Origin: an uncultured Syntrophomonadaceae bacterium
GTDB taxonomy: Bacteria > Bacillota > Dethiobacteria > DTU022
Assembly: GCA_964627855.1 (NCBI GenBank)
Contig: CAZVLE010000047.1
Location: forward strand, 29,929 to 93,928
Length of the DNA stretch: 64,000 bases
Reading direction: 5' to 3'
Shown here: in pieces, positions 1-64,000 of the stretch
How positions within the stretch are numbered: position 1 is the stretch's first letter
How the letters are laid out: every line of letters starts with the position of its first letter
The notes under the pieces: model-generated
Database searches by the model: none
Told to the model about the DNA's origin: nothing
What the model saw: the letters and a program-made list of their open reading frames with translations, nothing else
Made by a program: the position numbers and the translations under genes

Positions 1-615
1 CCAAAAGACCTTTCAACGGAATTGATTAATGTGGTAGCAGGCGGGCAAAAAATCTGCGAGCACTTTCATCTTCCTGTCCAATCAGGCAGTAACCGCATTT
101 TAAAAACAATGAACCGTCGTTATAACCGCGAACAATACCTTGCTCTTATTGGTGAAATCAAGAGCGCCGTTAGTGATGTGGCGATTACTTCAGATCTGAT
201 TGTCGGATTCCCTGGCGAGGAGGAAGAAGATCTGATGCAAACGGCTGATTTACTGAAAAAAGCCCGATTCGATAATGCCTTTTCGTTTATCTATTCCAAA
301 CGTATGCATACAGCAGCTGCAAGTCTTAATGATACCCTTTCACATGAACAAAAAGAAAAGCGCCTTCAGTATCTTAACAACATCCAGCATCAGATCAGTA
401 AAGAGATTAATGCACTGCTGGCCGATCGGATTATCGAAGTATTGGTAGAGGGTCCCAGCAAGAACAATCCCAGCCTGCAAACAGGAAGAACAAGGAGCAA
501 TAAACTGGTTCATTTTAATTCGACCGCGAATCTTGAAGGACAGCTGGTTAAGGTAAAAATTACCGATGTGCGCACCTGGAACCTGATTGGTGAACTGGAA
601 GGAGACTATTCTTGA
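1..615 (+). CDS. miaB: tRNA methylthiotransferase MiaB, C-terminal part (5' end lies outside the window)
   Basis: The frame is open from base 1. The translation contains HLPVQSGSNRILKTMNRRY and a C-terminal TRAM-like segment (LVKVKITDV). The gene sits directly upstream of mutS-mutL. Confidence 0.85.
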   Translation, partial: PKDLSTELINVVAGGQKICEHFHLPVQSGSNRILKTMNRRYNREQYLALIGEIKSAVSDVAITSDLIVGFPGEEEEDLMQTADLLKKARFDNAFSFIYSKRMHTAAASLNDTLSHEQKEKRLQYLNNIQHQISKEINALLADRIIEVLVEGPSKNNPSLQTGRTRSNKLVHFNSTANLEGQLVKVKITDVRTWNLIGELEGDYS

Positions 616-3242
616 CTCGTAACAGCCCGATGATGGAACAATACAAAGCTGTTAAGGCCAGACATCCCGATAAACTGTTGATGTTTCAGGTCGGGGATTT
701 CTATGAATTATTTTTTGATGATGCCGAAGTGGCGGCGAGGGAAATGGGGATTGCCCTGACTTCACGAGACGCCGGCAGTGAGAACCCTATACCCCTGGCC
801 GGGGTGCCGATTCATGCTGCAGAAACATACCTTAACAGGCTCCTTAAAAAGGGTTTCAAGGTGGTTGTATGTGACCAGGTGGAAAGCGCTTCTCAGGCCA
901 AGGGACTGGTTCGTCGCGAAATAACCCGTATTTTAACACCCGGCACCGTAACTGACCCTGAGATGTTGGATGAAGGTTTGAATAATTTCTTAGCCGTGCT
1001 TGTTGAAGAGGGAAGCAGCGCTTATGGCCTCGCGGCCGTTGATATTTCCACCGGTGATTTTTTAGCTACAGAGCAAAGAGGGGAAGAAGCCTGGGCGATC
1101 ATAATCGATCAGTTGCGGCGTTTTCAGCCGTCGGAAATTCTCTGTGGCTCAGAAGATTTACATCAGAAATGCTCCAAAACCCTTAAAATTAATCACATCG
1201 GCTTAATCGATAGGCTTCCAAATGTACCTGACTTAAAGCAGTCAAATGATCTGATTACCGAACAGTGGGACAGGGAAACCTGGCAAAGTCTGAACCTTGA
1301 ACAATATCCTCTTGCTGCTTGCGCAACTGGGGCAGCCCTTACCTACCTCAGACTATTACAACAATTGCCGGCTGAAAAAAAGCATTTTCACGAACTAAGA
1401 CTTTACTTTAACAGGCAGGTCATGGTTATTGATAACATTACCAGCCGCAATCTGGAATTAACGCAATCATTGCGTGAGGGGGTAAAACAGGGCAGCCTTC
1501 TGGCCTTTATTGATCGCTGTATGACCGGGATGGGGCGCAGAATGCTGCGGCGCTGGCTGGAAGAACCACTTATTGACCGCCCGGCAATTGAGGATAGACT
1601 CGATGCTGTTGGAGAACTTGTTGACAAGCCCTTAGAAAGAAGGGACTTGCGAAAATTACTTGATGAAATTTTCGATCTGGAACGTTTCTGCAGCCGCCTT
1701 TCCTATCAGCGTATCAATGCCCGTGATCTTGTAACCCTGAAAAACAGTCTATTCCTTTTCAAACCTTTAAAAGAATTACTGTCCAGCCTCAACACTGCCT
1801 ATTTAGTTACAATTAATAACTGTTTGCCTCTATTTAATGATCTGGCTGAATTGCTGGACATAGCTGTAGTTGAAGATCCTCCGCTTGCTCTAAAAGAAGG
1901 AGGGCTTTTTAAGACCGGCTATAGTAAAGAGCTAGATGAGTTGAAAAAAATATCAACAGAAGGACGAGATCTTCTAATTGATTATGAAAAAAATGAACGA
2001 TCGCGAACCGGAATCAAATCTTTACGGGTGGGTTATAACCGCAACTTTGGTTATTATCTGGAGGTTACAAGGAGCAATCTTGATCTGGTTCCTCCCGAAT
2101 ACAATCGCAAACAGACCCTGGTAAATGCTGAACGTTTCACAACCGATGAACTGCAGCAGATGGAGGAGCAAATAAGCGGGGCTAAAGATAAAATGATGAT
2201 ACTCGAGTATCAGCTATTTGAATCCCTGCGAGAGCAGGTTTCCACTTACGGGGAGGCCCTTCAGGCTGCTTCATATCAACTGGCTTCTCTTGACTGCCTG
2301 CAAAGCCTGGCAGAGTGTGCCGAAAAAAATCATTACTGCCGGCCTTATTTTGCCGATAACAAAAAAATGCTGATCCGGCAGGGTCGTCACCCCGTTGTTG
2401 AGCAGCTCAGTTTTGAAAGATTTGTGCCAAATGACATCAGCATGAATCACGACCATTATCTGCTGATTATTACAGGTCCCAACATGGCCGGTAAAAGCAC
2501 CTATATTCGCAGCGCTGCCCTGATTGCCCTTATGGCCCAGATGGGTAGTTTTGTGCCGGCAGAAAAGGCTGAGTTGCCGATCCTCGACCGTATCTTTGCC
2601 AGGGTCGGAGCGAGTGACGATCTTAGCCGAGGCCACAGCACATTCATGGTAGAAATGCAGGAAACAGCGACCATCTTGAGAGAAGCTACCGCTGATAGCC
2701 TGGTTATTCTTGATGAAATCGGACGAGGTACCAGCACCTACGATGGCCTCAGTATTGCCCGCAGTGTTATAGAGTATATGAGCCGCAGAATCAAGGCAAA
2801 AACTCTTTTTTCGACACACTATCATGAGCTAACGAAACTGGAGGGTGAATTGCCGGGTGCTAAGAATTATACCATGGCCATCAAGGAGAAAGGTAAAGAG
2901 GTAATATTTTTACGCCAGGTTATTCCAGGGCGTTCAGATAAAAGTTATGGTATCAATGTAGCCCGCCTGGCCGGAGTTCCTCCTGAAGTATTGGTCAGGG
3001 CTGAAATTATTCTCTCAGAATTAGAACTATCCGCATCTTCTGCTGCAGAGCAGCAATTGAGCCTGGTGCCCATGTTTACCGTACCGGAACAGGATCACCA
3101 GGCTGAATTAGCTGTGGCCGAAAAACTCAAAGAAGTTGATCTTAATAGGCTTACACCACTTGAAGCGCTGCAAAAACTATATGAATTACAGTTGGAACTG
3201 CTTGAAAGAGAAAAAACCGGAGACATTCACGTTGACTCCTGA
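612..3242 (+). CDS. mutS: DNA mismatch repair protein MutS
   Basis: 876-aa ORF with the N-terminal SPMMEQY motif and Walker A GPNMAGKST. A TTG start at 612 lies 7 nt after GGAAGGAG and overlaps the miaB stop. Confidence 0.95.
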   Translation: MTRNSPMMEQYKAVKARHPDKLLMFQVGDFYELFFDDAEVAAREMGIALTSRDAGSENPIPLAGVPIHAAETYLNRLLKKGFKVVVCDQVESASQAKGLVRREITRILTPGTVTDPEMLDEGLNNFLAVLVEEGSSAYGLAAVDISTGDFLATEQRGEEAWAIIIDQLRRFQPSEILCGSEDLHQKCSKTLKINHIGLIDRLPNVPDLKQSNDLITEQWDRETWQSLNLEQYPLAACATGAALTYLRLLQQLPAEKKHFHELRLYFNRQVMVIDNITSRNLELTQSLREGVKQGSLLAFIDRCMTGMGRRMLRRWLEEPLIDRPAIEDRLDAVGELVDKPLERRDLRKLLDEIFDLERFCSRLSYQRINARDLVTLKNSLFLFKPLKELLSSLNTAYLVTINNCLPLFNDLAELLDIAVVEDPPLALKEGGLFKTGYSKELDELKKISTEGRDLLIDYEKNERSRTGIKSLRVGYNRNFGYYLEVTRSNLDLVPPEYNRKQTLVNAERFTTDELQQMEEQISGAKDKMMILEYQLFESLREQVSTYGEALQAASYQLASLDCLQSLAECAEKNHYCRPYFADNKKMLIRQGRHPVVEQLSFERFVPNDISMNHDHYLLIITGPNMAGKSTYIRSAALIALMAQMGSFVPAEKAELPILDRIFARVGASDDLSRGHSTFMVEMQETATILREATADSLVILDEIGRGTSTYDGLSIARSVIEYMSRRIKAKTLFSTHYHELTKLEGELPGAKNYTMAIKEKGKEVIFLRQVIPGRSDKSYGINVARLAGVPPEVLVRAEIILSELELSASSAAEQQLSLVPMFTVPEQDHQAELAVAEKLKEVDLNRLTPLEALQKLYELQLELLEREKTGDIHVDS

Positions 3243-3261
3243 AAGGGACCCGGGCTAACAG

Positions 3262-5001
3262 ATGAGCATCAGAGAGCTTGATAAAAAAACATCAGAACAG
3301 ATTGCTGCCGGAGAAGTGATTGAAAACCCGGCATCGGTGGTTAAAGAGCTAATTGAAAATTCCATCGATGCCGGTGCTACACGGATCGAGGTATCAACAG
3401 AAGGTGGGGGCAAAAAGAGGATTGCTGTTACTGATAATGGCATCGGAATAAGCCCGGAAGAACTGCCTTTGGCTTTCAAACGTTTTGCAACCAGCAAGCT
3501 GAACCGACTCGACGATCTCGACAACCTTACCAGTTTGGGGTTCAGGGGTGAGGCCCTGCCCAGTATCGCTGCGGTTTCGAAAGTAACCATGGTATCTAGG
3601 ATAAAGAGCAGGCTGGCTGGATCACAAATTGAAATTCACGGCGGTAATATAACCAACCACTGCGAGGCGGGAGCACCGCCCGGGACGAGGGTTGAGGTTA
3701 GAGATCTTTTTTTCAACACACCGGGACGTCAGAAATTTTTACGGGCAGATAGTGTAGAATCAAGCAGGATTAGTTCACTGCTAACTGCTCTGGCCCTGGC
3801 TCATCCGCAGGTAGCTTTCGTTCTAACAAGTAATGGAAAAAGACTTTTCAACTCTTCGGGAGACGGTGTTTTGCGCCATGTTATGGCTGAACTTTATGGA
3901 AATGACATTGCAGAAGCGCTATTGGAAATTAAGGGCAAAGAAGCGGCAATTAAGATGAATATAAGCGGTTACATAACTGTACCACATCAGACCAGGTCAA
4001 CAAGGCGGTGGATAACCCTGATCATAAATGGCAGGATCATAAAGAACGCTCTGCTTGTCAATGCCCTGCAACGCGGATACGGTGACTTGTTGCCTCGCAA
4101 CCGCTTTCCGATGGCAGTACTGCACTTAAATCTACCCGGTCAGGAAATAGATGTCAATGTTCATCCTGCCAAAGAAGAGGTGCGTTTTCAGAAACCTGAG
4201 CTGATAAAAAACCTCCTTTACAGGACTGTAAAAGCGGCTCTTTTACAGGGTTATAACTTACCCGAATGGCCTGAAGCGGTACAACCAAAACACAGTGAAA
4301 CTATTCCATCACTATTTGAAGCATCTGCTCATTATGAGCCAGGCCGGATTCACTTCAATGAAACTAATGTCAATGCAAAAGTCCGAAAGAATGAAGATAG
4401 CGACGAAAAGAAAACCAGCGACCAGTACTACCTGATCGGCCAGTATTTACAGAGCTACCTGGTCGTGCAAAAGGATGATGACCTTTTACTTATCGATCAA
4501 CATGCGGCACATGAAAGGGTCAATTATCACCATTTAAGCTGTCCTGAACCGAAACATAGGGAGGAAAGAGGGATTCAGTTAACACTACCGCTAACCCTTG
4601 ATCTGCCGATTGCTTGGCAGGAGCAAATGGCAACCTTAGTGCCTTTGCTCAGAGAATATGGATTTGATATTAACCCAATTGATGACAACAGCTATGTTAT
4701 CAGGGCCGTTCCGTTTATGGCCCGCAACCAGCCTGGTACTGAAGAACTATACGATATTTTAGCAGGATTGATTGAGAAAGATAATTACAGCGAAGAGGAG
4801 AAACGCGAAGCAATCCGAAAAACGCTGGCCTGTCATCGCTCAGTTAAGGCCAGGCAGCATCTCTCACGGGCAGAAATGGAGCAACTGTTAAATGAATGGG
4901 CAGCAACTCCAGATTCGAATTTCTGTCCTCATGGAAGGCCAACGGTGATCAGTTTTGATCGATCTAAACTTGAAAAGAGTTTCCACCGCAAAGGGAATTG
5001 A
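3262..5001 (+). CDS. mutL: DNA mismatch repair protein MutL
   Basis: 579-aa ORF with a GHKL ATPase N-terminus (IAAGEVIENPASVVKELIENSIDAGA, DNGIGI) and a C-terminal dimerisation region (FCPHGRP). Confidence 0.95.
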   Translation: MSIRELDKKTSEQIAAGEVIENPASVVKELIENSIDAGATRIEVSTEGGGKKRIAVTDNGIGISPEELPLAFKRFATSKLNRLDDLDNLTSLGFRGEALPSIAAVSKVTMVSRIKSRLAGSQIEIHGGNITNHCEAGAPPGTRVEVRDLFFNTPGRQKFLRADSVESSRISSLLTALALAHPQVAFVLTSNGKRLFNSSGDGVLRHVMAELYGNDIAEALLEIKGKEAAIKMNISGYITVPHQTRSTRRWITLIINGRIIKNALLVNALQRGYGDLLPRNRFPMAVLHLNLPGQEIDVNVHPAKEEVRFQKPELIKNLLYRTVKAALLQGYNLPEWPEAVQPKHSETIPSLFEASAHYEPGRIHFNETNVNAKVRKNEDSDEKKTSDQYYLIGQYLQSYLVVQKDDDLLLIDQHAAHERVNYHHLSCPEPKHREERGIQLTLPLTLDLPIAWQEQMATLVPLLREYGFDINPIDDNSYVIRAVPFMARNQPGTEELYDILAGLIEKDNYSEEEKREAIRKTLACHRSVKARQHLSRAEMEQLLNEWAATPDSNFCPHGRPTVISFDRSKLEKSFHRKGN

Positions 5002-5004
5002 CTG

Positions 5005-5964
5005 TTGACGCTTAAAATGGATAAATCAAAAATACCGGTTTTGGCACTGGTGGGGCCTACAGCAGTGGGAAAATCATCCCTGGCTCTTTATGTTGCCGAT
5101 TTTTTAAATACAGATATTATCAGTGCCGATTCTGCTCAGGTTTACCGCAAGCTGGATCTGGGAACAGCAAAACCATCCCCTGAGGAGCAGGCTCGCATCA
5201 GGCATCATCTTATTAATATGGTTGATCCTGATGAACCCTACAGTGTTGCCGATTATAAAAGAGATACCGAAGCGGTCATCCGGGACCTCCGGCAGGCGGG
5301 TAAACTGCCTTTCATGGTCGGGGGAACCGGTCTTTATGTCAAAGCGGTACTCGAAAGTTATGCATTCGGCTCTAAAGGTGCAGATGATAGTTTCAGGCAG
5401 GCTTTTGAGCAGCTTGCCGAAGAACAAGGCTTGCCAGCCCTCTATGCAAAGCTAAAAGAAGTCGATCCGAAAGCAGCCTCGAAGATCCATCCCAACGATC
5501 GCCGGCGCATAATTCGAGCTCTTGAGGTTTTTAAACTGGAAGGAAAACCTATCTCAGAACAGGCAGCTAAAACTGTAGTCAGTGAATCTCCCTACGAACC
5601 AGTTTATTTTGGCCTTAATGCTAATCGAGAACTGCTCTACCGTAAAATTGAAACCAGGGTCGATAGTATGATGGCAGACGGTTTTCTGCAGGAAGTGGAA
5701 GCTCTATACCGTGAAGGTTACGATGAAAATGATCCTGGAATGCAGATCCTTGGTTACCGGCAGTTGCTCTCTTTCCTGAAAGGTGATAACAGCATTGATA
5801 AGGCCGTCGCTGAAATTAAAAAACAAACCCGCAACCTGGCCAAAAGGCAATTAACCTGGTTTCGACGGGAAAAAGGGATTGAGTGGTTGAAAATTGAAGA
5901 AGGACATTCATTGTTAACCCTGGCGGAAATTATTTGTAAAAAAGTGAAGGATCTAGCACTGTAA
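5005..5964 (+). CDS. miaA: tRNA dimethylallyltransferase MiaA
   Basis: P-loop GPTAVGKS and SADSAQVYRKLDLGTAKP. The start is either TTG 5005 or ATG 5017. Confidence 0.93.
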   Translation: MTLKMDKSKIPVLALVGPTAVGKSSLALYVADFLNTDIISADSAQVYRKLDLGTAKPSPEEQARIRHHLINMVDPDEPYSVADYKRDTEAVIRDLRQAGKLPFMVGGTGLYVKAVLESYAFGSKGADDSFRQAFEQLAEEQGLPALYAKLKEVDPKAASKIHPNDRRRIIRALEVFKLEGKPISEQAAKTVVSESPYEPVYFGLNANRELLYRKIETRVDSMMADGFLQEVEALYREGYDENDPGMQILGYRQLLSFLKGDNSIDKAVAEIKKQTRNLAKRQLTWFRREKGIEWLKIEEGHSLLTLAEIICKKVKDLAL

Positions 5965-6014
5965 CGGGCGAATACTATTTTTAGAGAGAAACAGACAAGA
6001 AGGGAGCCCCATAG

Positions 6015-6287
6015 ATGAAGGGAACGATCAATTTACAGGATACTTTTCTCAACCAGGCTCGTAAAGAAAATATGCTAACGACGGTATTCCTGGTTAATGG
6101 TTATCAGATTAAGGGGATAGTGCGCAGTTTTGATAATTTCACAATACTGCTTGAGGTGGAAGGCAAACAACAGTTGGTTTATAAACACGCTGTTTCAACA
6201 ATCATTCCTGTCCGCAATATAAACCTGAGAACTGCAGAGGAAGAAAAAAATGCAGAGGTACTTTCAGAGCAAAAAGAAGAAGAATAA
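6015..6287 (+). CDS. hfq: RNA chaperone Hfq
   Basis: Sm motifs are present ([33 protein letters not shown]). An RBS (GGGAG) precedes the ATG. Confidence 0.95.
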
Positions 6288-6315
6288 ACTATACTAAAGG
6301 GCTTAATCAGAAAAA

Positions 6316-6350
6316 AGACACTTCAATTAAAAGAGAGAGTGTCTTTTTTT
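6316..6350 (+). terminator. Rho-independent terminator after hfq
   Basis: Stem AGACACT (6316-6322) pairs with AGTGTCT (6338-6344), followed by a T-run to 6350. Confidence 0.6.
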
Positions 6351-6397
6351 CACGGTTTATAGTGAAAGGGCTTTGTCCGGCCCAGTAGGAGTAGTCT

Positions 6398-7675
6398 ATG
6401 ACAAAAGAGGAAAAAGCCATCCTGGTAAGTTTGGATCAAGGTTGCAGCAGCGAGATAATTGATAATTCAATTGACGAATTGACCCTTCTGGCAGAGACTG
6501 CAGGTGCAATCGTACTTGATCGGGTTGTTCAAAAAAGAACTTCACCAGACAGGGCCTATTATATCGGTCGAGGTAAAACAGAAGAACTGGCTGCGCTGGC
6601 GCAAATGCGGGATGCAGATCTGATTATTTTTAATGATGAACTATCACCATCGCAAATTCGCAACCTGGATCGCATCCTTGGAGTTAAAGTCGTCGACCGC
6701 ACTAATCTGATCCTCGATATATTTGCCCGCAGAGCCTTATCAAGGGAAGGGAAATTACAGGTAGAGTTGGCCCAGTTGCGATACCTTCTACCAAGGTTAA
6801 TTGGCCTTGGTAATCAATTATCAAGACTGGGAGGTGGCATTGGAACGAGAGGACCGGGGGAAACCCAGCTTGAAGTTGACCGGCGGGTGATTCGCAGAAA
6901 GATCAGCGAACTTGAAAAAGAAATTATTACCCTGCGCAAACATCGACAACTACACCGTGCACGACGCAAGCGGGAGAGTTTCTGGATCGTCAGCCTTGTC
7001 GGTTATACCAATGCCGGTAAGTCTACCCTGCTTAATACCCTGACAGGAGCAGATCTCTACACTGAAGATAAACTATTTGCCACTCTCGATCCGATGGTAA
7101 GACGAGGAGTTGTCACCGGTGGTAAGGAAGTATTGTTTACCGATACGGTCGGCTTTATTGAAAAACTTCCGGATCAACTGGTTACCGCTTTTCAGGCTAC
7201 CCTGGAGGAAGTTTCCGCGGCCGATATTCTATTGCATGTTGTAGACATCAGCCATCACGATTATCTCAATCAAATCAAGGTTGTCCGTGAACATTTAAGC
7301 AACATTAAAGCAGACTATTATCAACATGAAATGATCGTTTTTAATAAGCTTGACCTGGTCGATGATTTAGCCATGAAAGCATACCTGATCCGGGAGTTTC
7401 CTTCTGCAACATTCGTTTCTGCCACAAGAGCGGAGGGAATTACCGATCTGAAAGATAATATTGCAGCCTTTATCGACAGACAACGCTGCCATATGGAGCT
7501 TTACTTACCATATAGCGAAGGGAAAGCATATGCAGAGCTGCAGGAGCGAGGAAAAGTGGAAAAAGTGCAGTATAAACCGGACTATCTTCAGGTAAGCGTT
7601 ATCGTAGACAAGGAGCATGCAGGCAAATTTAATAAATTCAGAGACCCGGCCGGTGAGAAAAGAAATAAAGATTGA
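6398..7675 (+). CDS. hflX: GTPase HflX
   Basis: 425-aa ORF with G1 motif GYTNAGKSTLLN, DTVGF and NKLD. Confidence 0.93.
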   Translation: MTKEEKAILVSLDQGCSSEIIDNSIDELTLLAETAGAIVLDRVVQKRTSPDRAYYIGRGKTEELAALAQMRDADLIIFNDELSPSQIRNLDRILGVKVVDRTNLILDIFARRALSREGKLQVELAQLRYLLPRLIGLGNQLSRLGGGIGTRGPGETQLEVDRRVIRRKISELEKEIITLRKHRQLHRARRKRESFWIVSLVGYTNAGKSTLLNTLTGADLYTEDKLFATLDPMVRRGVVTGGKEVLFTDTVGFIEKLPDQLVTAFQATLEEVSAADILLHVVDISHHDYLNQIKVVREHLSNIKADYYQHEMIVFNKLDLVDDLAMKAYLIREFPSATFVSATRAEGITDLKDNIAAFIDRQRCHMELYLPYSEGKAYAELQERGKVEKVQYKPDYLQVSVIVDKEHAGKFNKFRDPAGEKRNKD

Positions 7676-7713
7676 TATGATTGCCGTAAGATTATTTTAA
7701 TTCTAAGATCTTG

Positions 7714-7850
7714 TAACTGCTCCGCTATAGTTTAAGTGTACGGCTTTTCCAAGGTGCCCGGGCTTCCCATACACTTAAGCTGATCCTACGAATTTATAGG
7801 CAGCGCGGATAACTTGGAAGGGTTAATCATTATTGTCATATTTGGGCTGT
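7714..7850. repeat. Interspersed intergenic repeat, copy 1 (left arm, core, right arm)
   Basis: It lies between the convergent hflX and lexA stops. Left arm TAACTGCT..GTTTAAGTGTACGG..TTCCAAG and right arm CTTGGAAGGGTTAATCATTATTGTCATAT align with 28573-28725. The core 7754-7812 matches copy 2 only as a reverse complement. Confidence 0.6.
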
Positions 7851-8458
7851 CAGACTTTACGAAAGAGGCCTACGACCTTTCCCAGGATCTGAACCTCCCT
7901 GACAAAGATTGTTTCATAGGCATCATTTTCGGGCTGCAGGCGGACTTGATCGTCGTCGTGAAAAAATCTTTTAATGGTTGCTTCATCTTCAATTAAGGCA
8001 GCGGCAATATCACCGTTATCGACAATATTTTGTTGTCGGACTATAACATAATCGCCATCAAAGATACCGGCGCCACTCATACTGCTACCGCTAACTTTTA
8101 ACACAAAACAGTCTTCCCCTGTATGAAGATTTTTAGGTATGGGAAAGTAACCGTCCCTGTTTTCTTCAGCAAGAACAGGCGTACCGGCAGTAATTTTTCC
8201 AACCAGGGGGGCAAAAGCACATTTCATTTCCCGATTGCCTTCAGTGCTTCTGATAATTTTTATAGCTCTTGGTTTGGTGGGCATTCTATCTATGTAGCCC
8301 TTCCTTTGCAGGGTATCGAGATAAGCATGCACAGTAGCGGTAGAGTTAATGCCCAGGGCTTTTCCGATTTCACGTACAGAGGGAGGATAATTGCAGCGAG
8401 CCACTTCTTCTTCAATGAACATGAGGACTCTTTTTTGCTTTGCAGTCAGGGGTTCCAA
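7850..8458 (-). CDS. lexA: LexA repressor (S24 peptidase)
   Basis: The winged-helix N-terminus LTAKQKRVLMFIEEE, catalytic Ser (VSGSSM) and Lys (ATIKRF) are present. I place the start at in-frame TTG 8458, 4 nt after AAAGAGGTGA, giving about 202 aa. The upstream 35 codons of the tracked ORF overlap the predicted promoter. Confidence 0.9.
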   Translation of the reverse strand: MEPLTAKQKRVLMFIEEEVARCNYPPSVREIGKALGINSTATVHAYLDTLQRKGYIDRMPTKPRAIKIIRSTEGNREMKCAFAPLVGKITAGTPVLAEENRDGYFPIPKNLHTGEDCFVLKVSGSSMSGAGIFDGDYVIVRQQNIVDNGDIAAALIEDEATIKRFFHDDDQVRLQPENDAYETIFVREVQILGKVVGLFRKV

Positions 8459-8500
8459 AAGATCACCTCTTTTGAGAATCAGGGTTGGTTGGTGTGCATA

Positions 8501-8540
8501 ATTATAACATAACAGCAATGAGCGGGCAAACCTTTGTTTA
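8501..8540 (-). promoter_or_regulatory. Putative lexA promoter with overlapping LexA (Cheo-like) box
   Basis: On the minus strand, -35 TTGCCC (8524-8529) is separated by 17 nt from -10 TATAAT (8501-8506). The palindrome AAAC-CTTT-GTTT (8528-8539) resembles the Gram-positive GAAC-N4-GTTC/GTTT SOS box. Confidence 0.45.
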
Positions 8541-8636
8541 CCCGAAACAGCTTTATCAATCACAAATAATAGTTTAAAATATCTAGTAAGTTTTCCTCAA
8601 GGGCTAGCAAGAATATTGGAAACAGGGTGATAACTG

Positions 8637-9560
8637 ATTCAGACTAAACTTTCAATATATGGCGGCATAGAAGCAGGAGGCACAAAATTCATATGTGCTG
8701 TCGGTAAAAACCCAGCCGATCTGAGGGCAACAGTTCGCATACCAACTACCAATCCCGACGAAACAATAGACAATGTTGTTAAATTTTTCAGAGATCAAGA
8801 AAAAATCCATGGACCGCTGTCAGCACTGGGGATAGCATCTTTCGGACCTGTTGATCCGGATCCCTCTTCTCCGACATTCGGCTATATCACCTCAACACCC
8901 AAGACGGGCTGGAGCAATACAAACATTGCCGGCAGGCTTAAAGAAATCTTTAATGTTCCTGTTGGCTTTGATACTGATGTCAATGGCGCTGCCCTTGCTG
9001 AGTATTCCTGGGGCGCTGCCCGGAATGTGAATACTTTCATTTATATCACCGTAGGTACAGGAATAGGAGGCGGAGCTTTTATTGAAGGTCAAGCTCACCA
9101 TGGCCTGGTTCATCCCGAAATCGGCCACATTCTGATTCCTCATAATTGGGAGACCGATCCCTACCCGGGTTGTTGCCCCTATCATGGTGACTGCCTGGAA
9201 GGCATGGCTTCAGGCCCTGCCTTAGAGGAACGCTGGGGTAACCCCGGCAGCGCCCTGCCGACTGACCATCCTGCCTGGAAGCTTGAAGCTAATTACCTCG
9301 GACTGGCGATACACAACCTGATCTGCACAATATCGCCCCAACGCATTATCGTGGGAGGAGGAGTTCTGAAACAGGCTTCTCTATTGCCACTGGTACAAAA
9401 AGAAGTGCTTATTCTACTTAACGGCTATATTAGCGCCCTGGCCTCACCGGAGACAATTAGCCGTTACATTGTACTACCAGACCTGGGCAACATGGCCGGT
9501 GTGCTCGGCGCGCTGGCTTTAGCTGAGAAAGCGCATCATTTTAGTTCGTTCCAGCTTTAG
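8637..9560 (+). CDS. ROK-family sugar kinase (fructokinase-like)
   Basis: The frame is open from 8634. The translation is ..KLSIYGGIEAGGTKFICAVG...ITVGTGIGGG...HPEIGH...GCCPYHGDCLEG (ROK Zn motif). There is no in-frame ATG/GTG/TTG before 9027. An SD-like AGGGTGA (8624-8630) favours ATT 8637 or CTG 8634 as the start. Confidence 0.8.
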   Translation: MQTKLSIYGGIEAGGTKFICAVGKNPADLRATVRIPTTNPDETIDNVVKFFRDQEKIHGPLSALGIASFGPVDPDPSSPTFGYITSTPKTGWSNTNIAGRLKEIFNVPVGFDTDVNGAALAEYSWGAARNVNTFIYITVGTGIGGGAFIEGQAHHGLVHPEIGHILIPHNWETDPYPGCCPYHGDCLEGMASGPALEERWGNPGSALPTDHPAWKLEANYLGLAIHNLICTISPQRIIVGGGVLKQASLLPLVQKEVLILLNGYISALASPETISRYIVLPDLGNMAGVLGALALAEKAHHFSSFQL

Positions 9561-9775
9561 AAATAGTCAGGATGTTTTTTTATTTATACTACTTGTTTTT
9601 TCTACAACAGCTTCTAAAATATCTAAAAAGCCCAGTTACCAAAAGTACTTGGCGAGATCCTGGAAAATCAATTTACCCCTGATAGCGGTCAGCAGTATCG
9701 ACAATCTTATAGAGTTATTATATTAAATCTAAATGTTTTGGCCCTTATAGCGCTGACAGTAAAGTAGATAGGCCG

Positions 9776-9846
9776 TTGACAAACGATCATCGAAAAGTTA
9801 TAATTTTGCTTAATATTATACATTAGTCCGCATAGTTATATTTTTG
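9776..9846 (+). promoter_or_regulatory. Promoter plus conserved leader/operator module, copy A
   Basis: TTGACA (9776-9781) is separated by 17 nt from TATAAT (9799-9804). This is followed by ATTATACAT-TA-GTCCGCAT-A-GTTATATTTTT, which aligns without gaps to 10541-10611. Confidence 0.5.
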
Positions 9847-9909
9847 GGGGCGATAAGCAAAAATAAATCGCTTTCTCAGTTAATAACAAAACAAAGGAGT
9901 AACAATAAC

Positions 9910-10185
9910 ATGTCATTTATGCTGGATAATGTTAAAAATGCTGTCGTATATGGAAAGGATAAAGAAATAACGCAGCACGTTGAAGAAGCATTAAATAATA
10001 ACATTCCACCCAAAATAATCATTGACGAGGGCTTAATTTCTGGAATGGGTATAATTGGAGCCAGGTTTAAAAATAGAGAGGTCTTCGTGCCGGATATTCT
10101 GATTGCTGCTCGCGCTATGCATTTAGGGATGTCTATTTTAAAGCCCATGATCAATCAAGGCCTTGATGAAAATAGTATGTCATAA
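9910..10185 (+). pseudogene. Truncated corrinoid protein: B12-binding N-terminal cap (helical bundle) domain only
   Basis: ATG 9910 lies after AAAGGAG. The translation ..IIDEGLISGMGIIGARFKNREVFVPDILIAARAMHLGMSILKP.. resembles the cap domain of MtaC/MtbC-type corrinoid proteins but stops (TAA 10183) before the Rossmann/DxHxxG part. The same frame continues with ..PIIGTVNGKYEY.., a possible degenerate remnant. Confidence 0.4.
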
Positions 10186-10540
10186 AAAGGGCTTGTCATC
10201 CAATCTTTGTTTTCTCCTATCATAGGGACAGTAAATGGTAAATATGAATACATTGACAGGGATGACAGCCAGGTAGCAGTGGAGTTAGATGGTATAATGA
10301 AAAAATATTTTAGGCAATAAACGATTATAATGCACCGGTTTATCCGGGGCAGTTGGAATGTTGATAACCAAGCCAGCATTGTCGAAATAATGGCTATGCT
10401 GGCTTTCATAATATAAAAATGCACAGGAAAAGAGCGGGCAAGCTGATTGTCGCTAAGTTCAAAAACAGAGCAATACTTAATAAATCGCAATTCAAGACAG
10501 ATAATTCCCGCTTAAGTGCGTTAGAGATGAAAAAATAACG

Positions 10541-10611
10541 TTGACGAATAAACATAGAAAAGTTATAATTCTCCTATACATTATACATAGGTCCGCATTG
10601 TTATATTTTTT
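10541..10611 (+). promoter_or_regulatory. Promoter plus conserved leader/operator module, copy B (upstream of moaD-like/aor)
   Basis: TTGACG (10541-10546) is separated by 17 nt from TATAAT (10564-10569). This is followed by ATTATACAT-AG-GTCCGCAT-T-GTTATATTTTT. Confidence 0.5.
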
Positions 10612-10746
10612 GTCAGGTTTATGACTATTTATAGCGATAGAGAATGAGCTTGCCGATGTTTAACTGAGGTATTACTCGAAAATATAAACACTTTACAAAT
10701 AATGCAGGGCCAGCTTTTAGATCATCTTTAAAAAGAAGGGTAAGAT

Positions 10747-11022
10747 ATGGCGGTTAAAGTAATATTCTATCCTCCTTATTGCGACTGGCTGGGGTATAAA
10801 TCAGCCGATGTTGAACTGCCTGCCGATCAAGTATCTGTAGAAAAATTTATCGCTCTGCTTCTACACAATTTCCCTCAACTGAACAAAAAATCAATTGCCT
10901 CTAATCAAGGTGATCTAGTGCCTCCCTTGCTAATAATGATCGATAGTAACGCCCTACAAAAAAATGACGCGATAAAAAGTGGCGACGAAATTAAAATACT
11001 CTATCCTCTGTGTGGAGGATAA
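10747..11022 (+). CDS. MoaD/ThiS-family small sulfur-carrier-like protein
   Basis: 91 aa ending in a C-terminal di-glycine (..YPLCGG*). An RBS (GAAGGG) precedes the ATG. It lies immediately upstream of AOR. Confidence 0.7.
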   Translation: MAVKVIFYPPYCDWLGYKSADVELPADQVSVEKFIALLLHNFPQLNKKSIASNQGDLVPPLLIMIDSNALQKNDAIKSGDEIKILYPLCGG

Positions 11023-11072
11023 AATCAGGAGTCTGATTGCTGAAAGTAAAAAGTTTGAGGAGGTAAAATAAA

Positions 11073-12911
11073 GTGAGCGGTTACATGGGTAAAATTTTAA
11101 GGATTGATTTATCAAAAAGAGAAGTGACATACCAAGAATTTGCTGAAGAAACATTGAAGAAATATATCGGAGGAAGTTGTCTGGGGGCAAAGATACTTTT
11201 AGATGAAACAGGGCCTGAAACAGATCCGTTAGGTCCAGATAACATCCTAATTTTTTTAACCGGGCCACTGGTTGGCACACGGGCAATTAATTTTGGCAGG
11301 TATCAGGTTGTTACAAAATCGCCTCTCACCGGCGCCTATGGAGAGGCTAACGCCGGTGGAAGCTGGGGTCCTGAATTAAAAAAAGCCGGTTTTGACGGAA
11401 TAATATTTAAAGGAAAAGCGGATAAACCGGTCTACCTCTGGATTGAGAATGGAAAAGTTGAAATTAATGATGCCTCTTCCCTGTGGGGTAAAGATACTTA
11501 TGAGGTCGACGCTATCTTGAAAGAGCAATTAGGCCCTAATATTGTTACCTGCAGCATAGGGCAGGCCGGCGAGAACCAGGTTAGAATAGCAGCTATTATG
11601 AATGACGGACGCCACGGCAGAACAGCAGCACGCTGTGGGGTTGGAGCTGTAATGGGCTCGAAAAATTTAAAAGCAATTGTGCTTAAAGGAGAACTTGAGG
11701 TTCCCGTTTTTAACCGTGATGAACTTGTCAAGTCGGTTAAAAAGTGGCCTACCTTGATCAGGGAGAGGTTACACGGTCTTGCTGAATATGGGACCTCAAC
11801 AGGGATGATGACTGTAGAAGAAATCGGGGATCTCCCTGTAAAGAACTGGAGTGCTGGTAGATTTGCCGGCGCTGAAAAAATATCCGGTCAGACAATGGCT
11901 AAAACAATCCTGAAAAAGAAATATTTTTGTTCTCAATGTGTTATCGGTTGTGGCAGAACGATCAAGCAAATCAAATCAGAATACGGGGAAATCGCTGAGG
12001 GCGGTGGACCGGAGTATGAAACACTGGGCATGATGGGAGCAAATTGCCTGATCGATGATCTTCATGCAATCGCCAGGGCAAACGAATTATGTAATCGCTA
12101 CGGATTAGATACTATTGCTACTGGAGCAGCAGTATCTTTTGCTATGGAGTGTTATGAAAACGGATTAATAAAAGAAGACCAAACAGGTGGCTTGGCTCTT
12201 GAGTGGGGCTCTACGAAAGCTTTGATTGACTTAATACCAAAAATTGCCTTCAAAGAAGATATTGGAGCAGCATTGAGTGAGGGGACGCGAATTGCTGCAG
12301 AAATCATTGGCCATAATGCTTCTGAATATACCGTTCAGGTAAGAGGTATGGAATTTCCCGCTCATGATCCTAGAGCTAAATTTAGTACTGCTTTGGCTTA
12401 TGCGACCAGCGCACGAGGCGCCTGCCACCTGAGCGCATTTTCTTATGAATTCGAAATGGGCGCTTCAATGCCTGAACTTGGTTATCCAGAAACACTGGAT
12501 CGTTTCACCAATGAAGGGAAAGGGGAACTCGTTGCAAAGTTCCAGGATTTGATGTCACTAATGGACTCTTTAACCGGCTGTAAATTTGTTGTTCTTGGTC
12601 TGGGTGATCAGGCCATTGAAACTATATTGCTGTGGCTCAACCTTGTAACAGGTTGGAATATGTCACAGAGCGAGTTACTTGAATGTGGAGCGAGGGCTGT
12701 GAATCTTAAGCGCTTATATAATGTTAAGTGCGGACAATCCAGAAAAGATGATATTCTTCCGCCAAAAATGATTAGCCAAAAAAGAGGCGAGGGAGGAGCA
12801 GCAGATTCATTGCCCCATCTTGGGGAAATGTTGAGTCAGTATTATGCATATCGAGGCTGGGATGAAACTGGAATACCAACAAAAGAAACATTGAAACAGT
12901 TAGACCTATAA
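11073..12911 (+). CDS. aor: Aldehyde:ferredoxin oxidoreductase (tungstopterin AOR family)
   Basis: 612 aa with the typical N-terminus GKILRIDLSKREV, an FeS motif CSQCVIGCGR and AFOR C-domain features. GTG 11073 lies 9 nt after GAGGAGG; ATG 11085 is the alternative start. Confidence 0.9.
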   Translation: MSGYMGKILRIDLSKREVTYQEFAEETLKKYIGGSCLGAKILLDETGPETDPLGPDNILIFLTGPLVGTRAINFGRYQVVTKSPLTGAYGEANAGGSWGPELKKAGFDGIIFKGKADKPVYLWIENGKVEINDASSLWGKDTYEVDAILKEQLGPNIVTCSIGQAGENQVRIAAIMNDGRHGRTAARCGVGAVMGSKNLKAIVLKGELEVPVFNRDELVKSVKKWPTLIRERLHGLAEYGTSTGMMTVEEIGDLPVKNWSAGRFAGAEKISGQTMAKTILKKKYFCSQCVIGCGRTIKQIKSEYGEIAEGGGPEYETLGMMGANCLIDDLHAIARANELCNRYGLDTIATGAAVSFAMECYENGLIKEDQTGGLALEWGSTKALIDLIPKIAFKEDIGAALSEGTRIAAEIIGHNASEYTVQVRGMEFPAHDPRAKFSTALAYATSARGACHLSAFSYEFEMGASMPELGYPETLDRFTNEGKGELVAKFQDLMSLMDSLTGCKFVVLGLGDQAIETILLWLNLVTGWNMSQSELLECGARAVNLKRLYNVKCGQSRKDDILPPKMISQKRGEGGAADSLPHLGEMLSQYYAYRGWDETGIPTKETLKQLDL

Positions 12912-12943
12912 GTGCCCATTTTTCATTCGTCTGGAGGCTATAA

Positions 12944-13966
12944 GTGAAAGCTTTAATAAAAAAAACAACTGAAGAAAAACTACACCTGGAAGAATTGCCT
13001 GAGCCAAAGGTTGGCCCGGGTCAGGTAAAAATCGAGGTTAAATTTGCAGGTATTTGTGGCACCGATTACCACATTCTCCATAATGAATACATGCATAACT
13101 TGCCTTTAGTTCCCGGCCATGAATTTTCTGGAATTATTTGTGAAACCGGCCTTGATGTAATTAACTACCAGGTAAATGACAGGGTTGTTGCGCTTACAAC
13201 ATACTACACCTGTGGTGTTTGTGAGTATTGTATTTCCGGTGTAAAAATGTTATGCAAGGAACGTCAATCCTTTGGGACCCATGTGAACGGAGCATTTGCT
13301 AAATACATTGTCTTAGATCAAAATCTGCTTTTTAAAATTCCTGACAATGTTAGTTTTGAAGAGGCGGTGCTGACAGAACCACTTGCATGCTGTGTTCGTG
13401 GTTTAATTGAAATGTCAAGAATACGCTCAACTGACTTTGTTCTTGTTTCAGGTCCGGGTACGATTGGACTTCTGGCTCAACAAATTGCCCAGATTGAAGG
13501 CGGCACTGTGCTTGTCTGTGGTTCTGATAAAGATTCCGACAGGTTAAACAAGGCAAAAGAATTAGGCGCTTATCAGACAATTAATGCTACTGATGATCTA
13601 TTTGCAACAGTGATGGAATTGACAGGAGGTGAAGGAGTTGATGTAGCTATTGAGTGCGCCGGAGTAGAAATATCGGCACAAAACTGTATAAAACTTCTTA
13701 AACCAGGGGGCAGCTATCACCAGATGGGTTTATTTGGCAAGCCTGTTAAATTCGATCTAGATGCATTGCTGCGTAAGGAAGCTATTTTAACAACTTCCTA
13801 TGCATCGACATATTCTTCTTTTAAAAAATCTCTCAGGCTGATGTCTTTAAACAAGGTCAGTATCAAACCGTTAATATCTGAAATTTTACCGATGACCAGC
13901 TGGGAAGAGGGGTTTCAAATTTTTGCAGATAAATCCGGTTATAAGGTGCTGCTTTACCCTATTTAA
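12944..13966 (+). CDS. Zn-dependent medium-chain alcohol/polyol dehydrogenase
   Basis: Motifs GICGTDYH and PGHEFSG, the structural-Zn Cys cluster CGVCEYCISGVKMLC, and a GxGxxG-like site (SGPGTIG). The GTG start follows GGAGG. Confidence 0.85.
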   Translation: MKALIKKTTEEKLHLEELPEPKVGPGQVKIEVKFAGICGTDYHILHNEYMHNLPLVPGHEFSGIICETGLDVINYQVNDRVVALTTYYTCGVCEYCISGVKMLCKERQSFGTHVNGAFAKYIVLDQNLLFKIPDNVSFEEAVLTEPLACCVRGLIEMSRIRSTDFVLVSGPGTIGLLAQQIAQIEGGTVLVCGSDKDSDRLNKAKELGAYQTINATDDLFATVMELTGGEGVDVAIECAGVEISAQNCIKLLKPGGSYHQMGLFGKPVKFDLDALLRKEAILTTSYASTYSSFKKSLRLMSLNKVSIKPLISEILPMTSWEEGFQIFADKSGYKVLLYPI

Positions 13967-14002
13967 CAAGCCTTACTTTACAGCATGATCCTGAACAGTT
14001 AA

Positions 14003-15022
14003 TTGAATGGCGGTGATGTGAGTATGAAAGATAATAATAACTTTAATAATAATGGTCCACTCCAGATCTTAAAGGGCATAGTTAACAAAAGAGAGTTTGG
14101 CATTTTTATACCGCTCGTAATTATTTTTATTGGTTCGGGCCTGGTTAATCCCCTTTTCTTCGGAACACAAAATATCACAAACATTTTTTTCCAAGCCTCT
14201 TTTATTTTCATCATCGGTGTTGCCATGACCTTTGTTTTGATATCTGCCGGCCTTGATCTTTCAGTGGGCTCTGTTTTAGGGCTGGGTGGAGTGATTGCCG
14301 GTCTCGCGTTACTGGCAGGACTGCCAATTTGGCTCAGCGTGATCATTGGGCTTCTTCTCGGTGTAGCTGTTGGCTTGTTTAACGGCTTTTTTATAGCCTT
14401 TTTTAAGATGCCTACTTTAATAGTTACTCTGGCAATGATGTATATAGCCAGAGGTATTTGTGAATATCTGACACGAGGCACGCCAGTATATCCTCTCCCG
14501 CTTGCTTTCAATCAAATTGGCCAGGGCAGACTGGCCTTAACAGCCGACTTTGGAATTCCATGGCCAATTATTATCGCTATTGTAGTTGGAATAATCGGTC
14601 ATGTCATCCTGGTCAAAACTGCATTTGGCCGGTCTGTTTTTGCCATCGGCGGCAACCTGGAAACAGCCAGATTGTCGGGGATAAATGTGAGAAAAGTTAC
14701 AATAATCATCTATGTTTTTAGTGCGGTCATGGCTTCCCTGGCCGGTGTAACAACTGCTGCAAGACTGGGTTCGGCTCTGTCAAATGCCGGCATGGGTATG
14801 GAACTCAATGTTATTGCTGCGGTTATTATCGGTGGAACATCAATGTTCGGTGGTGTTGGTTCGGTCCTGGGGACTGCTATTGGCGCATTGTTAATGACTA
14901 CAGTTACCAATGCCATGGCTATGCTGGCTATTTCAGTATTTCTACAAAAAGTAATTATCGGGGCAATTATTCTGTTGGCCGTGGGTATAGATTTGTATAA
15001 CCGGAAAAGAAGCGGTATTTAA
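14003..15022 (+). CDS. Sugar ABC transporter permease (CUT2 / RbsC-like)
   Basis: A polytopic hydrophobic protein with the typical RbsC-type pattern (..GLDLSVGS.., ..GGTSMFGG..). The start is TTG 14003 or ATG 14024. Confidence 0.88.
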   Translation: MNGGDVSMKDNNNFNNNGPLQILKGIVNKREFGIFIPLVIIFIGSGLVNPLFFGTQNITNIFFQASFIFIIGVAMTFVLISAGLDLSVGSVLGLGGVIAGLALLAGLPIWLSVIIGLLLGVAVGLFNGFFIAFFKMPTLIVTLAMMYIARGICEYLTRGTPVYPLPLAFNQIGQGRLALTADFGIPWPIIIAIVVGIIGHVILVKTAFGRSVFAIGGNLETARLSGINVRKVTIIIYVFSAVMASLAGVTTAARLGSALSNAGMGMELNVIAAVIIGGTSMFGGVGSVLGTAIGALLMTTVTNAMAMLAISVFLQKVIIGAIILLAVGIDLYNRKRSGI

Positions 15023-15028
15023 GCTTAT

Positions 15029-16603
15029 TTGCTTGATGGTGGTATGCAGATTATAAGGCAAGGTGAGGTATCAAATATTGTGACTGAGAAAAAAGTGCTT
15101 GAAATGAAGCATATTACTAAGAAGTTTTATGCCCTGACCGCTTTAAGTGATGTCAGTATTGATCTATATGAAGGGGAAGTTCTGGGAATTGTCGGAGAAA
15201 ACGGGGCCGGTAAATCGACTTTGATGAAGATACTTTCGGGTAGCTATCCAGCCAACTCATATGATGGTGAAGTAATCGTAAACGGCGAAACACAGCGTTT
15301 CTTTATAACCGCTGATGCTGAAAAGGCCGGCATAGAGATGATCTATCAGGAAATCAGCCTCATGAATGATTTGTCGGTTGCAGAAAATATTTTGCTCGGG
15401 CGTTTGCCGCAAAGCAGAATAAAAGGTTTTATTGACTGGGGTAAAGTTAACCAGGAAGCCAGAGAAGCCCTCTCTTACGTCGGACTTGAACTGGATATTA
15501 ACGAGATGGTACGTAAACTATCGACAAGCCAGATGCAGCTTCTGTCTATAGCCAAGGCTTTATATAGAAAACCAAAAATATTAGTTCTTGATGAACCCAC
15601 TTCTGCATTGACGGAGAGTGAGACTCACAGGTTAATGGAAATTATAGAAAGCATAAAGAAACAGGGTATTTCCTGTATTTATATTTCGCATAAACTTGAT
15701 GAAGTATTTAATTTGACCGATAGAATTATTGTTTTACGTGATGGCAATGTTATCTCAACCTATGAAAAACGTGACATCGTTCCGGATAAAGTAATTGAAG
15801 ATATGGTAGGACGAAAAGTGGAGAATAGGTACCCAAAAGTACATGTGAGTTTAGGGGAAGAGATTTTTCGGGTAGACAATTTAACCGTCCCTTCAAATGT
15901 CATTGAGAAAAATAGAATTGAGAATGTTTCTTTCATGGTCCGGAGCGGAGAGATACTCGGCCTGGGAGGATTGGTTGGTTCAGGAAGAAGTGAGCTGGTC
16001 AATGCTTTATTTGGAGGGATTAGAAAAACTTCCGGCGATATCTATATCGACAGTGAATTAGTTCAAATTGAAAAACCAGCCGATGCTATTGAGCATAGAA
16101 TCGGTTTATTGACTGAAGATAGAAGGGCATCCGGTTTTGTTGGTACCATGAATATCAGGGAAAATATTTCATTGGCCAGCCTCGAAAAAATCAGCAGTAA
16201 GGGATTTCTCAACAAAAAAGAAGAGGTCAGACTTACAGGAGAACAGTTTACTGCATTAAGAGTAAAAGCACCCGGGTTGGAAACCAGCATTCTGAACCTT
16301 TCAGGAGGTAATCAGCAAAAAGTTGTACTGGGTAAATGGTTAATGAGTGATGTCAGGATTCTTTTCCTAGATGAGCCAACCCGTGGGATCGATGTTGGAA
16401 CAAAGGTTGAACTCTACAACATAATGTTTAAACTGGCACAAAAAGGGGTTGCTATCGTCATGATTTCATCAGAACTGCCTGAGCTTATGGCTGTCTGCGA
16501 CAGGTTTATCGTCCTCTGCGAAGGTAGAGTAACCGGCCATTTTGAACACGAAGATATTACAGAAGAGCTTTTCATCAAGGCAGCTACGAATTATTTATGC
16601 TGA
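15029..16603 (+). CDS. Sugar ABC transporter ATP-binding protein, duplicated ABC domains (RbsA/MglA-like)
   Basis: Walker A GENGAGKST, a second degenerate P-loop GLVGSGRSE, the signature LSGGNQQK and Walker B ILFLDEPT. The start is uncertain (15029, 15044 or GTG 15080). Confidence 0.9.
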   Translation: MLDGGMQIIRQGEVSNIVTEKKVLEMKHITKKFYALTALSDVSIDLYEGEVLGIVGENGAGKSTLMKILSGSYPANSYDGEVIVNGETQRFFITADAEKAGIEMIYQEISLMNDLSVAENILLGRLPQSRIKGFIDWGKVNQEAREALSYVGLELDINEMVRKLSTSQMQLLSIAKALYRKPKILVLDEPTSALTESETHRLMEIIESIKKQGISCIYISHKLDEVFNLTDRIIVLRDGNVISTYEKRDIVPDKVIEDMVGRKVENRYPKVHVSLGEEIFRVDNLTVPSNVIEKNRIENVSFMVRSGEILGLGGLVGSGRSELVNALFGGIRKTSGDIYIDSELVQIEKPADAIEHRIGLLTEDRRASGFVGTMNIRENISLASLEKISSKGFLNKKEEVRLTGEQFTALRVKAPGLETSILNLSGGNQQKVVLGKWLMSDVRILFLDEPTRGIDVGTKVELYNIMFKLAQKGVAIVMISSELPELMAVCDRFIVLCEGRVTGHFEHEDITEELFIKAATNYLC

Positions 16604-16745
16604 AGTATTTTGTAAGAAAGTAATAATGCTAAGAAAATATGATGATCTTTTCTAAAACTGAAGAATCTATTGAAATTATTAGAGTGGATTACTGGAGTCT
16701 CTGTGCTCCTTAATCAAATATAAAACCTTTAGGAGGGTAATTTAA

Positions 16746-17762
16746 ATGAAGAAGTGGTTGATTATTGCGGTCCTGTTGCTTTCTGTAGCGCTTATCTTTT
16801 CTGCCTGCGCGACAGATAGCGGACCCGACCCCGATCCGGTGGAGCCCGAGACTGATGTTGATGTTGATGAAGGTGCCGTTGGAGAAGAAGAAATGATTGA
16901 ATTGACCTTTGTAACACCCCTGGTTGCTCACCCCGTATGGGATGTTGCCAGGGAAGGCTTTGAAGATGCCGCTCGTGATTTAAACTTCAAAGCTAATTAT
17001 GTTGGGCCACAGGGTATTGATCCGGCAGAGATGGTAAATCAAATTGAAATTGCTCTTGCTTCACAGGTCGATGGCATTATTACAATGCCTATTGCCCCGG
17101 AGGCAATGAGACCTGCATTTCAAAAGCTCGAAGAAGCCGGTATGCCTGTAGTATTTGTTGGTGCAGAAGATGACGAATCTACTGCGCTGGCTTTTATTGG
17201 CACAAACGAAGCAGAACTGGGCAGGCAGGGTGCGGAAGGCCTAATGGCCAAAATGGATGGAGAGCCCATAAAGGCCTATATCCAGCAGTCAACCATGGAT
17301 GCTTCCTTTGCCAACAATGCAAGAGATGGTTACTTAGCTGCGCTGGAAGACTATCCGGGTGGATTTGAATTGATTCTGAATGAACCAAACAACTCGGATA
17401 TGATGATTGCTATGGAAAGGTTACAGAATGCTTTTAATACCTATCCGGAGCTTAATGTTGTTATCGGAGTTGCCGGCGAAGTAGGTCCTGCTGCAGCCAA
17501 GGTCGTTAAAGAAATGGCTATTGAAGATCGCATTACAATCATTGCCATTGATGATGTTGCCGAAACCATGGACTTCGTCAAAGAGGGCGTAATCTATGGT
17601 ACCATGGCCCAAAATTTCTATATGATGGGTTACATGGGGGCACAGTTCCTGGTGGATTACATCAGGGAAGGTAAAGAACCTGAAAACTTCAAAAATGATT
17701 CCGGTAGTATTTTCGTAACCCTTGAGAACTTTGATACCTATGAAGAAACCTTAAAGAGGTAG
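16746..17762 (+). CDS. Periplasmic-type sugar-binding lipoprotein (ABC substrate-binding protein, PBP type I)
   Basis: A signal peptide with lipobox LIFSAC is followed by an acidic Pro/Asp linker and a ribose/galactose-binding-protein-like body. The RBS is TAGGAGGG. Confidence 0.85.
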   Translation: MKKWLIIAVLLLSVALIFSACATDSGPDPDPVEPETDVDVDEGAVGEEEMIELTFVTPLVAHPVWDVAREGFEDAARDLNFKANYVGPQGIDPAEMVNQIEIALASQVDGIITMPIAPEAMRPAFQKLEEAGMPVVFVGAEDDESTALAFIGTNEAELGRQGAEGLMAKMDGEPIKAYIQQSTMDASFANNARDGYLAALEDYPGGFELILNEPNNSDMMIAMERLQNAFNTYPELNVVIGVAGEVGPAAAKVVKEMAIEDRITIIAIDDVAETMDFVKEGVIYGTMAQNFYMMGYMGAQFLVDYIREGKEPENFKNDSGSIFVTLENFDTYEETLKR

Positions 17763-17831
17763 ATTGGCTAATTTCCTTCAGAGGTTTGTAGTAATCAGCT
17801 TTTAAAGGGTTATTAGTTGAAGACAGGGAGT

Positions 17832-17864
17832 GGTGATGCAGGCATTTCAAATGTTTGCATCACC
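17832..17864 (+). terminator. Stem-loop after the SBP gene (possible terminator or processing site)
   Basis: GGTGATGCA (17832-17840) pairs with TGCATCACC (17856-17864). The downstream tract is only moderately T-rich. Confidence 0.35.
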
Positions 17865-17925
17865 ATACTAATTCTCTCTGTATGTCGTATGCAATTGATT
17901 AAAATATCAACTGACAGGTGATCTT

Positions 17926-18993
17926 ATGGATTACTCATCCGCTAGAAACCATGGCTGCAGAATCACAGAATACAAACATCGGGGTCTGACCATCCTGACT
18001 ATGGAAAATGATCTTCTTAAAATATCGATCCTTGTTGATCGCGGTTCCGATATTATAGAACTGGCTTATAAACCTCTAGATCTTGATTTCATGTGGAAAG
18101 CACCCGGAGGTATAAGGCCGGCGGGTAGTTTTATTCCGACCAGTGCAAGCTCGCTCGGCAACTACCTTGATTATCTTTCTGGAGGCTGGCAGGAAATCTT
18201 ACCGGGTGGGGGACCTTTTCTTGCTTATGGAGCTGAAATCGGGCTCCATGGTGAAGTTTGTTTATTACCGTGGAGTTTTAGTATCGAGGAAGATACAGCG
18301 GAAAAGGTTTCTTTACGCTTAAACTGCAAAACGGTCAGGTTCCCATTTAGGTTGACAAAAATCATAACATTACAGCGTGGAAGTACCGTTGTAAATCTTG
18401 AAGAAAAACTTATTAATGAAAGCGACGAGAGCATTGAATTTTTATGGTCTCATCACCCGGCCTATGGGAAGCCGTTTTTGGATGGAAACTGCCGCATTGA
18501 TGTTCCGGCGAAAACTTTTCACACCAGTAATTTTTATAACTCACCTACAGCACTTTTTAATCCCGAACATCAGGGTAAATGGCCTTTAGATAAAGATAAA
18601 AATGAAATATTGGTTGACCTGAGTTTGGTGCCACCTCTTTCGGAACCAGTTTCTGATTTATATTATTTAAAAGACCTGGCCGAAGGATGGTATGCGATAA
18701 CAAATATAGATAAACAAATAGGGATAGGTTTTTCATGGGACCTGTCTGTTTTTCCATATTTAACTTACTGGCAGGTTTGTAATGGTAGTTATGGTTACCC
18801 CTGGTATGGGCGCACGTATAACATAGGTTTAGAATTATGGAACAGTTTTACTGATAAACTGGAAACGGCAAGAAATAATCAAACACTGCAAAGTATTGCT
18901 GGTGGTCAAACTATAAGTACAGAGATAAAGGTGATTATTTATTCTGACTTAGAGAAGGTTAACCGCATCTTACCAAATGGAGAAGTTTTATAA
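17926..18993 (+). CDS. Galactose-mutarotase-fold (aldose 1-epimerase-like / DUF4432-like) protein, paralog 1
   Basis: 355 aa containing GLHGE, an epimerase-like beta-sandwich pattern and WSHHP. It shares roughly half its residues with the next ORF. Confidence 0.6.
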   Translation: MDYSSARNHGCRITEYKHRGLTILTMENDLLKISILVDRGSDIIELAYKPLDLDFMWKAPGGIRPAGSFIPTSASSLGNYLDYLSGGWQEILPGGGPFLAYGAEIGLHGEVCLLPWSFSIEEDTAEKVSLRLNCKTVRFPFRLTKIITLQRGSTVVNLEEKLINESDESIEFLWSHHPAYGKPFLDGNCRIDVPAKTFHTSNFYNSPTALFNPEHQGKWPLDKDKNEILVDLSLVPPLSEPVSDLYYLKDLAEGWYAITNIDKQIGIGFSWDLSVFPYLTYWQVCNGSYGYPWYGRTYNIGLELWNSFTDKLETARNNQTLQSIAGGQTISTEIKVIIYSDLEKVNRILPNGEVL

Positions 18994-19029
18994 AAAGTTA
19001 TAATCCTAGACAAGGTGGGGGTACTTTAA

Positions 19030-20100
19030 ATGGATTACTCTTCGGAACGAAATCACGGCTGTAGAATCCTCGAATACACTCACAGGGGATTGACCATGGT
19101 ATCCATGGAGAACGAAATCTTAAAGATTTCGGTTCTTGCCGATAAAGGTGCTGATATAGTCGAGCTGGTACACAAACCTTCAGATATTGACTTCATGTGG
19201 AAAGCACCGGGAGGTATACGGGAAACGGCAAAACATATTCCCACCATTGCCAGTTCTCTGGGGAATAACCTCGATTATTATGAAGGGGGATGGCACGAAT
19301 CTTTACCCTGTGCCGCACCCTGTATAAATTCTGGAGCAGAACTGGGGTTGCATGGCGAAGTGGCATTGTTACCCTGGAGCTTTCATGTTGAGAGAGACGA
19401 TGTAGATCTAATATCCGTGATTTTTTCCTGTAGAACAGTCCGGTTTCCATTTCATGTCCAAAAACGTATAGTTGTAGAGAGTAATAATCCGGTAGTTTCT
19501 ATAGATGAAAGCCTGACAAATGAAAGCAGCGAAGTTATTGACTTTATGTGGGGTCAACATCCAACATTTGGAAAGCCATTTCTTGACAGCACTTGTCGCA
19601 TAGATATTCCGGCAAGCGAATTTACTGTCTGCAATAATTTTTTATCACCGACTTCTTATTTTCAGCCCGGCTATAAGGGAAAATGGCCTTTGACTGTTTC
19701 CCGTTCAGGAAAAGAAATTGATCTCAGTCGATTTCCTCCTGAGGCAGAAAAGTCCGCAGAGCTGCTTTACTTGAAGGGGCTAAATGAAGGCTGGTTTGCC
19801 ATCACCAATACTGGTCTCCGCCTGGGTATTGGAATCAGGTGGGATATCAATATCTTTCCGTATGTTTGGTACTGGAGAGTGTTGAGAGGGTTGCCTGGTT
19901 ATCCGTGGTATAGCCGTACATATAATATTGGCCTGGAACCTTGGAGCAGTTATCCGTCTGACTATGATCTGGCAAAACAAGGTGGAGCTCTAATAAAAAT
20001 TAATGGCAATGAGAGGATTGACACATCTTTTAAAGTTGTCCTTTATAGCGGCGTTGAAAAGGTGAAGAGAATAACTGAACAGGGTATGATCGAATCATAA
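19030..20100 (+). CDS. Galactose-mutarotase-fold (aldose 1-epimerase-like / DUF4432-like) protein, paralog 2
   Basis: 356 aa. It has the same N-terminus (MDYSSxRNHGCRIxEYxHRGLT) and the same motifs (FMWKAPGGIR, GLHGEV, RTYNIGLE) as 17926-18993. Confidence 0.6.
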   Translation: MDYSSERNHGCRILEYTHRGLTMVSMENEILKISVLADKGADIVELVHKPSDIDFMWKAPGGIRETAKHIPTIASSLGNNLDYYEGGWHESLPCAAPCINSGAELGLHGEVALLPWSFHVERDDVDLISVIFSCRTVRFPFHVQKRIVVESNNPVVSIDESLTNESSEVIDFMWGQHPTFGKPFLDSTCRIDIPASEFTVCNNFLSPTSYFQPGYKGKWPLTVSRSGKEIDLSRFPPEAEKSAELLYLKGLNEGWFAITNTGLRLGIGIRWDINIFPYVWYWRVLRGLPGYPWYSRTYNIGLEPWSSYPSDYDLAKQGGALIKINGNERIDTSFKVVLYSGVEKVKRITEQGMIES

Positions 20101-20131
20101 AACTTAAATAAAGTGAAGGAAGTGATAAACC

Positions 20132-21169
20132 GTGAACTCCCTTGAAAGAAGCCTTGCTGTAATAGCTCATAAAAAAGCGGACAGGGTACCTGTGATTCCC
20201 CAGGATGCACATGTGGCCGCTAAGCTCGCTGGTTATGATCATTTTGAGTTTGCCAAAGATCCCAAAAAGATTGCCAGTGCCCAGATCGAATGTTGTGAAA
20301 GATTCGGATTTGATGGCATTATCATGGGCGCTGATACGGTAGTTTTAGCTGAAGCGGTGGGTGTTGAAGTGAGGTATTCCAAAGATATCGGGCCCTCTCC
20401 AGTGGCAGGATGTCTTGATTCGTATAAAGATATTAAAAAACTAAAAGCACTTAATCCCCTTAAAGATGCCCGGTTGCCGGTATGGGTTGAAGCTACCCGG
20501 CTTCTGGTGGAAAAAGTTGGCCATGAAAAGCTAATTGTTGCCCGTGCTGATCAGGGCGCATTCAGTCTTGCCTCAATGATTCGCGGTTTTGAAAACTTTT
20601 TCATGGATCTAACCGTTGGTGAAGAAAAGGAAGCCGTTCATGAATTACTCAGGTATTGCAATGAGTGTATGTATACTTTTATTAAAGCCTTAAAATCGGT
20701 TGGAGCTCATGTAGTAACGACCGGAGATTCTATATCAGGACCAGAGGTAGTATCACCGGCTTTTTATGAAGAGTATTCATTCCCTTATGAAGTGGATATG
20801 GCAAATAGATGCAAAAAGCTGGGAATACCCTTTGCCATCCATATTTGTGGAAAAACAGATCAAATCCTGGAAAAATGGATTCAGACCGAAGCAGAAATTT
20901 TTGAGATTGATCATAAAACTGACTTTGCACTGGCGAGAAATTTGACAGTTGGAAAAGTTACACTGCTTGGTAATCTCGACTGCTCTGGAGTGATGCTAAG
21001 TGGAGCACCGGAGCTGGTTGAGCAGAAATCGAAGGAAATAATTGATATTTGTATGCCCCACAGTGGATTGATTTTGAGCTCGGGATGCTTGCTGGGAAGC
21101 AATACGCCCCCTGAAAATATGCAAGCCCTGGCTGATAGCGCCAGAAAATATGGTGTGTTTCCCGATTAA
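20132..21169 (+). CDS. URO-D superfamily protein, MtaA/CmuA-like (corrinoid-dependent methyltransferase type)
   Basis: 345 aa with the N-terminus ..KKADRVPVIPQ.. and an HxCG motif (AIHICGKT) typical of Zn methylcobamide methyltransferases rather than HemE. A later Cys occurs in SSGCLLG. The start is GTG after GAAGGAAG. Confidence 0.7.
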   Translation: MNSLERSLAVIAHKKADRVPVIPQDAHVAAKLAGYDHFEFAKDPKKIASAQIECCERFGFDGIIMGADTVVLAEAVGVEVRYSKDIGPSPVAGCLDSYKDIKKLKALNPLKDARLPVWVEATRLLVEKVGHEKLIVARADQGAFSLASMIRGFENFFMDLTVGEEKEAVHELLRYCNECMYTFIKALKSVGAHVVTTGDSISGPEVVSPAFYEEYSFPYEVDMANRCKKLGIPFAIHICGKTDQILEKWIQTEAEIFEIDHKTDFALARNLTVGKVTLLGNLDCSGVMLSGAPELVEQKSKEIIDICMPHSGLILSSGCLLGSNTPPENMQALADSARKYGVFPD

Positions 21170-21210
21170 AAAGCATTATATTATTATTAACTATAACTGG
21201 GAGTGTTATC

Positions 21211-22377
21211 ATGGAAAACTTTACATTTCACAATCCGACCAAAATCATTTTCGGAAAAGATACCGAAAATACAGTAGGCAGCGAGATTAAGCCTTACAGC
21301 GATTCAGTTTTGCTTGTTCATTCCGGAGGTGAACATTTAAAAAAGAACGGAGTATATGACAGGGTAATTGCTTCACTTGGTAATTCCGGCATAACCATAA
21401 AAGAACTTAGCGGTATCAAGCCAAATCCCCTGCTCGAGCCAGTTTATGAAGGGATAGAGCTATGTCGCAAGAATTGTCTAGATTTTGTTCTAGCCCTTGG
21501 TGGGGGTAGCGTGATCGACACTGCTAAAGCAATTGCGGCAGGTGTTCCCTATGATGGCGATGTTTGGGATTTATTTACCGGTAAAAACAGCTTTGGAGAA
21601 GCTCTTCCAACGGGAACAATTGTTACAATTCCGGCAGCAGGCAGTGAAAGTAGTAATGGTTCAGTAATAACCAATGAGAAAAGCGGTTACAAATTGGCAA
21701 TTATTGATGAAGTATTAAGACCTAAATTTGCCATATTAAATCCGGAACTTACCTTCAGCTTGCCGGCTTATCAGACTTTTTGCGGTGTTGCAGATATCAT
21801 GTCACACGTCATGGAACGCTATTTCACAAAGGTCAAGCACGTTGATTTATCTGACCGCCTATGTGAAGCTGTGCTGAGAACTGTTATCAGGAACGCTCGA
21901 ATATTATTAAAAGATCCTGCTGACTATCATGCCCGTTCAGAAATTATGTGGGCATCTACAATTGCACATAACGATCTTCTTACAGCCGGGCGGATCGGCG
22001 ACTGGGGATCTCATATGATCGGGATGGAGATCAGCGCATTATACGACAGTACACATGGTGCAACTTTGTCTGCGGTTACTGCATCCTGGATGCGTTATGT
22101 ATATAGCGAAGATTTGAACAGGTTTGTTCAATTTGCGATGCGTGTCTGGAACGCAGAGTACGATTTTGACGACCCTGTCAGGACAGCATTAGAGGGAATA
22201 AATAGTATGGAAAGTTTTTTCAAAGAAATTGGACTACCAACAAGCCTGGCTGAACTTGGTGTTGATGATCAAAGGTTGCAGGAGATGTCACAAAAGTGCA
22301 CCGAAAGAGGGAATGTAGGTGCGATAAAAAGTCTTTGTCAGGATGATATTTTTAATATTATGAAAATGGCCCTCTAA
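21211..22377 (+). CDS. Iron-containing (group III) alcohol dehydrogenase, YqhD/butanol-dehydrogenase-like
   Basis: 388 aa with the N-terminus FTFHNPTKIIFG, the motif GGGSVIDTAKAIA and conserved His residues (HVMERY, THGATL). Confidence 0.88.
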   Translation: MENFTFHNPTKIIFGKDTENTVGSEIKPYSDSVLLVHSGGEHLKKNGVYDRVIASLGNSGITIKELSGIKPNPLLEPVYEGIELCRKNCLDFVLALGGGSVIDTAKAIAAGVPYDGDVWDLFTGKNSFGEALPTGTIVTIPAAGSESSNGSVITNEKSGYKLAIIDEVLRPKFAILNPELTFSLPAYQTFCGVADIMSHVMERYFTKVKHVDLSDRLCEAVLRTVIRNARILLKDPADYHARSEIMWASTIAHNDLLTAGRIGDWGSHMIGMEISALYDSTHGATLSAVTASWMRYVYSEDLNRFVQFAMRVWNAEYDFDDPVRTALEGINSMESFFKEIGLPTSLAELGVDDQRLQEMSQKCTERGNVGAIKSLCQDDIFNIMKMAL

Positions 22378-22402
22378 GACCTGCAGTCATAGTTATTATC
22401 AG

Positions 22403-23299
22403 TTGCAATTTGCCAAAGGTCTGGTCATGTTGCTAAAAAAGTATTATCACTTGACATGGGGAGTGATGGAATTGTTACAGAAGGACGTTGCCGCCAGTAG
22501 CTTAAGAGACGCTAAGGTTGCAATAAAAACACCAACCCTGAAATCAGTAGAAAAAGCTTTTGATGTTTTGGCATGTTACACACACGACACTCCCGATTTC
22601 AGCATGAATGAATTAGCCCAAAAACTGGGAGTCAGTAAAGGCAGTATTCACCGGATCCTGATAACCGCACAAAAAAAAGGCTTTATTGAAAAAAATGATC
22701 AAACTAAAAGATATCAACTTGGCACGAAGCTTTTTGAATTGGGCAGTATAGTGATGTCGCGTACGAACTTAAGTACTGAATCTCTACCTTTTCTACGTAA
22801 TCTAACTTCTAAAACTGGAGAGACGTCTTATGTAATTATAAGAGACCAGGATGAAGCACTGTGTATTCAATCTGTTGAAGGGCACAATTACCTGCGGGTT
22901 TTATTTTTGGAAGTCGGCAAAAAAATGCCGCTTTATATCGGAGCCGGACCAAAGATAATCCTCTCTAACTTGGATGATACGGAGATAGCAGAATGGTTCA
23001 ACAGAAATCCAAACAGGGTTAAATGGACTGAACACACAGTAACCGATCAGGAATTAATATGGCAGGACATCATGAGAATAAGAAAAAGAGGTTACGCTGA
23101 AAGTATAGAAGATGTGACTGATGGAGTAACCTCAGTAGGAGCTCCGATCAGGGATGCCCAGGGCAAGGTTATCGCTGCTGTTAGCATTGGAGGGGCCAGC
23201 ATTAATTTTTCTGATAACAAGATCGAAAATCGGGTAAAAATGGTAATAGATACCGGCCTGCAAATTTCAAAAAGAATGGGCTTCAGCGGTAAAATTTAA
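22403..23299 (+). CDS. IclR-family transcriptional regulator
   Basis: An N-terminal wHTH (LKSVEKAFDVL...MNELAQKLGVSKGSIHRIL) plus an IclR effector domain. The true start is probably internal (ATG 22427 or 22466). Confidence 0.85.
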   Translation: MQFAKGLVMLLKKYYHLTWGVMELLQKDVAASSLRDAKVAIKTPTLKSVEKAFDVLACYTHDTPDFSMNELAQKLGVSKGSIHRILITAQKKGFIEKNDQTKRYQLGTKLFELGSIVMSRTNLSTESLPFLRNLTSKTGETSYVIIRDQDEALCIQSVEGHNYLRVLFLEVGKKMPLYIGAGPKIILSNLDDTEIAEWFNRNPNRVKWTEHTVTDQELIWQDIMRIRKRGYAESIEDVTDGVTSVGAPIRDAQGKVIAAVSIGGASINFSDNKIENRVKMVIDTGLQISKRMGFSGKI

Positions 23300-23346
23300 T
23301 TTCAATAAATTAATGCGCTTATTATTGCCATTAGGAGGTTTTTTAG

Positions 23347-24426
23347 ATGGAACCAGCTGTGTTTAAAAGTCCGCTGCATCAAATGACCGAAACAATGCTT
23401 ACAGACTTTTGGAATGACTCGTGCTCAATTGATGAGCTTAATTATGCCATAAATTACGGGGCGACAGGTGCAACAACAAATCCGGTTATAGTCGGAAATG
23501 TTCTCAAGGAAGAACGTGAACAATATGAAGACCGCATCATCGAAATGATCAATGCTTTCCCGAAAGCAACTGAAGATGAGTTAACCTGGAAACTGAATGA
23601 AGAAATGGCCGTTGCCGGAGCAAAATTGCTGAGGCCGGTTTATGAAGCCACTAATGGTAAAAAAGGGCGACTGTCAATACAAACTAATTCTAAATACTAC
23701 CGCAACTGGGAAAAGCTTTATGAGCAGGCGTTGCATTTCTACACACTGACGCCAAATATTCAGGTTAAAATGCCTGTAACTAAGGCTGGAATAAAGGCTA
23801 TTGAAGAAGCCACATATCATGGAGTGAGTATTAATGCAACAGTTAGTTTCAGTGTGCCTCAGGCACTGGCAGTGGCAGGAGCAGTTGAAAGAGCCCTGGA
23901 ACGACGAAAGGCGGAAAATAAGGATATTGAGAAGATGTCCCCGGTCTGCACAATCATGCTCGGCAGAATAGACGACTGGCTCAAAGATGTTGTTAAACGT
24001 GATGGTATCGAAATTAACCCGGAATACCTGGAGTGGCCCGGTGTGGCAATTATGAAAAAGGCATACGGCTTATTTCAGGAACATGGATACAGGACCCGTC
24101 TTTTAGCCGCGGCTTACCGTAATAGCTATCAGTGGACAGAGCTGATGGGTGGCGATATTGTATTGACCATGCCACATGCCTGGATTAAAAAATTCAACGA
24201 ATCAGCAGTCACTGTAGAACCTAAAATCGATACACCTGTTGATAGCAAGATTATTGACACCCTAAAAAGCCTGATTCCGGAGTTTGTCAAGAGCTATGAA
24301 CCGGAGGGAATGCAGCCGGATGAGTTTGACAGTTTTGGTGCTGTCAATAAAACATTGCGTCAGTTTCTTGCCGGATACGATGAGCTTGTCAATATGATCC
24401 GTGACTATATGGTTGTCGTTAAGTAA
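23347..24426 (+). CDS. Transaldolase-family protein (long, about 359 aa form)
   Basis: GATGATTNPVIV and a candidate Schiff-base Lys in NIQVKMPVT, consistent with the TIM-barrel aldolase class I family. The RBS is TAGGAGG. Confidence 0.8.
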   Translation: MEPAVFKSPLHQMTETMLTDFWNDSCSIDELNYAINYGATGATTNPVIVGNVLKEEREQYEDRIIEMINAFPKATEDELTWKLNEEMAVAGAKLLRPVYEATNGKKGRLSIQTNSKYYRNWEKLYEQALHFYTLTPNIQVKMPVTKAGIKAIEEATYHGVSINATVSFSVPQALAVAGAVERALERRKAENKDIEKMSPVCTIMLGRIDDWLKDVVKRDGIEINPEYLEWPGVAIMKKAYGLFQEHGYRTRLLAAAYRNSYQWTELMGGDIVLTMPHAWIKKFNESAVTVEPKIDTPVDSKIIDTLKSLIPEFVKSYEPEGMQPDEFDSFGAVNKTLRQFLAGYDELVNMIRDYMVVVK

Positions 24427-24435
24427 CCTGTTGTC

Positions 24436-25980
24436 CTAATTCCCATCAAGCCTGACCAGTTTATTGAGGCCGTTCAGGTAAGCTTTTACGCTGGCCTCGA
24501 TAATATCGGTGCTGGTTCCACGACCGGTGATGGTGCGATCCTGGTATGAAAGCTGAACCTGAACTTCCCCAAGGGCATCCCGTCCCTGGGTTACAGCGTT
24601 GATGCGATATTTTTCCAGGCCGATACTGAGTCCTGTTATTTTATTGATAGCATTATAGGCGGCGTCAATAGGGCCGGAACCGACGGCAACTTCTTCGATG
24701 GTGCTGTCATCTTCCTTCCTGAGTCGGATGATCGCGGCAGGAATGCTCTTGCTGCCGCTGACTGTCTGCAAATAATCAAGCCTGTATTTCGGTTCGGTAA
24801 AGGAGAGGTGATCGAGAACCAGGGCCTCGAGATCTTCCGGGTAGACTTCTTTTTTCTTGTCGGCAAGGTTGACAAAATGTTCATAAATCTTGTTAAGCTG
24901 TTCGCTGTCCAGGTTAAAACCGAGCTTTTTGAGCTGATCGAGAACAGCATGGCGACCTGAACGGGCAGTAAGACACATTTGCGCTGCTTTTCCGCCTATC
25001 AATTCGGCATCAATTATTTCATAGGTTTGCTTATTCTTTAGAATCCCATCCTGGTGTATACCGGATGAATGGGCAAAAGCGTTCAGACCGACAACAGCCT
25101 TATTGACAGGGATGGCTATGCGCGTCAGCTTGCTGACGAGGCGGCTGGTTCTGTAAATTTCAGGAAAATTAAGGTCGGTATAAAAGGGAAGGGAGTTCTG
25201 CCTGATTCGCAGGGCTACCGCTATTTCTTCCAGGGCGGCGTTACCGGCCCGTTCACCGATCCCGTTGATATTACATTCTATTTGTCTGGCCCCATTTTTT
25301 ACAGCTTCCAGTGAATTAGCAACGGCCAGCCCAAGATCATTATGGCAATGAACACTGATAATGACCTTTTCAATGCCTTTGACATTTTCTCGCAGGCGCC
25401 TGATCATTGCTCCGAATTCCTCCGGAATGGCATAACCCACAGTATCGGGAATGTTTAGAACGGTAGCACCTGCTTTGATCACTTCTTCGAGTAGCTTATA
25501 TAGATACTCTTCCCTGGCCCTTGTTGCATCTTCCGGCGAGTATTCAACGTCATCTGTAAAACGACGGGCATATTTAACAGCTTCCACACCCTGTTCCATT
25601 AATTGTTGCGGATCTTTTTTTAACTTATGGGTCATGTGAATATCAGAAGCGCCGAGGAAGACATGAAGCCTGGGCCTCTCTGCCTCCTTAATTGCCTCCC
25701 AGGCAGCATCTATATCGCCCTGGACAGCCCTTGCCAGGGCACATATAGTAGGACCCTTAACTTGCCTGGCAATGGCCTGTACAGCTTTTAATTCGCCTGG
25801 AGATGAGACTGGAAAACCGGCTTCAATAATATCGACATTTAAGCGAGCCAGCTGACGGGCTACCTCCAGTTTTTCCTCGTAATTCAAACGTGCCCCCGGA
25901 GTTTGCTCACCGTCACGCAGAGTACTGTCAAAAAGGTAAATTTTCTCCGCTGTATTTTCAGATCTTTTTTCTTCGCTCAT
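24436..25980 (-). CDS. leuA: 2-isopropylmalate synthase
   Basis: 514 aa with STLRDGEQTPG, HCHNDLGLA and a C-terminal LeuA regulatory/dimerisation domain. A Leu-type T-box leader lies upstream. Confidence 0.9.
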   Translation of the reverse strand: MSEEKRSENTAEKIYLFDSTLRDGEQTPGARLNYEEKLEVARQLARLNVDIIEAGFPVSSPGELKAVQAIARQVKGPTICALARAVQGDIDAAWEAIKEAERPRLHVFLGASDIHMTHKLKKDPQQLMEQGVEAVKYARRFTDDVEYSPEDATRAREEYLYKLLEEVIKAGATVLNIPDTVGYAIPEEFGAMIRRLRENVKGIEKVIISVHCHNDLGLAVANSLEAVKNGARQIECNINGIGERAGNAALEEIAVALRIRQNSLPFYTDLNFPEIYRTSRLVSKLTRIAIPVNKAVVGLNAFAHSSGIHQDGILKNKQTYEIIDAELIGGKAAQMCLTARSGRHAVLDQLKKLGFNLDSEQLNKIYEHFVNLADKKKEVYPEDLEALVLDHLSFTEPKYRLDYLQTVSGSKSIPAAIIRLRKEDDSTIEEVAVGSGPIDAAYNAINKITGLSIGLEKYRINAVTQGRDALGEVQVQLSYQDRTITGRGTSTDIIEASVKAYLNGLNKLVRLDGN

Positions 25981-26030
25981 TTTAATCTCCTCCTAATGTA
26001 ATATGAACATGAGAGTGGGGGAGAGCAATA

Positions 26031-26272
26031 AAAAAACCTTCGCCGGAGAGACGAAAGTTTATTTTCGTGGTACCACTCTTCTTGGCGGCATAACTTCTAC
26101 CACCCACTCTTTATAGTAACGGAAGCTTCCGGCCGGATCTACTCTTGACCATCAGGTGCAGGCCAGTTTCAATCGACGGTTCACGGGGGAGTTCACGGCT
26201 TTTCCGGACCGCCTCACACCAGCCGGCGGCTCTCTGGGTCGGATTCTGGGCCACTACTAGTCCCGATCATAA
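26031..26272 (-). promoter_or_regulatory. T-box leader (putative Leu specifier CUC) with terminator
   Basis: Read on the minus strand: AG bulge AGAGAG, distal loop CTGGTGTGAGG, specifier region GAA-CUC, T-box sequence GAGTGGTACCACG, then hairpin ACTTTCGTC/GGCGAAGGT plus T7 just upstream of the leuA RBS. Confidence 0.7.
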
Positions 26273-26487
26273 CCTTGTAGTATAGGGTTTTCTTAAAATG
26301 TTTACGAACTTAGATGATAGATTACAATATCAAAGTAATTTTGTCAAGCAAGTGGAAGCCTTTTTAGTGATTAGATTATTGCTATGGTCCTTGACAAAAA
26401 GAGATTGCTCATTCAGAATATAAATATAATTCCGTTTTTCTTGTTTCATGCCAGAAAAATGTCATTAAAGATCAGATATGCTTCCAA

Positions 26488-27393
26488 GTGGTGGCTGACA
26501 TGAATTCTGAAACCGGCAAAAAAACTTATTTAAACAATTCTGAGCAGCTAGCCCTCTTGCGGCAACCAAATCCGAAGGCTCCTACGGGTTTGCGAAACCT
26601 TTGCCTGATAACCCTGATGCTAAAAACCGGGCTGCGGGTGGGAGAGGTGATCAATTTAAGGGAAAAATCGATTGATTGGGTCAACGGTAAGATAACGGTG
26701 GGAGAGAGCGGTACAGCCGGTTCGCGCATGCTTTGGGTCGGCGATTCTGAACTGCGGCTCTTAGAACAATGGCGCCTCATCAAACCGCATTACAGTCAGT
26801 ATTTTTTTTCAACTCTCGATGGCAACCGGATTAAAGATCGTTATGTCAGGGAAATGGTAAAGAGATTGGCTCGCAAGGCCGGTCTTGGCAATAATATCCA
26901 TCCCAACTTGCTGCGCTCCACTTTTGCCATTGAATTTTATCGTGAATACGGTGATCTCAAACTATTGCAAAAATCACTCGGTCACAGCGATCTTTCAACA
27001 ACCAGGGCTTATGCTAAACAGGTGTTCGGCAAACATTTTGATCAGCACCCGCGAGATAATTATTCCAGGCGTAGTGGAGCTCCCTGCCTGGATAGCGATT
27101 ACTCAGGTAAGGGATTAGAATATGATAATAGAACATGCCTAGAGAAGGAAACAAGGCCCACCGGCATAACTTACAATCAGGTAGAGGCTAATAACGAAAG
27201 CAATGGAAAATCTGGCAGCCATGATGAACCGGTGATATCAGTTTTCGCAGAGCAGGGGATGGATAAAAGCGAAGTCAGCATACCGGCCTTAAAATGCAGT
27301 CAGTGCAGTTATGTCCTTCGCTACAGGGGAGATTGTCCAAGGTGCGGAACCTCTTTTATTGATATTCTAAGGCACTGGGGTCGCAATGTCTGA
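26488..27393 (+). CDS. Tyrosine recombinase catalytic domain fused to a C-terminal zinc-ribbon tail
   Basis: Catalytic residues are present: R (TGLRVGE), HxxR (HPNLLRSTFA) and H..Y (LGHSDLSTTRAYA). No N-terminal SAM-like core-binding domain is visible. The C-terminus carries CSQCSYVLRYRGDCPRCG. The start is GTG 26488 or ATG 26500. Confidence 0.75.
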   Translation: MVADMNSETGKKTYLNNSEQLALLRQPNPKAPTGLRNLCLITLMLKTGLRVGEVINLREKSIDWVNGKITVGESGTAGSRMLWVGDSELRLLEQWRLIKPHYSQYFFSTLDGNRIKDRYVREMVKRLARKAGLGNNIHPNLLRSTFAIEFYREYGDLKLLQKSLGHSDLSTTRAYAKQVFGKHFDQHPRDNYSRRSGAPCLDSDYSGKGLEYDNRTCLEKETRPTGITYNQVEANNESNGKSGSHDEPVISVFAEQGMDKSEVSIPALKCSQCSYVLRYRGDCPRCGTSFIDILRHWGRNV

Positions 27394-27655
27394 GAGAGAA
27401 GGGCCGGGATAGGTATAATTAGAGGGTCATAGAAAGCCAGATATTACTTCCGATAATGTATCTTATGTAAACTAAATAGGATCACAATAATCAGGATTGC
27501 CTGCACCAGAAGCTTTTAAGGCAAGCGCTGGCTGTTTCTCTGTTATTTTGTTTTTCATTGAGCCCTTTTTAGGTAGCCTTTCTATTGTTATAATATATGA
27601 AGTAATAAAAGTTTGATCAATTTCATGACGATTATTTTACGGAGGTTTTCTTTTT

Positions 27656-28543
27656 TTGAACAGAATCATTGCTGCTGCTTTGCTTTTCATTTTTATCTTT
27701 TTGCTCTTTATTTTACTTTCCTGCTCTGATCATGACCTCAACCAGGCTGTGGATAACCAGGCTGTGGATCAAACCGAAGAAACACTTGGGCCTCCTCAGG
27801 AAAAAAGTGTCCAGGTCGAGCTGGATGAAACCATTCATCTACCAATAATTGGTATTTATTCAGGTGAAGGAAGCTGGCCGGAGAATGTTACTGCTTTTAA
27901 GAACTTCCTGGCCGAATACAATTTCCAATGGCAGGAGTTTAACAGTGACAGTATAAACTCAGATCACTTCTACGAGGAAGTTGATATGATTATATTCCCT
28001 GGTGGTTTTGCTGCAGAATATCGTCATGCCCTTAAAAATCATCAAAAAATACGCTCATTCGTTGAAAATGGCGGTTCATATGTTGGTATTTGTGCCGGCG
28101 CTTATTATGCCGCCACTATTTTTAATTGGCAGGGCACTGCCTATGAATATCCATTGAGTATTTTCCCCGGCACTGCCGCCGGACCATTAAATGGCGAACT
28201 TAACTGGGGCGATGCGGCAGCATTAATCATTAACAGTGATGCTGTTCCCAATCAAGGATTCCCTGATCAGATCGATGTCTATTATTTCGACGGACCATAT
28301 TTTACTGTGAATCCCGACAATGAAGAGTCTGTCGATATAATAGCCCGTTACGACTTAAATGATGAAGCTGCCGTTGTGGCAGGTTCATTCGGTACGGGGC
28401 GTTATTTGCTCCTGGGGCCACACCCGGAATTAGGCCGCTTTGACCCTGAAGCGCCCGGCTCAAACACCGACGGCGAAGATGGTGCACAGTGGCCATGGTT
28501 ATACTCCCTCCTGCTCTGGCTTCATGGCTCAACCCGGGGTTAG
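27656..28543 (+). CDS. Exported lipoprotein with a class-I glutamine-amidotransferase-like (BPL_N-type) fold
   Basis: A signal peptide with lipobox LLSCS, then IGIYSGEGSW...IIFPGGFA...GGSYVGICAGAYYA (a nucleophile-elbow-like Cys). The start is TTG after ACGGAGG. Confidence 0.5.
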   Translation: MNRIIAAALLFIFIFLLFILLSCSDHDLNQAVDNQAVDQTEETLGPPQEKSVQVELDETIHLPIIGIYSGEGSWPENVTAFKNFLAEYNFQWQEFNSDSINSDHFYEEVDMIIFPGGFAAEYRHALKNHQKIRSFVENGGSYVGICAGAYYAATIFNWQGTAYEYPLSIFPGTAAGPLNGELNWGDAAALIINSDAVPNQGFPDQIDVYYFDGPYFTVNPDNEESVDIIARYDLNDEAAVVAGSFGTGRYLLLGPHPELGRFDPEAPGSNTDGEDGAQWPWLYSLLLWLHGSTRG

Positions 28544-28572
28544 AATCAGGATGTGCTATAATGATTAAAGCT

Positions 28573-28725
28573 TAACTGCTTAGCTATAAGTTTAAGTGTA
28601 TGGTTGTTCCAAGTCGCTCGCGATGCCCATAAATTAGTAGAGTAGGAGCAGCTTAAGTGTATGGGCAGCGCTGGCACCTTGGAACGGGCAATCATCATTG
28701 TCATATTCCAGGCTGAGTAGTTACT
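28573..28725. repeat. Interspersed intergenic repeat, copy 2 (core inverted relative to copy 1)
   Basis: The arms align collinearly with 7714-7850. The core 28614-28677 matches the reverse complement of 7754-7812. It is bounded by GTTCCAAG (28606-28613) and CTTGGAAC (28678-28685). Confidence 0.6.
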
Positions 28726-28760
28726 TAAAGCAATCTTTTAGATAAGGATGGTGGTTCGTT

Positions 28761-30101
28761 CTGCGCCGTTTATTAGTTATCCTAATTGCCTTTCTCTTAA
28801 TTGTTGCCCTTGCCTTAGCCGTTCTTCAGGCTACTAATATAATGCCTCTTTTCAATTTGAACAGGGACTTAAGTGAAACGGTCCTTACCGTTGAAGATAA
28901 CACGCAAACCAGTGAAGAGTTTGTTGAAGCTACTGAACCCGAACCTGAACCCGAACCTGATCTGCGCACCATCAGGATGGCAGTTGTCGGCGACATAACA
29001 GCTCATGTGCCCCAGATTGATCAGGCTTTACTACCGGATGGTAGTTATGATTTCCGGCCCAGCTTTGAAATAATTGCTCCCTACCTGCAGGCAGCTGATC
29101 TGGCCGTGGGAGACCTCGAAACCTGCCAGGCCGGTCCGGACCTTCGTTCCATAGGCTGGGGTGTTACCGGTTACACCGGTTACCCGGAATTTAATGCTCC
29201 CGATGAATTCTCGGAAGCTTTAAAAGAAGCCGGTTTCGATGCCCTGACTTTTGCCAATAATCATACCCTGGATCGCGGTTACGACGGTGTTATCAGGACC
29301 CTGACCCACGTGCGCAGCCTTGGCCTTGAAACCTTTGGTGCTTATAAGAGCTGGGAAGAACGTAACAACCCCTTAATCATCGATGTTGACGGCCTAAAAA
29401 TTGCTTTTCTGGGCTATACCTATGGCACTAATGGTATTCCGGTTTTAGAAGGACATGAATATAGCGTTAACCTCATTACTGATTTCTACGATATTACACC
29501 GATTCTCGATGACATTCAGACAGCCCGTGCTAATGGTGCTGACCTGGTTGCAGTCTTCCCTCACTGGGGTGAAATGTACTTTTCTGAGCCGCAGCCGCAG
29601 CGCCTGCGTGATGTTGCCGCTGAAATGGCTGCTGCCGGAGCCGATCTCATCATGGGCGGTCATCCCCACTATATCCAACCCATCGAATGGTTCTTTAATC
29701 TAGATGAAGACGGCACCGAGAGATCTACACTGGCTGTTTACTCTCTCGGTAATTTTATTTCCAACCAGAACCGCCGTTTTGATCATATCCCTTCACCTTT
29801 TGTTGAATTCGGCCTGATGCTTGAAATTGAAATGATCAAAGATATGGATAACCAGAAGGCCTGGATCAGTGACGCCGACTATGAAATAACCTGGGTCAAC
29901 CTTGACTGGCGTCACCGCATTATTCCTCTGTCCGAACTTTTTGCCGGGTCTCCCGACGACTATCACGTTACTGAAGCCCAGGCAGAAGATCTTAAGATGT
30001 GGGATCAACGCAATCGAGAAGTTGTGGAATTTTACGGCCACACGCAGGATCTTGAAAAAGTAAGAACTATCTCGGAAGCGATGCAAAAGAATCTTAAATA
30101 A
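28761..30101 (+). CDS. CapA/PGA_cap-family metallophosphoesterase-like envelope protein
   Basis: ANNHTLDRGYDG, PHWGEMY, GGHPHYIQP and SLGNFISNQ are present. A signal-anchor (RRLLVILIAFLLIVALALAVL) is encoded in frame upstream of ATG 28842 with no ATG/GTG/TTG. CTG 28761 lies 6 nt after GGATGGTGG and is the proposed start; ATG 28842 is the conservative start. Confidence 0.75.
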   Translation: MRRLLVILIAFLLIVALALAVLQATNIMPLFNLNRDLSETVLTVEDNTQTSEEFVEATEPEPEPEPDLRTIRMAVVGDITAHVPQIDQALLPDGSYDFRPSFEIIAPYLQAADLAVGDLETCQAGPDLRSIGWGVTGYTGYPEFNAPDEFSEALKEAGFDALTFANNHTLDRGYDGVIRTLTHVRSLGLETFGAYKSWEERNNPLIIDVDGLKIAFLGYTYGTNGIPVLEGHEYSVNLITDFYDITPILDDIQTARANGADLVAVFPHWGEMYFSEPQPQRLRDVAAEMAAAGADLIMGGHPHYIQPIEWFFNLDEDGTERSTLAVYSLGNFISNQNRRFDHIPSPFVEFGLMLEIEMIKDMDNQKAWISDADYEITWVNLDWRHRIIPLSELFAGSPDDYHVTEAQAEDLKMWDQRNREVVEFYGHTQDLEKVRTISEAMQKNLK

Positions 30102-30142
30102 TTCCGGCAGCACGGTGACTCTTTTTTCAGGAGGAATCTGAC

Positions 30143-31369
30143 TTGAATATAGGTATTTTTACCGACAGTTATAGGCCCTATACTAGCGGTGTTGTGAGAT
30201 CTATTGAGCTTTTTTCCCGCGAATTTGTTTCCAGGGGACACAAAGTCTATATTTTTGGCCCCGACTATCCGCTCCTCCAACCTCCCAGGGAAGAGGGAGT
30301 ATTTCGTTTTATTTCCGTACCCTGGCCAACAAATCCGGATTTTTCACTACCTATTCCAATTTCTGCTCAATTAGGTTTGACTATGAAGAAGATTGATCTA
30401 GATATTGTTCATGTCCACTCCCCTTTCTTGCTTGGCAGTCTCGGTGCAAGAGCTGCCAGACGCTATAAATTACCGTTGCTATTTACTTTTCATACTCTTT
30501 ATGAGCAGTACGTTCATTATTTCCCCTTCGCTGAAAAAGCATCTAAACAGGTTGTCCAGGCTATAGCCCGTGATTTTTGTAACCGCTGCAATATGGTAGT
30601 GGCACCTTCCCAGCTGGTCGTCAACTACCTGCGAAGAATTGGTGTTGAATCTTCAGTTGTTACTATACCAACCGGCCTGGACCTTGAAGAATTCAGGCAG
30701 CTTAATACAAACTGGTTCGCGGAAAAGTATGCTATCAATAAATCGGATAGGATCCTGCTTTTCGTCGGTAGATTAGGCAAAGAAAAAAATGTGACCTTCC
30801 TGCTGAAAGCTTTTCAAAAGGTTCAGGAACATTTTCCGGAAACACATCTGGCCCTAGTAGGCAGCGGTCCGTTGGAGAATTATCTTCACAAACTTAGCAG
30901 GCAGCTGGAAATTGAGGATCGGGTTATTTTTACCGGGGTTTTGCCAAGACATGAAATTGTTCATTGTTATGCCAGCGCCGATCTCTTTGTTTTTCCCTCT
31001 GTAACAGATACACAGGGTCTTGTGATCGGCGAAGCAAAAGCGACCGGTTTGCCGGTTGTTGCTATTCGCGCTTTTGGGCCGGCAGAAATGGTCTTGCATG
31101 GTGAAGATGGTTTGTTGACCGATCCCTCCCTCCCCTCCTTCACAGAGGCTATCATTGAACTGCTTGCCGACAGGCAACTCTATGAACGAATGAGCAAACA
31201 GGCCCTTAAGAATGCTTCTCTCATATCATCTTCTCACTGTGCCGAGATGATGTTGCAGGTTTACGAAGATTTACTGGAAGAAAAGACTTGTGCCCCCTTA
31301 AAAAGGAAGCCATATCGTAAAAGTAGGAACAAGAATTTCAAGAGAAATAACAGTTCAATGCTGAGTTAA
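30143..31369 (+). CDS. Family 4 (GT-B) glycosyltransferase, diacylglycerol-glycosyltransferase-like
   Basis: N-terminus IGIFTDSYRPYTSGV and a C-terminal GT1/GT4 domain (VGRLGKEKN, FPSVTDTQGLVIGEA) with a basic tail. The start is TTG after CAGGAGGAA. Confidence 0.85.
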   Translation: MNIGIFTDSYRPYTSGVVRSIELFSREFVSRGHKVYIFGPDYPLLQPPREEGVFRFISVPWPTNPDFSLPIPISAQLGLTMKKIDLDIVHVHSPFLLGSLGARAARRYKLPLLFTFHTLYEQYVHYFPFAEKASKQVVQAIARDFCNRCNMVVAPSQLVVNYLRRIGVESSVVTIPTGLDLEEFRQLNTNWFAEKYAINKSDRILLFVGRLGKEKNVTFLLKAFQKVQEHFPETHLALVGSGPLENYLHKLSRQLEIEDRVIFTGVLPRHEIVHCYASADLFVFPSVTDTQGLVIGEAKATGLPVVAIRAFGPAEMVLHGEDGLLTDPSLPSFTEAIIELLADRQLYERMSKQALKNASLISSSHCAEMMLQVYEDLLEEKTCAPLKRKPYRKSRNKNFKRNNSSMLS

Positions 31370-31442
31370 TTACGCACCTTTATCAATAGGTTGATCCCTT
31401 CAAGGACAAACTAACAAGTTAAAATCTCTGAAAATGAATAGC

Positions 31443-31471
31443 TTGCTTAAGCCGGCGGGCTTGTTTATAAT
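31443..31471 (+). promoter_or_regulatory. Putative sigma-A promoter of tRNA-Gln
   Basis: TTGCTT (31443-31448) is separated by 17 nt from TATAAT (31466-31471). The tRNA starts 15 nt downstream. Confidence 0.5.
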
Positions 31472-31485
31472 ATTAACAGGTTAAA

Positions 31486-31559
31486 TGCGGGATGGTGTAG
31501 CGGTAGCACGGGTGACTCTGGATCACCAAGCCTAGGTTCGATCCCTAGTCCCGCAGCCA
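31486..31559 (+). tRNA. tRNA-Gln (anticodon CUG)
   Basis: Hand-folded cloverleaf: acceptor TGCGGGA/TCCCGCA with the U1-A72 pair typical of bacterial tRNA-Gln, anticodon stem GGTGA/TCACC with loop CTCTGGA, T-arm CTAGG-TTCGATC-CCTAG, discriminator G and an encoded CCA. Confidence 0.9.
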
Positions 31560-31586
31560 AAATTGACACTACAGGAGGATAAAAAG

Positions 31587-31817
31587 ATGGTCTCAGCATA
31601 TGTTTTTATGAAATTTGGTGCCGGCGCCCCGGTGGAAATCATCGCCGCAATTCGCAATATTCCCGGAGTAAAGCAGGCTCACGTGGTTACAGGGCCTGAT
31701 GATGTTATCGCTTATGTTGAGGCAGAAAGTAAGGAAGACCTTGAAAAAATTATCATGTCGATGCGAAAAGTTGCTGTAGTAACCAGCAGCGACACCCGCA
31801 TAACCTGGTCTCTGTAA
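31587..31817 (+). CDS. Stand-alone Lrp/AsnC-type ligand-binding (RAM) domain protein
   Basis: 76 aa with the pattern AYVFMKF...IPGVKQAHVVTGPDDVIAYVEAES..L. ATG 31587 lies 7 nt after ACAGGAGGA. Confidence 0.6.
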   Translation: MVSAYVFMKFGAGAPVEIIAAIRNIPGVKQAHVVTGPDDVIAYVEAESKEDLEKIIMSMRKVAVVTSSDTRITWSL

Positions 31818-31877
31818 AAACCCCTAAAGCTAGTTCAAGAAATATCTTTAGGATCTTTTAACAAGGAGTGTCTTTTT

Positions 31878-31979
31878 TTGTTTAACCTGATTATCGGGAT
31901 TGTTTTTATTGCTATATTTTTTATCCTTTTTTTCTTTTTAAAAAGCGGCTACGACAAGAATAAAGAAAAAGAAAAATAA
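31878..31979 (+). CDS. Possible 33-aa membrane peptide
   Basis: A TTG start lies 9 nt after AAGGAG. The translation is FNLIIGIVFIAIFFILFFFL followed by KSGYDKNKEKEK. It is too short for the ORF track and there is no homology evidence. Confidence 0.25.
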   Translation: MFNLIIGIVFIAIFFILFFFLKSGYDKNKEKEK

Positions 31980-32021
31980 GCAAGCTCAATTACGAATAGT
32001 TAACTTAAAAGGGCACCTTTA

Positions 32022-33464
32022 CTACTGGTTTTCTATGTACTCAGCTGCCCTTGCCAGTCTTTCAACCGTTCTTTCCCGGCCCAGTAAGGTCATTATCGCA
32101 AGAACTCCCGGACCACCCGTTCTTCCGGTTATCGCGAGCCGGACAGGGTTGACCAGCTTGCCAAAGGAGAGTTCCATTTCTTCGGCCAGCTTATTAATTG
32201 CTTCTTCTGCAGATTCACCGTTAAAGTCCTCAAGAGCTTTTAAATCGTTCGCAATTCTACGCAAAAGTCCGGCTGTTTGTTCATTTTTAAAATGTTTCCT
32301 GGTTCCTTTTTCATCATAATCAAATTGGTCCTTGAAAAAGTAAGTAGAAATCTCTGCCAGCTCAACTAAAGTCCTTGCCCTTTCCCTTACAATCTCTAGA
32401 ACCTCGCGATAATAGGTGTAATCTTCTGCTTCCCCTTCGCCGGCTATAAGTCCCTCTTTGACAAAAAAAGGTCTGGCTGCCGCGGCCAGCTTCTCAAGAT
32501 CATACTCGCGAATGTAGTGACTGTTAAGCCAGGTTAGCTTGTCAGTATCATAAATCGCTGCAGTCTTGTTGACCCTATGCAAGCTGAAACTAGAGGCTAC
32601 CTCTTCTAACGAGAATATCTCCAAATCGTTACCCGGTGACCAACCTAGCAAAGCCATATAATTAAGTAGCGCTTCGGGCAGAAAGCCTTGGTCTCGAAAT
32701 TCTTCAACGGAAGTGGCACCATGACGCTTACTTAACTTGCTGCGATCGGGAGCAAGAATCATGGGAACATGGGCAAAACGGGGTAAATCATAACCCAGGG
32801 CCCGGGCACAAAGAATCTGACGGGGGGTGTTTGAAAGATGCTCCTCGGCCCGTATTACATCGGTAATCTGCAGATCGTGATCATCGATCATACTGGCAAA
32901 ATTATAGGTAGGCAAGCCATTCGATTTCATGATGATAAAATCATCAAGCCCGCTATTGTCAAATGATACCTTATCCCTGACCAGGTCATCTACTACTGTA
33001 AACCCCTGATCGGGTGTGATTAACCTGATCACGTAGCTATGCTCTGCATATCTTGAATCTGCTTTACCGCAACTGGATACGCGGCGGCAGGTACCGGGAT
33101 AAAGGTAAGGCCTGTTTTCCTTCCTGGCCTTCTCCCTCCCTTCTGCAAGTTCTTCTATACTGCAGTAACAGCGGTAAGCTTTATTCTCCTGAAGGAGTCT
33201 TTCTGATTCCCTGCGATATAAATCGAGCCTTTTTGACTGGTAATAAGGGCCCTCGTCCCAATCCAGACCCAGCCATTGTAAAGACTGAATTAGTTTGTCA
33301 CTGTATTCTTCCTGCGAACGTTCCAGGTCAGTATCATCGATGCGCAGAATTAACTTTCCACCAGCAGAACGGATATAGAGATAATTGAAAAGGGCCGTTC
33401 TGGCCCCTCCTATGTGCAACTCACCGGTCGGACTGGGAGCGAATCTAACCCTTGGATCCGACAA
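32022..33464 (-). CDS. gltX: Glutamyl-tRNA synthetase
   Basis: FAPSPTGELHIGGARTALFNY (HIGH motif) and KLSKRHG (KMSKS motif). The TTG start lies 5 nt after GAGGTG. Confidence 0.93.
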   Translation of the reverse strand: MSDPRVRFAPSPTGELHIGGARTALFNYLYIRSAGGKLILRIDDTDLERSQEEYSDKLIQSLQWLGLDWDEGPYYQSKRLDLYRRESERLLQENKAYRCYCSIEELAEGREKARKENRPYLYPGTCRRVSSCGKADSRYAEHSYVIRLITPDQGFTVVDDLVRDKVSFDNSGLDDFIIMKSNGLPTYNFASMIDDHDLQITDVIRAEEHLSNTPRQILCARALGYDLPRFAHVPMILAPDRSKLSKRHGATSVEEFRDQGFLPEALLNYMALLGWSPGNDLEIFSLEEVASSFSLHRVNKTAAIYDTDKLTWLNSHYIREYDLEKLAAAARPFFVKEGLIAGEGEAEDYTYYREVLEIVRERARTLVELAEISTYFFKDQFDYDEKGTRKHFKNEQTAGLLRRIANDLKALEDFNGESAEEAINKLAEEMELSFGKLVNPVRLAITGRTGGPGVLAIMTLLGRERTVERLARAAEYIENQ

Positions 33465-33484
33465 GATAACACCTCGCTTCTCTC

Positions 33485-34615
33485 TTAGTTAAGAATTGAC
33501 AGCAGGATGCCTGCCGCAACTGCTGATCCGATAACTCCAGCTACATTAGGACCCATTGCATGCATCAACAGATAATTATTGGGATTCTCTTCTTTACCAA
33601 CCGACTGAGAAACCCTCGCTGCCATGGGAACTGCCGATACACCGGCTGAGCCAATCAGAGGATTAATTTTTCCACCGGTAATAAGATAAAGCAGTTTGCC
33701 CATTAAAACTCCTGTTGCAGTGCCGAAAGCAAATGCAGCTAGGCCAAGCAATATAATTTTAATAGTTTCGGGAGTCAAAAAGTACGCTGCAGTTGCCTTG
33801 GCTCCCACGGTTAAACCAAGAAAAATTACGACTATGTTATTCAGTTCATTCTGAGCAGCTTTACTTAAGCGTTCTGTAACACCTGATTCTCTGATCAGAT
33901 TGCCAAACATGAGCATTCCGAGTAAAGGCAAGGCAGCCGGTAATAAAAGACCGGTGATTATAATTACTATGATCGGGAAGAGGATTTTTTCTTTTTTTGA
34001 GACCGGTCTTAGTTGCTCCATAATTACAAGACGTTCTTTCCTGCTGGTCAAAAGACGCATAATCGGTGGCTGAATAATCGGTACAAGCGCCATGTATGAA
34101 TAAGCGGCAACCGCTATAGAGCCCAGCAGTTCGGGCGCAAGGCGGCTGGCCAGGAATATTGCTGTCGGACCGTCAGCGCCGCCAATAATACCAATTGCTC
34201 CAGCCTGTGGTGCTGAAAACCCGAGAAATATGGCCCCTAAAAAAGTAAGGAAAATGCCAAATTGAGCGGCGGCTCCCAGCAGCAGTGTAATGGGGTTTGC
34301 AATTAGTGGTCCGAAGTCGGTCAATGCCCCTACGCCAAGAAAGATCAGCGGAGGATAGATACCAAGTTCAAGCCCGAGAGACAGGTAGTACAATAAACCA
34401 CCGAGTTCCTGTCCTGTTTCCGCCTGCATCAGGTTACCCAGAGGCAGATTAACCAGCAATATGCCAAAACTAATCGGCACCAATAGTAAAGGTTCATATT
34501 TTTTTACAATACCAAGGTAGAGAAGAATACAGGCTATCGTTATCATGATGATTTCAGGGTATTGAATGTGATAAAAACCTGTACTTTGGATGAACTCAAA
34601 TAACATATCCAGCAA
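33485..34615 (-). CDS. Na+-translocating decarboxylase beta subunit (OadB/MmdB/GcdB family)
   Basis: A 376-aa polytopic membrane protein with family-typical segments ([37 protein letters not shown]). Confidence 0.9.
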
Positions 34616-34652
34616 AGTGGAACATCTCCCTTTCTATCTTTTAATCGATAAT

Positions 34653-35066
34653 TCAGGATAAGGTAATCAAGGGGTCTCCACTATTGACAGTATCACCCTT
34701 TTTAACAAGGACCTCTGAAACGTTTCCAGACTGTGGTGCAGTCAATTCATTTTCCATTTTCATCGCTTCGAGCACCAGCAGGACATCGCCTTCATTAACA
34801 GTATCGCCTTCTTTAACTTTTACTTCAATTATGGAACCAGGCATCGGAGCTTTAACGCTAAAACCACCCCCGGAAGCAGGCCTGGGTTTATCTGCAGGTT
34901 CTTCTTTCCGCTTTTCAGAACCCTGGGTTTTTACCGGTGTTGGCGAGTAAACCTTTGCATTTGCCGTGCTGCCTGCAGCACTTGGCACCTTGTTTAAAGG
35001 TTCGGCCAACTCTTCTACTTTGACTGTGTATTCCTGACCGTCGACATTGACCTTAAAAATTTTCAC
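34653..35066 (-). CDS. Biotin carboxyl-carrier subunit of the decarboxylase (biotinyl domain)
   Basis: A C-terminal biotinyl domain with EAMKMENE and an Ala/Pro-rich linker. The GTG start at 35066 follows AGGAGGCAAAAG. Confidence 0.85.
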   Translation of the reverse strand: MKIFKVNVDGQEYTVKVEELAEPLNKVPSAAGSTANAKVYSPTPVKTQGSEKRKEEPADKPRPASGGGFSVKAPMPGSIIEVKVKEGDTVNEGDVLLVLEAMKMENELTAPQSGNVSEVLVKKGDTVNSGDPLITLS

Positions 35067-35445
35067 GTTGCTTTTGCCTCCTAATATTAGCCAGCTTAGC
35101 TGAATTATCCAGCAAAGCCTTTCGCCCACTTATTTTCCAATCATTGCCTCTTTTAAAAGTACTTTCGGCAGAGATACTAATAATACCCTGGTTTAATGCC
35201 GGTTTTTCATTAAGCAAATACTGATAAATTGCCGCAGAAATGGCAGCAACTATTTGTGGTTCTATTCCCGGAGCAATTAATTTAGTATTATTTGCTGGAA
35301 CTAATCTATTCATGGAAGGGTGTGGTTCTTCACTGTAAAATATACGATTAAAAATCAGCAGTATGCCGAAGAGTAAAAAGAGAATAAACACTACAACTAA
35401 AAACCCGACTACCATTACTTGAATGGCGAAATCTAAATTATTCAC
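35053..35445 (-). CDS. OadG-like small membrane subunit of the Na+-decarboxylase
   Basis: An N-terminal TM helix (VMVVGFLVVVFILFLLFGILLIF) and the IVAAISAAI motif. It overlaps the next gene's start by 14 nt. Confidence 0.7.
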   Translation of the reverse strand: MNNLDFAIQVMVVGFLVVVFILFLLFGILLIFNRIFYSEEPHPSMNRLVPANNTKLIAPGIEPQIVAAISAAIYQYLLNEKPALNQGIISISAESTFKRGNDWKISGRKALLDNSAKLANIRRQKQRENF

Positions 35446-35538
35446 AGGTTATCATATCCCTTCCAAAACAACATATAAATGATTCTATCACTTAATCCGA
35501 AGCATGAAAAGCTTCTTAAGCAGTTACTTTACAAAAAA

Positions 35539-36369
35539 TTAGCAGGTAAGTATTTTTATCTCTTTCATTTCTTCAAGATGTCGGTAGGGTAAAGCCATCT
35601 CCCGGAGAGGTCTGGCCATATTGTTTAGAGGACCATGAAAATCTGAACCCCCTGTGATCAGGAGGTTATTATCAAGAGCAAGTTTCTGATAATATTTAAG
35701 CTGAGTTGCGCTATGGTCTGGGTGGAAAGCTTCAATACCTTTTATCCCAAGCTTAAAAAGACTTTGCATTGATTTTATTTTACTTTTACCCGGATGGGCA
35801 ATGACAGGGACTGCTCTTGCCTCTCGCAAAATAGCCATAACTGCTTCGATCTCCATTAGATTACGCTGAGCATAGGCAGCCCTACCCTTGTTCAGGTAGA
35901 GTGAGAAGGCTTCATTAGTGGTGTGAACATATTTCTTTTTAAGCAAAACTCTGGCCAGGTGCAAACGGCCGGGAGCTGCTTCTTCTGCTTCAGCATAAAT
36001 ATCTTCTATTTTAAGTTTAAAACCACGCTTGATCAATTTTTCAACCATTATTTTCATCCTTGAGAATCTATCTTTTCTGAGCATGACAAGAAGATCATGA
36101 AGGGCCTGACTTTTTTCGGGATAGTAGCCAAGAAGATGAATTTCTTCACCATATTGAAGAGTGCTGATTTCAACGCCAGGGATGATTTCCAGATCATACT
36201 TTGCAGCTGCGCTGGTAGCTTCGCTCAATCCATCCATTGAATCATGATCAGTCAAACTAATAGCGGCAAGACCGGCTTCAGCGGCAATTGCAACTAGCTT
36301 GCCAGGTTTGTAAACCCCATCTGATATTTTGCTGTGCATGTGAAAATCAACTCTTTTTGGCTTATTCAT
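35539..36369 (-). CDS. PHP-domain phosphoesterase (TrpH/YciV-like)
   Basis: VDFHMHSKISDG, SLTDHDSMDG and GGSDFHG are present. The start is placed at ATG 36369 after GAGGAAAAGG. Confidence 0.8.
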   Translation of the reverse strand: MNKPKRVDFHMHSKISDGVYKPGKLVAIAAEAGLAAISLTDHDSMDGLSEATSAAAKYDLEIIPGVEISTLQYGEEIHLLGYYPEKSQALHDLLVMLRKDRFSRMKIMVEKLIKRGFKLKIEDIYAEAEEAAPGRLHLARVLLKKKYVHTTNEAFSLYLNKGRAAYAQRNLMEIEAVMAILREARAVPVIAHPGKSKIKSMQSLFKLGIKGIEAFHPDHSATQLKYYQKLALDNNLLITGGSDFHGPLNNMARPLREMALPYRHLEEMKEIKILTC

Positions 36370-36528
36370 CCTTTTCCTCGTAGAGTAATTATTTATTGGC
36401 ATTAAAATACGCCAATACGATTCAATTGATTCTATCATAAGGGCAAAAGACAAAATAACACCATAGATAGTTTAAAGCTAAACTACCTCAAGGTGCCAAT
36501 AGTAACAATCCCTCAACTATACGTTTAC

Positions 36529-36789
36529 TTAGCGAGGTTCAATAATCAACCTTATTGCTGTTCGTTCCTCACCATCAATTTCGATATCTGTAAATGCAGG
36601 AATACAGATTAGGTCCATACCGCCCGGCGCGACGAAACCACGGGCTATCGCAACCGCTTTAATGGCTTGGTTCAGAGCTCCCGCTCCGATTGTCTGGATT
36701 TCTGCCCCCCCTTTTTCTCTAAGTACTCCCGCAAGAGCACCGGCTACAGAATTGGGATTTGATTTTGCTGAGACCTTTAATACTTCCAT
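36529..36789 (-). CDS. spoVS: Stage V sporulation protein S
   Basis: 86 aa: MEVLKVSAKSNPNSVAGALAGVLRE...GAGALNQAIKAVAIARGF. The RBS is AAAGGAGG. Confidence 0.92.
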   Translation of the reverse strand: MEVLKVSAKSNPNSVAGALAGVLREKGGAEIQTIGAGALNQAIKAVAIARGFVAPGGMDLICIPAFTDIEIDGEERTAIRLIIEPR

Positions 36790-36881
36790 TAATGTTGCCT
36801 CCTTTGCGGTATTAGAAATATTATTCTTCTTAAAGAGCAAAAATCCTGCCTGAATTATATGAATAATTTGATTTTGTTTGC

Positions 36882-37667
36882 TTAGATTATTTCGTTAATC
36901 CTCTTAATAGAAACAGTTTGCCCAGTATTTCCGTCTATAGTTACGATAACCGCATTGAAGAGGGTTTTGCCGGCAGATATACTCAGCCTGTGGGGCATTT
37001 GGGTCAAAAATCTTTTCAACGGCCCCTCTGTATCGACACCTAATACAGAATTATAAAGGCCTACCATTCCCACGTCAGTTATATAGGCAGTATTTTTAAG
37101 AAGCAGCCTTTCATCTGCGGTTTGCACATGAGTATGAGTGCCAATTACAGCGCTAACCTCACCATCCAGGAACCAGCCCAGGGCTTGTTTTTCAGAAGTA
37201 GCTTCGGCATGGAAATCGACGATAATATTTTTTGTTTCTTCTTTTAAGCGTTTGATTTCTATTTCTGCAATACGAAACGGGCAGTCCAGTTGTTTCATAA
37301 AAACTCTTCCCATCAGGTTAAGGACAGCAACCTTAAATCTGCCATTGTTTAATTCGGTCACAATCGCGCCCTTGCCAGGTGTAGTATCCGGCGGGTAATT
37401 AGCCGGTCTGATTACTCTCGGCTCGTGGTCGATTAATTTATAAATGTCCTTTTGATCCCAGATGTGATTTCCACTGGTTACAACATCTATGCCACACATT
37501 CTTAACTCCTGAAATGTTTTTTCCGTCAAACCGGCACCACCGGCAGCGTTTTCTCCATTCGCTATGACAAAATCAATGCCTTCATTTTTAATTAATACGG
37601 GTAAAGTAAGGGGCAAACATTTCCTCCCGGTTTTACCAACAATATCACCCAGGAAAAGTATTTTCAT
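36882..37667 (-). CDS. ymdB: YmdB-family metallophosphoesterase (2',3'-cyclic-nucleotide phosphodiesterase)
   Basis: MKILFLGDIVG, ANGENAAGG and SGNHIWD are present, with conserved placement downstream of rny. Confidence 0.88.
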   Translation of the reverse strand: MKILFLGDIVGKTGRKCLPLTLPVLIKNEGIDFVIANGENAAGGAGLTEKTFQELRMCGIDVVTSGNHIWDQKDIYKLIDHEPRVIRPANYPPDTTPGKGAIVTELNNGRFKVAVLNLMGRVFMKQLDCPFRIAEIEIKRLKEETKNIIVDFHAEATSEKQALGWFLDGEVSAVIGTHTHVQTADERLLLKNTAYITDVGMVGLYNSVLGVDTEGPLKRFLTQMPHRLSISAGKTLFNAVIVTIDGNTGQTVSIKRINEII

Positions 37668-37800
37668 CGATTTTTTACTTCCCTTCTCTTAGTAAAGCCC
37701 ATTTCACTGGCATTTCTTTTATTTGGCCGGCTTTTCCTGCACCAAATGAAAAAGCACCTCTAAAAGGCGCTTTTTCTGATAATGCATTTAAGCATAATGT

Positions 37801-39336
37801 TTATTTGGCGTAATCAACAGCCCTGGTTTCGCGAATAACTGTTACTTTGATCTGCCCGGGATACTCAAGTTCGCTTTCTATCTTTTTCACAATGTCCCTG
37901 GCAACCTGAATGGAAGTGTAGTCGTCTATCCGATCAGGTTTGACCATGATTCTTATTTCGCGGCCGGCATGGATGGCATAGGCTTTCTCCACTCCTTCAA
38001 AGGAGTCGGCAATATTTTCTAGTTTTTCCAGGCGCTTTATGTATGCCTCGAGAGTTTCTCGCCTTGCGCCGGGTCTGACAGCCGAAATAGCATCTGCAGA
38101 TTGTATTAGGACCGCTTCAAGTGTATTGAAGTCTGTATCACCATGATGAGCAGCAATCGCATTGATAATACCTGGTGATTCCTTATATTTTTTTGCCAGA
38201 TCTGCGCCGATATAGACATGGGAACCTTCTGTCTCGTGGTCTATAGCCTTGCCAATGTCATGTAACAGGCCTGCTCGTTTGGCAAAGTTTACATCAAGGC
38301 CTAGCTCAGATGCCATAATTCCGGCTAAATGAGCGACCTCAATGGAATGTTGTAAAACATTTTGTCCGTAACTTGTCCTGAAACGCAGTTTTCCGAGCAG
38401 TATGACGAGTTCAGGGTGCAGGCCATGCACCCTCGATTCGAAGGTGGCACGTTCGCCTTCTTCCTTGATTTGCATATCGACTTCTTTCCGGGTTTTCTCA
38501 ACTATCTCTTCAATCCTGGCCGGGTGAATGCGTCCATCGCTGACAAGTTTTTCGAGGGCAAGTCGGGCGACTTCTCGTCTAATCGGGTCAAAGCCGGAAA
38601 TAATCACGGCTTCCGGAGTATCATCAATAATAAGATCAATACCGGTCAAAGTTTCTAAAGCCCTAATGTTACGACCTTCGCGCCCAATAATCCTACCTTT
38701 CATTTCATCGTTGGGAAGAGATACCACAGATACAGTAGTTTCAGATACATGATCAGCGGCACAACGCTGAATGGCAAGGGTGACAATTTCTCTTGCTTTT
38801 TTGTCAGCGTCGGCTTTTGCCTGAACTTCAATGTCCCTTACCATAACCATCATTTCATGGTTAACCTCTTCTCTTACTCTCTGCATAAGTACTTCTTTTG
38901 CTTCATCAGAGGTCATACAGGAAACTCTTTCCAGCTCGATCAGCTGTTGTTGATGCAACTGATCAAGTTTTTCACGAAAAGCCCTGTTCTCTTCTTCTTT
39001 GCGCCTGAGCTCCTCCTCTTTTGTTTCCACATTGCTAATCTTGCGATCGAGGCTCTCTTCTTTTTGCAGGAGCCTGCGTTCCATACGCTGTAGTTCTGAA
39101 CGCCTGTCCCTGCTTTCTTTTTCCAAATCACTTCTCAGGCGATGTGCTTCTTCCTTAGCCTCAAGCTGTTTTTCTCTTTTCAAAGCATTTGCTTCATGGT
39201 TTGCTTCTTCAATAATTTTTTTCGCTGCCGCTTCGGCAGAAGATATTTTTGCTTCTGCAATTATCTTACGGGCAAAGTAACCGCTCCCGATACCAACAAG
39301 CAGAGCAGCTACGATCATAATTATAGTTACTATCAT
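37801..39336 (-). CDS. rny: Ribonuclease Y
   Basis: An N-terminal TM helix, a coiled coil, a KH domain ([15 protein letters not shown]) and an HD domain (LLHDIGKA). The start is placed at ATG 39336, 6 nt after GAGGTG. Confidence 0.93.
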
Positions 39337-39383
39337 ACATTTCACCTCTCTTTCTTTTATTCTTTAATCTAAAACGCAATCGC

Positions 39384-39430
39384 ACGGGCAATCATGATTA
39401 TCATATTCCAGGCTAAGCAGTTACTCTAAA
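39384..39430. repeat. Partial copy (right arm only) of the interspersed repeat
   Basis: ACGGGCAATCATGATTATCATATTCCAGGCTAAGCAGTTACTCTAAA aligns with 28683-28729 (ACGGGCAATCATCATTGTCATATTCCAGGCTGAGTAGTTACTTAAA). Confidence 0.5.
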
Positions 39431-39435
39431 ACTTG

Positions 39436-39470
39436 CATAAAATAAAATAGCTGTGTTCAGAACACAGCTA
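39436..39470 (-). terminator. Rho-independent terminator of recA-recX
   Basis: On the minus strand, hairpin TAGCTGTGTT-CTG-AACACAGCTA (39448-39470) is followed by ATTTTATTTTAT. Confidence 0.6.
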
Positions 39471-39653
39471 AAAAGAGAAAGTGTGCAAATGGGTACAGTT
39501 ACCCCTTTGCAAATAAGATTCTATGTTGTTTTAATCTATCCACAGTACGTAACGTACCAGGCTTTCTCTTGTCAGTTGTAAACTGAACATTACAAAATCA
39601 TAATTTATCTTCTTTAATTTTAGCTTTAAAAAAATATTATGTCAAGGAAAATG

Positions 39654-40139
39654 CTACTCTGACAGAATGCTATCCTGAGAATAGTGCTCGTTTAATACAG
39701 CCAAGATGAGGCTGTCTTGAAAACCTCGTCTTTTCAGAAAAGCGGCCTGTCGTTTGACCCAGCGGACATCGATTTTCTGCTCGCGGGAAACCCTTTTTTC
39801 CAGGAGAGCTTTGATTCTGACTAAATCATCATCCCGGCTAAATGATGCTTCCAGTTTTTCTTCTATTAGATCTCTAGTGATACCCTTAATGATTAATTCA
39901 TGACGCACTTTTAAAATCCCATAACCCTGGTTTTTACGATAAGCGATAAAATTATCAACAAACTTTTCATCATTAAGATAGCCATAGTTAATCATTTCAC
40001 CAATAATGGCTTCGCTGGTATCATCTGTAAAACCTTTGCTTTTCAGGTAATCAATAGCTTCCTTAATACTGCGCGATCTGTAAGTGAGAAATTTTAAAAG
40101 CATTGATCGAGCTCTTTTGCTGTCTAAATCTAAACTCAA
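39654..40139 (-). CDS. recX: RecA regulator RecX
   Basis: 161 aa with a helical-repeat pattern (LKFLTYRSRSIKEAIDYL...), lying directly downstream of recA. The start is TTG. Confidence 0.85.
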   Translation of the reverse strand: MSLDLDSKRARSMLLKFLTYRSRSIKEAIDYLKSKGFTDDTSEAIIGEMINYGYLNDEKFVDNFIAYRKNQGYGILKVRHELIIKGITRDLIEEKLEASFSRDDDLVRIKALLEKRVSREQKIDVRWVKRQAAFLKRRGFQDSLILAVLNEHYSQDSILSE

Positions 40140-40182
40140 ATTATTTCAGCTCCACCTGTATCGATCTAACGGTGACTTTATG

Positions 40183-40213
40183 AAGTCTGCCTGCTTTAGA
40201 AGCAGGCAGACTT
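40183..40213 (-). other. Strong stem-loop between recA and recX
   Basis: AAGTCTGCCTGCT (40183-40195) pairs with AGCAGGCAGACTT (40201-40213), a 13-bp perfect stem. There is no U-tract on either strand. Confidence 0.5.
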
Positions 40214-40259
40214 TAGCAAGAACAGATTGTAGCTTAATGAAGCCTGAGGTATATGCCGG

Positions 40260-41309
40260 TTAACTCTTTGTATTTTCTTCTTTATCTTTTTGATTGTTCG
40301 CATTGGTATTATCAGGAGTTTTTACCAATAGCCCAATAGATTCTCTGACTTTATTCTCAATGGCAAGCTTGATCTGAGGGTTTTCTTTAAGGAATTCTCT
40401 CACATTTTCCCGACCCTGCCCGATTCTTTCCTCGCCATAGGAATACCAGGCACCACTTTTAGTGATGACATTTTCTTCAAGACCGAGATCAATCAATGAT
40501 CCCTCGGCAGATATTCCTTTTCCGTAAAGAATATCAAACTCGGCAACCTTGAATGGTGGCGCTACTTTATTCTTTACTACTTTCACCCTGGTTCTATTGC
40601 CAATAATTTGATCCGACCCGACTTTTAAGGTCTCGATCCTCCTGACATCAAGCCTCACTGAGGAATAGAACTTTAAGGCCCTGCCACCCGGGGTAACCTC
40701 GGGGTTACCAAACATTACACCTACTTTTTCCCGAATTTGATTAATAAAAATGGCGCTGGTTCTTGATTTGCTGATTACTCCTGATAACTTTCGTAAAGCC
40801 TGAGACATTAGCCTGGCCTGAAGCCCTACATGCGAGTCTCCCATTTCTCCCTCAATTTCAGCTCTCGGGACAAGAGCGGCTACCGAGTCGATAACCAGTA
40901 CATCAATAGCGCCACTACGGACAAGCGCCTCGGCGATTTCAAGGGCTTGCTCGCCTGTATCGGGTTGTGAAACAAGCAATTCGTCAAGATTTACACCAAG
41001 ATTGGTTGCGTACTGGGGGTCAAGGGCGTGTTCAGCATCAATAAAAGCGGCAAATCCACCTGTTTTTTGGGCTTCGGCTATAATATGCAATGCTACGGTA
41101 GTCTTACCGGAAGATTCTGGCCCAAATATTTCGATTACCCTGCCTCTGGGTACACCTCCGACACCGAGGGCGAGATCAAGTGAAAGGCTGCCTGTTGGAA
41201 TGACAGCGATCTCCATTACTGCATCCTGGCCCAGCTTCATAACAGAACCTTTTCCGAATTGCTTCTCAATCTGTAAAAGGGCTGCTTCCAGTGCTTTTTC
41301 TTTTTCCAA
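40260..41309 (-). CDS. recA: Recombinase RecA
   Basis: GPESSGKTT, the LDPQYA region and the IDSVAAL motif. The TTG start lies 9 nt after GGAGGAGG. Confidence 0.97.
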
Positions 41310-41413
41310 CCAGTTGAACCTCCTCCAGGTTATAATGATCCTATCAGCTTACTTCTGTTTTTTGAACAGATATCCTTCAAGGTAACAGCTGCTTTTCATA
41401 TCTTTTTGCCCTT

Positions 41414-42004
41414 TCATTCTAGAGCAAGAGTGGCTTTATAAAGAGGGGTGTGAATAGCCCTGCTCTCTGTCAGGCGACTTTCAAACAAGATAAGCTCAGT
41501 TGTGGTATGGCGACTACTTTCAAATGATTGCTCATCGCTTAAAAATTTTTCAATAGCATCTTCCGGCAAAGAACGTGTGATTCTACCAATAGTTAAATGA
41601 GGCTGATACTTGCGTGTTTCTTGTTTAAATCCTTTGCTGGTCAAGGCTTGATCCAGCGCCTGGAAAAGATTTTCTATTTCTATCTTTCCCTCTTTCAGAC
41701 CTATCCAGATAACTCTTGCTTTCCGGACAGAAGGAAAAACTCCGCAACCGCCATACCTGACCTGAAACTGCCTGAAAGAAGCTGCCGATTCATCCATGGC
41801 TAATTTAATCATGTTGATATGATCAATATTCGTATCTCCCAAAAATTTAAGGGTTAGATGCAGCTGTTCTGGTCGTACCCAGCGCACGCCCTGTAACTTA
41901 TGGCGGGTAATATTTTGTAATAAAGCGACTTCTTTTCTTTGTTGCGCCGAGAGTTCAATAGCAATGAAGAGCCTTAAATTGTTTTTCATGGTTTCAACTT
42001 TCAC
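41414..42004 (-). CDS. thpR: RNA 2',3'-cyclic phosphodiesterase (ThpR/LigT, 2H family)
   Basis: Two HxT/S motifs are present (HLTLKFLG and HLTIGRI). The start may be ATG 41989. Confidence 0.85.
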   Translation of the reverse strand: MKVETMKNNLRLFIAIELSAQQRKEVALLQNITRHKLQGVRWVRPEQLHLTLKFLGDTNIDHINMIKLAMDESAASFRQFQVRYGGCGVFPSVRKARVIWIGLKEGKIEIENLFQALDQALTSKGFKQETRKYQPHLTIGRITRSLPEDAIEKFLSDEQSFESSRHTTTELILFESRLTESRAIHTPLYKATLALE

Positions 42005-43245
42005 TCCTCAGGCAAATACTTCTTGACCATTTTCCTGACCAGATCGAGAGCATAATATGAAGCTCTCTCTTTCACAGTTCGCCTACCACCGCTTAGTTCA
42101 AGTCTCTTAAGAATCAGTTCGCTGGACGAACAGGCAGCAATATAAACCAGTCCGACCGGTTCATTTGAATTAGCTTTATCCGGCCCGGCCAGACCAGTTA
42201 TCCCGATCCCGTAATCAGCGCCAAATAAGAGCATCGCTTTTTTAGCCATCTCTTCAGCTGTGGTAGCACTTACCTCGCCTTCCCGGTCAAGCATCTCAGC
42301 CTCTAAACCAAGGATATTCTTCTTAATGTCCCTGTTGTAGGCGATAAGACCGCCCTTGTAATATTTTGAACAACCGGGTATGTCAGTAATAAGGTCTGAC
42401 AATAGACCACCGCTGCAGGATTCTGCAATAGCCAGCGTTAAATTATTGGCAATAAAAAGATCAGCTACAATGCCCGGCAGGGTGTCTTCATCATTGCCGA
42501 TAATGAAGTCGCCCAGTTTCTCTCGAAGTCCTTTTTCAGCTTCTCCTATGGACTTTTCTATTTGGAGACTAGTGCCTTTTCCCTTGATTTGCAGGTCAAC
42601 TTCATAGCCCCTGGCAACATATGATATTGTCGATAAAGCCGCGTTGCCAATTTCCTTAATTTTTTCTTCCAGCAGGGACTCACCGATGCCGAAACACTTG
42701 ATTGTTTTAACCTTTGTTTGTATGCCTTGATTATTATTTAAAAGATAAGGTAAAACCTCTTCTTCAAAGATGATTTTCAATTCGTGGGGAGGCCCGGGAA
42801 GAAGGACAATGATTCGCCCTTCTATTTCAATTATTTGGCCGGGAGCCGTTCCATATTTGTTCTTTAATAACCTGCCCCCGTCGAGTATTTGGGCTTGTTT
42901 ACGATTGTTCAAAGGCATCGCAATGCCACGTTTCCTGAAGAAATGCTCCATCTTTTCCAGCCATAGCCTATCTTCAACAAGGGGTAAACCTAAAGCTGCA
43001 GCAACAGCTTCCCTGGTAAGATCATCATCGGTTGGTCCCAGACCACCGGTCAGGATGATCAGGTCACTTTCAAGCAAAGCCCGGTCAATAGCATTTTTTA
43101 TCGATTTGATTTCATCGGCAACGACAATCGATTCCCGGACAGGAATACCTGTTGACCAGAGCTTTCTGGCCAGATAACCACTATTACTGTTTTCAATCAA
43201 ACCAGTTAAAAGCTCGTTACCGATACAGATCAGATCTGCCTGCAA
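42001..43245 (-). CDS. cinA: CinA-family protein (MoCF-binding domain plus nicotinamide-nucleotide amidohydrolase PncC domain)
   Basis: IGNELLTG and TGGLGPTDDDLT in the N-domain, and a C-terminal CinA domain (ESCSGG, GITGLAGP). The start is placed at TTG 43245, 7 nt after GAGAGGTGA. Confidence 0.9.
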   Translation of the reverse strand: MQADLICIGNELLTGLIENSNSGYLARKLWSTGIPVRESIVVADEIKSIKNAIDRALLESDLIILTGGLGPTDDDLTREAVAAALGLPLVEDRLWLEKMEHFFRKRGIAMPLNNRKQAQILDGGRLLKNKYGTAPGQIIEIEGRIIVLLPGPPHELKIIFEEEVLPYLLNNNQGIQTKVKTIKCFGIGESLLEEKIKEIGNAALSTISYVARGYEVDLQIKGKGTSLQIEKSIGEAEKGLREKLGDFIIGNDEDTLPGIVADLFIANNLTLAIAESCSGGLLSDLITDIPGCSKYYKGGLIAYNRDIKKNILGLEAEMLDREGEVSATTAEEMAKKAMLLFGADYGIGITGLAGPDKANSNEPVGLVYIAACSSSELILKRLELSGGRRTVKERASYYALDLVRKMVKKYLPEE

Positions 43246-43252
43246 TTTACGA

Positions 43253-44614
43253 TCACCTCTCAATAAGGGTATTTTTCAGCAAAGGCGACTTTACAGCCAG
43301 CAGGTGATATGGTGAAGCGGCAGAAATCTCAACCGAAACCCAGTCTCCACTTTTAAGCGGCTTTTCAGAACGGAAGTAAACACCACCATCGACTTCGGGA
43401 GCCTGGTACTCTGTCCGTCCGTAGTACCATTTGGCATTTCTGTTAACTATTTTTTCAACCAGGACAGTAACTTCATTGCCTACCTGACGAAGGTTTTGTT
43501 GTAGAGACAAACTTCTCTGCTTGCTCATCAACCTTCGAAAACGTTTATTTGCCAATCGCTGCGGCACCTGGTCAGAAAGTTTGGCAGCTATAGTTCCTTT
43601 TTGCCTGGAAAAAGTAAACGCACCGAGGTGTTTAAAATAACCCTTTTCAATAAAAGCCAGTAATTGTGTAAAGTCTCTGCTTTTCTCGCCAGGATAACCA
43701 ACCATACAGGTAGTACGTAAAGCAATATCAGGCACAGTCAGAATGATCTGCTTGATCAGTTCTTCTATTTGCTCACTGTTATAGGACCGGTTCATCCTTG
43801 CTAAGACAGCATTGCTTAAATGCTGCACAGGAATATCCAGGTAATTACAGATTCTTTTTTCTGAGGCAATCAATTCAATGAGGCTATTGTTAATTCGATC
43901 AGGGTAAGTATACATGATTCTTAACCAAAAGATATCTTTCAGAGACAGAATCATTTTGATCAAACCGGTTAGATCGGGATAAGCAAGCTCATCACTACCA
44001 TATGCTGTAGTATCCTGGGCTATAAGGTTGACTTCTTTTGCTCCACTTTTTACTAAAACGCCGATTTCATCAACAATCTCTTCAGGATCACGACTCCTGT
44101 AAGGCCCTCTGATCATCGGAATCCGACAATAATGACAGCAATTGCTGCATCCCTCAGCTATTTTAACATTTACACTATGAATGGGTGTAGTCAGCAACCT
44201 GGGGAAAAATGAGCAGTAACTGTCACCGGGTTTTTTCCTGATCAATGTTCGTTTACCACACTGAACCAGGGACATCAGTTTATCGATCGAACTGTAACTG
44301 TGCACACCAATGGCACCATCGATTTCCGGTACTTTATTTAAAATATCGCTTCCGAATTGTTCAACAAGGCAACCTGCAGCAATAATTTTTACCTTTATGC
44401 TTTTTTTTTCGGAGGCGACTTTAAGCAGTGTATCTACAGATTCCTGCTGGGCACTATCTATAAACGCACAGGTGTTAACAAAAATGACATCAGCAAATTG
44501 CAGGTTGTCAGTGATTAGATAGCCCTTTGCCGCTAAATAACCAAGAACTTCTTCAGTGTCAACACGATTCTTTGCACAACCAAGGGAGACTGCCGCCAGA
44601 GTTAAAGTTTTCAT
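43253..44614 (-). CDS. rimO: Ribosomal protein S12 methylthiotransferase RimO
   Basis: N-terminus SLGCAKNRVDTE, a radical-SAM Cys cluster (EGCSNCCHYC) and a C-terminal TRAM domain. Confidence 0.92.
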   Translation of the reverse strand: MKTLTLAAVSLGCAKNRVDTEEVLGYLAAKGYLITDNLQFADVIFVNTCAFIDSAQQESVDTLLKVASEKKSIKVKIIAAGCLVEQFGSDILNKVPEIDGAIGVHSYSSIDKLMSLVQCGKRTLIRKKPGDSYCSFFPRLLTTPIHSVNVKIAEGCSNCCHYCRIPMIRGPYRSRDPEEIVDEIGVLVKSGAKEVNLIAQDTTAYGSDELAYPDLTGLIKMILSLKDIFWLRIMYTYPDRINNSLIELIASEKRICNYLDIPVQHLSNAVLARMNRSYNSEQIEELIKQIILTVPDIALRTTCMVGYPGEKSRDFTQLLAFIEKGYFKHLGAFTFSRQKGTIAAKLSDQVPQRLANKRFRRLMSKQRSLSLQQNLRQVGNEVTVLVEKIVNRNAKWYYGRTEYQAPEVDGGVYFRSEKPLKSGDWVSVEISAASPYHLLAVKSPLLKNTLIER

Positions 44615-44641
44615 CTAGATTATTTTACCTTTATGGATCAA

Positions 44642-46960
44642 TTAGTGATTATTTTTCTTAAATTCCTCACAGAGGTGAGCTGATTGTTCTTCCGTAATCA
44701 GGACATCACGTGGTTTGCTTCCTTCGAAGGGGCCGACTACACCCCGCTTTTCAAGATCATCAATCAAGCGGGCTGCACGGGTGTAACCAATGCGAAATCG
44801 TCTCTGCAACAGGGAGATTGAGGCCTGGCCTGTACGCACTACCAGATCAACGGCTTCCGCAAATAGGGCATCAAGTGCTTCCTCTTCTTTTTCATCGGGA
44901 ATAGCTAAAAAATTATTGTCCTGATCATATTCTACCTGACCCTGGGCCTTGATAAAGTCAGTGATCCTTTTAATTTCACCTTCACTGACATATGCTCCCT
45001 GAACACGGAATGGTTTTACAGCCCCGACAGGAGAAAAAAGCATATCTCCGCTGCCGAGCAGTTTTTCAGCTCCGGCCATATCAAGGATTGTTCTGGAGTC
45101 AACCTGTGAAGAAACGGTAAAAGCGACCCTGGATGTTATGTTTGCTTTAATAATCCCGGTAAGAACATCGACAGAGGGCCGCTGTGTAGCGACCACCAGG
45201 TGGATACCAGCCGCCCTTGACATCTGGGCCAGCCTGGCAATGGCGTCTTCCACCTCTCCCGGAGAAACAAGCATTAAATCGGCCAGTTCATCGATGATGA
45301 TGACAATAAAAGATAGTTTTTCAAGTTCATTTTCTTTCGCCGCCATTTCATTATATGCACTAATATCTCTTACTCCCAGATCGGCGAAGAGTTCGTAACG
45401 CCTGCCCATTTCCCTGACCATGTTTTTCAGGGCCAGGGCCGATTTCCGGGGATCGGTGAGCACGGGCATTAACAAGTGTGGTATCCCGTTGTAAATACTT
45501 AATTCGACAACCTTTGGGTCGATCATCATAAGGCGCACTTGATCCGGATCAGCCTTGTAAAGCATGCTGGTAATAATTGTGTTCAGGCAGACGCTTTTAC
45601 CGGCTCCTGTAGCTCCTGCAATGAGTAGATGGGGCATTTTTGTCAAATCGGCAATGATCGGATTGCCGGTTATATCCTTGCCAAGCCCAATTGTCAAAGG
45701 TGACGGACTTTTTTGGAATGAATTGTCTTCCATAACTTCTCTTATGTGAACGAGAGCAATTATTTTATTCGGCACTTCGATGCCCAGCGCAGCTTTGCCG
45801 GGTATGGGAGCTTCAATTCGAACCAGGGGGGCGGCAAGATTTAAGGCAAGATCGTCTGAAAGGCTCAGGATACGGCTCACCTTTACACCTGCTTCGGGTT
45901 GTACTTCGAACCTGGTTACAGTTGGGCCGGATTGAACATGAACAACCCTGGCCTTTACACCAAAGCTGAGCAGCGTATTTTCAAGCAGGCGAGCCTGGCT
46001 TCTGCTACTCTTAACATGCTGATCTCCGTTCTGACGGGGTAGAGAAAGCAAACGCAGGGGTGGCATCTGATAATCTGACAGTTTTGGCTGTCTGCTTTGC
46101 TTCGGCAGTGGTTCAGGAGTAATATCACCTGCTGCAGCAGCTTCCAGGGCTTCTGTTTTCTGTAGCAGTCTCTCCTTCTGATACTCACTCAGTTCATCTT
46201 TTTTTTCTTTATGTTCTTCCGGACCGGACTCATTAGCTTCGGCAGCATTATTGTTCCGTTCTTCCAGGCTTTGCTGCCGGTACTCAGCAGCACTAATACT
46301 AATCTCGTCCATTTCCCCTTCTTGAGGTGCTTGTTCACCCCGTGCGTCAGTGGCGAGACTATTGATCAGGCTTTTTAGCGCGCCTAAAGCTTTCTTCCAC
46401 AGGGTGCTAAAGGCTTCAAGAATAGAGAATAGCGCTTTGATTATTTTTTTAATGGATACATTAAAAACGACCAGGACAGCTATCAGGGCCAGGGCTACCA
46501 GCAAGATTCGGCTTCCTGTCAGGCCAAGCAGGTAAAATAAGCCACCTGAAAAAATAGCCCCCAGCATCCCCCCTCCTTCTCCCGCAAGGCCCAGGGTGAG
46601 ACCTTCGAAAAAAATGTTGGCCGGAATGGTGTTTGTTAATGTAGTTTTTAGCAAATCAAGGTGAATCCAGGTCATGTAAAGTAAGGGTAAAATCAGCAGA
46701 GCCACTATTCTGCCCTTGTATTGTTTGCGACTTTTTGGCCAGAGCAGGTGCAGAGAAAAAAGGGCAATAATAACCGGTATGATCAGGGCTGCCGTTCCGG
46801 CCATAGAGCGCAGGGCAGTATTGACGTAAAGGCCGGCTCCACCAGCCTGATCGGTGTGATAAAGGCCAAGGTAAGAAAAAGCAGCCAGCGCCAGCAACAA
46901 TATTCCCTTGATTTGCAAACGCATTTCTTTACTTGCAGTTTTTTTTGCTTTTTTAGCCAA
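44642..46960 (-). CDS. ftsK: DNA translocase FtsK/SpoIIIE
   Basis: N-terminal TM helices, a linker, an ATPase domain with GATGAGKS and a C-terminal winged-helix gamma domain (ISLLQRRFRIGYTRAARLID). Confidence 0.93.
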   Translation of the reverse strand: MAKKAKKTASKEMRLQIKGILLLALAAFSYLGLYHTDQAGGAGLYVNTALRSMAGTAALIIPVIIALFSLHLLWPKSRKQYKGRIVALLILPLLYMTWIHLDLLKTTLTNTIPANIFFEGLTLGLAGEGGGMLGAIFSGGLFYLLGLTGSRILLVALALIAVLVVFNVSIKKIIKALFSILEAFSTLWKKALGALKSLINSLATDARGEQAPQEGEMDEISISAAEYRQQSLEERNNNAAEANESGPEEHKEKKDELSEYQKERLLQKTEALEAAAAGDITPEPLPKQSRQPKLSDYQMPPLRLLSLPRQNGDQHVKSSRSQARLLENTLLSFGVKARVVHVQSGPTVTRFEVQPEAGVKVSRILSLSDDLALNLAAPLVRIEAPIPGKAALGIEVPNKIIALVHIREVMEDNSFQKSPSPLTIGLGKDITGNPIIADLTKMPHLLIAGATGAGKSVCLNTIITSMLYKADPDQVRLMMIDPKVVELSIYNGIPHLLMPVLTDPRKSALALKNMVREMGRRYELFADLGVRDISAYNEMAAKENELEKLSFIVIIIDELADLMLVSPGEVEDAIARLAQMSRAAGIHLVVATQRPSVDVLTGIIKANITSRVAFTVSSQVDSRTILDMAGAEKLLGSGDMLFSPVGAVKPFRVQGAYVSEGEIKRITDFIKAQGQVEYDQDNNFLAIPDEKEEEALDALFAEAVDLVVRTGQASISLLQRRFRIGYTRAARLIDDLEKRGVVGPFEGSKPRDVLITEEQSAHLCEEFKKNNH

Positions 46961-47049
46961 TATTTGCCTGCTTCCTTTGGTTGCTACTTGTTATTTTTAA
47001 AATTATAAAACACTTGTTCGGTTTTGTAAAGTCATTTGCTGCTGCATTA

Positions 47050-47841
47050 TCAATTAATTCGTAAAAGTGATACCGTAATTACCACAATGCCGATAGCCCA
47101 GCAATAATAAGAAAAATAATGCAGTTTTTGCCCGCTTAAGAGGCGGATAAAAACTCTGATGGCAACTATCCCGGCCAGAAAAGAAACCAGGCCGCCGATG
47201 GTATAGTTTATGAGCATTTCCCGCTCGATACCGACAGCAAAAAGATCTTTGATCTCCAAAAGCGTTGCCCCGAAAATAATGGGTGCTGACAGCATAAATG
47301 AATAGCGAACTGCAGTTTCCCGGTCCAACCCTCGCCATAATGAAGCCATTATCGTTGAACCTGACCTGGATATTCCCGGTATGATTGCTAATCCCTGCAA
47401 TAAACCGATCCAGATGGCATCCTTGGCTTTCATGGTGGTTAGATCTTTATTTCCAACTTGAATAAAGGTAATTATTTTCAGTATTGTTCCGGTTATCAGC
47501 AGCATAAATCCGACCAGTAGTGTCGATTTAAACAGTAGATCAACATAACCGCTGAATAACAAACCAAGGACAGCCGTAACCGCAGCTCCGATGATCAACA
47601 TAATCAAAAAGTACTGTTGCTGTTGATCGCGCCAAAATAAAAAGAGTTTCAGAAAATCTGCCCTGAAAACCCATATAACAGATAATAGCGTTCCAAAATG
47701 CAGTAATACTTCAAGGGTTACACCGGGTTCCTCCATTCCGAGCAAGTCCTGAAAAATCACCAGGTGACCGGAACTGCTGACCGGAAGAAATTCAGTTAAG
47801 CCCTGGATTAAGCCAAGTATGATCGCCTCAAATATACTCAT
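47050..47841 (-). CDS. uppP: Undecaprenyl-diphosphate phosphatase
   Basis: 263-aa membrane protein with LTEFLPVSSSGHL and PGISRSGSTI. Confidence 0.92.
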   Translation of the reverse strand: MSIFEAIILGLIQGLTEFLPVSSSGHLVIFQDLLGMEEPGVTLEVLLHFGTLLSVIWVFRADFLKLFLFWRDQQQQYFLIMLIIGAAVTAVLGLLFSGYVDLLFKSTLLVGFMLLITGTILKIITFIQVGNKDLTTMKAKDAIWIGLLQGLAIIPGISRSGSTIMASLWRGLDRETAVRYSFMLSAPIIFGATLLEIKDLFAVGIEREMLINYTIGGLVSFLAGIVAIRVFIRLLSGQKLHYFSYYCWAIGIVVITVSLLRIN

Positions 47842-47926
47842 CTTACGACTCCCAACCTATTTTTTTTATCATAAGGGCTGCCTTTGCAGGCAGCCCTGGA
47901 ATGGCTTTAGTTAGTGAGGTAATCGT

Positions 47927-49639
47927 TTAATCGATATCCGGGCTATCGTTTTTGCCGTTGGATGGAACATCGATGATAATTGGCATAATCATCGGTCTGC
48001 GTCCTGTCTGCTCGTAAAAGAATGAAGATGCTGAGTCTCTGACAATTGATTTTATTTTGTTCCACTCCTGAAGTTTTTCTCCTTTAATCTTTTCAACCGT
48101 TTTTAAGAGTTCTTTCCTGGCTTCTTCAAGCAAGTCAACTGATTCCCTGACATAGACGAATCCACGGGTGATTATTTCCGGTCCTGCCAGGATCCTGCTC
48201 TTAACTGGATCCAAAGCCAACACTATGATTACTATGCCGTCTTCAGACAATATCTGCCTGTCTCTGATTACGACTTCACCTACATCACCAACACCGAAAC
48301 CATCAACGAGAACCCTGCCGGCTGAAACTGAGCCGGCTATTCGTCCCCGCCCGTCCTTAAACTCCATTAAATGTCCCGGTTTTGTCAGAAATACATTCTC
48401 TGCAGCTATACCGAGCTTTTGTGCTATCTTCGAACAATAGGCTTGCTGCCTGTACTCGCCGTGCACGGGAATTAAATAGCGGGGGCGCAGAAGGTTTAAC
48501 ATTAATTTTATTTCCTCTTCACTGCCATGCCCCGATACATGAACACCGGAAATTGGGCCGTATATAACATCTGCCCCCAGTTGGAAAAGGTTATTAATCG
48601 TGCGTGAAACCAGTTTCTCATTGCCTGGGATTGGATTCGCGGCTATGATCACCGTATCGCCCGCTAAAATACCAACCTGCCGGTGCTCAGACTGAGAGAT
48701 CCTGGTCAGTGCCGACATTGGCTCTCCCTGGCTGCCCGTGGTTATCAAAACTAATTTTTGCTGATCGATTTCCTGGATTTTATCAAGGTCGACAATTAAA
48801 CTTTCCGGTATGTTCAGGTAACCAAGCTTCGTGGAAATGTCAACCGAGTTGACAATACTGCGACCGACTATAGCAATTTTTCGATCGTAGCGAATAGCCG
48901 CATCAACAACTTGCTGGATGCGATGAATATTTGAAGCAAATGTTGCAAGAATAATTCTCCGCTGTGAAAGGCGGAATATTTCATTGATACTCTCGCCAAC
49001 TTCTTTTTCAGAAAGGGTATAACCAGGTCGATCTGCGTTGGTGGAATCAATTAATGCGGCGACAACACCATTTCGGCCCAGCTCAGCAAGTTTGTAATAA
49101 TCTGTAGTTCTACCGTCAACCGGTGTTTGATCAAACTTGAAATCACTGGTATAAACTATTTTGCCTTCAGGCGTGTCGACGGCAATCCCAACTGAATCTG
49201 GGATGCTGTGATTAGTGCGGAAAAAATCTAAACTAAAGTTTTCTGAAAGCACTAAAGTTTGGTCGGGATTTAACTCATGCAGCTTGACTTCTACGGCGGG
49301 ATGCTCCATCATTTTAGCTTCGAGCAATCCCAGGGTAAGGCGCGTGCCGTAAACAGGCGCATCGAGCTCCTCAAGCAAATATGGTAGGGCCCCGATATGG
49401 TCTTCATGGCCGTGTGTCAGGATGATACCGAGAATGGTTAGTTTGTTTTCTATAACATAAGTTATATCAGGAATGACTATATCAACCCCGAGCATCGCTT
49501 CATCAGGAAATTTAAGGCCCACGTCCATAATAATACATTCGCGTCCGTATTGAAGGACAAACATATTTTTACCAATTTCACCAACACCGCCTAGCGGTAT
49601 TAGCTTCAAAACATTATTCTTTCTATTTTTTCTGGACAA
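47927..49639 (-). CDS. rnj: Ribonuclease J (beta-CASP metallo-beta-lactamase)
   Basis: LIPLGGVGEIGKNM and THGHEDHIG are present. The start is placed at TTG 49639, 6 nt after GGAGG, which removes the overlap with dut. Confidence 0.92.
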   Translation of the reverse strand: MSRKNRKNNVLKLIPLGGVGEIGKNMFVLQYGRECIIMDVGLKFPDEAMLGVDIVIPDITYVIENKLTILGIILTHGHEDHIGALPYLLEELDAPVYGTRLTLGLLEAKMMEHPAVEVKLHELNPDQTLVLSENFSLDFFRTNHSIPDSVGIAVDTPEGKIVYTSDFKFDQTPVDGRTTDYYKLAELGRNGVVAALIDSTNADRPGYTLSEKEVGESINEIFRLSQRRIILATFASNIHRIQQVVDAAIRYDRKIAIVGRSIVNSVDISTKLGYLNIPESLIVDLDKIQEIDQQKLVLITTGSQGEPMSALTRISQSEHRQVGILAGDTVIIAANPIPGNEKLVSRTINNLFQLGADVIYGPISGVHVSGHGSEEEIKLMLNLLRPRYLIPVHGEYRQQAYCSKIAQKLGIAAENVFLTKPGHLMEFKDGRGRIAGSVSAGRVLVDGFGVGDVGEVVIRDRQILSEDGIVIIVLALDPVKSRILAGPEIITRGFVYVRESVDLLEEARKELLKTVEKIKGEKLQEWNKIKSIVRDSASSFFYEQTGRRPMIMPIIIDVPSNGKNDSPDID

Positions 49640-49649
49640 GCTATACCTC

Positions 49650-50102
49650 CTATCCGGTATGTCCGAAACCGCCACTACTGCGATCAGTCGGCGGTAATTT
49701 TTCTATTTCCTCCAGGACTGCCCTGGCAACCGGGCACAAAACCATCTGGGCAATGCGCTGGTTACGCTTAACCACAAAATTACCCTGACCCAGGTTGATA
49801 AGAATTACCTTGATCTCTCCACGGTAATCAGAATCAATCGTTCCCGGTGTATTAAGGATACCAATGCCTTCTTTGACGGCCAGCCCACTGCGAGGTCTGA
49901 TCTGAAGTTCAAAGCCCGGAGGTACTGCTGCTATTAACCCCGTTGGGATCAACGCCACTTTACCAGGCTTGATAGTCAGAGGATCTTTTACCGCAGCAAA
50001 TAGATCCATTCCTGAAGATCCCTCTGTCATGTAAGCCGGAAGAGGAATGTCCCCGCTATCTTCTGTTTTCATAACCTGTACTTTTATTTCCGTGAATCCC
50101 AT
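49650..50102 (-). CDS. dut: dUTP diphosphatase
   Basis: GSSGMDL, RPRSG and GTIDSDYRGE motifs are present. Confidence 0.9.
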   Translation of the reverse strand: MGFTEIKVQVMKTEDSGDIPLPAYMTEGSSGMDLFAAVKDPLTIKPGKVALIPTGLIAAVPPGFELQIRPRSGLAVKEGIGILNTPGTIDSDYRGEIKVILINLGQGNFVVKRNQRIAQMVLCPVARAVLEEIEKLPPTDRSSGGFGHTG

Positions 50103-50165
50103 CAAGAATCTTCCATTCAGCTTGTTCTTCTTATTAAGCCCTTAGCCTGCTAGAAAATCAGCTTA

Positions 50166-52313
50166 TCATCGCCGATTGTCATTGCGCCGTGCCCTGTTCC
50201 TGTCGCTTCCTCCTCCGTCCCTGCTTACACCACCTGGTGGTTTAGGTAGCAGGGCTTTACGGGAAAGGTTTATACGCCCCTTATCGTCGATATCGAGTAC
50301 TTTTACCTCGATTTCATCGCCCAGGTTGGCGATATCTTCAGTTTTTTCAACCCGGTTATGGTCAAGGTGAGAAATATGCAACAGTCCTTCTTTACCGGGT
50401 AAAACTTCAACAAAAGCTCCGTAACGTTCTACTCTCGTGACCTTTCCGGTATAAACTTCGCCCGGTTCAACCTCCCTGACCAGGGCTTCGATCATCTCTT
50501 TAGCTTTTTTGCCCCCTTCAGGATCAACGGCGGCAATAAAGACCCGGCCATCGGGTTCAATATCAATCCCCACACCGGTCTCGTCAATGATCTTGTTAAT
50601 CATCCTGCCGCCAGGGCCGATAACGTCCCTGATTTTATCGATGGCAATCTGCATTTTGATCATTCGGGGTGCATTGGGTGAAAGCTCAGGCCTTGGCTTG
50701 TCCATTGTTTCATTCATGATCTTCAGGATGTGCCTGTAACCTGTGTCGGCACGATCCAGCGCCTCTTCAAGAATCGCTCCCGCTATACCTTTAATTTTAA
50801 TATCCATTTGCAGGGCGGTAATGCCATCCTCAGTTCCCGCTACTTTGAAGTCCATGTCGCCAAGAAAATCTTCGACACCCTGAATATCGGAAAGAATCAC
50901 AACTTTTTCGGCTTCCTTGATCAAACCCATGGCTATACCGGCAACAGCCTTCTTGACAGGAATGCCGGTATCCATCATTGCCAGTGATCCCGAACAGACA
51001 CTGGCCATAGAAGTTGAACCGTTTGATTCAAGCACTTCCGATACAAGTCTGATTGTATAGGGAAACTCATCCTCGGATGGAATAACGGGTTCAAGGGCTC
51101 TTTCTGCGAGGGCACCATGTCCTATTTCTCTTCGTCCCGGGCCACGCATAAAACCGGTTTCTCCAACGCTGTAAGGGGGAAAATTATAGTGGTGCATGAA
51201 ACGTTTCGACTCTTCCAGACCTAAGCCATCAAGCATCTGCATGTCACGCAAGGCAGACAGAGTACAAACATTCAAAACCTGGGTTTGACCACGTGTAAAT
51301 ATAGCCGAACCATGCGTCCTTGGTAATATTGATACTTCACAGCCGATCGGTCTGATCTCCTTTGCGCTTCGGCCGTCGGCACGCTTGTCATCCTCAATAA
51401 TCATCTTGCGCAGAGTTTCCTTGAGGACTTTTTCAAAAATTTTCAGGATTTCGTTTTCATCCTCGGGGTAATCAATCAAATATTTTTCGAGAATATCTTT
51501 CTTCACGGATGCAAGCCTGTCTTCACGTTCTTTCTTGTCAGCAATTTGCAGGGCTTCAGTTATCCCTTCCTGAATAGATGGTGCAGCCTTTTCTTCCAGA
51601 TCCAGCGGCAGCTCCTGTGTTGTAACTATCATTTTATCCTGGCCATGATCTCTGACCATTTGTTCCTGCAGATCGATGATCGCCTTAATAACTTCGTGGC
51701 CTGCTTCGATACACTGCAGAACATCTTCTTTGCTGACCTCATCGGCTCCGGCCTCAACCATCATGACAGCCTCTTTTGTTCCGGCCAGCATCAGGTGAAG
51801 GCTGCTTTGCTTGATTTGTTCCTGGTCGGGATTAATCACCGGTCTGCCGTCGATCAACCCGACAATTACAGCAGCGACAGGACCATCAAAAGGAATTTTT
51901 GAGATGGAAAGTGCTGCGGAGGCGCCGATAATGGAAAGGGTTTCAGGCGGGCAGTCCTGATCCATTGAAAGGATTGTTGAAACGATATGGACTGAATTGT
52001 GAAATCCCTTCGGAAAAAGGGGGCGTAATGACCTGTCGGTTAGGCGACAACCAAGGATTGCTCTTTCCGTCGGTCGCCCCTCTCTCTTGATAAAGCCGCC
52101 GGGAATTCTTCCTACAGCGTACAAACGTTCTTCATAATCTACGGTCATGGGGAAAAAATCAATGCCTTCCCGCGGTTCATCAGAGACAGTAGCTGTCACT
52201 AGGACCATAGTATCTCCATAACGCAACAAAACAGCGCCACTTGCCTGTTTTGCTAATCTACCTGTTTCCATGTTCAGGGTTCTGCCTTGCAAATTCATGT
52301 CATAGGATTGCAT
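50166..52313 (-). CDS. pnp: Polyribonucleotide nucleotidyltransferase (PNPase)
   Basis: 715 aa with two RNase PH domains, a KH domain ([11 protein letters not shown]) and an S1 domain ([17 protein letters not shown]). Confidence 0.96.
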
Positions 52314-52355
52314 AAACCAATTACTCCTCTCAAATGCTCATGTTAATCTAACCAT

Positions 52356-52381
52356 AAACACGGGGGCAAGCCCCCGTGTTT
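52356..52381 (-). terminator. rpsO-pnp intergenic hairpin (terminator or processing site)
   Basis: AAACACGGGGGC (52356-52367) pairs with GCCCCCGTGTTT (52370-52381), just downstream of the rpsO stop. Confidence 0.55.
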
Positions 52382-52394
52382 AATCTGCCTTGTT

Positions 52395-52661
52395 TTATTT
52401 TCTCAGGCCCAGTTTACTCAAAATGGCCTGATAACGTTCAGGCGAGCGATCTCGCAGGTAATTTAATAAACCCCTTCGCCGGCCGACCATTTTTAAAAGA
52501 CCGCGTTGCGAGTGATGATCCTTTTTGTGAATTTTCAGATGTTCGGTAAGGTAATTGATCCTTTCTGTTAGCAATGCAATCTGCACTTCAGGTGAGCCTG
52601 TGTCACCTTCATGCCTTTTGTGAAGATCAATTATCTCAAGCTTACGTTCTTGATTCAACAT
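52395..52661 (-). CDS. rpsO: 30S ribosomal protein S15
   Basis: 88 aa with [31 protein letters not shown]. Confidence 0.96.
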
Positions 52662-52744
52662 TAACTAAACTACCTCCCTTTTATTAAGCGCCGCAAGCCA
52701 AGAATAACGTCGGGATTATCGTTATACCTAGCCTCCGGTTCAAA

Positions 52745-53740
52745 CTATTGAGATCTTAGCACAGAACAACCTGCTTGTAAAGAATAGCTATTACCTTTAA
52801 TTTCCTGAAGGAAAGCCGGAACCAAAGCCTGACCCTGTTCAATATCCTTGCTGATCTGTTCTTTAAGTCGGGCCGGATCAGAGAAGGTTCTGGTGTCGCG
52901 AAGTTTCTCTAAAAAGCAGAGTCTGATTTCATGTTGATAAAGGATTCCGTCAAAATTGATAATATGCGTTTCTACGGACGGCTCATACCTGGCAAAAGTG
53001 GGCCGGGAACCGACATTGGTTACCCCAAATTTATAGGCCTCCCCCACATTACCAACAGCGGTTAAATAAACCCCTTTGCCGGGCCAGAGCAGGTTTGGAT
53101 TGGCAATAACATTTGCCGTCGGGTAAACCAGCTTTTTACCGATACCATAACCTCTGACAACTTTTCCCTGCCGATAGAAATAATAATTCAGGTAGCCGGA
53201 GGCCTCCCTGACCGCTCCAGACAATAGCAGCGATCTGATCAGGGAACTGCTTACCTCCTTACCCCGATAACTGAGCAGTGGAATCACATCAACACTAAAG
53301 CCAAATTGCCTGCCCCAATAACACAGGGTATCTGCGCTTCCGGCACCCTGCCTGCCAAACTGGTAATTTCCGCCTATAAAAACCCCTCTAACCGAAAGTG
53401 TTTCTACTAAAATATCTTTTACAAACTGTTCCGGTGTAAACGAAGCGAACTGTTCTGTAAAGGGTTCAACAATCAAGTAATCAAGGCCTAGTTCTGACAT
53501 TATCTCGGAACGGTCTGCGATATCAGTCAGCAGGCCCAGAGGTTTATCCTTGCCCAGGGCTATAACCGGATGGGGGTTTAAGATTAGAACGGCGCTGGAG
53601 CCATTAAGTCTCTTCGCCCTGTCGATAAGAGCTTTCAAGATTACCTGATGTCCACGGTGCACTCCGTCAAAATTCCCCAGTGCAACAAATAAAGGCTTTT
53701 TTACTGCCGGCAGGCGGTTCGCACCATTGATTATTTGCAT
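52745..53740 (-). CDS. ribF: Bifunctional riboflavin kinase / FAD synthetase
   Basis: GNFDGVHRGH in the N-domain and a C-terminal riboflavin kinase domain (PTANV, GVTNVGSRPTF). Confidence 0.92.
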   Translation of the reverse strand: MQIINGANRLPAVKKPLFVALGNFDGVHRGHQVILKALIDRAKRLNGSSAVLILNPHPVIALGKDKPLGLLTDIADRSEIMSELGLDYLIVEPFTEQFASFTPEQFVKDILVETLSVRGVFIGGNYQFGRQGAGSADTLCYWGRQFGFSVDVIPLLSYRGKEVSSSLIRSLLLSGAVREASGYLNYYFYRQGKVVRGYGIGKKLVYPTANVIANPNLLWPGKGVYLTAVGNVGEAYKFGVTNVGSRPTFARYEPSVETHIINFDGILYQHEIRLCFLEKLRDTRTFSDPARLKEQISKDIEQGQALVPAFLQEIKGNSYSLQAGCSVLRSQ

Positions 53741-54663
53741 TAACTATCACCCAGGTATTTAATAGTTTTAAGACCTTTTCTGTTTTCCAACTCTGCCAGT
53801 CCGCCAAGGACTTTAAACCTTCCCTGCTGATCATAAATAGTAATCAACTTACTGTCAGACAGAGAGTTTAATAAGTCTTTATCATCAATGTCAACAACCT
53901 GTCCTTTTTTTAAAGCAGCTATTAGCGTATCTGGCAGCGTAATCCTCGGATAATGCTGCAGGGCGCTATCGGTGTTGTGAAGGAATGGTTGGTAACTATT
54001 TGGGCCGGCGAGATCTGCTATTTCCTCAACTTTGTATGCACCCTCAATCGAATAAGGACCGACTACAGTCCTGGTCAGATCTGAAAGGTGTGCACCACAG
54101 CCGATTGCTTTGCCGATATCAGCAGCAAGAGTGCGAATATAGGTTCCCTTTGAACACCCTATTTCCAGCACCAGGTGAGGTTTATTTTGCAAGTTGAAAT
54201 TTATTAATTTTATCCAGTAGATATGTGCCGTTCTGACCCTGGGGGGCACTTCTACTCCCTGGCGGGTCCAATAGTAAAACGGTTTTCCTTTATGCTTAAC
54301 AGCCGAGTAGAGTGGTGCTAGCTGCTCGATTTTTCCGGTAAATTTTTTGAGAATAGCTTCGACATCTTCGGTATACAGAGACGGGATAGTTTTAGTTTGA
54401 ATAATTTCCCCGGTGGCATCTTCAGTATCAGTCGTAATGCCGAGAACAATTCCCGCCCGATAAGTTTTAGGCAATTCCGTAATATACTCTGCAACTCGTG
54501 TTGCCTTTCCGAGGCAAATCGGTAAGACCCCTTCGGCCATTGGATCAAGGGTCCCTGAATGCCCTACCTTGATACCCGGAAAGATTTTTCTGATCATCTC
54601 AACTACCCTGTGCGAGGAAATGCCGGAAGGTTTATTGATAATGATAATTCCGTTCACTACCAT
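53740..54663 (-). CDS. truB: tRNA pseudouridine-55 synthase
   Basis: MVVNGIIIINKPSGISSH and GHSGTLDPMAEG (catalytic Asp). The start is placed at ATG 54663. Confidence 0.92.
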   Translation of the reverse strand: MVVNGIIIINKPSGISSHRVVEMIRKIFPGIKVGHSGTLDPMAEGVLPICLGKATRVAEYITELPKTYRAGIVLGITTDTEDATGEIIQTKTIPSLYTEDVEAILKKFTGKIEQLAPLYSAVKHKGKPFYYWTRQGVEVPPRVRTAHIYWIKLINFNLQNKPHLVLEIGCSKGTYIRTLAADIGKAIGCGAHLSDLTRTVVGPYSIEGAYKVEEIADLAGPNSYQPFLHNTDSALQHYPRITLPDTLIAALKKGQVVDIDDKDLLNSLSDSKLITIYDQQGRFKVLGGLAELENRKGLKTIKYLGDS

Positions 54664-54683
54664 GCTCTCACTACCATCCTCCT

Positions 54684-55655
54684 TCAATCCGGCAAATCTC
54701 TGAGCATACTTATTGCTTCTCTCATCACTCGCTCTTTTACATTCTGAAAATCACCTTTCAGGCGACACCCTGCAGCACGGGCATGACCACCACCATTAAG
54801 CTTTCCAGCTAAAACACTGACGTCTAGCGCCCTTGATCGAAAGCCCACCTTAACTTCCGCATTGTTTTCAACATAAAAAAGGATGCCAAGCTCGATCCCC
54901 TCGATATTACGGGTATAATTGACAATACCGTCAAGATCGTCGCTGGAAGCTCCGCTGCGTTGCCTGATATCTTTGCTGAGAGTCATAACAGCGATCTTGC
55001 GACTTTCATATAATTCAAGCGTCGATAAGGCTATTTTAAGGATGATATAAAAGGGAAGAGGACGTTCGTCGAACATGATCTGGGACAGTGTTCCTGGACT
55101 TAACCCGAACTCCAGCAAGTGGGCGATAACCCTATGGGTCCTCGAGGTAGTGTTATCGTATTTGAAAGAACCTGTATCTGTTGCAATTGCCACATATAAC
55201 GATCTTGCCACGCTTTCGTTTAAGTTATGGCCAAGATCCAAAAGTAAATGGTAAATAATTTCACCGGTTGCAGCAGCCTTTGCATCAACAAGATTAAGGG
55301 TTCCATATCCCTGGTTGGTTACATGGTGGTCAATATTAACAATCAACCTGCTATTTAAAACTGCATCTTTAAAAATACCGAGCCTTTCAATATCACTGCT
55401 GTCTAGAATAATAACCGGAATATCAGGATTATCGATCAGAACTTCATTTTTGACTGTCTCAGAGCCGGATAAAAAGTTATATTTTTGAGGAATGCGCCCG
55501 GGGGTAAAAAGAGTTACATCCTTACCCATCTCCCGCAAAACCTCGCCAAGGGCTAAAAGTGAACCAACACTATCACCATCAGGAAGCATATGAGAGATAA
55601 GGTAGAATGCCTTCTCTTGCTGGATTAACTCAATTATCTTCGCCCGTTCGCTCAT
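54684..55655 (-). CDS. nrnA: DHH-family phosphoesterase (NrnA-like oligoribonuclease/pAp phosphatase)
   Basis: DGDSVGS, NIDHHVTN and a DHHA1 region containing GGGH. Confidence 0.85.
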   Translation of the reverse strand: MSERAKIIELIQQEKAFYLISHMLPDGDSVGSLLALGEVLREMGKDVTLFTPGRIPQKYNFLSGSETVKNEVLIDNPDIPVIILDSSDIERLGIFKDAVLNSRLIVNIDHHVTNQGYGTLNLVDAKAAATGEIIYHLLLDLGHNLNESVARSLYVAIATDTGSFKYDNTTSRTHRVIAHLLEFGLSPGTLSQIMFDERPLPFYIILKIALSTLELYESRKIAVMTLSKDIRQRSGASSDDLDGIVNYTRNIEGIELGILFYVENNAEVKVGFRSRALDVSVLAGKLNGGGHARAAGCRLKGDFQNVKERVMREAISMLRDLPD

Positions 55656-56013
55656 TATTATCTATCTCTTCTTTTTTCAATGATTTGATTACATCTTCAA
55701 TATGGGCACCGTATTCGATCGATTTATCCAGGAAGAAGTTAATTTCTGGAGTATAGCGTAACCTTACTCTCCGGCCAACTTCACTACGTATAAACCCTGT
55801 AGCCCTGATCAGGGTTTGCAATGTTTCATCTTTTTCCGTTTCGCTGCCGTAGATACTGACGTAAATTGAGGCATAACGCAAATCTTTGGTTAACTTAACT
55901 TCGGTAACACTGGTTATACCGGCAACCCGGGGGTCCTTAATATCCGAGTTGATAATAGAGCTCACATCTTTTTTTATTTGTTCGGCTACTCTGCGTACCC
56001 TGTTTTCCGACAT
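55630..56013 (-). CDS. rbfA: Ribosome-binding factor A
   Basis: RVRRVAEQIKKDVSSII..DIKDPR..ITSVTEVKLTKDLRYA. Confidence 0.92.
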   Translation of the reverse strand: MSENRVRRVAEQIKKDVSSIINSDIKDPRVAGITSVTEVKLTKDLRYASIYVSIYGSETEKDETLQTLIRATGFIRSEVGRRVRLRYTPEINFFLDKSIEYGAHIEDVIKSLKKEEIDNNERTGEDN

Positions 56014-56063
56014 TTTATGAACCTCCTATGGCCCACCCAGTCGGTTATTTCCTCTTAACCACT

Positions 56064-58160
56064 TTAACGGGCCACCTGTTCCATCATATAAGCTTCGATA
56101 ATATCTCCCTCATGAAGATCATTGAAGTTTTCCAGGAGTATTCCACATTCAAACCCTGTCAATACTTCCCTGACATCATCTTTAAAACGTTTCAGGGAAT
56201 CTATCCGGCCATTATCAAGGATTACTGTGCCATCTCTGATTACCCTGACCAAGGCATTGCGAGTCATTTTACCTTCCAGCACGTATGAGCCGGCAATATT
56301 GCCCAGACGTGACACCTTGAATAGCTGTCTTACTTCTGCCTGCCCCAGGATAACCTCTTTCATCACCGGTTTAAGCAACCCGGTGACAGCAGCCTTAATA
56401 TCTTCAATTATCTCGTATATGATCCTGTAAAGCCTTATATCAACCCGATCCTGCTCGGCAAGTTTGCGGGCATTACTATCAGGTCGAACATTAAAGCCTA
56501 TTACAATGGCATTTGACGCTGAAGCAAGCATGACATCAGATTCATTTATAGCGCCAACACCGGTATGAATAATTTTGATCTGGACTTCCTCAAGGCTTAA
56601 CTTGAATAAAGCATCCTGTAGAGCTTCAACAGAGCCGTGCACATCAGCTTTAAGAATCAGGTTGAGATCTTTGACTTCACCTTCCTGGATCTGCTTAAAC
56701 AGGTCATCAAGGGTAACACGCTGTATTCTTCTGCTCGCTTCTTTGATCTTTGTAGCCCTTTTCTCGGCAACCTGTCTGGCTATACGATCATCGCTGACAA
56801 CCTGAAAAAGATCTCCGGCCATGGGAACATCATTCAGGCCAAGTAGTTCTACAGGAGTTGACGGTCCTGCTTCCTCTATTCTCTCTCCACGGTCATTGAT
56901 CATAGCCCTAACTTTGCCGGCTGTCGAACCGCAGATTACCGAATCACCCACTCGCAATGTACCATCCTGAACCAGGATGGTGGCAACCGGACCACGACCC
57001 TTGTCCAGTTTTGCTTCAATTACGGAACCGCGTCCGTAACGGTCCGGGCTTGCTTTTAACTCACCAACTTCAGCTAGGAGCAGAATCATTTCCAAAAGTT
57101 CTTCAATACCGTCGCCTTTGATGGCGCTTACAGGCACAAAGATAGTGTCACCGCCCCATTCCTCAGATACCAGGCCTTGTTCAGAAAGCTGTTGCTTGAC
57201 ACGATCCGGATTGGCATCTGGTTTGTCAATTTTGTTAATAGCGACAAGGATCGGAACCTGGGCGGCCTTGGCATGGTTAATTGCTTCGACAGTCTGGGGC
57301 ATAACACCATCATCTGCAGCAACCACCAGAATAGCAATGTCTGTAACCTGTGCACCACGTGCCCGCATTGCAGTAAATGCTTCATGGCCCGGTGTATCCA
57401 GAAAGACTATTTTTTTATCATTTACATCAACCTGGTAAGCCCCAATATGCTGGGTTATTCCACCAAATTCACCGTCGCAGACTTTAGCATTTCTAATTGT
57501 ATCCAGTAGCGAAGTTTTACCGTGATCGACATGGCCTAGCACGGTGACAACGGGTTTGCGTAATATCTCTGTTTTATCGACATCATCCTTTAAGGCCAGC
57601 AATTCTTCTTCAAAAGGATCCTCTATATACTCAATATCATATCCATATTCTTCTGACAGCAATTCAACATCATCAGGCGTCAGGGGTTGGTTAATATTGG
57701 CCATTACGCCCATTTCCATCAGGTAGGTGATCATCTGGGCTGGTTCCGCCTGAAAATGGCCCGCAAGTTCAGCGATAGTAACCTGACCTTCAAGCCTCAA
57801 TTTAGGTCTTTGCGCTTTTAAAGCCGCAGCTCTCTTATCTTCCTGTATTGCTTTGCGCTCCTTGCGACCGGGGGCTGCTTTTTCTTCGATCTTATTTCTA
57901 TCTTTTTTCTTTGTAGTTGTAGTTTTTGTGGCAACTTCAGCTTGATCGATTGGCTTTTTAGCTGCCTCTTTCTCCGGTTCCCTGGGTGGCTTCCCTCCCG
58001 CCTGACCGGTTAAAATTGCCATTACTCTTTTTGCCTCATCGTCAGTTAAAGTGCTCATATGGTTATTAACGCTAATATCCATACTTTCCATAACCTCAAT
58101 GAGCTTTTTGCTGGTTGTTCCCAGCTCTTTTGCCAGTTCGTAAACTCTTACCTTGCTCAT
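56064..58160 (-). CDS. infB: Translation initiation factor IF-2
   Basis: G-domain [20 protein letters not shown] and NKID. Confidence 0.96.
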
Positions 58161-58195
58161 TTACTACACCTCCATAAGGAAAACCCTCCCTATTA

Positions 58196-58480
58196 TTATC
58201 TATCCTCTGCAAAATTTTCCGCAAGCAAAACGGAAACCTGTTCAATTAACTCCGGCGACACCTTTATTTGCAGGTGTTTTTCCAGTCTTTTCCCTTTTAC
58301 AGCACTTTTAAGACAGCCCTGCGACGGACAGATGTAAGCTCCCCTTCCTGGTTTCTTTCCGGTCAGATCAAGCGCTGTCTCTCCATCAGGGGTTCTTACA
58401 ATTCTGACCAATTCTTTTTTGGGCTTTCTTTCCTGGCAACCTACACAGATGCGTAAGGGTATTTTACGCTTTCTGTTCAT
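58196..58480 (-). CDS. ylxR: YlxR-family (DUF448) RNA-binding protein
   Basis: RKIPLRICVGCQERKPKKELVRIV and GRGAYIC are present. ATG 58480 overlaps the nusA stop. No L7Ae/ylxQ gene lies between it and infB. Confidence 0.8.
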   Translation of the reverse strand: MNRKRKIPLRICVGCQERKPKKELVRIVRTPDGETALDLTGKKPGRGAYICPSQGCLKSAVKGKRLEKHLQIKVSPELIEQVSVLLAENFAEDR

Positions 58481-59708
58481 CTTTTTCCAGATCCTCCACC
58501 GGAAGTAGTTCCTTCTCAGAATCTTCCTGGTTTTCCACTGCCTCTTTTTCTGAACCTGCATCAGAATCATCATTAGCGCCGTTCAGGGAACCATCGTCTG
58601 CCTCAACTTTATCATCCGCAGTGATATCCTCTTCTGCATTTTCATCTGCCAGGCCAATGGCAGAAAGACTTTTTTCCGTATACTGCGTTTCACTGGAAAT
58701 ATCTATTTTCCAGCCGGTTATTTTTGCCGCCAGGCGAGCATTTTGACCTTCCTTACCGATTGCCAGTGAAAGCTGACTATCGGGGACGACAACCGCTGCC
58801 GTTTTATTTTCCGAGTCAAGATTGACTGAGGAGACTTTAGCCGGACTAAGAGCATTGGCAATATATTCTTCCGATTCTTCACTCCATTTAACAATATCAA
58901 TTTTTTCGCCCTTTAGTTCATTGCTGATAGCCTGAACACGACTCCCCTTCGGCCCGACACATGCGCCAACAGGATCGATATCTTTATTGTTTGATAGCAC
59001 AGCAATCTTGGAGCGATAACCTGCCTCCCTTGCCGTAGCTTTAATTTCAATAATCCCCTCATATATTTCCGGAACTTCCATTTCGAAAAGGCGCTTCAGA
59101 AAACCGGTATGAGTCCTCGATAAAATAATTTGTGGTCCCTTGGTAGTTTTCTTGACTTCAGCTATATATGCTTTAACCCTTTCTCCCTGGCGGTAACGTT
59201 CATAGGGTATCTGCTCATCTACAGGCAGTACTGCTTCAGTTCTTCCCAGGTCAATGATTACATTTCTCTGTTCAAACCTTCTCACCAGCCCGGTGATTAT
59301 CTCTTCGGTGCGATCAACGAAATTTTCATAAATCAATTCTCTTTCCGCTTCCCTGATTCTTTGAATGACAACCTGTTTTGCTGTTTGGGCGGCAATGCGG
59401 CCAAATTCTCTTGGCGTAACTTCCATTTCAACAATATCACCAATCTGGCACCGGGGGTCATAAACCCTTGCCTCATAAAGGCTAACTTCCTGCTGATCCT
59501 GCTCAACTTCTTCTACTACTTTCAATTGTGAAAAAACGGTAATTTCACCGGTTTCACGATCAAGGTTAACCCGCACAGCTGGAGCTGATTGGAAGTTTCT
59601 CTTGTATGCAGATATGAGCGCAACTTCCAGGGCCTCAAATAACACCTCTTTGCTGATGCCCTTTTCTTTTTCCAGTAATTCAATGGCAGAAAAAAGATCC
59701 TTATTCAT
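58464..59708 (-). CDS. nusA: Transcription termination/antitermination factor NusA
   Basis: An S1 domain, two KH domains (ACVGPKGSRVQ, AIGKEGQNARLA) and an acidic C-terminal tail. ATG 59708 follows AAGGAGG. Confidence 0.95.
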   Translation of the reverse strand: MNKDLFSAIELLEKEKGISKEVLFEALEVALISAYKRNFQSAPAVRVNLDRETGEITVFSQLKVVEEVEQDQQEVSLYEARVYDPRCQIGDIVEMEVTPREFGRIAAQTAKQVVIQRIREAERELIYENFVDRTEEIITGLVRRFEQRNVIIDLGRTEAVLPVDEQIPYERYRQGERVKAYIAEVKKTTKGPQIILSRTHTGFLKRLFEMEVPEIYEGIIEIKATAREAGYRSKIAVLSNNKDIDPVGACVGPKGSRVQAISNELKGEKIDIVKWSEESEEYIANALSPAKVSSVNLDSENKTAAVVVPDSQLSLAIGKEGQNARLAAKITGWKIDISSETQYTEKSLSAIGLADENAEEDITADDKVEADDGSLNGANDDSDAGSEKEAVENQEDSEKELLPVEDLEKDEQKA

Positions 59709-59739
59709 GCTTGGCAACCTCCTTTCTCTAAGAAATAAA

Positions 59740-60210
59740 CTATTTTTCTGGCCTTGTATACCAGAGGTTTGCTTTTTCAATCAACTGATAGGGCAGCTCA
59801 ACCACTCTTCTATCCATCAGTTCCAGCTCTATCGAGTTATCACTTACACTTCTCAATCTACCGCTAAACTTTTTAGTCCCATCTATTTCTTCGCTGAGCC
59901 GCACCTTGACTTTTTCGCCCTTAAAACGATAAAAATGCGATATCTTCGTTAAGGGTCGTTCCGGGCCTGGCGATGATACTTCCAGGGTATATGAACCGTG
60001 AATTAGATCTTTATGGTCAAGCTGATCTGATACTACCCTGCTGATATGAGCACAATCATCAACTGAAATGCCGTTTTCATGATCTATATAAATCATGAGG
60101 CGCCCGTTTCTACCGGCAACGTATTGTAAGAAGACCAGTTCAAAACCTTCTTTTTCAATCAAAGGTTCGAGCAGTGTTATTAATTGCCGCCTGGTTTCCT
60201 CTCTTGTCAT
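59740..60210 (-). CDS. rimP: Ribosome maturation factor RimP
   Basis: 156 aa with GFELVFLQYV..GR...L.IYID and LEVSSPG. Confidence 0.9.
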   Translation of the reverse strand: MTREETRRQLITLLEPLIEKEGFELVFLQYVAGRNGRLMIYIDHENGISVDDCAHISRVVSDQLDHKDLIHGSYTLEVSSPGPERPLTKISHFYRFKGEKVKVRLSEEIDGTKKFSGRLRSVSDNSIELELMDRRVVELPYQLIEKANLWYTRPEK

Positions 60211-60382
60211 CGACCGCTATGCCTCGCTATATTTTTTCAGAACAACGCAAAAAAGCCCTACTAAGATCAAAGAGTGGGAAATCCCCACCCTTAAAAGATC
60301 AATCGTTACACCTACAATAATTTAACATAAAAAAAGCATCTGTGCAAGGCAGGATAAACTATATAATATTTTACAACTTTGT

Positions 60383-61021
60383 TTAAGCATCTCTCCTGAA
60401 GACATAGATCAGGATTTCCCAATACATCTTAATCCTGGCCCAGATTCCTTTCCAGAGGCCCAGCTTTTCTTCCTTCATTACGTGAGAAAGATCAGGCAGC
60501 TGAACCTCGGTAACTACAATTTCATTATCTTCAACATAACGATGCAATGCCACTTCCAACCCGAAACGGGAAAGGTCAAGGTCAGAAATGTTTTCTAAAA
60601 GCTCTCTCTTCAGCGCCCTTTGCCCAGATAGAAAGGGGGCCATTTTTTGTGCTAAGTCTGTTGCTACCCTGCCTTTTTCAAACAACCCTACAGACATCAG
60701 AGCTTCTTCATTCATAACCGGTGAAAGAAGCGCTTCGACATGTTCGGTCGTTAATCCGATCAGATCTGCATCAACGATAAGGATTACCTCAGCGCTACAA
60801 TGATCCAGGCCTGCTTGAACAGCGCCGCCCTTACCCCTGTTGTTCAACAAGTCAATTATCAGAACACCGTCATGATTGCCGGCAACCTTAACTGTTTCAT
60901 CTTCAGAACCATCGCTGACAACAATAATTTCATCAATAAGATCAGTAGTTTTCATAACTGCCAAAACATCATTGATAGTCTTTTCTTCGTTATAAGCAGG
61001 TATTATTGCGGCAGTTTTCAT
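60383..61021 (-). CDS. Family 2 glycosyltransferase (small, about 212 aa)
   Basis: AAIIPAYNEEKTI, VVSDGSEDET and VDADL (DXD motif), indicating a GT-A fold. Confidence 0.75.
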   Translation of the reverse strand: MKTAAIIPAYNEEKTINDVLAVMKTTDLIDEIIVVSDGSEDETVKVAGNHDGVLIIDLLNNRGKGGAVQAGLDHCSAEVILIVDADLIGLTTEHVEALLSPVMNEEALMSVGLFEKGRVATDLAQKMAPFLSGQRALKRELLENISDLDLSRFGLEVALHRYVEDNEIVVTEVQLPDLSHVMKEEKLGLWKGIWARIKMYWEILIYVFRRDA

Positions 61022-61022
61022 T

Positions 61023-62123
61023 TTAGAGCTGCTCCCCCGGCAAACTATTTCGTTCTCTTACCTCATTCTCGATCGCATCCCGCAAGGCCTGCAGCAACTG
61101 GTCTAAGGCAACAGTGCGGATAACCTTACCGTGACTAAATAGCAGCCCCTGTTTTTTCCCGGCCGCTATGCCGATATCAGCCTCCCTGGCTTCGCCAGGT
61201 CCATTTACAACACAACCCATGACAGCAACTTTCAGGGGCGCAGCGTAAGCTTCCAGCATCTTTGAGACTTCTTCAACCAGTGGTAGCAGTTCGGCTTCAC
61301 AACGTCCACAGGTCGGACATGATATTAACTCAGGACTGTACTCTTTTAAACCCAGGGCCTGGATGATCTGCCTGGCTACCAAGACCTCTTCGACCGGATC
61401 TGCAGTTAATGAAACGCGTATTGTATCACCGATACCCTCTGCCAGCAAAGTACCAATCCCAACAGCACCCTTAATCACTCCTGTCCTGAGCGGGCCGGCA
61501 CCGGTTACCCCCAGATGCAAAGGGTATTCACTTTTTTCTGCAAACAGACGGTAAGCACTTATCGTCGTATAAACATCAGACGCTTTCAGTGAAAAGATCA
61601 GGTCAGTGAAATCGGTGTTTTCAAATAATTCCAGCGAATTCAGGGCAGATTCAGCCAGGGCTGCCGCTGTAGCTCCACCATGCTTAGTGAGCAGGTTCCT
61701 TTCCAGGGAACCGGAATTTATGCCGATTCGAATTGGAACATTATAGCGTTCAGCTTTTCTGGCCAGGGTGACCAGCCTGTTTTTACTGCCAATATTTCCG
61801 GGATTGATCCTGATTTTTGCGGCTCCATTTTCAATGGCCTGTAAGGCGAGATCCAGGTCAAAGTGAATATCGGCAATTACCGGTATACTGCTGCCTTGCA
61901 CTATCTTTGACAGTGCTGCGGCAGCAGCACTGTCGGGTACAGCCACACGAACAAGTTCGCAACCGCACTCGACCAGCCTTTTTATCTGCTCGAGGGTTGT
62001 AAAAGAGTCGCCTGTCTTAGTATTGGTCATTGACTGAATTGCGACCGAGGCATTCCCACCGATCACAACACCACCGACATTAATTTGTCGAGTCAGTTTT
62101 CGTTTTAGCTTATCCATCTGCAA
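61023..62123 (-). CDS. ispG: 4-hydroxy-3-methylbut-2-en-1-yl diphosphate synthase
   Basis: IQSMTNT, RINPGNIG and the FeS Cys ligands (SCPTCGRC .. GCVVNGPGE). Confidence 0.93.
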   Translation of the reverse strand: MQMDKLKRKLTRQINVGGVVIGGNASVAIQSMTNTKTGDSFTTLEQIKRLVECGCELVRVAVPDSAAAAALSKIVQGSSIPVIADIHFDLDLALQAIENGAAKIRINPGNIGSKNRLVTLARKAERYNVPIRIGINSGSLERNLLTKHGGATAAALAESALNSLELFENTDFTDLIFSLKASDVYTTISAYRLFAEKSEYPLHLGVTGAGPLRTGVIKGAVGIGTLLAEGIGDTIRVSLTADPVEEVLVARQIIQALGLKEYSPELISCPTCGRCEAELLPLVEEVSKMLEAYAAPLKVAVMGCVVNGPGEAREADIGIAAGKKQGLLFSHGKVIRTVALDQLLQALRDAIENEVRERNSLPGEQL

Positions 62124-62172
62124 CCCTCGATCGTGATTTCATTTTTTCAGACACTACCTTAAGAGTTGCTGC

Positions 62173-63192
62173 TCAATCTCCGGGAATAATATCCCACCGT
62201 AATAGATCTTGATAACTAATAAAGAGAATGAGCAGAATTAGCAGGGCAAAGCCGATAAAATGAATGAAGCCTTCTTTCTCCGGATCGATACGTCGTCCGC
62301 GCACGGCTTCAACCAGGAGGAAAAAAAGGCGCCCTCCGTCAAGGGCGGGAATAGGCAGTAAGTTTAGAATGCCAAGGCTGATACTGAGCAAACCGGTTAG
62401 CATCAATAGATTCACAAAGCCTACCTGGGCCACTTCACCGATGATTATTACAATCCCGACGGGTCCGGCTACATCAAGAGGAGCCTGTCCTGTTATTACC
62501 TGAAAAATAGAGCTGACCACAAAGGTAAACTGTGCAAAACTGGCTTGCAGCGAAGCGAAAAACTGATACTTTTCCACTACCGGTATAATCCCGATCATAC
62601 CCCTGTCTGAATCGGGTGCAGCTTCTGCTGTAACATTATATTCCCTTGCCATTCCATCTCTTTCGATGAGCAGGGTCAACTCTTCATTCGGTCTCGCTGA
62701 AATAATGGTCAGAACATCATTCCATTCATGCACAGGATTACCGTCTATAGAAGTAATCAAGTCCCCCGCTTCAAGACCGACCGCCTCTGCCGGTGAATCC
62801 TCAACAACATTGCCAATGCGCGCCGTATCGGTTACGGAAATTCCGACCATAAAAAAGTAAATCATAAAAAATACGACTATAGCCAGCAACAGGTTCATAG
62901 CTGCCCCGGAAACCAGCACAGCAGCCCTGCTCAGTAGTGGTTTTTGGGGAAAGCTGTTTGGATCATCCGCTTCATCGGGGTTTTCACCAAGCATCCGACA
63001 AAAACCACCAAGAGGGAAGACACGTAAAGAATAATCGATATTGTTCTTTGTCCAGCCGATCAATTTAGGGCCAAAGCCGATGGCCAGTTCTAAAACCCTG
63101 ATACCAGTCAAGCGGGCAACAAAATAATGGCCCAGTTCGTGAACCAGGATCAGCAGTCCGAAAACAAAAATAGAAGCAATAAAGGTTTGCAT
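62173..63192 (-). CDS. rseP: Site-2 (RIP) zinc metalloprotease RseP/RasP family
   Basis: HELGHY, a PDZ domain (GLEAGDLITSIDG) and NLLPIPALDGG. Confidence 0.88.
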   Translation of the reverse strand: MQTFIASIFVFGLLILVHELGHYFVARLTGIRVLELAIGFGPKLIGWTKNNIDYSLRVFPLGGFCRMLGENPDEADDPNSFPQKPLLSRAAVLVSGAAMNLLLAIVVFFMIYFFMVGISVTDTARIGNVVEDSPAEAVGLEAGDLITSIDGNPVHEWNDVLTIISARPNEELTLLIERDGMAREYNVTAEAAPDSDRGMIGIIPVVEKYQFFASLQASFAQFTFVVSSIFQVITGQAPLDVAGPVGIVIIIGEVAQVGFVNLLMLTGLLSISLGILNLLPIPALDGGRLFFLLVEAVRGRRIDPEKEGFIHFIGFALLILLILFISYQDLLRWDIIPGD

Positions 63193-63193
63193 T

Positions 63194-64000
63194 TTAATTC
63201 ACCCTTCCTGTCAGTTCAGAAACGATCTCGGCTGCAGCATGCCGTGACCAGCGATCTGCTTCAATGACAGCACTGACACTGTCAATGGGAACAACCATAT
63301 GTTTATCCATTACCCCTGCAATAACTGTCGGTATCTCTGTAAACCTGATCCTGCCTGCTAAAAATTCAGTTACGGCAATCTCGTTAGCTCCATTAAGAAC
63401 AGCAGGCATCGTTTTACCTTCAGCTAACGCCTGAAAGGCAAGATCCAGGCATGGGAAATTATGGCGATCCGGATAGTCAAAATTTAATTGTTGTTCAAAG
63501 GGGCAAAACCTCTTCCTGGGACTATATTTTCGCTGCGGATAAGTTAAGGCATATTGAATGGCTATCCGCATGTCAGGCAGGCCCAGCTGGGCAATTAACG
63601 ATCCGTCAATGAATTCTACCATGGAATGAACAATGCTCTGCCTGTGGACGATTACTTCAATTTGCTCCGGCTTTAAGTTAAAAAGCCATTTAGCCTCAAT
63701 CACTTCAAGTCCCTTGTTCATCAAGGTTGCCGAGTCAATGGTAATTTTTCGACCCATCTGCCAATTTGGGTGCTTCAAAGCCATTTCCGGTGTTACCCTT
63801 TCCAGTGCCTCTAGTTCATAACCAAAAAATGGACCACCGGAAGCTGTTAGATATATTTTTTCTATATCCTCATAAGCTGAACCGCGCAGTGATTGCCAGA
63901 TAGCCGAATGCTCGCTGTCGATAGGATAGATTCGTTCCGGATCAAGTAGTTGAAGCTTTTCCAGGATTTCTCCACCGATAACCAGGGATTCCTTGTTGGC
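63194..64000 (-). CDS. dxr: 1-deoxy-D-xylulose 5-phosphate reductoisomerase, C-terminal part (5' end outside the window)
   Basis: The frame stays open beyond the tracked ATG to the window edge. The translation is ..ANKESLV..PIDSEHSAIWQ..LTASGGPF...HPNWQMGRKITIDSATLMNKGLEVIEA. Confidence 0.92.
   Translation of the reverse strand, partial: ANKESLVIGGEILEKLQLLDPERIYPIDSEHSAIWQSLRGSAYEDIEKIYLTASGGPFFGYELEALERVTPEMALKHPNWQMGRKITIDSATLMNKGLEVIEAKWLFNLKPEQIEVIVHRQSIVHSMVEFIDGSLIAQLGLPDMRIAIQYALTYPQRKYSPRKRFCPFEQQLNFDYPDRHNFPCLDLAFQALAEGKTMPAVLNGANEIAVTEFLAGRIRFTEIPTVIAGVMDKHMVVPIDSVSAVIEADRWSRHAAAEIVSELTGRVN

Follow-up and report, generated by a model that had tools for sequence, protein, structure and literature searches.

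A plus-strand gene array combining a tungsten-type aldehyde oxidoreductase, a CUT2 sugar transporter and a transaldolase-like enzyme in an uncultured Syntrophomonadaceae bacterium

Why would one strand of a Syntrophomonadaceae genome carry, one gene after another, a tungsten-type aldehyde oxidoreductase (AOR), a sugar ABC transporter, a pair of DUF4432 proteins, a URO-D-like protein, two alcohol dehydrogenases (ADHs) and a transaldolase-like (TAL-like) enzyme? The window, that is, the whole stretch of 64,000 nucleotides of contig CAZVLE010000047.1 analysed here, raises this question. A preliminary description proposed that the array cleaves a non-phosphorylated ketose or polyol-derived sugar and releases an aldehyde. 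Its observation of the array is confirmed and its interpretation is partly supported. All of its family calls hold in Pfam and NCBIfam searches. It had matched the gene combination to no described pathway, and we also found none in the literature; none of the array proteins reached an NCBIfam equivalog cut-off. Our tentative reading is that the operon takes up a monosaccharide-like sugar, splits it and disposes of the released free aldehyde.

Layout and boundaries of the array

Twelve open reading frames follow one another unbroken on the plus strand from 10747 to 24426, with intergenic gaps of 6-163 nt, in agreement with the co-directional array and short gaps described previously. The array is bounded upstream by lexA (minus strand, ending at 8563) and downstream by leuA with a T-box leader (minus strand, from 24436). 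The promoter proposed at 10541 was borne out as near-consensus: with 11 of the 12 sigma-70 consensus positions present, 10541-10569 is among the top two matches within 18 kb. Scanning these 18 kb for promoters and terminators turned up no convincing plus-strand terminator inside the array.

This promoter is part of a 72-nt element present in two copies that are 82% identical. Copy 1 (9774..9845, plus strand) consists of TTGACA-17-TATAAT (12/12) followed by the box ATTATAC-N4-GTCCGCAT. Copy 2 (10539..10610, plus strand), with TTGACG-17-TATAAT (11/12), is the promoter of the array from moaD and AOR through to TAL. Promoter plus box occurs twice in the window, against 0.06 occurrences expected by chance, and the same element is also found 5' of the Zn-ADH gene in the orthologous operon of the related locus L089. 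Since the element recurs in this way, the moaD and AOR genes are located directly behind the sugar operon's own promoter.

The plus-strand unit begins upstream of 10541 and includes two further genes. The first (8634..9560, plus strand, frame open from 8634) encodes a ROK-family fructokinase-like sugar kinase that scores 269 bits with the NCBIfam ScrK model (cut-off 400). A canonical start codon is absent at the expected position, where CTG 8634, ATT 8637 and ATA 8655 are candidates. The kinase shares 52% identity with the ROK protein of L089, whose gene directly precedes Zn-ADH, ABC and DUF4432 genes in synteny. Thus, the statement that no sugar kinase is present is true only inside 10541-24426, and the kinase may provide an alternative or additional, phosphorylating entry. 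The second gene (9910..10320, plus strand), located behind copy 1 of the element, is a decaying corrinoid-protein gene. Its cap domain (Pfam B12-binding_2) is preserved up to a stop codon at 10183-10185; past this point the frame continues into degenerate remains of the Rossmann domain, and the cobalt-ligand motif has gone. NCBIfam corrinoid-protein models align to it over model positions ~1-83 only. The corresponding protein of a related strain, P0363, has no stop at that point, yet ends at 136 aa with GTVNGKYEYIDRDD. The closest relatives of the window protein share at most 52% identity with it.

Sugar uptake and the MtaA-like enzyme

The transporter is composed of a CUT2 permease (14003-15022, BPD_transp_2), a double ATPase (15029-16603, double ABC_tran) and a lipoprotein substrate-binding protein, SBP (16746-17762, Peripla_BP_4), all on the plus strand; they are 79%, 81% and 91% identical, respectively, to the L089 proteins. 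The signal peptide of the SBP terminates in a lipobox-like FSAC. Its top NCBIfam match, a weak one, is a rhizopine-binding protein; rhizopine is a methylated inosamine.

The two tandem DUF4432 paralogs (17926-18993 and 19030-20100, plus strand, Pfam DUF4432) share 54% identity. An AlphaFold model (pLDDT 91) has PDB entry 3TY1 as its top match (TM 0.76) and GalM entries next, so in the predicted structure the pair has the galactose-mutarotase fold, as had been proposed. His108, His177 and Glu303 are invariant across the family. Close homologs are nearly always adjoined by a CUT2 transporter and also by enzymes acting on an aldehyde or hemiacetal carbon, namely Fe-ADH (L008, L090 and L092), ALDH (L094) and SDR with lactonase (L091), which is consistent with a mutarotase role. 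Among 80 loci of distant homologs, the neighbours include SDR (25/80), GFO/IDH/MocA (15/80) and Zn-ADH (12/80).

The URO-D-like protein (20132..21169, plus strand, Pfam URO-D 226 bits) falls more precisely within the MtaA branch, whose Zn ligands it has, and outside the HemE branch. Its model (pLDDT 95) matches MtaA 4ay7 with TM 0.89-0.91, and H237-x-C239 and C319 align with the HxC...C Zn-ligand positions of MtaA and are invariant in 32 homologs. In operon L177 the corresponding slot is filled by a FucI-like isomerase gene. The URO-D/MtaA family is not known to include an isomerase, and its Cys2His zinc site is of a kind that usually serves alkyl transfer rather than sugar isomerisation.

An operon for an O-methylated sugar or cyclitol therefore has to be weighed, and we regard it as unlikely. 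The MtaA-like protein would then be a true anaerobic methyl-ether demethylase served by a corrinoid protein encoded elsewhere, the ROK kinase would provide entry, and the TAL-like enzyme, AOR and ADHs would be peripheral. Methanol/methylamine:CoM and O-demethylase systems, which pair MtaA with a corrinoid protein, resemble the locus in the fold (TM 0.9), in the Zn-ligand positions, all three of which are kept across the subfamily, and in the corrinoid-gene remnant, which lies 350 nt upstream and is preceded by a second copy of the operon's promoter/operator. The rhizopine match of the SBP points the same way. At locus L007 the only enzymes beside the transporter and DUF4432 are two URO-D-like proteins, which suits a simple de-modification giving an ordinary sugar. 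However, the corrinoid gene is a pseudogene in both the window strain and the related strain, and a functional corrinoid protein, an activating enzyme and a partner methyltransferase are absent at the locus and in its relatives. For the relatives, the called genes within 10 kb of the L087, L009, L007, P0282 and P0264 loci were covered, and for L007 and L009 the larger ORFs too; they included neither a B12-binding protein nor an activase or second methyltransferase. The gene is embedded in a sugar-transport operon, the subfamily adjoins sugar transporters without corrinoid genes also in Chloroflexota and Acidobacteriota, and the protein scores 165.6 bits with TIGR01463 (MtaA/CmuA), under the cut-off of 235.4.

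Aldehyde-handling enzymes and the TAL-like protein

The first gene of the array encodes a ThiS/MoaD-like small protein (10747..11022, plus strand, Pfam ThiS; TIGR01687 below cut-off), which is probably an accessory for AOR cofactor supply; in L177 a ThiS-like gene likewise flanks AOR. The AOR, a tungsten-type aldehyde:ferredoxin oxidoreductase (11073..12911, plus strand, AFOR_N and AFOR_C), scores 477 bits with the bacterial AOR 9mqx and 453 bits with the P. furiosus AOR 1aor. Its Cys-x2-Cys-x3-Cys motif and distal Cys align with those of reference AORs, which by sequence places it in the canonical, broad aldehyde-handling clade. The Fe-ADH (21211..22377, plus strand, Pfam Fe-ADH) is of the BdhA/YqhD aldehyde-reductase type, scoring 350 bits with 7w9x, 325 with butanol dehydrogenase A and 249 with YqhD, and also appears to be a broad aldehyde-handling enzyme. 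It adjoins a DUF4432 or MtaA-like gene in L008, L009, L087, L090, L092 and the P0282 locus. The earlier count of three aldehyde/alcohol redox enzymes fits these two but was overstated for the Zn-dependent medium-chain dehydrogenase (12944..13966, plus strand), which is of the polyol/threonine-dehydrogenase type. Members of its cluster bear the JGI name L-iditol 2-dehydrogenase, and it is 69% identical to the product of the first gene of the L089 operon.

An IclR-family regulator (22403..23299, plus strand, Pfam IclR; alternative start 22427) is encoded between the Fe-ADH and TAL-like genes. In L001 gene callers give it 290 aa. It is a candidate for the protein that binds the conserved operator box.

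The last gene (23347..24426, plus strand) encodes a 359-aa TAL/FSA-superfamily enzyme (Pfam TAL_FSA 151 bits), for which no NCBIfam transaldolase model reaches its cut-off. Compared with TalB, the Schiff-base lysine (K141), N45, T165, R207 and R258 are kept, Glu96 is replaced by Gln112 and Phe178 by Met204. The protein belongs to a distinct subfamily, and the enzyme is the predicted C-C cleaving, C3-transferring step. The subfamily keeps 55-72% identity across orders and groups by taxonomy, not by context. Among 35 loci of at least 6 kb, DUF4432 or URO-D occurs in none and AOR in one; 21 have neither iol nor AOR neighbours, so the enzyme could be a general transaldolase. Frequently the gene lies inside iol operons, in which it pairs with an aldehyde-consuming enzyme (IolA-type ALDH or CoA transferases), and this fits a role in free-aldehyde release; these operons rarely or never carry PfkB, class-II aldolase or DUF2090.

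In the tentative sugar-splitting scheme, the sugar would be imported by the CUT2 system, its anomers would be interconverted by the DUF4432 pair, and the MtaA-like Zn enzyme would make a 2-ketose from it, or the Zn-ADH would make the 2-ketose from the corresponding polyol. The TAL-like enzyme would move the C1-C3 dihydroxyacetone unit onto glyceraldehyde-3-phosphate to yield fructose-6-phosphate, and the rest of the molecule would leave as a free aldehyde. The redox state would decide whether this aldehyde is oxidised to the acid by AOR with ferredoxin or reduced to the alcohol by Fe-ADH. The conserved operator is probably controlled by the IclR protein.

The iol context suggests another substrate, 5-dehydro-2-deoxy-D-gluconate or a close keto-deoxy acid, from which malonic semialdehyde would be released and which the upstream module would supply from an imported deoxy-uronate or cyclitol-derived compound. 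We consider this very improbable. The window protein is 69% identical to an iol-embedded Anoxynatronum protein (L176), in a clade that also includes the AOR-linked L177 protein, and the GFO/IDH/MocA proteins, xylose-isomerase-like TIM barrels and ThDP enzymes near distant DUF4432 genes are cyclitol-type contexts. The anion-binding arginines are kept, but they do not tell donors apart because the phosphorylated acceptor needs them anyway. IolB, IolD, IolE, IolG and IolA homologs are absent from the window, as are the iol genes generally, and the DKG-transaldolase activity is itself inferred. The canonical myo-inositol pathway proceeds by IolG, E, D, B, C, J and A and has a DUF2090 variant (Price et al. 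2022, PMC9007349). Iol operons that include the TAL-like gene seldom or never have IolC, IolJ or DUF2090; if the TAL-like enzyme acts there, it would represent a third way of carrying out that step, as yet undescribed, beside IolC/IolJ and DUF2090.

Modules in relatives and parallels to known pathways

Conservation of the whole array was seen only in the sister taxon L175, which is syntenic from the second DUF4432 gene to TAL and leuA at 88-95% identity; its contig covers the downstream half. Elsewhere the array is a mosaic of independently recurring modules. A core of CUT2 transporter, DUF4432 pair, MtaA-like enzyme and Fe-ADH is found in at least four lineages at 46-74% identity, with its order kept in L087/L088 (58-74%), L009 (46-60%), the P0282 locus and, for the downstream half, L175. 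AOR, IclR and TAL are missing from L087, L088, L009 and the P0282 locus, and in L089 the ROK gene is followed directly by Zn-ADH without MoaD or AOR, so that none of these is essential to the core module. The chance juxtaposition against which co-conservation was to be checked is not what the relatives indicate, but neither is the 13.7-kb array conserved as a single unit.

These absences leave room for independent units that are merely co-oriented: a general aldehyde-detoxifying or acid-reducing moaD-AOR pair, a module for sugar uptake and conversion, and a housekeeping transaldolase under IclR control. The broad-specificity clade of the AOR, the regulator gene lying before TAL, the lack of DUF4432 and URO-D beside other TAL-like genes and their central-metabolism-like conservation would all suit such an assembly, which we nevertheless judge improbable. 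The moaD-AOR pair is inserted between the conserved promoter/operator and the first ancestral sugar-operon gene, Zn-ADH, with a gap of 32 nt and no terminator. Furthermore, AOR and TAL recur with DUF4432 and CUT2 in L177 and L060 and adjoin each other in L155, which is unlikely for unrelated genes. L177, a tightly packed operon on a Firmicute-type contig, runs LacI, DUF4432, ABC, FucI-like isomerase, AOR, ThiS-like and TAL-like (TAL 71%); L060, from a Chloroflexia genome, has DUF4432, CUT2 ABC, AOR and TAL (59%), and a MoaD-like gene was not confirmed there. The AORs of these three loci are just 36-38% identical to the window AOR, so the link is analogous, not orthologous. Relatives without TAL carry another C-C lyase in the same operons: DERA in L087 and L090 (equivalog score), and a DeoC/LacD-family aldolase with ketohexokinase (Khk) and a BMC shell protein at the P0282 locus; L009 also has Khk. 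It is therefore quite possible, as a prediction from sequence, that the locus is a single co-regulated catabolic operon built of modules also found apart.

L177 contains every part needed for ketose cleavage with aldehyde release, and no kinase, in support of the preliminary description. The term non-phosphorylated is insecure because of the kinase just upstream and the relatives' routes by Khk with DeoC/LacD aldolase or by DERA.

The proposed logic would parallel that of L-fucose/L-rhamnose operons and of sulfo-TAL sulfoglycolysis, although almost every step would fall to another protein family. L-Fucose/L-rhamnose catabolic operons encode FucP, U, I, K, A and O with AldA. The roles correspond one to one (transporter, mutarotase, ketose conversion, kinase, C-C cleavage, Fe-ADH reductase and aldehyde oxidation), and the additional BMC shell protein or glycyl-radical enzymes of the relatives recall propanediol-forming pathways. 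Homology, however, is limited to Fe-ADH: the window uses a DUF4432 mutarotase, an MtaA-like Zn enzyme in the isomerase slot, TAL-like cleavage (DERA or DeoC/LacD aldolase in relatives) and oxidation by AOR.

Sulfo-TAL sulfoglycolysis (SftA, G, I, T, D/R, X and E) imports an aldose, isomerises it to the ketose, transfers C3 to GAP without ATP and oxidises or reduces the C3 aldehyde (Frommeyer et al. 2020, PMC7491151). The shared logic of isomerase, transaldolase and aldehyde dehydrogenase or reductase, together with an associated mutarotase-type protein, raises the idea of a divergent variant for sulfoquinovose or another 6-deoxy/6-sulfo hexose, in which released sulfolactaldehyde or lactaldehyde would be converted by AOR to sulfolactate or lactate and by Fe-ADH to DHPS or propanediol. 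Both this substrate and these products seem far from likely. Sample names suggest soda-lake sediment, a setting that should be rich in cyanobacterial sulfolipid, weak DUF4867-like proteins occur near L177, and DUF4432 and Fe-ADH of relatives lie beside a BMC shell protein and glycyl-radical enzymes matching DHPS-dehydratase and propanediol/glycerol-dehydratase-type models, but these enzymes score far under the DHPS-enzyme cut-offs. The TAL-like protein belongs to another subfamily, a long 359-aa form with Gln for Glu96, and is not of the SftT type (29 bits with BmSF-TAL but 66 bits with a long-form transaldolase). The resemblance without hallmark genes noted earlier stands: in Pfam searches none of the cluster ORFs proved to be an SftI-type isomerase, a GH31 sulfoquinovosidase, a DUF4867 protein or a TauE-type exporter. 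Import is assigned to a CUT2 ABC system rather than an MFS transporter, and oxidation is assigned to a ferredoxin-dependent tungsten AOR rather than an NAD-dependent ALDH.

Anhydroglycolysis employs YbiW/PflD glycyl-radical isomerases with FsaA/FsaB and GldA (review PMC13450708). It is likewise an anaerobic sugar route, in which splitting of an unusual ketose falls to a TAL/FSA-family enzyme and reduction of the small carbonyl product to one of the Fe-ADH family. Unlike that pathway, the window has no glycyl-radical enzyme or activase, and its TAL-like protein has Met at the Phe178 position, where FSA has Tyr. The likeness extends to the relatives L090 and L092, in which DUF4432 and Fe-ADH are located beside PflD-like glycyl-radical enzymes.

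Organization and control region of the array

The twelve genes between 10747 and 24426 form an uninterrupted series of plus-strand ORFs separated by gaps of 6-163 nt, and their families were assigned with Pfam and NCBIfam. The series begins with a ThiS/MoaD-like protein (10747-11022), an aldehyde:ferredoxin oxidoreductase (AOR; 11073-12911) and a Zn-dependent medium-chain dehydrogenase of the polyol/threonine-dehydrogenase type (Zn-ADH; 12944-13966). A CUT2-type ABC importer follows, composed of a permease, a double ATPase and a periplasmic-binding-protein lipoprotein with a lipobox (14003-17762); the last of these is the lipid-anchored substrate-binding protein (SBP; 16746-17762). Next come two DUF4432 proteins that are mutually 54% identical (17926-18993 and 19030-20100), a URO-D-superfamily protein matched best by MtaA/CmuA models (MtaA-like; 20132-21169), an Fe-ADH of the BdhA/YqhD aldehyde-reductase type (21211-22377), an IclR regulator (22403-23299) and a TAL_FSA protein of 359 aa (TAL-like; 23347-24426). 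The calls of AOR, CUT2, DUF4432, URO-D/MtaA, Fe-ADH, IclR and TAL in the preliminary description were thus upheld. None of the array's proteins passed an NCBIfam equivalog cut-off when every gene was tried. The promoter proposed at 10541 agrees with the sigma-70 consensus in 11 of 12 positions. Within 18 kb it ranks among the two best candidates, and the array contains no credible terminator on the plus strand. Together with the unbroken ORF series and the family assignments, this confirms that the array is co-directional and tightly spaced, as had been described.

A 72-nt element is present twice, at 9774-9845 and at 10539-10610, with 82% identity between the copies. Both hold the promoter and the box ATTATAC-N4-GTCCGCAT; the window has no third instance of this box, and chance alone would give 0.06. 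The shorter form TATAC-N4-GTCCGCAT lies directly downstream of the -10 hexamer at 9817-9833, at 10582-10598 and at L089:4900-4916. In L089, a homologous metagenomic locus whose proteins are 67-91% identical to those of the window, the same promoter and box stand upstream of the orthologous operon. We regard the box as a candidate operator to which the array's IclR protein (22403-23299) possibly binds. No Moco/Tuco or other riboswitch was found in the 170-nt leader; Rfam gave just the T-box of leuA and a tRNA.

The plus-strand unit reaches further upstream than had been described, with two more features between the end of lexA (minus strand, 8563) and the array. The first is a fructokinase-ScrK-like ROK kinase (8634-9560; 269 bits against a ScrK cut-off of 400), whose frame is intact but which lacks an ATG, GTG or TTG codon at the start site of its L089 ortholog. 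The only start candidates on hand are CTG at 8634, ATT at 8637 and ATA at 8655, so either a non-canonical start would be in use or the start codon would have been lost. The array itself is free of sugar kinases, as had been claimed, but this one stands just outside it. The second feature is a 91-aa ORF (9910-10185) behind the duplicate of the sugar operon's promoter/operator; its similarity to the corrinoid proteins that partner methyltransferases is confined to their N-terminal cap. Within 9774-10320 the cap domain is intact and is followed by a premature stop at 10183 and a Rossmann remnant without the cobalt-ligand motif. The version of a related strain reads through the stop and ends at 136 aa, with GTVNGKYEYIDRDD at the place of that motif. 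No homolog exceeds 52% identity. A working stand-alone protein was rejected, since the related strain reads into degenerate sequence and close full-length relatives are lacking; the gene is a decaying pseudogene.

Downstream, the array is followed by leuA (24436-25980, minus strand), which has a T-box leader at 26044-26279 (minus strand, 125 bits); the tRNA gene lies further on, at 31486-31556 (plus strand). Just past leuA is a phage-integrase-family ORF (26488-27393), and its position is kept in the homologous loci L001 and L175, so it was not inserted recently in this strain. The cumulative GC skew peaks at about 28000-32000, where gene orientation flips from mostly plus to mostly minus, and an FtsK/SpoIIIE-like gene lies at 44642-46960 (minus strand); the region of about 28000-32000 may be the replication terminus region. 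The window's exact proteins are also present in several JGI and Logan metagenomes, one sample of which is labelled MLSed. The closest named relatives of single proteins are anaerobic, often alkaliphilic Firmicutes (Anoxynatronum, Anaerovirgula and Petroclostridium).

The DUF4432 pair, the MtaA-like protein and their module

The DUF4432 proteins score 67 and 72 bits to PF14486 (cut-off 32.5), and an AlphaFold model (pLDDT 91.4) has the galactose-mutarotase beta-sandwich fold. Its best PDB match is the uncharacterized 3TY1 (TM 0.76), followed by the GalM proteins of B. subtilis and L. lactis. His108, His177 and Glu303 do not vary among 31 family members and may correspond to His96, His170 and Glu304 of GalM. 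Because of this fold and the constant adjacency to enzymes working on C1 of aldoses, the simplest reading is that DUF4432 is a mutarotase. More than 1,300 homologs occur across many phyla, and the literature searched on DUF4432, on URO-D proteins in sugar loci and on TAL with AOR yielded nothing relevant.

The MtaA-like protein has a URO-D fold with HxC...C zinc ligands, the feature of the MtaA/CmuA family. Its IHICG and SSGC motifs align with LHICG and PGC of MtaA, and H237, C239 and C319, at the positions of the MtaA zinc ligands, are invariant in 32 sequences. In Foldseek, the model (pLDDT 95) superimposed on MtaA (4ay7) with a TM of 0.89-0.91 and an rmsd of 2.1 A, so the structural comparison suggested earlier placed this protein in the MtaA fold as it placed DUF4432 in the mutarotase fold. 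The family cut-off was missed (TIGR01463, 165.6 bits vs 235.4). HemE was rejected as an identity, with 90.4 bits to TIGR01464 against a cut-off of 303 and a poorer structural match than to MtaA. The kinship with MtaA is what would speak for anaerobic demethylation of a methylated sugar or cyclitol. As to a cognate corrinoid protein, the local gene is truncated and degenerate, and no B12-binding protein was seen among the called genes of the homologous loci L087, L009, L007, P0282 and P0264 (at L007 and L009 also among the larger ORFs scanned). We consider demethylation an unlikely role. At L007, two URO-D-like proteins are the sole enzymes beside the transporter and DUF4432, and at L177 a FucI-like isomerase occupies the slot held elsewhere by the MtaA-like gene.

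The gene order around these proteins is shared with relatives to different extents. L175 (88-95% identity) keeps the second DUF4432 gene, MtaA-like, Fe-ADH, IclR, TAL and leuA in the order of the window. L089 (SBP 91%, ATPase 81%) has ROK, Zn-ADH, permease, ATPase, SBP and two DUF4432 genes, with MoaD/AOR missing. L087 and L088 (58-74%) have DERA, permease, ATPase, SBP, two DUF4432 genes, MtaA-like and Fe-ADH, and L009 (46-60%) has SBP, two DUF4432 genes, MtaA-like, Fe-ADH, a two-component system and ketohexokinase. The most complete version of the conserved module is the P0282 locus (JGI 3300072015, 33.8-kb contig), in which an ABC transporter with two SBPs, a DUF4432 pair, MtaA-like and Fe-ADH are followed by a two-component system, GntR, a prokaryotic ketohexokinase (PF25270), a BMC shell protein and a DeoC/LacD aldolase. 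DUF4432 is found with ABC and ALDH genes at L094, with SDR, lactonase and ABC genes at L091, and with DUF362 and Fe-ADH adjoining glycyl-radical enzymes at L008, L090 and L092. Elsewhere in the window, no DERA, Khk, FucI-like isomerase, DUF362 or iol genes were found.

At 80 reference-genome loci of distant DUF4432 genes (about 40% identity), the commonest neighbors were SDR (25), GFO/IDH/MocA (15), Zn-ADH (12), xylose-isomerase-like TIM barrels (8) and URO-D-like proteins (7 or more). URO-D, Fe-ADH, AOR and TAL occurred at three, two, two and one of the loci, respectively. The scarcity of these four families rules out the whole array as one conserved unit. So do the TAL-like genes, for which 35 metagenomic loci, each 6 kb or longer, showed no DUF4432 or URO-D neighbor. 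Thus, conservation of the neighborhood holds for the full downstream order in L175 and, as described below, for AOR with TAL at three loci; beyond L175 the modules are separate. The array as a whole is conserved over short distances alone and is a mosaic specific to its lineage.

The TAL-like protein and its association with AOR

The TAL-like protein belongs to the PF00923 superfamily (150.9 bits, cut-off 27) and has the Schiff-base lysine. In an alignment with TalB, the motifs fell into register as expected. K141 aligns with K132 of TalB and is invariant in 30 homologs, and Asn45, Thr165 and both anion-binding arginines are also kept. At the place of TalB Glu96 stands Gln112, which does not vary within the subfamily, and Met204 takes the place of Phe178. 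These two replacements and a best NCBIfam score of 121 bits against a cut-off of 367 exclude a classical TalB-type transaldolase (EC 2.2.1.2). FSA was also rejected: the Gln is present, but Met204 replaces the catalytic Tyr, the protein has 359 aa vs about 220, and TIGR00875 gives 50.7 bits vs 246. Among solved transaldolases, the best match is the long-form 3r5e (66 bits), with 29 bits to BmSF-TAL (8bc3/8bc4).

The 359-aa subfamily is large, and its commonest neighbors are inositol genes. The L105 operon (9094-16017) encodes LacI, IolB, TAL-like, IolD, IolG, IolE-like and IolG proteins, and its IolB, IolD and IolG exceed equivalog cut-offs. In L176 (Anoxynatronum; 6098-13032) the TAL-like gene lies between IolE-like and IolB-like genes, with CoA transferases next; further iol operons with TAL-like genes are L113, L115, L118, L121, L134, L140, L147 and L167-L170. 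A census of 100 ORFs from 12 such loci gave IolD 10, TAL 9, GFO 8, IolE-like 8, IolB 7 and ALDH 5, and PfkB, class-II aldolase and DUF2090 were not among the families with at least two members. Thus, IolC, IolJ and DUF2090 are absent or rare in TAL-carrying myo-inositol operons with IolB, IolD, IolE and IolG. This suggests an undescribed transaldolase step on 5-dehydro-2-deoxy-D-gluconate (DKG), in which the TAL-like protein would take over from IolC and IolJ, passing the dihydroxyacetone unit of DKG to an acceptor and freeing malonic semialdehyde. For the DKG step, GapMind has IolJ and DUF2090 as its only entries, and no description of a transaldolase acting there was found in the literature on TAL with inositol intermediates. 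A route of the array itself converging on an inositol-type keto-deoxy acid would fit these neighbors; tblastn of the 64-kb window with iol-like representatives from TAL loci, covering IolG, IolE, IolD and IolB, gave nothing at E<=1e-3, and we regard such a route as most improbable.

In a neighbor-joining tree, the window's TAL groups with that of L175 and next with those of L177 (AOR-linked) and L176 (iol-linked), indicating that one enzyme type serves different operons. The AOR-linked and iol-linked proteins could not be split by phylogeny, because both intermix by taxonomy. In both contexts, an aldehyde-consuming gene stands alongside.

The AOR has AFOR_N and AFOR_C domains, and the CxxCxxxC and distal Cys of the [4Fe-4S] cluster align. 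It scores 477 bits to 9mqx and 453 to 1aor, compared with 324 for FOR and 253 for WOR5. These scores assign it to the canonical AOR clade and make it putatively tungsten-type by clade, the sequence being compatible with either W or Mo. Its pairing with TAL recurs at three independent loci. L177 (TAL 71%) is a tight operon of LacI, DUF4432, SBP, ATPase, two permeases, FucI-like isomerase, AOR, ThiS-like and TAL-like genes; L060 (Chloroflexia, TAL 59%) has DUF4432, ABC, AOR and TAL; and in L155, AOR and TAL are adjacent and divergent. Since the AORs of these loci are only 36-38% identical to that of the window, the association has been assembled more than once. The mosaic nature of the array would be expected of independent units that are merely adjacent. 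In the window, moaD-AOR is flanked by the promoter/operator of the sugar operon itself and by that operon's first ancestral gene, with 32 nt separating it from Zn-ADH. This position speaks for functional recruitment and against accident; mere adjacency is thus an unlikely explanation.

A possible route and its relation to known systems

The locus is a real operon, and its variant pathway rests on two uncharacterized, conserved protein subfamilies. The reading we favor, with somewhat less than even confidence and with most steps conjectural, is as follows. A sugar would be imported by the CUT2 system and mutarotated by the DUF4432 pair. The MtaA-like Zn enzyme would make the 2-ketose, or Zn-ADH would make it from a polyol. 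The TAL-like protein would then move C1-C3 onto glyceraldehyde-3-phosphate and free the remaining carbons as an aldehyde, to be oxidized by AOR with ferredoxin or reduced by Fe-ADH, and the IclR protein would control the conserved operator. The sugar cleavage with release of a free aldehyde that had been proposed is in part supported by independent operons, though the array is a mosaic and a kinase adjoins it. Because relatives cleave by way of DERA or of Khk with a class-I aldolase, and because the window keeps the ROK gene, the route may be partly phosphorylative.

A broader reading, which we put forward as rather doubtful, is that a family of ATP-saving anaerobic sugar routes depends on two new enzyme functions. 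Where a sugar-ABC operon combines an MtaA-like protein with a DUF4432 pair, that protein would convert sugars independently of corrinoids, either as an isomerase/epimerase or as an ether-cleaving enzyme. To our knowledge, neither chemistry has been described in the URO-D/MtaA superfamily. The Gln-type 359-aa TAL-like proteins would be general transaldolases that release free aldehydes from non-phosphorylated or acidic ketoses, including DKG in inositol operons in place of IolC/IolJ, and the aldehyde would pass to AOR, ALDH or ADH. If this is true, it would give a first physiological context for DUF4432 and for a conserved MtaA-like subfamily apparently working without a corrinoid partner. It would also extend the principle of a transaldolase instead of kinase and aldolase to ordinary sugars and probably to inositol breakdown, and provide a rare bacterial case of a tungsten AOR wired into a sugar operon, with sugar cleavage coupled to ferredoxin reduction.

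That principle is known from sulfoglycolysis (sulfo-TAL, PMC7491151), and TAL-family aldolases have a related role in anhydroglycolysis (PMC13450708). In its logic the locus is nearest to these two systems and to the fuc/rha operons, but it is a member of none, in agreement with the earlier failure to map it to a described pathway; iol genes and a glycyl-radical isomerase are absent as well. The window TAL is not of the SftT type, being closer to 3r5e than to BmSF-TAL. The sulfo-TAL cluster components SftI, GH31 sulfoquinovosidase, DUF4867 and TauE-type exporter (PMC7491151) were absent from the Pfam results for the ORFs of 7850-28543, so the hallmark genes are lacking there, as had been noted. 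Fe-ADH is the window's only enzyme homologous to one of the fuc operon. A divergent sulfoquinovose or 6-deoxyhexose route is very improbable. For anhydroglycolysis, which uses a YbiW/PflD-type isomerase and its activase, no PFL-like or radical-SAM gene was found in the cluster, and glycyl-radical genes of this type were found only in the relatives L090 and L092. DUF362/DUF4432/Fe-ADH triplets stand next to PflD-like glycyl-radical enzymes and activases at L090:770-13456, L092:8777-16490 and L093, at L090 additionally with DERA and PFK, and may represent a radical-dependent deoxy- or anhydro-sugar route akin to anhydroglycolysis.

Follow-up and report, generated by a model that had tools for sequence, protein, structure and literature searches.

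The window, a stretch of 64,000 nt (C47:29929-93928) from the MAG of an uncultured Syntrophomonadaceae bacterium (2.45 Mb in 156 contigs, 85% complete), carries two copies and one truncated remnant of a short dispersed repeat. Copy 1 has a degenerate right end that overlaps the stop codon of lexA. Copy 2 lies 1.2 kb downstream of a gene for a tyrosine recombinase, in which only the Phage_integrase catalytic domain was found. The region 26488-30101 (compared with loci L028-L031) is made up of this truncated recombinase with a zinc-ribbon tail, kept beside BPL_N-like and PGA_cap genes. Just downstream of the copy 2 insertion, the signal-anchor frame of the PGA_cap gene at 28746-28871 (GWWFVLRRLLVILIAFLLIVALALAVLQATNI, continuous with the ATG at 28842) is without ATG, GTG or TTG, and the ATG at 28748, the counterpart of the start codon in relatives, opens another frame that stops after 29 codons; this apparent +1 shift is present in all assemblies. 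The coordinates of these features, together with those of a T-box leader located in the same region, are collected in Table 1.

Table 1. Positions of the repeat copies, their parts and neighbouring features in the window
Feature	Position	Strand	Remark
MITE copy 1, about 148 bp	7713..7860	+	canonical loop
Copy 1 left hairpin arm	7747..7771	+	
Copy 1 hairpin loop	7772..7794	+	CACTTAAGCTGATCCTACGAATT, canonical orientation
Copy 1 right hairpin arm	7795..7819	+	
2-isopropylmalate synthase-like gene	24436..25980		
T-box leader	26044..26279	-	Rfam, 125.5 bits; upstream of the 2-isopropylmalate synthase-like gene
Tyrosine recombinase gene	26488..27393		Phage_integrase catalytic domain only
Copy 2 left target-site duplication	28565..28571	.	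TTAAAGC, same 7 nt at both ends
MITE copy 2, 153 bp	28572..28724	+	flipped hairpin loop; end-to-end match to family model
Copy 2 left terminal inverted repeat	28572..28584		TTAACTGCTTAGC
Copy 2 left hairpin arm	28607..28631	+	TTCCAAG...CCCATA; pairs with 28660-28684, 20/25 Watson-Crick
Copy 2 hairpin loop, 28 nt	28632..28659	+	AATTAGTAGAGTAGGAGCAGCTTAAGTG; reverse-complement match to family loop
Copy 2 right hairpin arm	28660..28684	+	TATGGG...CTTGGAA
Copy 2 right terminal inverted repeat	28712..28724		GCTGAGTAGTTAC
Copy 2 right target-site duplication	28725..28731	.	TTAAAGC, same 7 nt at both ends
Truncated MITE remnant	39384..39424	+	right-hand module and terminal repeat only

Searches of the MAG itself with BLAST and an nhmmer profile located 50 loci of the repeat family. 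Alignment of its members gave a consensus full-length element of 147 bp, which reads, in order, GTAACTGCTCAGC TATAGTTTAAGTGTACGGCTG TTCCAAGGTGCCCGGGCTGCCCATA CACTTAAGCTGCTCCTACGAATT TATGGGCAGCGCGGATACCTTGGAA GGGGCAATCATTATTGTCATATTCCAG GCTGAGCAGTTAC. Full copies end in 13-bp terminal inverted repeats (GTAACTGCTCAGC / GCTGAGCAGTTAC), perfect in the consensus, and most of them are surrounded by A/T-rich direct repeats of 7-8 bp, such as AAATGAAG/AAATGAAG, AAATATTT/AAATATTT, TATAGATC/TATAGGTC and AAACTTTG/AAACTTTA. Two of these target duplications are perfect 8-mers and several others have one mismatch; 8 bp is the typical length, against 7 nt at copy 2. Elements range in size from 147 to 281 bp, are non-coding and are too short for a transposase gene. 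Five copies represent a long form of about 280 bp with an extra, structured insert of about 135 bp at its centre. The short copies, the intermediates (C140, C53, C62 and C66) and the stubs of 53-111 bp are all collinear deletion derivatives of this 280-bp form, and the junctions of these derivatives sit at short direct repeats.

No Rfam family matched the element at gathering or permissive thresholds. The repeat was not found in 40 genomes from the host's taxonomic family and order, nor by exact-word scans of GTDB representatives and JGI metagenome contigs. Copies 1 and 2 are thus members of a new, lineage-specific, non-coding MITE family which, as far as these genome and contig searches reach, is confined to one uncultured Syntrophomonadaceae lineage. 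An autonomous partner with the same ends was sought as a pair of ends 1-3 kb apart, and none was seen in the 85%-complete MAG, where insertion sequences assemble poorly; the additional terminal-repeat matches elsewhere in the MAG are solo remnants. We also considered whether the inverted right halves of the element at C118:20-97 and C118:1852-1932 could be the ends of an insertion sequence. This candidate was rejected, as the 1.75 kb between them encodes a 502-aa protein that is not a transposase and that we take, reading the translation by eye, to be a PLP-dependent decarboxylase.

The centre of the element is an imperfect inverted repeat of 25 bp (TTCCAAGGTGCCCGGGCTGCCCATA / TATGGGCAGCGCGGATACCTTGGAA), whose outermost and best-conserved 7 bp are the heptamers TTCCAAG and CTTGGAA. 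It encloses a loop of 23 nt in the family and 28 nt in copy 2. Folded as single-stranded DNA, the consensus is predicted to form a terminal stem and an inner hairpin (-35.5 kcal/mol, z -6.6), and the same architecture is predicted for copy 2 (-25.1 kcal/mol, z -4.0). Compensatory evolution of the hairpin arms was examined and discarded, and we claim no selection: complementarity within copies (20.8/25) is not above that between copies (20.5/25, p = 0.12). The same comparison gave no significant signal of family-wide arm homogenisation, and paired arm changes were seen in the individual copies C46, C141 and C61:8684.

Comparison of the loops revealed that the reverse complement of the copy 2 loop matches the family loop at 22 of 23 positions, with one 5-nt insertion, a match far beyond chance. 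As written, the copy 2 loop does not align to the family loop at all. The loop of the predicted inner hairpin coincides exactly with the inverted tract. CAC, the first triplet of the canonical loop, has travelled with it and now stands as GTG beside the right arm of copy 2. The 5-nt insertion and substitutions in the left arm are private to copy 2 and occur in no other copy. The arms behave differently from the loop. Compared with the family consensus, the copy 2 arms score 42/50 in the collinear orientation and 42/50 when flipped; being nearly complementary to each other, they fit either orientation equally well. Since the arms carry no orientation signal, only the loop is provably inverted, and the breakpoints may fall anywhere within the 25-bp arms. 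Demonstrably, the sole inverted tract of copy 2 is therefore its 28-nt loop.

These results refine the description given in the first-pass annotation. Its observation that copies 1 and 2 are collinear in their outer arms is borne out (7729-7771 versus 28589-28631, at 79%, with the right-hand modules aligning too), as is its reading of the copy 2 centre as the reverse complement of copy 1 (7747-7789 versus 28642-28684, 43 nt, 91% complementary). The heptamers TTCCAAG (7747-7753 and 28607-28613) and CTTGGAA (7813-7819 and 28678-28684) are indeed present in both copies. The breakpoints, which had been put inside these heptamers, cannot be placed there: the heptamers are simply the ends of the 25-bp arms, for which the two orientations tie at 42/50. 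An inversion has indeed taken place, but it spans less sequence and is of a more ordinary kind than first proposed.

To compare loop orientation across the family, a locus was counted as informative if one or both of its arm-loop junctions were preserved beside an outer module. Across the nhmmer loci, 38 of the 39 informative loci were canonical and a single one, copy 2, was flipped. The flip and flop configurations proposed earlier consequently stand as a difference between copies, one in 39; as two states of one locus they found no support. A partial copy at C109:11166-11232 deserves mention here. Its right arm, reverse-complemented, agrees with the canonical left arm plus CAC at 27 of 28 positions, and this copy might be a second flipped remnant, but the sequence beyond the arm aligns equally poorly both ways (scores 124 and 127).

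The same survey bears on the idea that the family is a mosaic, in which sub-repeats come in numerous orders and orientations, copy 2 representing one of these arrangements. TTAAGTG recurs in both orientations within the element, and long, short and truncated forms exist, as a mosaic would have it. However, every variant is a collinear deletion derivative of the 280-bp form, and there is no other orientation change among the 39 informative loci. The shuffling of sub-repeats that had been offered as one explanation was not seen, the family varying instead through internal deletions, and we consider a mosaic origin exceedingly improbable.

Assemblies of the same population, located through exact matches of flanking proteins, allowed three loci to be compared between samples, with the reservation that an assembly reports the majority state only. 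Copy 2 was flipped in all four of the other assemblies that span its loop, namely L038 (Logan), L039 and L044 (JGI), and L040; one SNP was found among L038, L039 and L044. Copy 1 was canonical and base-identical in 6/6 JGI assemblies. A third copy, near parA on contig C147, showed the same arrangement in eight assemblies, being identical in seven and differing by a few SNPs in one, which probably represents a divergent strain. Each examined locus thus had a single orientation, as majority state, in every independent assembly spanning it. Neither a canonical-loop allele nor an empty-site allele was found at the copy 2 locus in the assemblies located, and an exact-word metagenome scan for this locus in either orientation gave no match. 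Because no such allele was recovered, the event cannot be polarised at this locus and the footprint of a template switch cannot be read there.

These assemblies also address the possibility that the flipped loop is an artefact of assembly at a palindromic repeat. The MAG is fragmented into 156 contigs, and words of up to about 24 nt are common to the flipped right junction and the reverse-complemented canonical left junction, which could in principle mislead an assembler. Yet the same flipped structure, including its private substitutions, was recovered in independent JGI and Logan assemblies of other samples, leaving an artefact with next to no probability.

In one of these assemblies (L040:1754-2000, JGI 3300001533), copy 2 carries a deletion of 51 bp (TGTATGGG...CATATTC) that corresponds to window positions 28658-28708 and by which it loses the right arm of the hairpin together with some of the right module. 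The start of the deletion is 2 nt away from the site at which an IS110-family element, described below, is inserted.

The proximity of a Phage_integrase-family gene to a segment bounded by inverted repeats had raised the possibility of phase variation, that is, programmed inversion of the 60-bp core by the tyrosine recombinase encoded upstream or by another invertase acting on TTCCAAG/CTTGGAA. Analysis of the gene neighbourhood revealed that the recombinase gene is syntenic with BPL_N-like and PGA_cap genes in four other Syntrophomonadaceae MAGs (40-43% identity), which belong to different genera and none of which carries the MITE. This conservation beside the same genes suggests that the recombinase is a resident host gene, as it looks to be, rather than the integrase of a mobile element; for the copy 2 locus, to which this comparison applies, it also tells against a dedicated invertase. 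A consensus scan of 28400-28900 found no sigma-70-like promoter and no terminator-like site, and the element is without an internal promoter-like site. If the heptamers, which most copies have, served as recombinase sites, mixed orientations would be expected across copies, yet 38 of the 39 informative loci, most of them with the heptamers or near variants, share one orientation. For a tyrosine recombinase, moreover, a segment of this size would be very short for synapsis. The prevalence of one orientation, its fixity at each locus, the lack of a promoter and the independence of the recombinase from the element together argue against programmed inversion, and the site-specific inversion by the adjacent recombinase that had been suggested is, in our judgement, scarcely credible.

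A further mobile element was encountered at the edge of the copy 2 loop. In three JGI assemblies (L041-L043; L041:1-122), copy 2 continues to the left of GTGTATGGG not with its own sequence but with a repeated one, in which the contigs end. This sequence is also present at the starts of contigs C104 (C104:1-1677) and C147 (C147:63-181), and it proved to be the 3' end of an IS110-family element of about 1.7 kb, with an N-terminal DEDD_Tnp_IS110 domain (PF01548, 6.8e-18, profile positions 27-152 only) and a C-terminal Transposase_20 domain (PF02371, 5.1e-22). In the three metagenomes the insertion point in flipped copy 2 is GCAGCTTAA^GTGTATGGG, exactly at the loop edge, where the intact allele runs from GCAGCTTAA straight into GTGTATGGG. 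The flanks of a second insertion site, downstream of parB, are ...CAGCTTAA and GTGGCTC..., and both insertions share CAGCTTAA^GTG. The reverse complement of this motif, CAC^TTAAGCTG, is the start of the loop, its first 8 nt, in every canonical copy of the MITE. The 3' non-coding region of the element contains CACTTAAGT within a hairpin, with a word of 8-9 nt matching the target; the hairpin could be a bridge or seek-RNA guide. Neither the left junction nor an empty site of the insertion was found, the contigs located by exact protein matches ending inside the insertion sequence. As a separate observation, the genome has just two copies of the 14-nt palindrome GTTTCACGTGAAAC: the one at C104:1573-1586 lies within the IS110-family element, about 100 nt from its left end, and the one at C147:202-215 lies beyond its right end, at a distance of 21 nt.

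Bridge RNAs are used by IS110-family elements, whose recombinases can catalyse inversion (PMC11208160), and insertion into palindromic repeats has been described for some members of the family (bioRxiv 10.1101/2025.01.17.633520). Since the right end of the element abuts GTGTATGGG of copy 2 in three metagenomes, one may ask whether a bridge-RNA element of this type, targeting CAGCTTAA^GTG, caused the inversion by inserting there and then undergoing aberrant recombination or excision. CAC/GTG has, however, moved with the loop, which puts the breakpoints of the inversion outside the insertion point, within the arms. The insertion point is therefore not a breakpoint, and we do not link the element to the inversion. 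Furthermore, there is no second target-like site at the other edge of the loop, and the insertion coincides with the boundary for no other reason than that every loop begins with the 8 nt of the target motif. We regard an IS110-family origin of the inversion as exceptionally unlikely.

Taken together, the results make it likely that copy 2 represents a single, fixed inversion of the hairpin loop mediated by the inverted repeats, a mutational scar on a decaying MITE and not a regulated flip-flop. Single-stranded MITE DNA would fold into the terminal stem and the inner 25-bp imperfect hairpin with its 23-nt loop. The loop of copy 2, with an unresolvable part of the arms, would have been inverted once, probably when replication switched template from one arm to its complement and then returned; alternatively, the two arms may have undergone an intramolecular exchange, which would give the same product. 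The inverted state would since have become fixed at the copy 2 locus. Template switching between the arms of an inverted repeat inverts the spacer and homogenises the arms (PMC8604942), loop inversions in bacterial rRNA hairpins have been attributed to inter-strand switching (PMC8794818), and a general template-switch model is available (PMC5453318). The signature that defines such an event is found here: the copy 2 loop is the reverse complement of the family spacer between the 25-bp arms, with the 5-nt insertion in addition. Among the three mechanisms put forward in the first-pass annotation, the best fit is recombination across the short inverted repeats or template switching, which is its equivalent during replication. 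The deletion series of the family, with its hairpin-associated and short-repeat-associated deletions, and the 51-bp deletion in L040 show that the hairpin structures of the MITE are error-prone.

A related route is ectopic gene conversion or a double crossover, in which the core of copy 2 would have been replaced from an oppositely oriented MITE through the near-palindromic 25-bp arms. About 40 copies are present in both chromosomal orientations. Since the arms are inverted repeats, both sides of the loop find collinear homology in a copy of opposite orientation. However, the arms provide only about 25 bp of imperfect homology, and no donor is identifiable on account of the private 5-nt insertion and left-arm substitutions, which could be later changes. 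The product would be indistinguishable from that of an inversion in place, and with no ancestral allele, template switch, arm exchange and conversion from an opposite copy are inseparable. We consider conversion unlikely. Less likely still, and very improbable, is that the loop of the MITE hairpin flips reversibly at low frequency, as loops of plastid hairpins do, with its minority orientations masked in consensus assemblies, and possibly with help from the IS110-family recombinase, whose target motif (CAC^TTAAGCTG) makes up the loop edge in every copy. If this were true, the roughly 40 hairpins spread over the genome would generate a population heterogeneity that escapes notice and would serve the bridge-RNA element as natural landing pads.

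The inversion of the copy 2 loop is in itself of little importance. It agrees with what is known of inverted repeats during replication and provides, in a bacterial repeat, a clean natural case of the inversion of a comparatively long hairpin loop (23-28 nt). What is new is the MITE family and one fixed hairpin-loop inversion, both of known kinds. The case also calls for caution in the prediction of invertons from sequence only: hairpin repeats dispersed through a genome can look like invertible switches where a recombinase gene is close by. The IS110-family insertion at the edge of the MITE loop may be the more useful lead, towards the natural targets of bridge or seek RNAs.

Correia, ERIC, RUP and Nezha-type elements are examples of bacterial MITEs. 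Like these, the present family is small and non-coding, with terminal inverted repeats and target-site duplications, and it has many intergenic copies, a strong hairpin potential, and long and short forms that differ by internal segments. Unlike known bacterial MITEs, a group reviewed in PMC3184786, it is unrelated to any Rfam entry and was not found in 40 relatives; as to the partner elements that enter such a comparison, none with the same ends was seen in the 85%-complete MAG.

Invertons are phase-variable invertible promoters, exemplified by fimS and by the invertons of Bacteroides (10.1101/2023.03.11.532203; PMC11602134). Copy 2 resembles them in that inverted repeats enclose one of its segments and a gene for a tyrosine recombinase is close by. 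It differs in that no locus showed two states in the assemblies, which report the majority state, in having no internal promoter, and in that its neighbouring recombinase is conserved in relatives that are devoid of the element. Moreover, the sites are present in most of the roughly 40 copies that keep their arms, yet only one copy is flipped.

Closer parallels come from hairpins in non-coding DNA. In plastids, non-coding stem-loops flanked by short inverted repeats carry loops in either orientation, and these hairpin inversions are recurrent and homoplasious between close taxa. Small hairpin-associated inversions in plastid non-coding DNA were reportedly described by Kelchner and Wendel in 1996 and by Kim and Lee in 2005. 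The MITE likewise has a stem-loop in non-coding DNA, with flanking inverted repeats and a loop found in either orientation among copies; unlike the plastid inversions, it shows one fixed event among 39 copies and no variation between samples. Set beside the surveys of template-switch mutations, copy 2 has a longer spacer (23-28 nt versus the 2-8 nt documented there) and imperfect arms, and we infer the assignment without an ancestral allele of the same locus. What copy 2 has in common with these mutations (PMC8604942; PMC8794818; PMC5453318) is a spacer reverse-complemented in place between arms that are kept, in a rare and discrete event.
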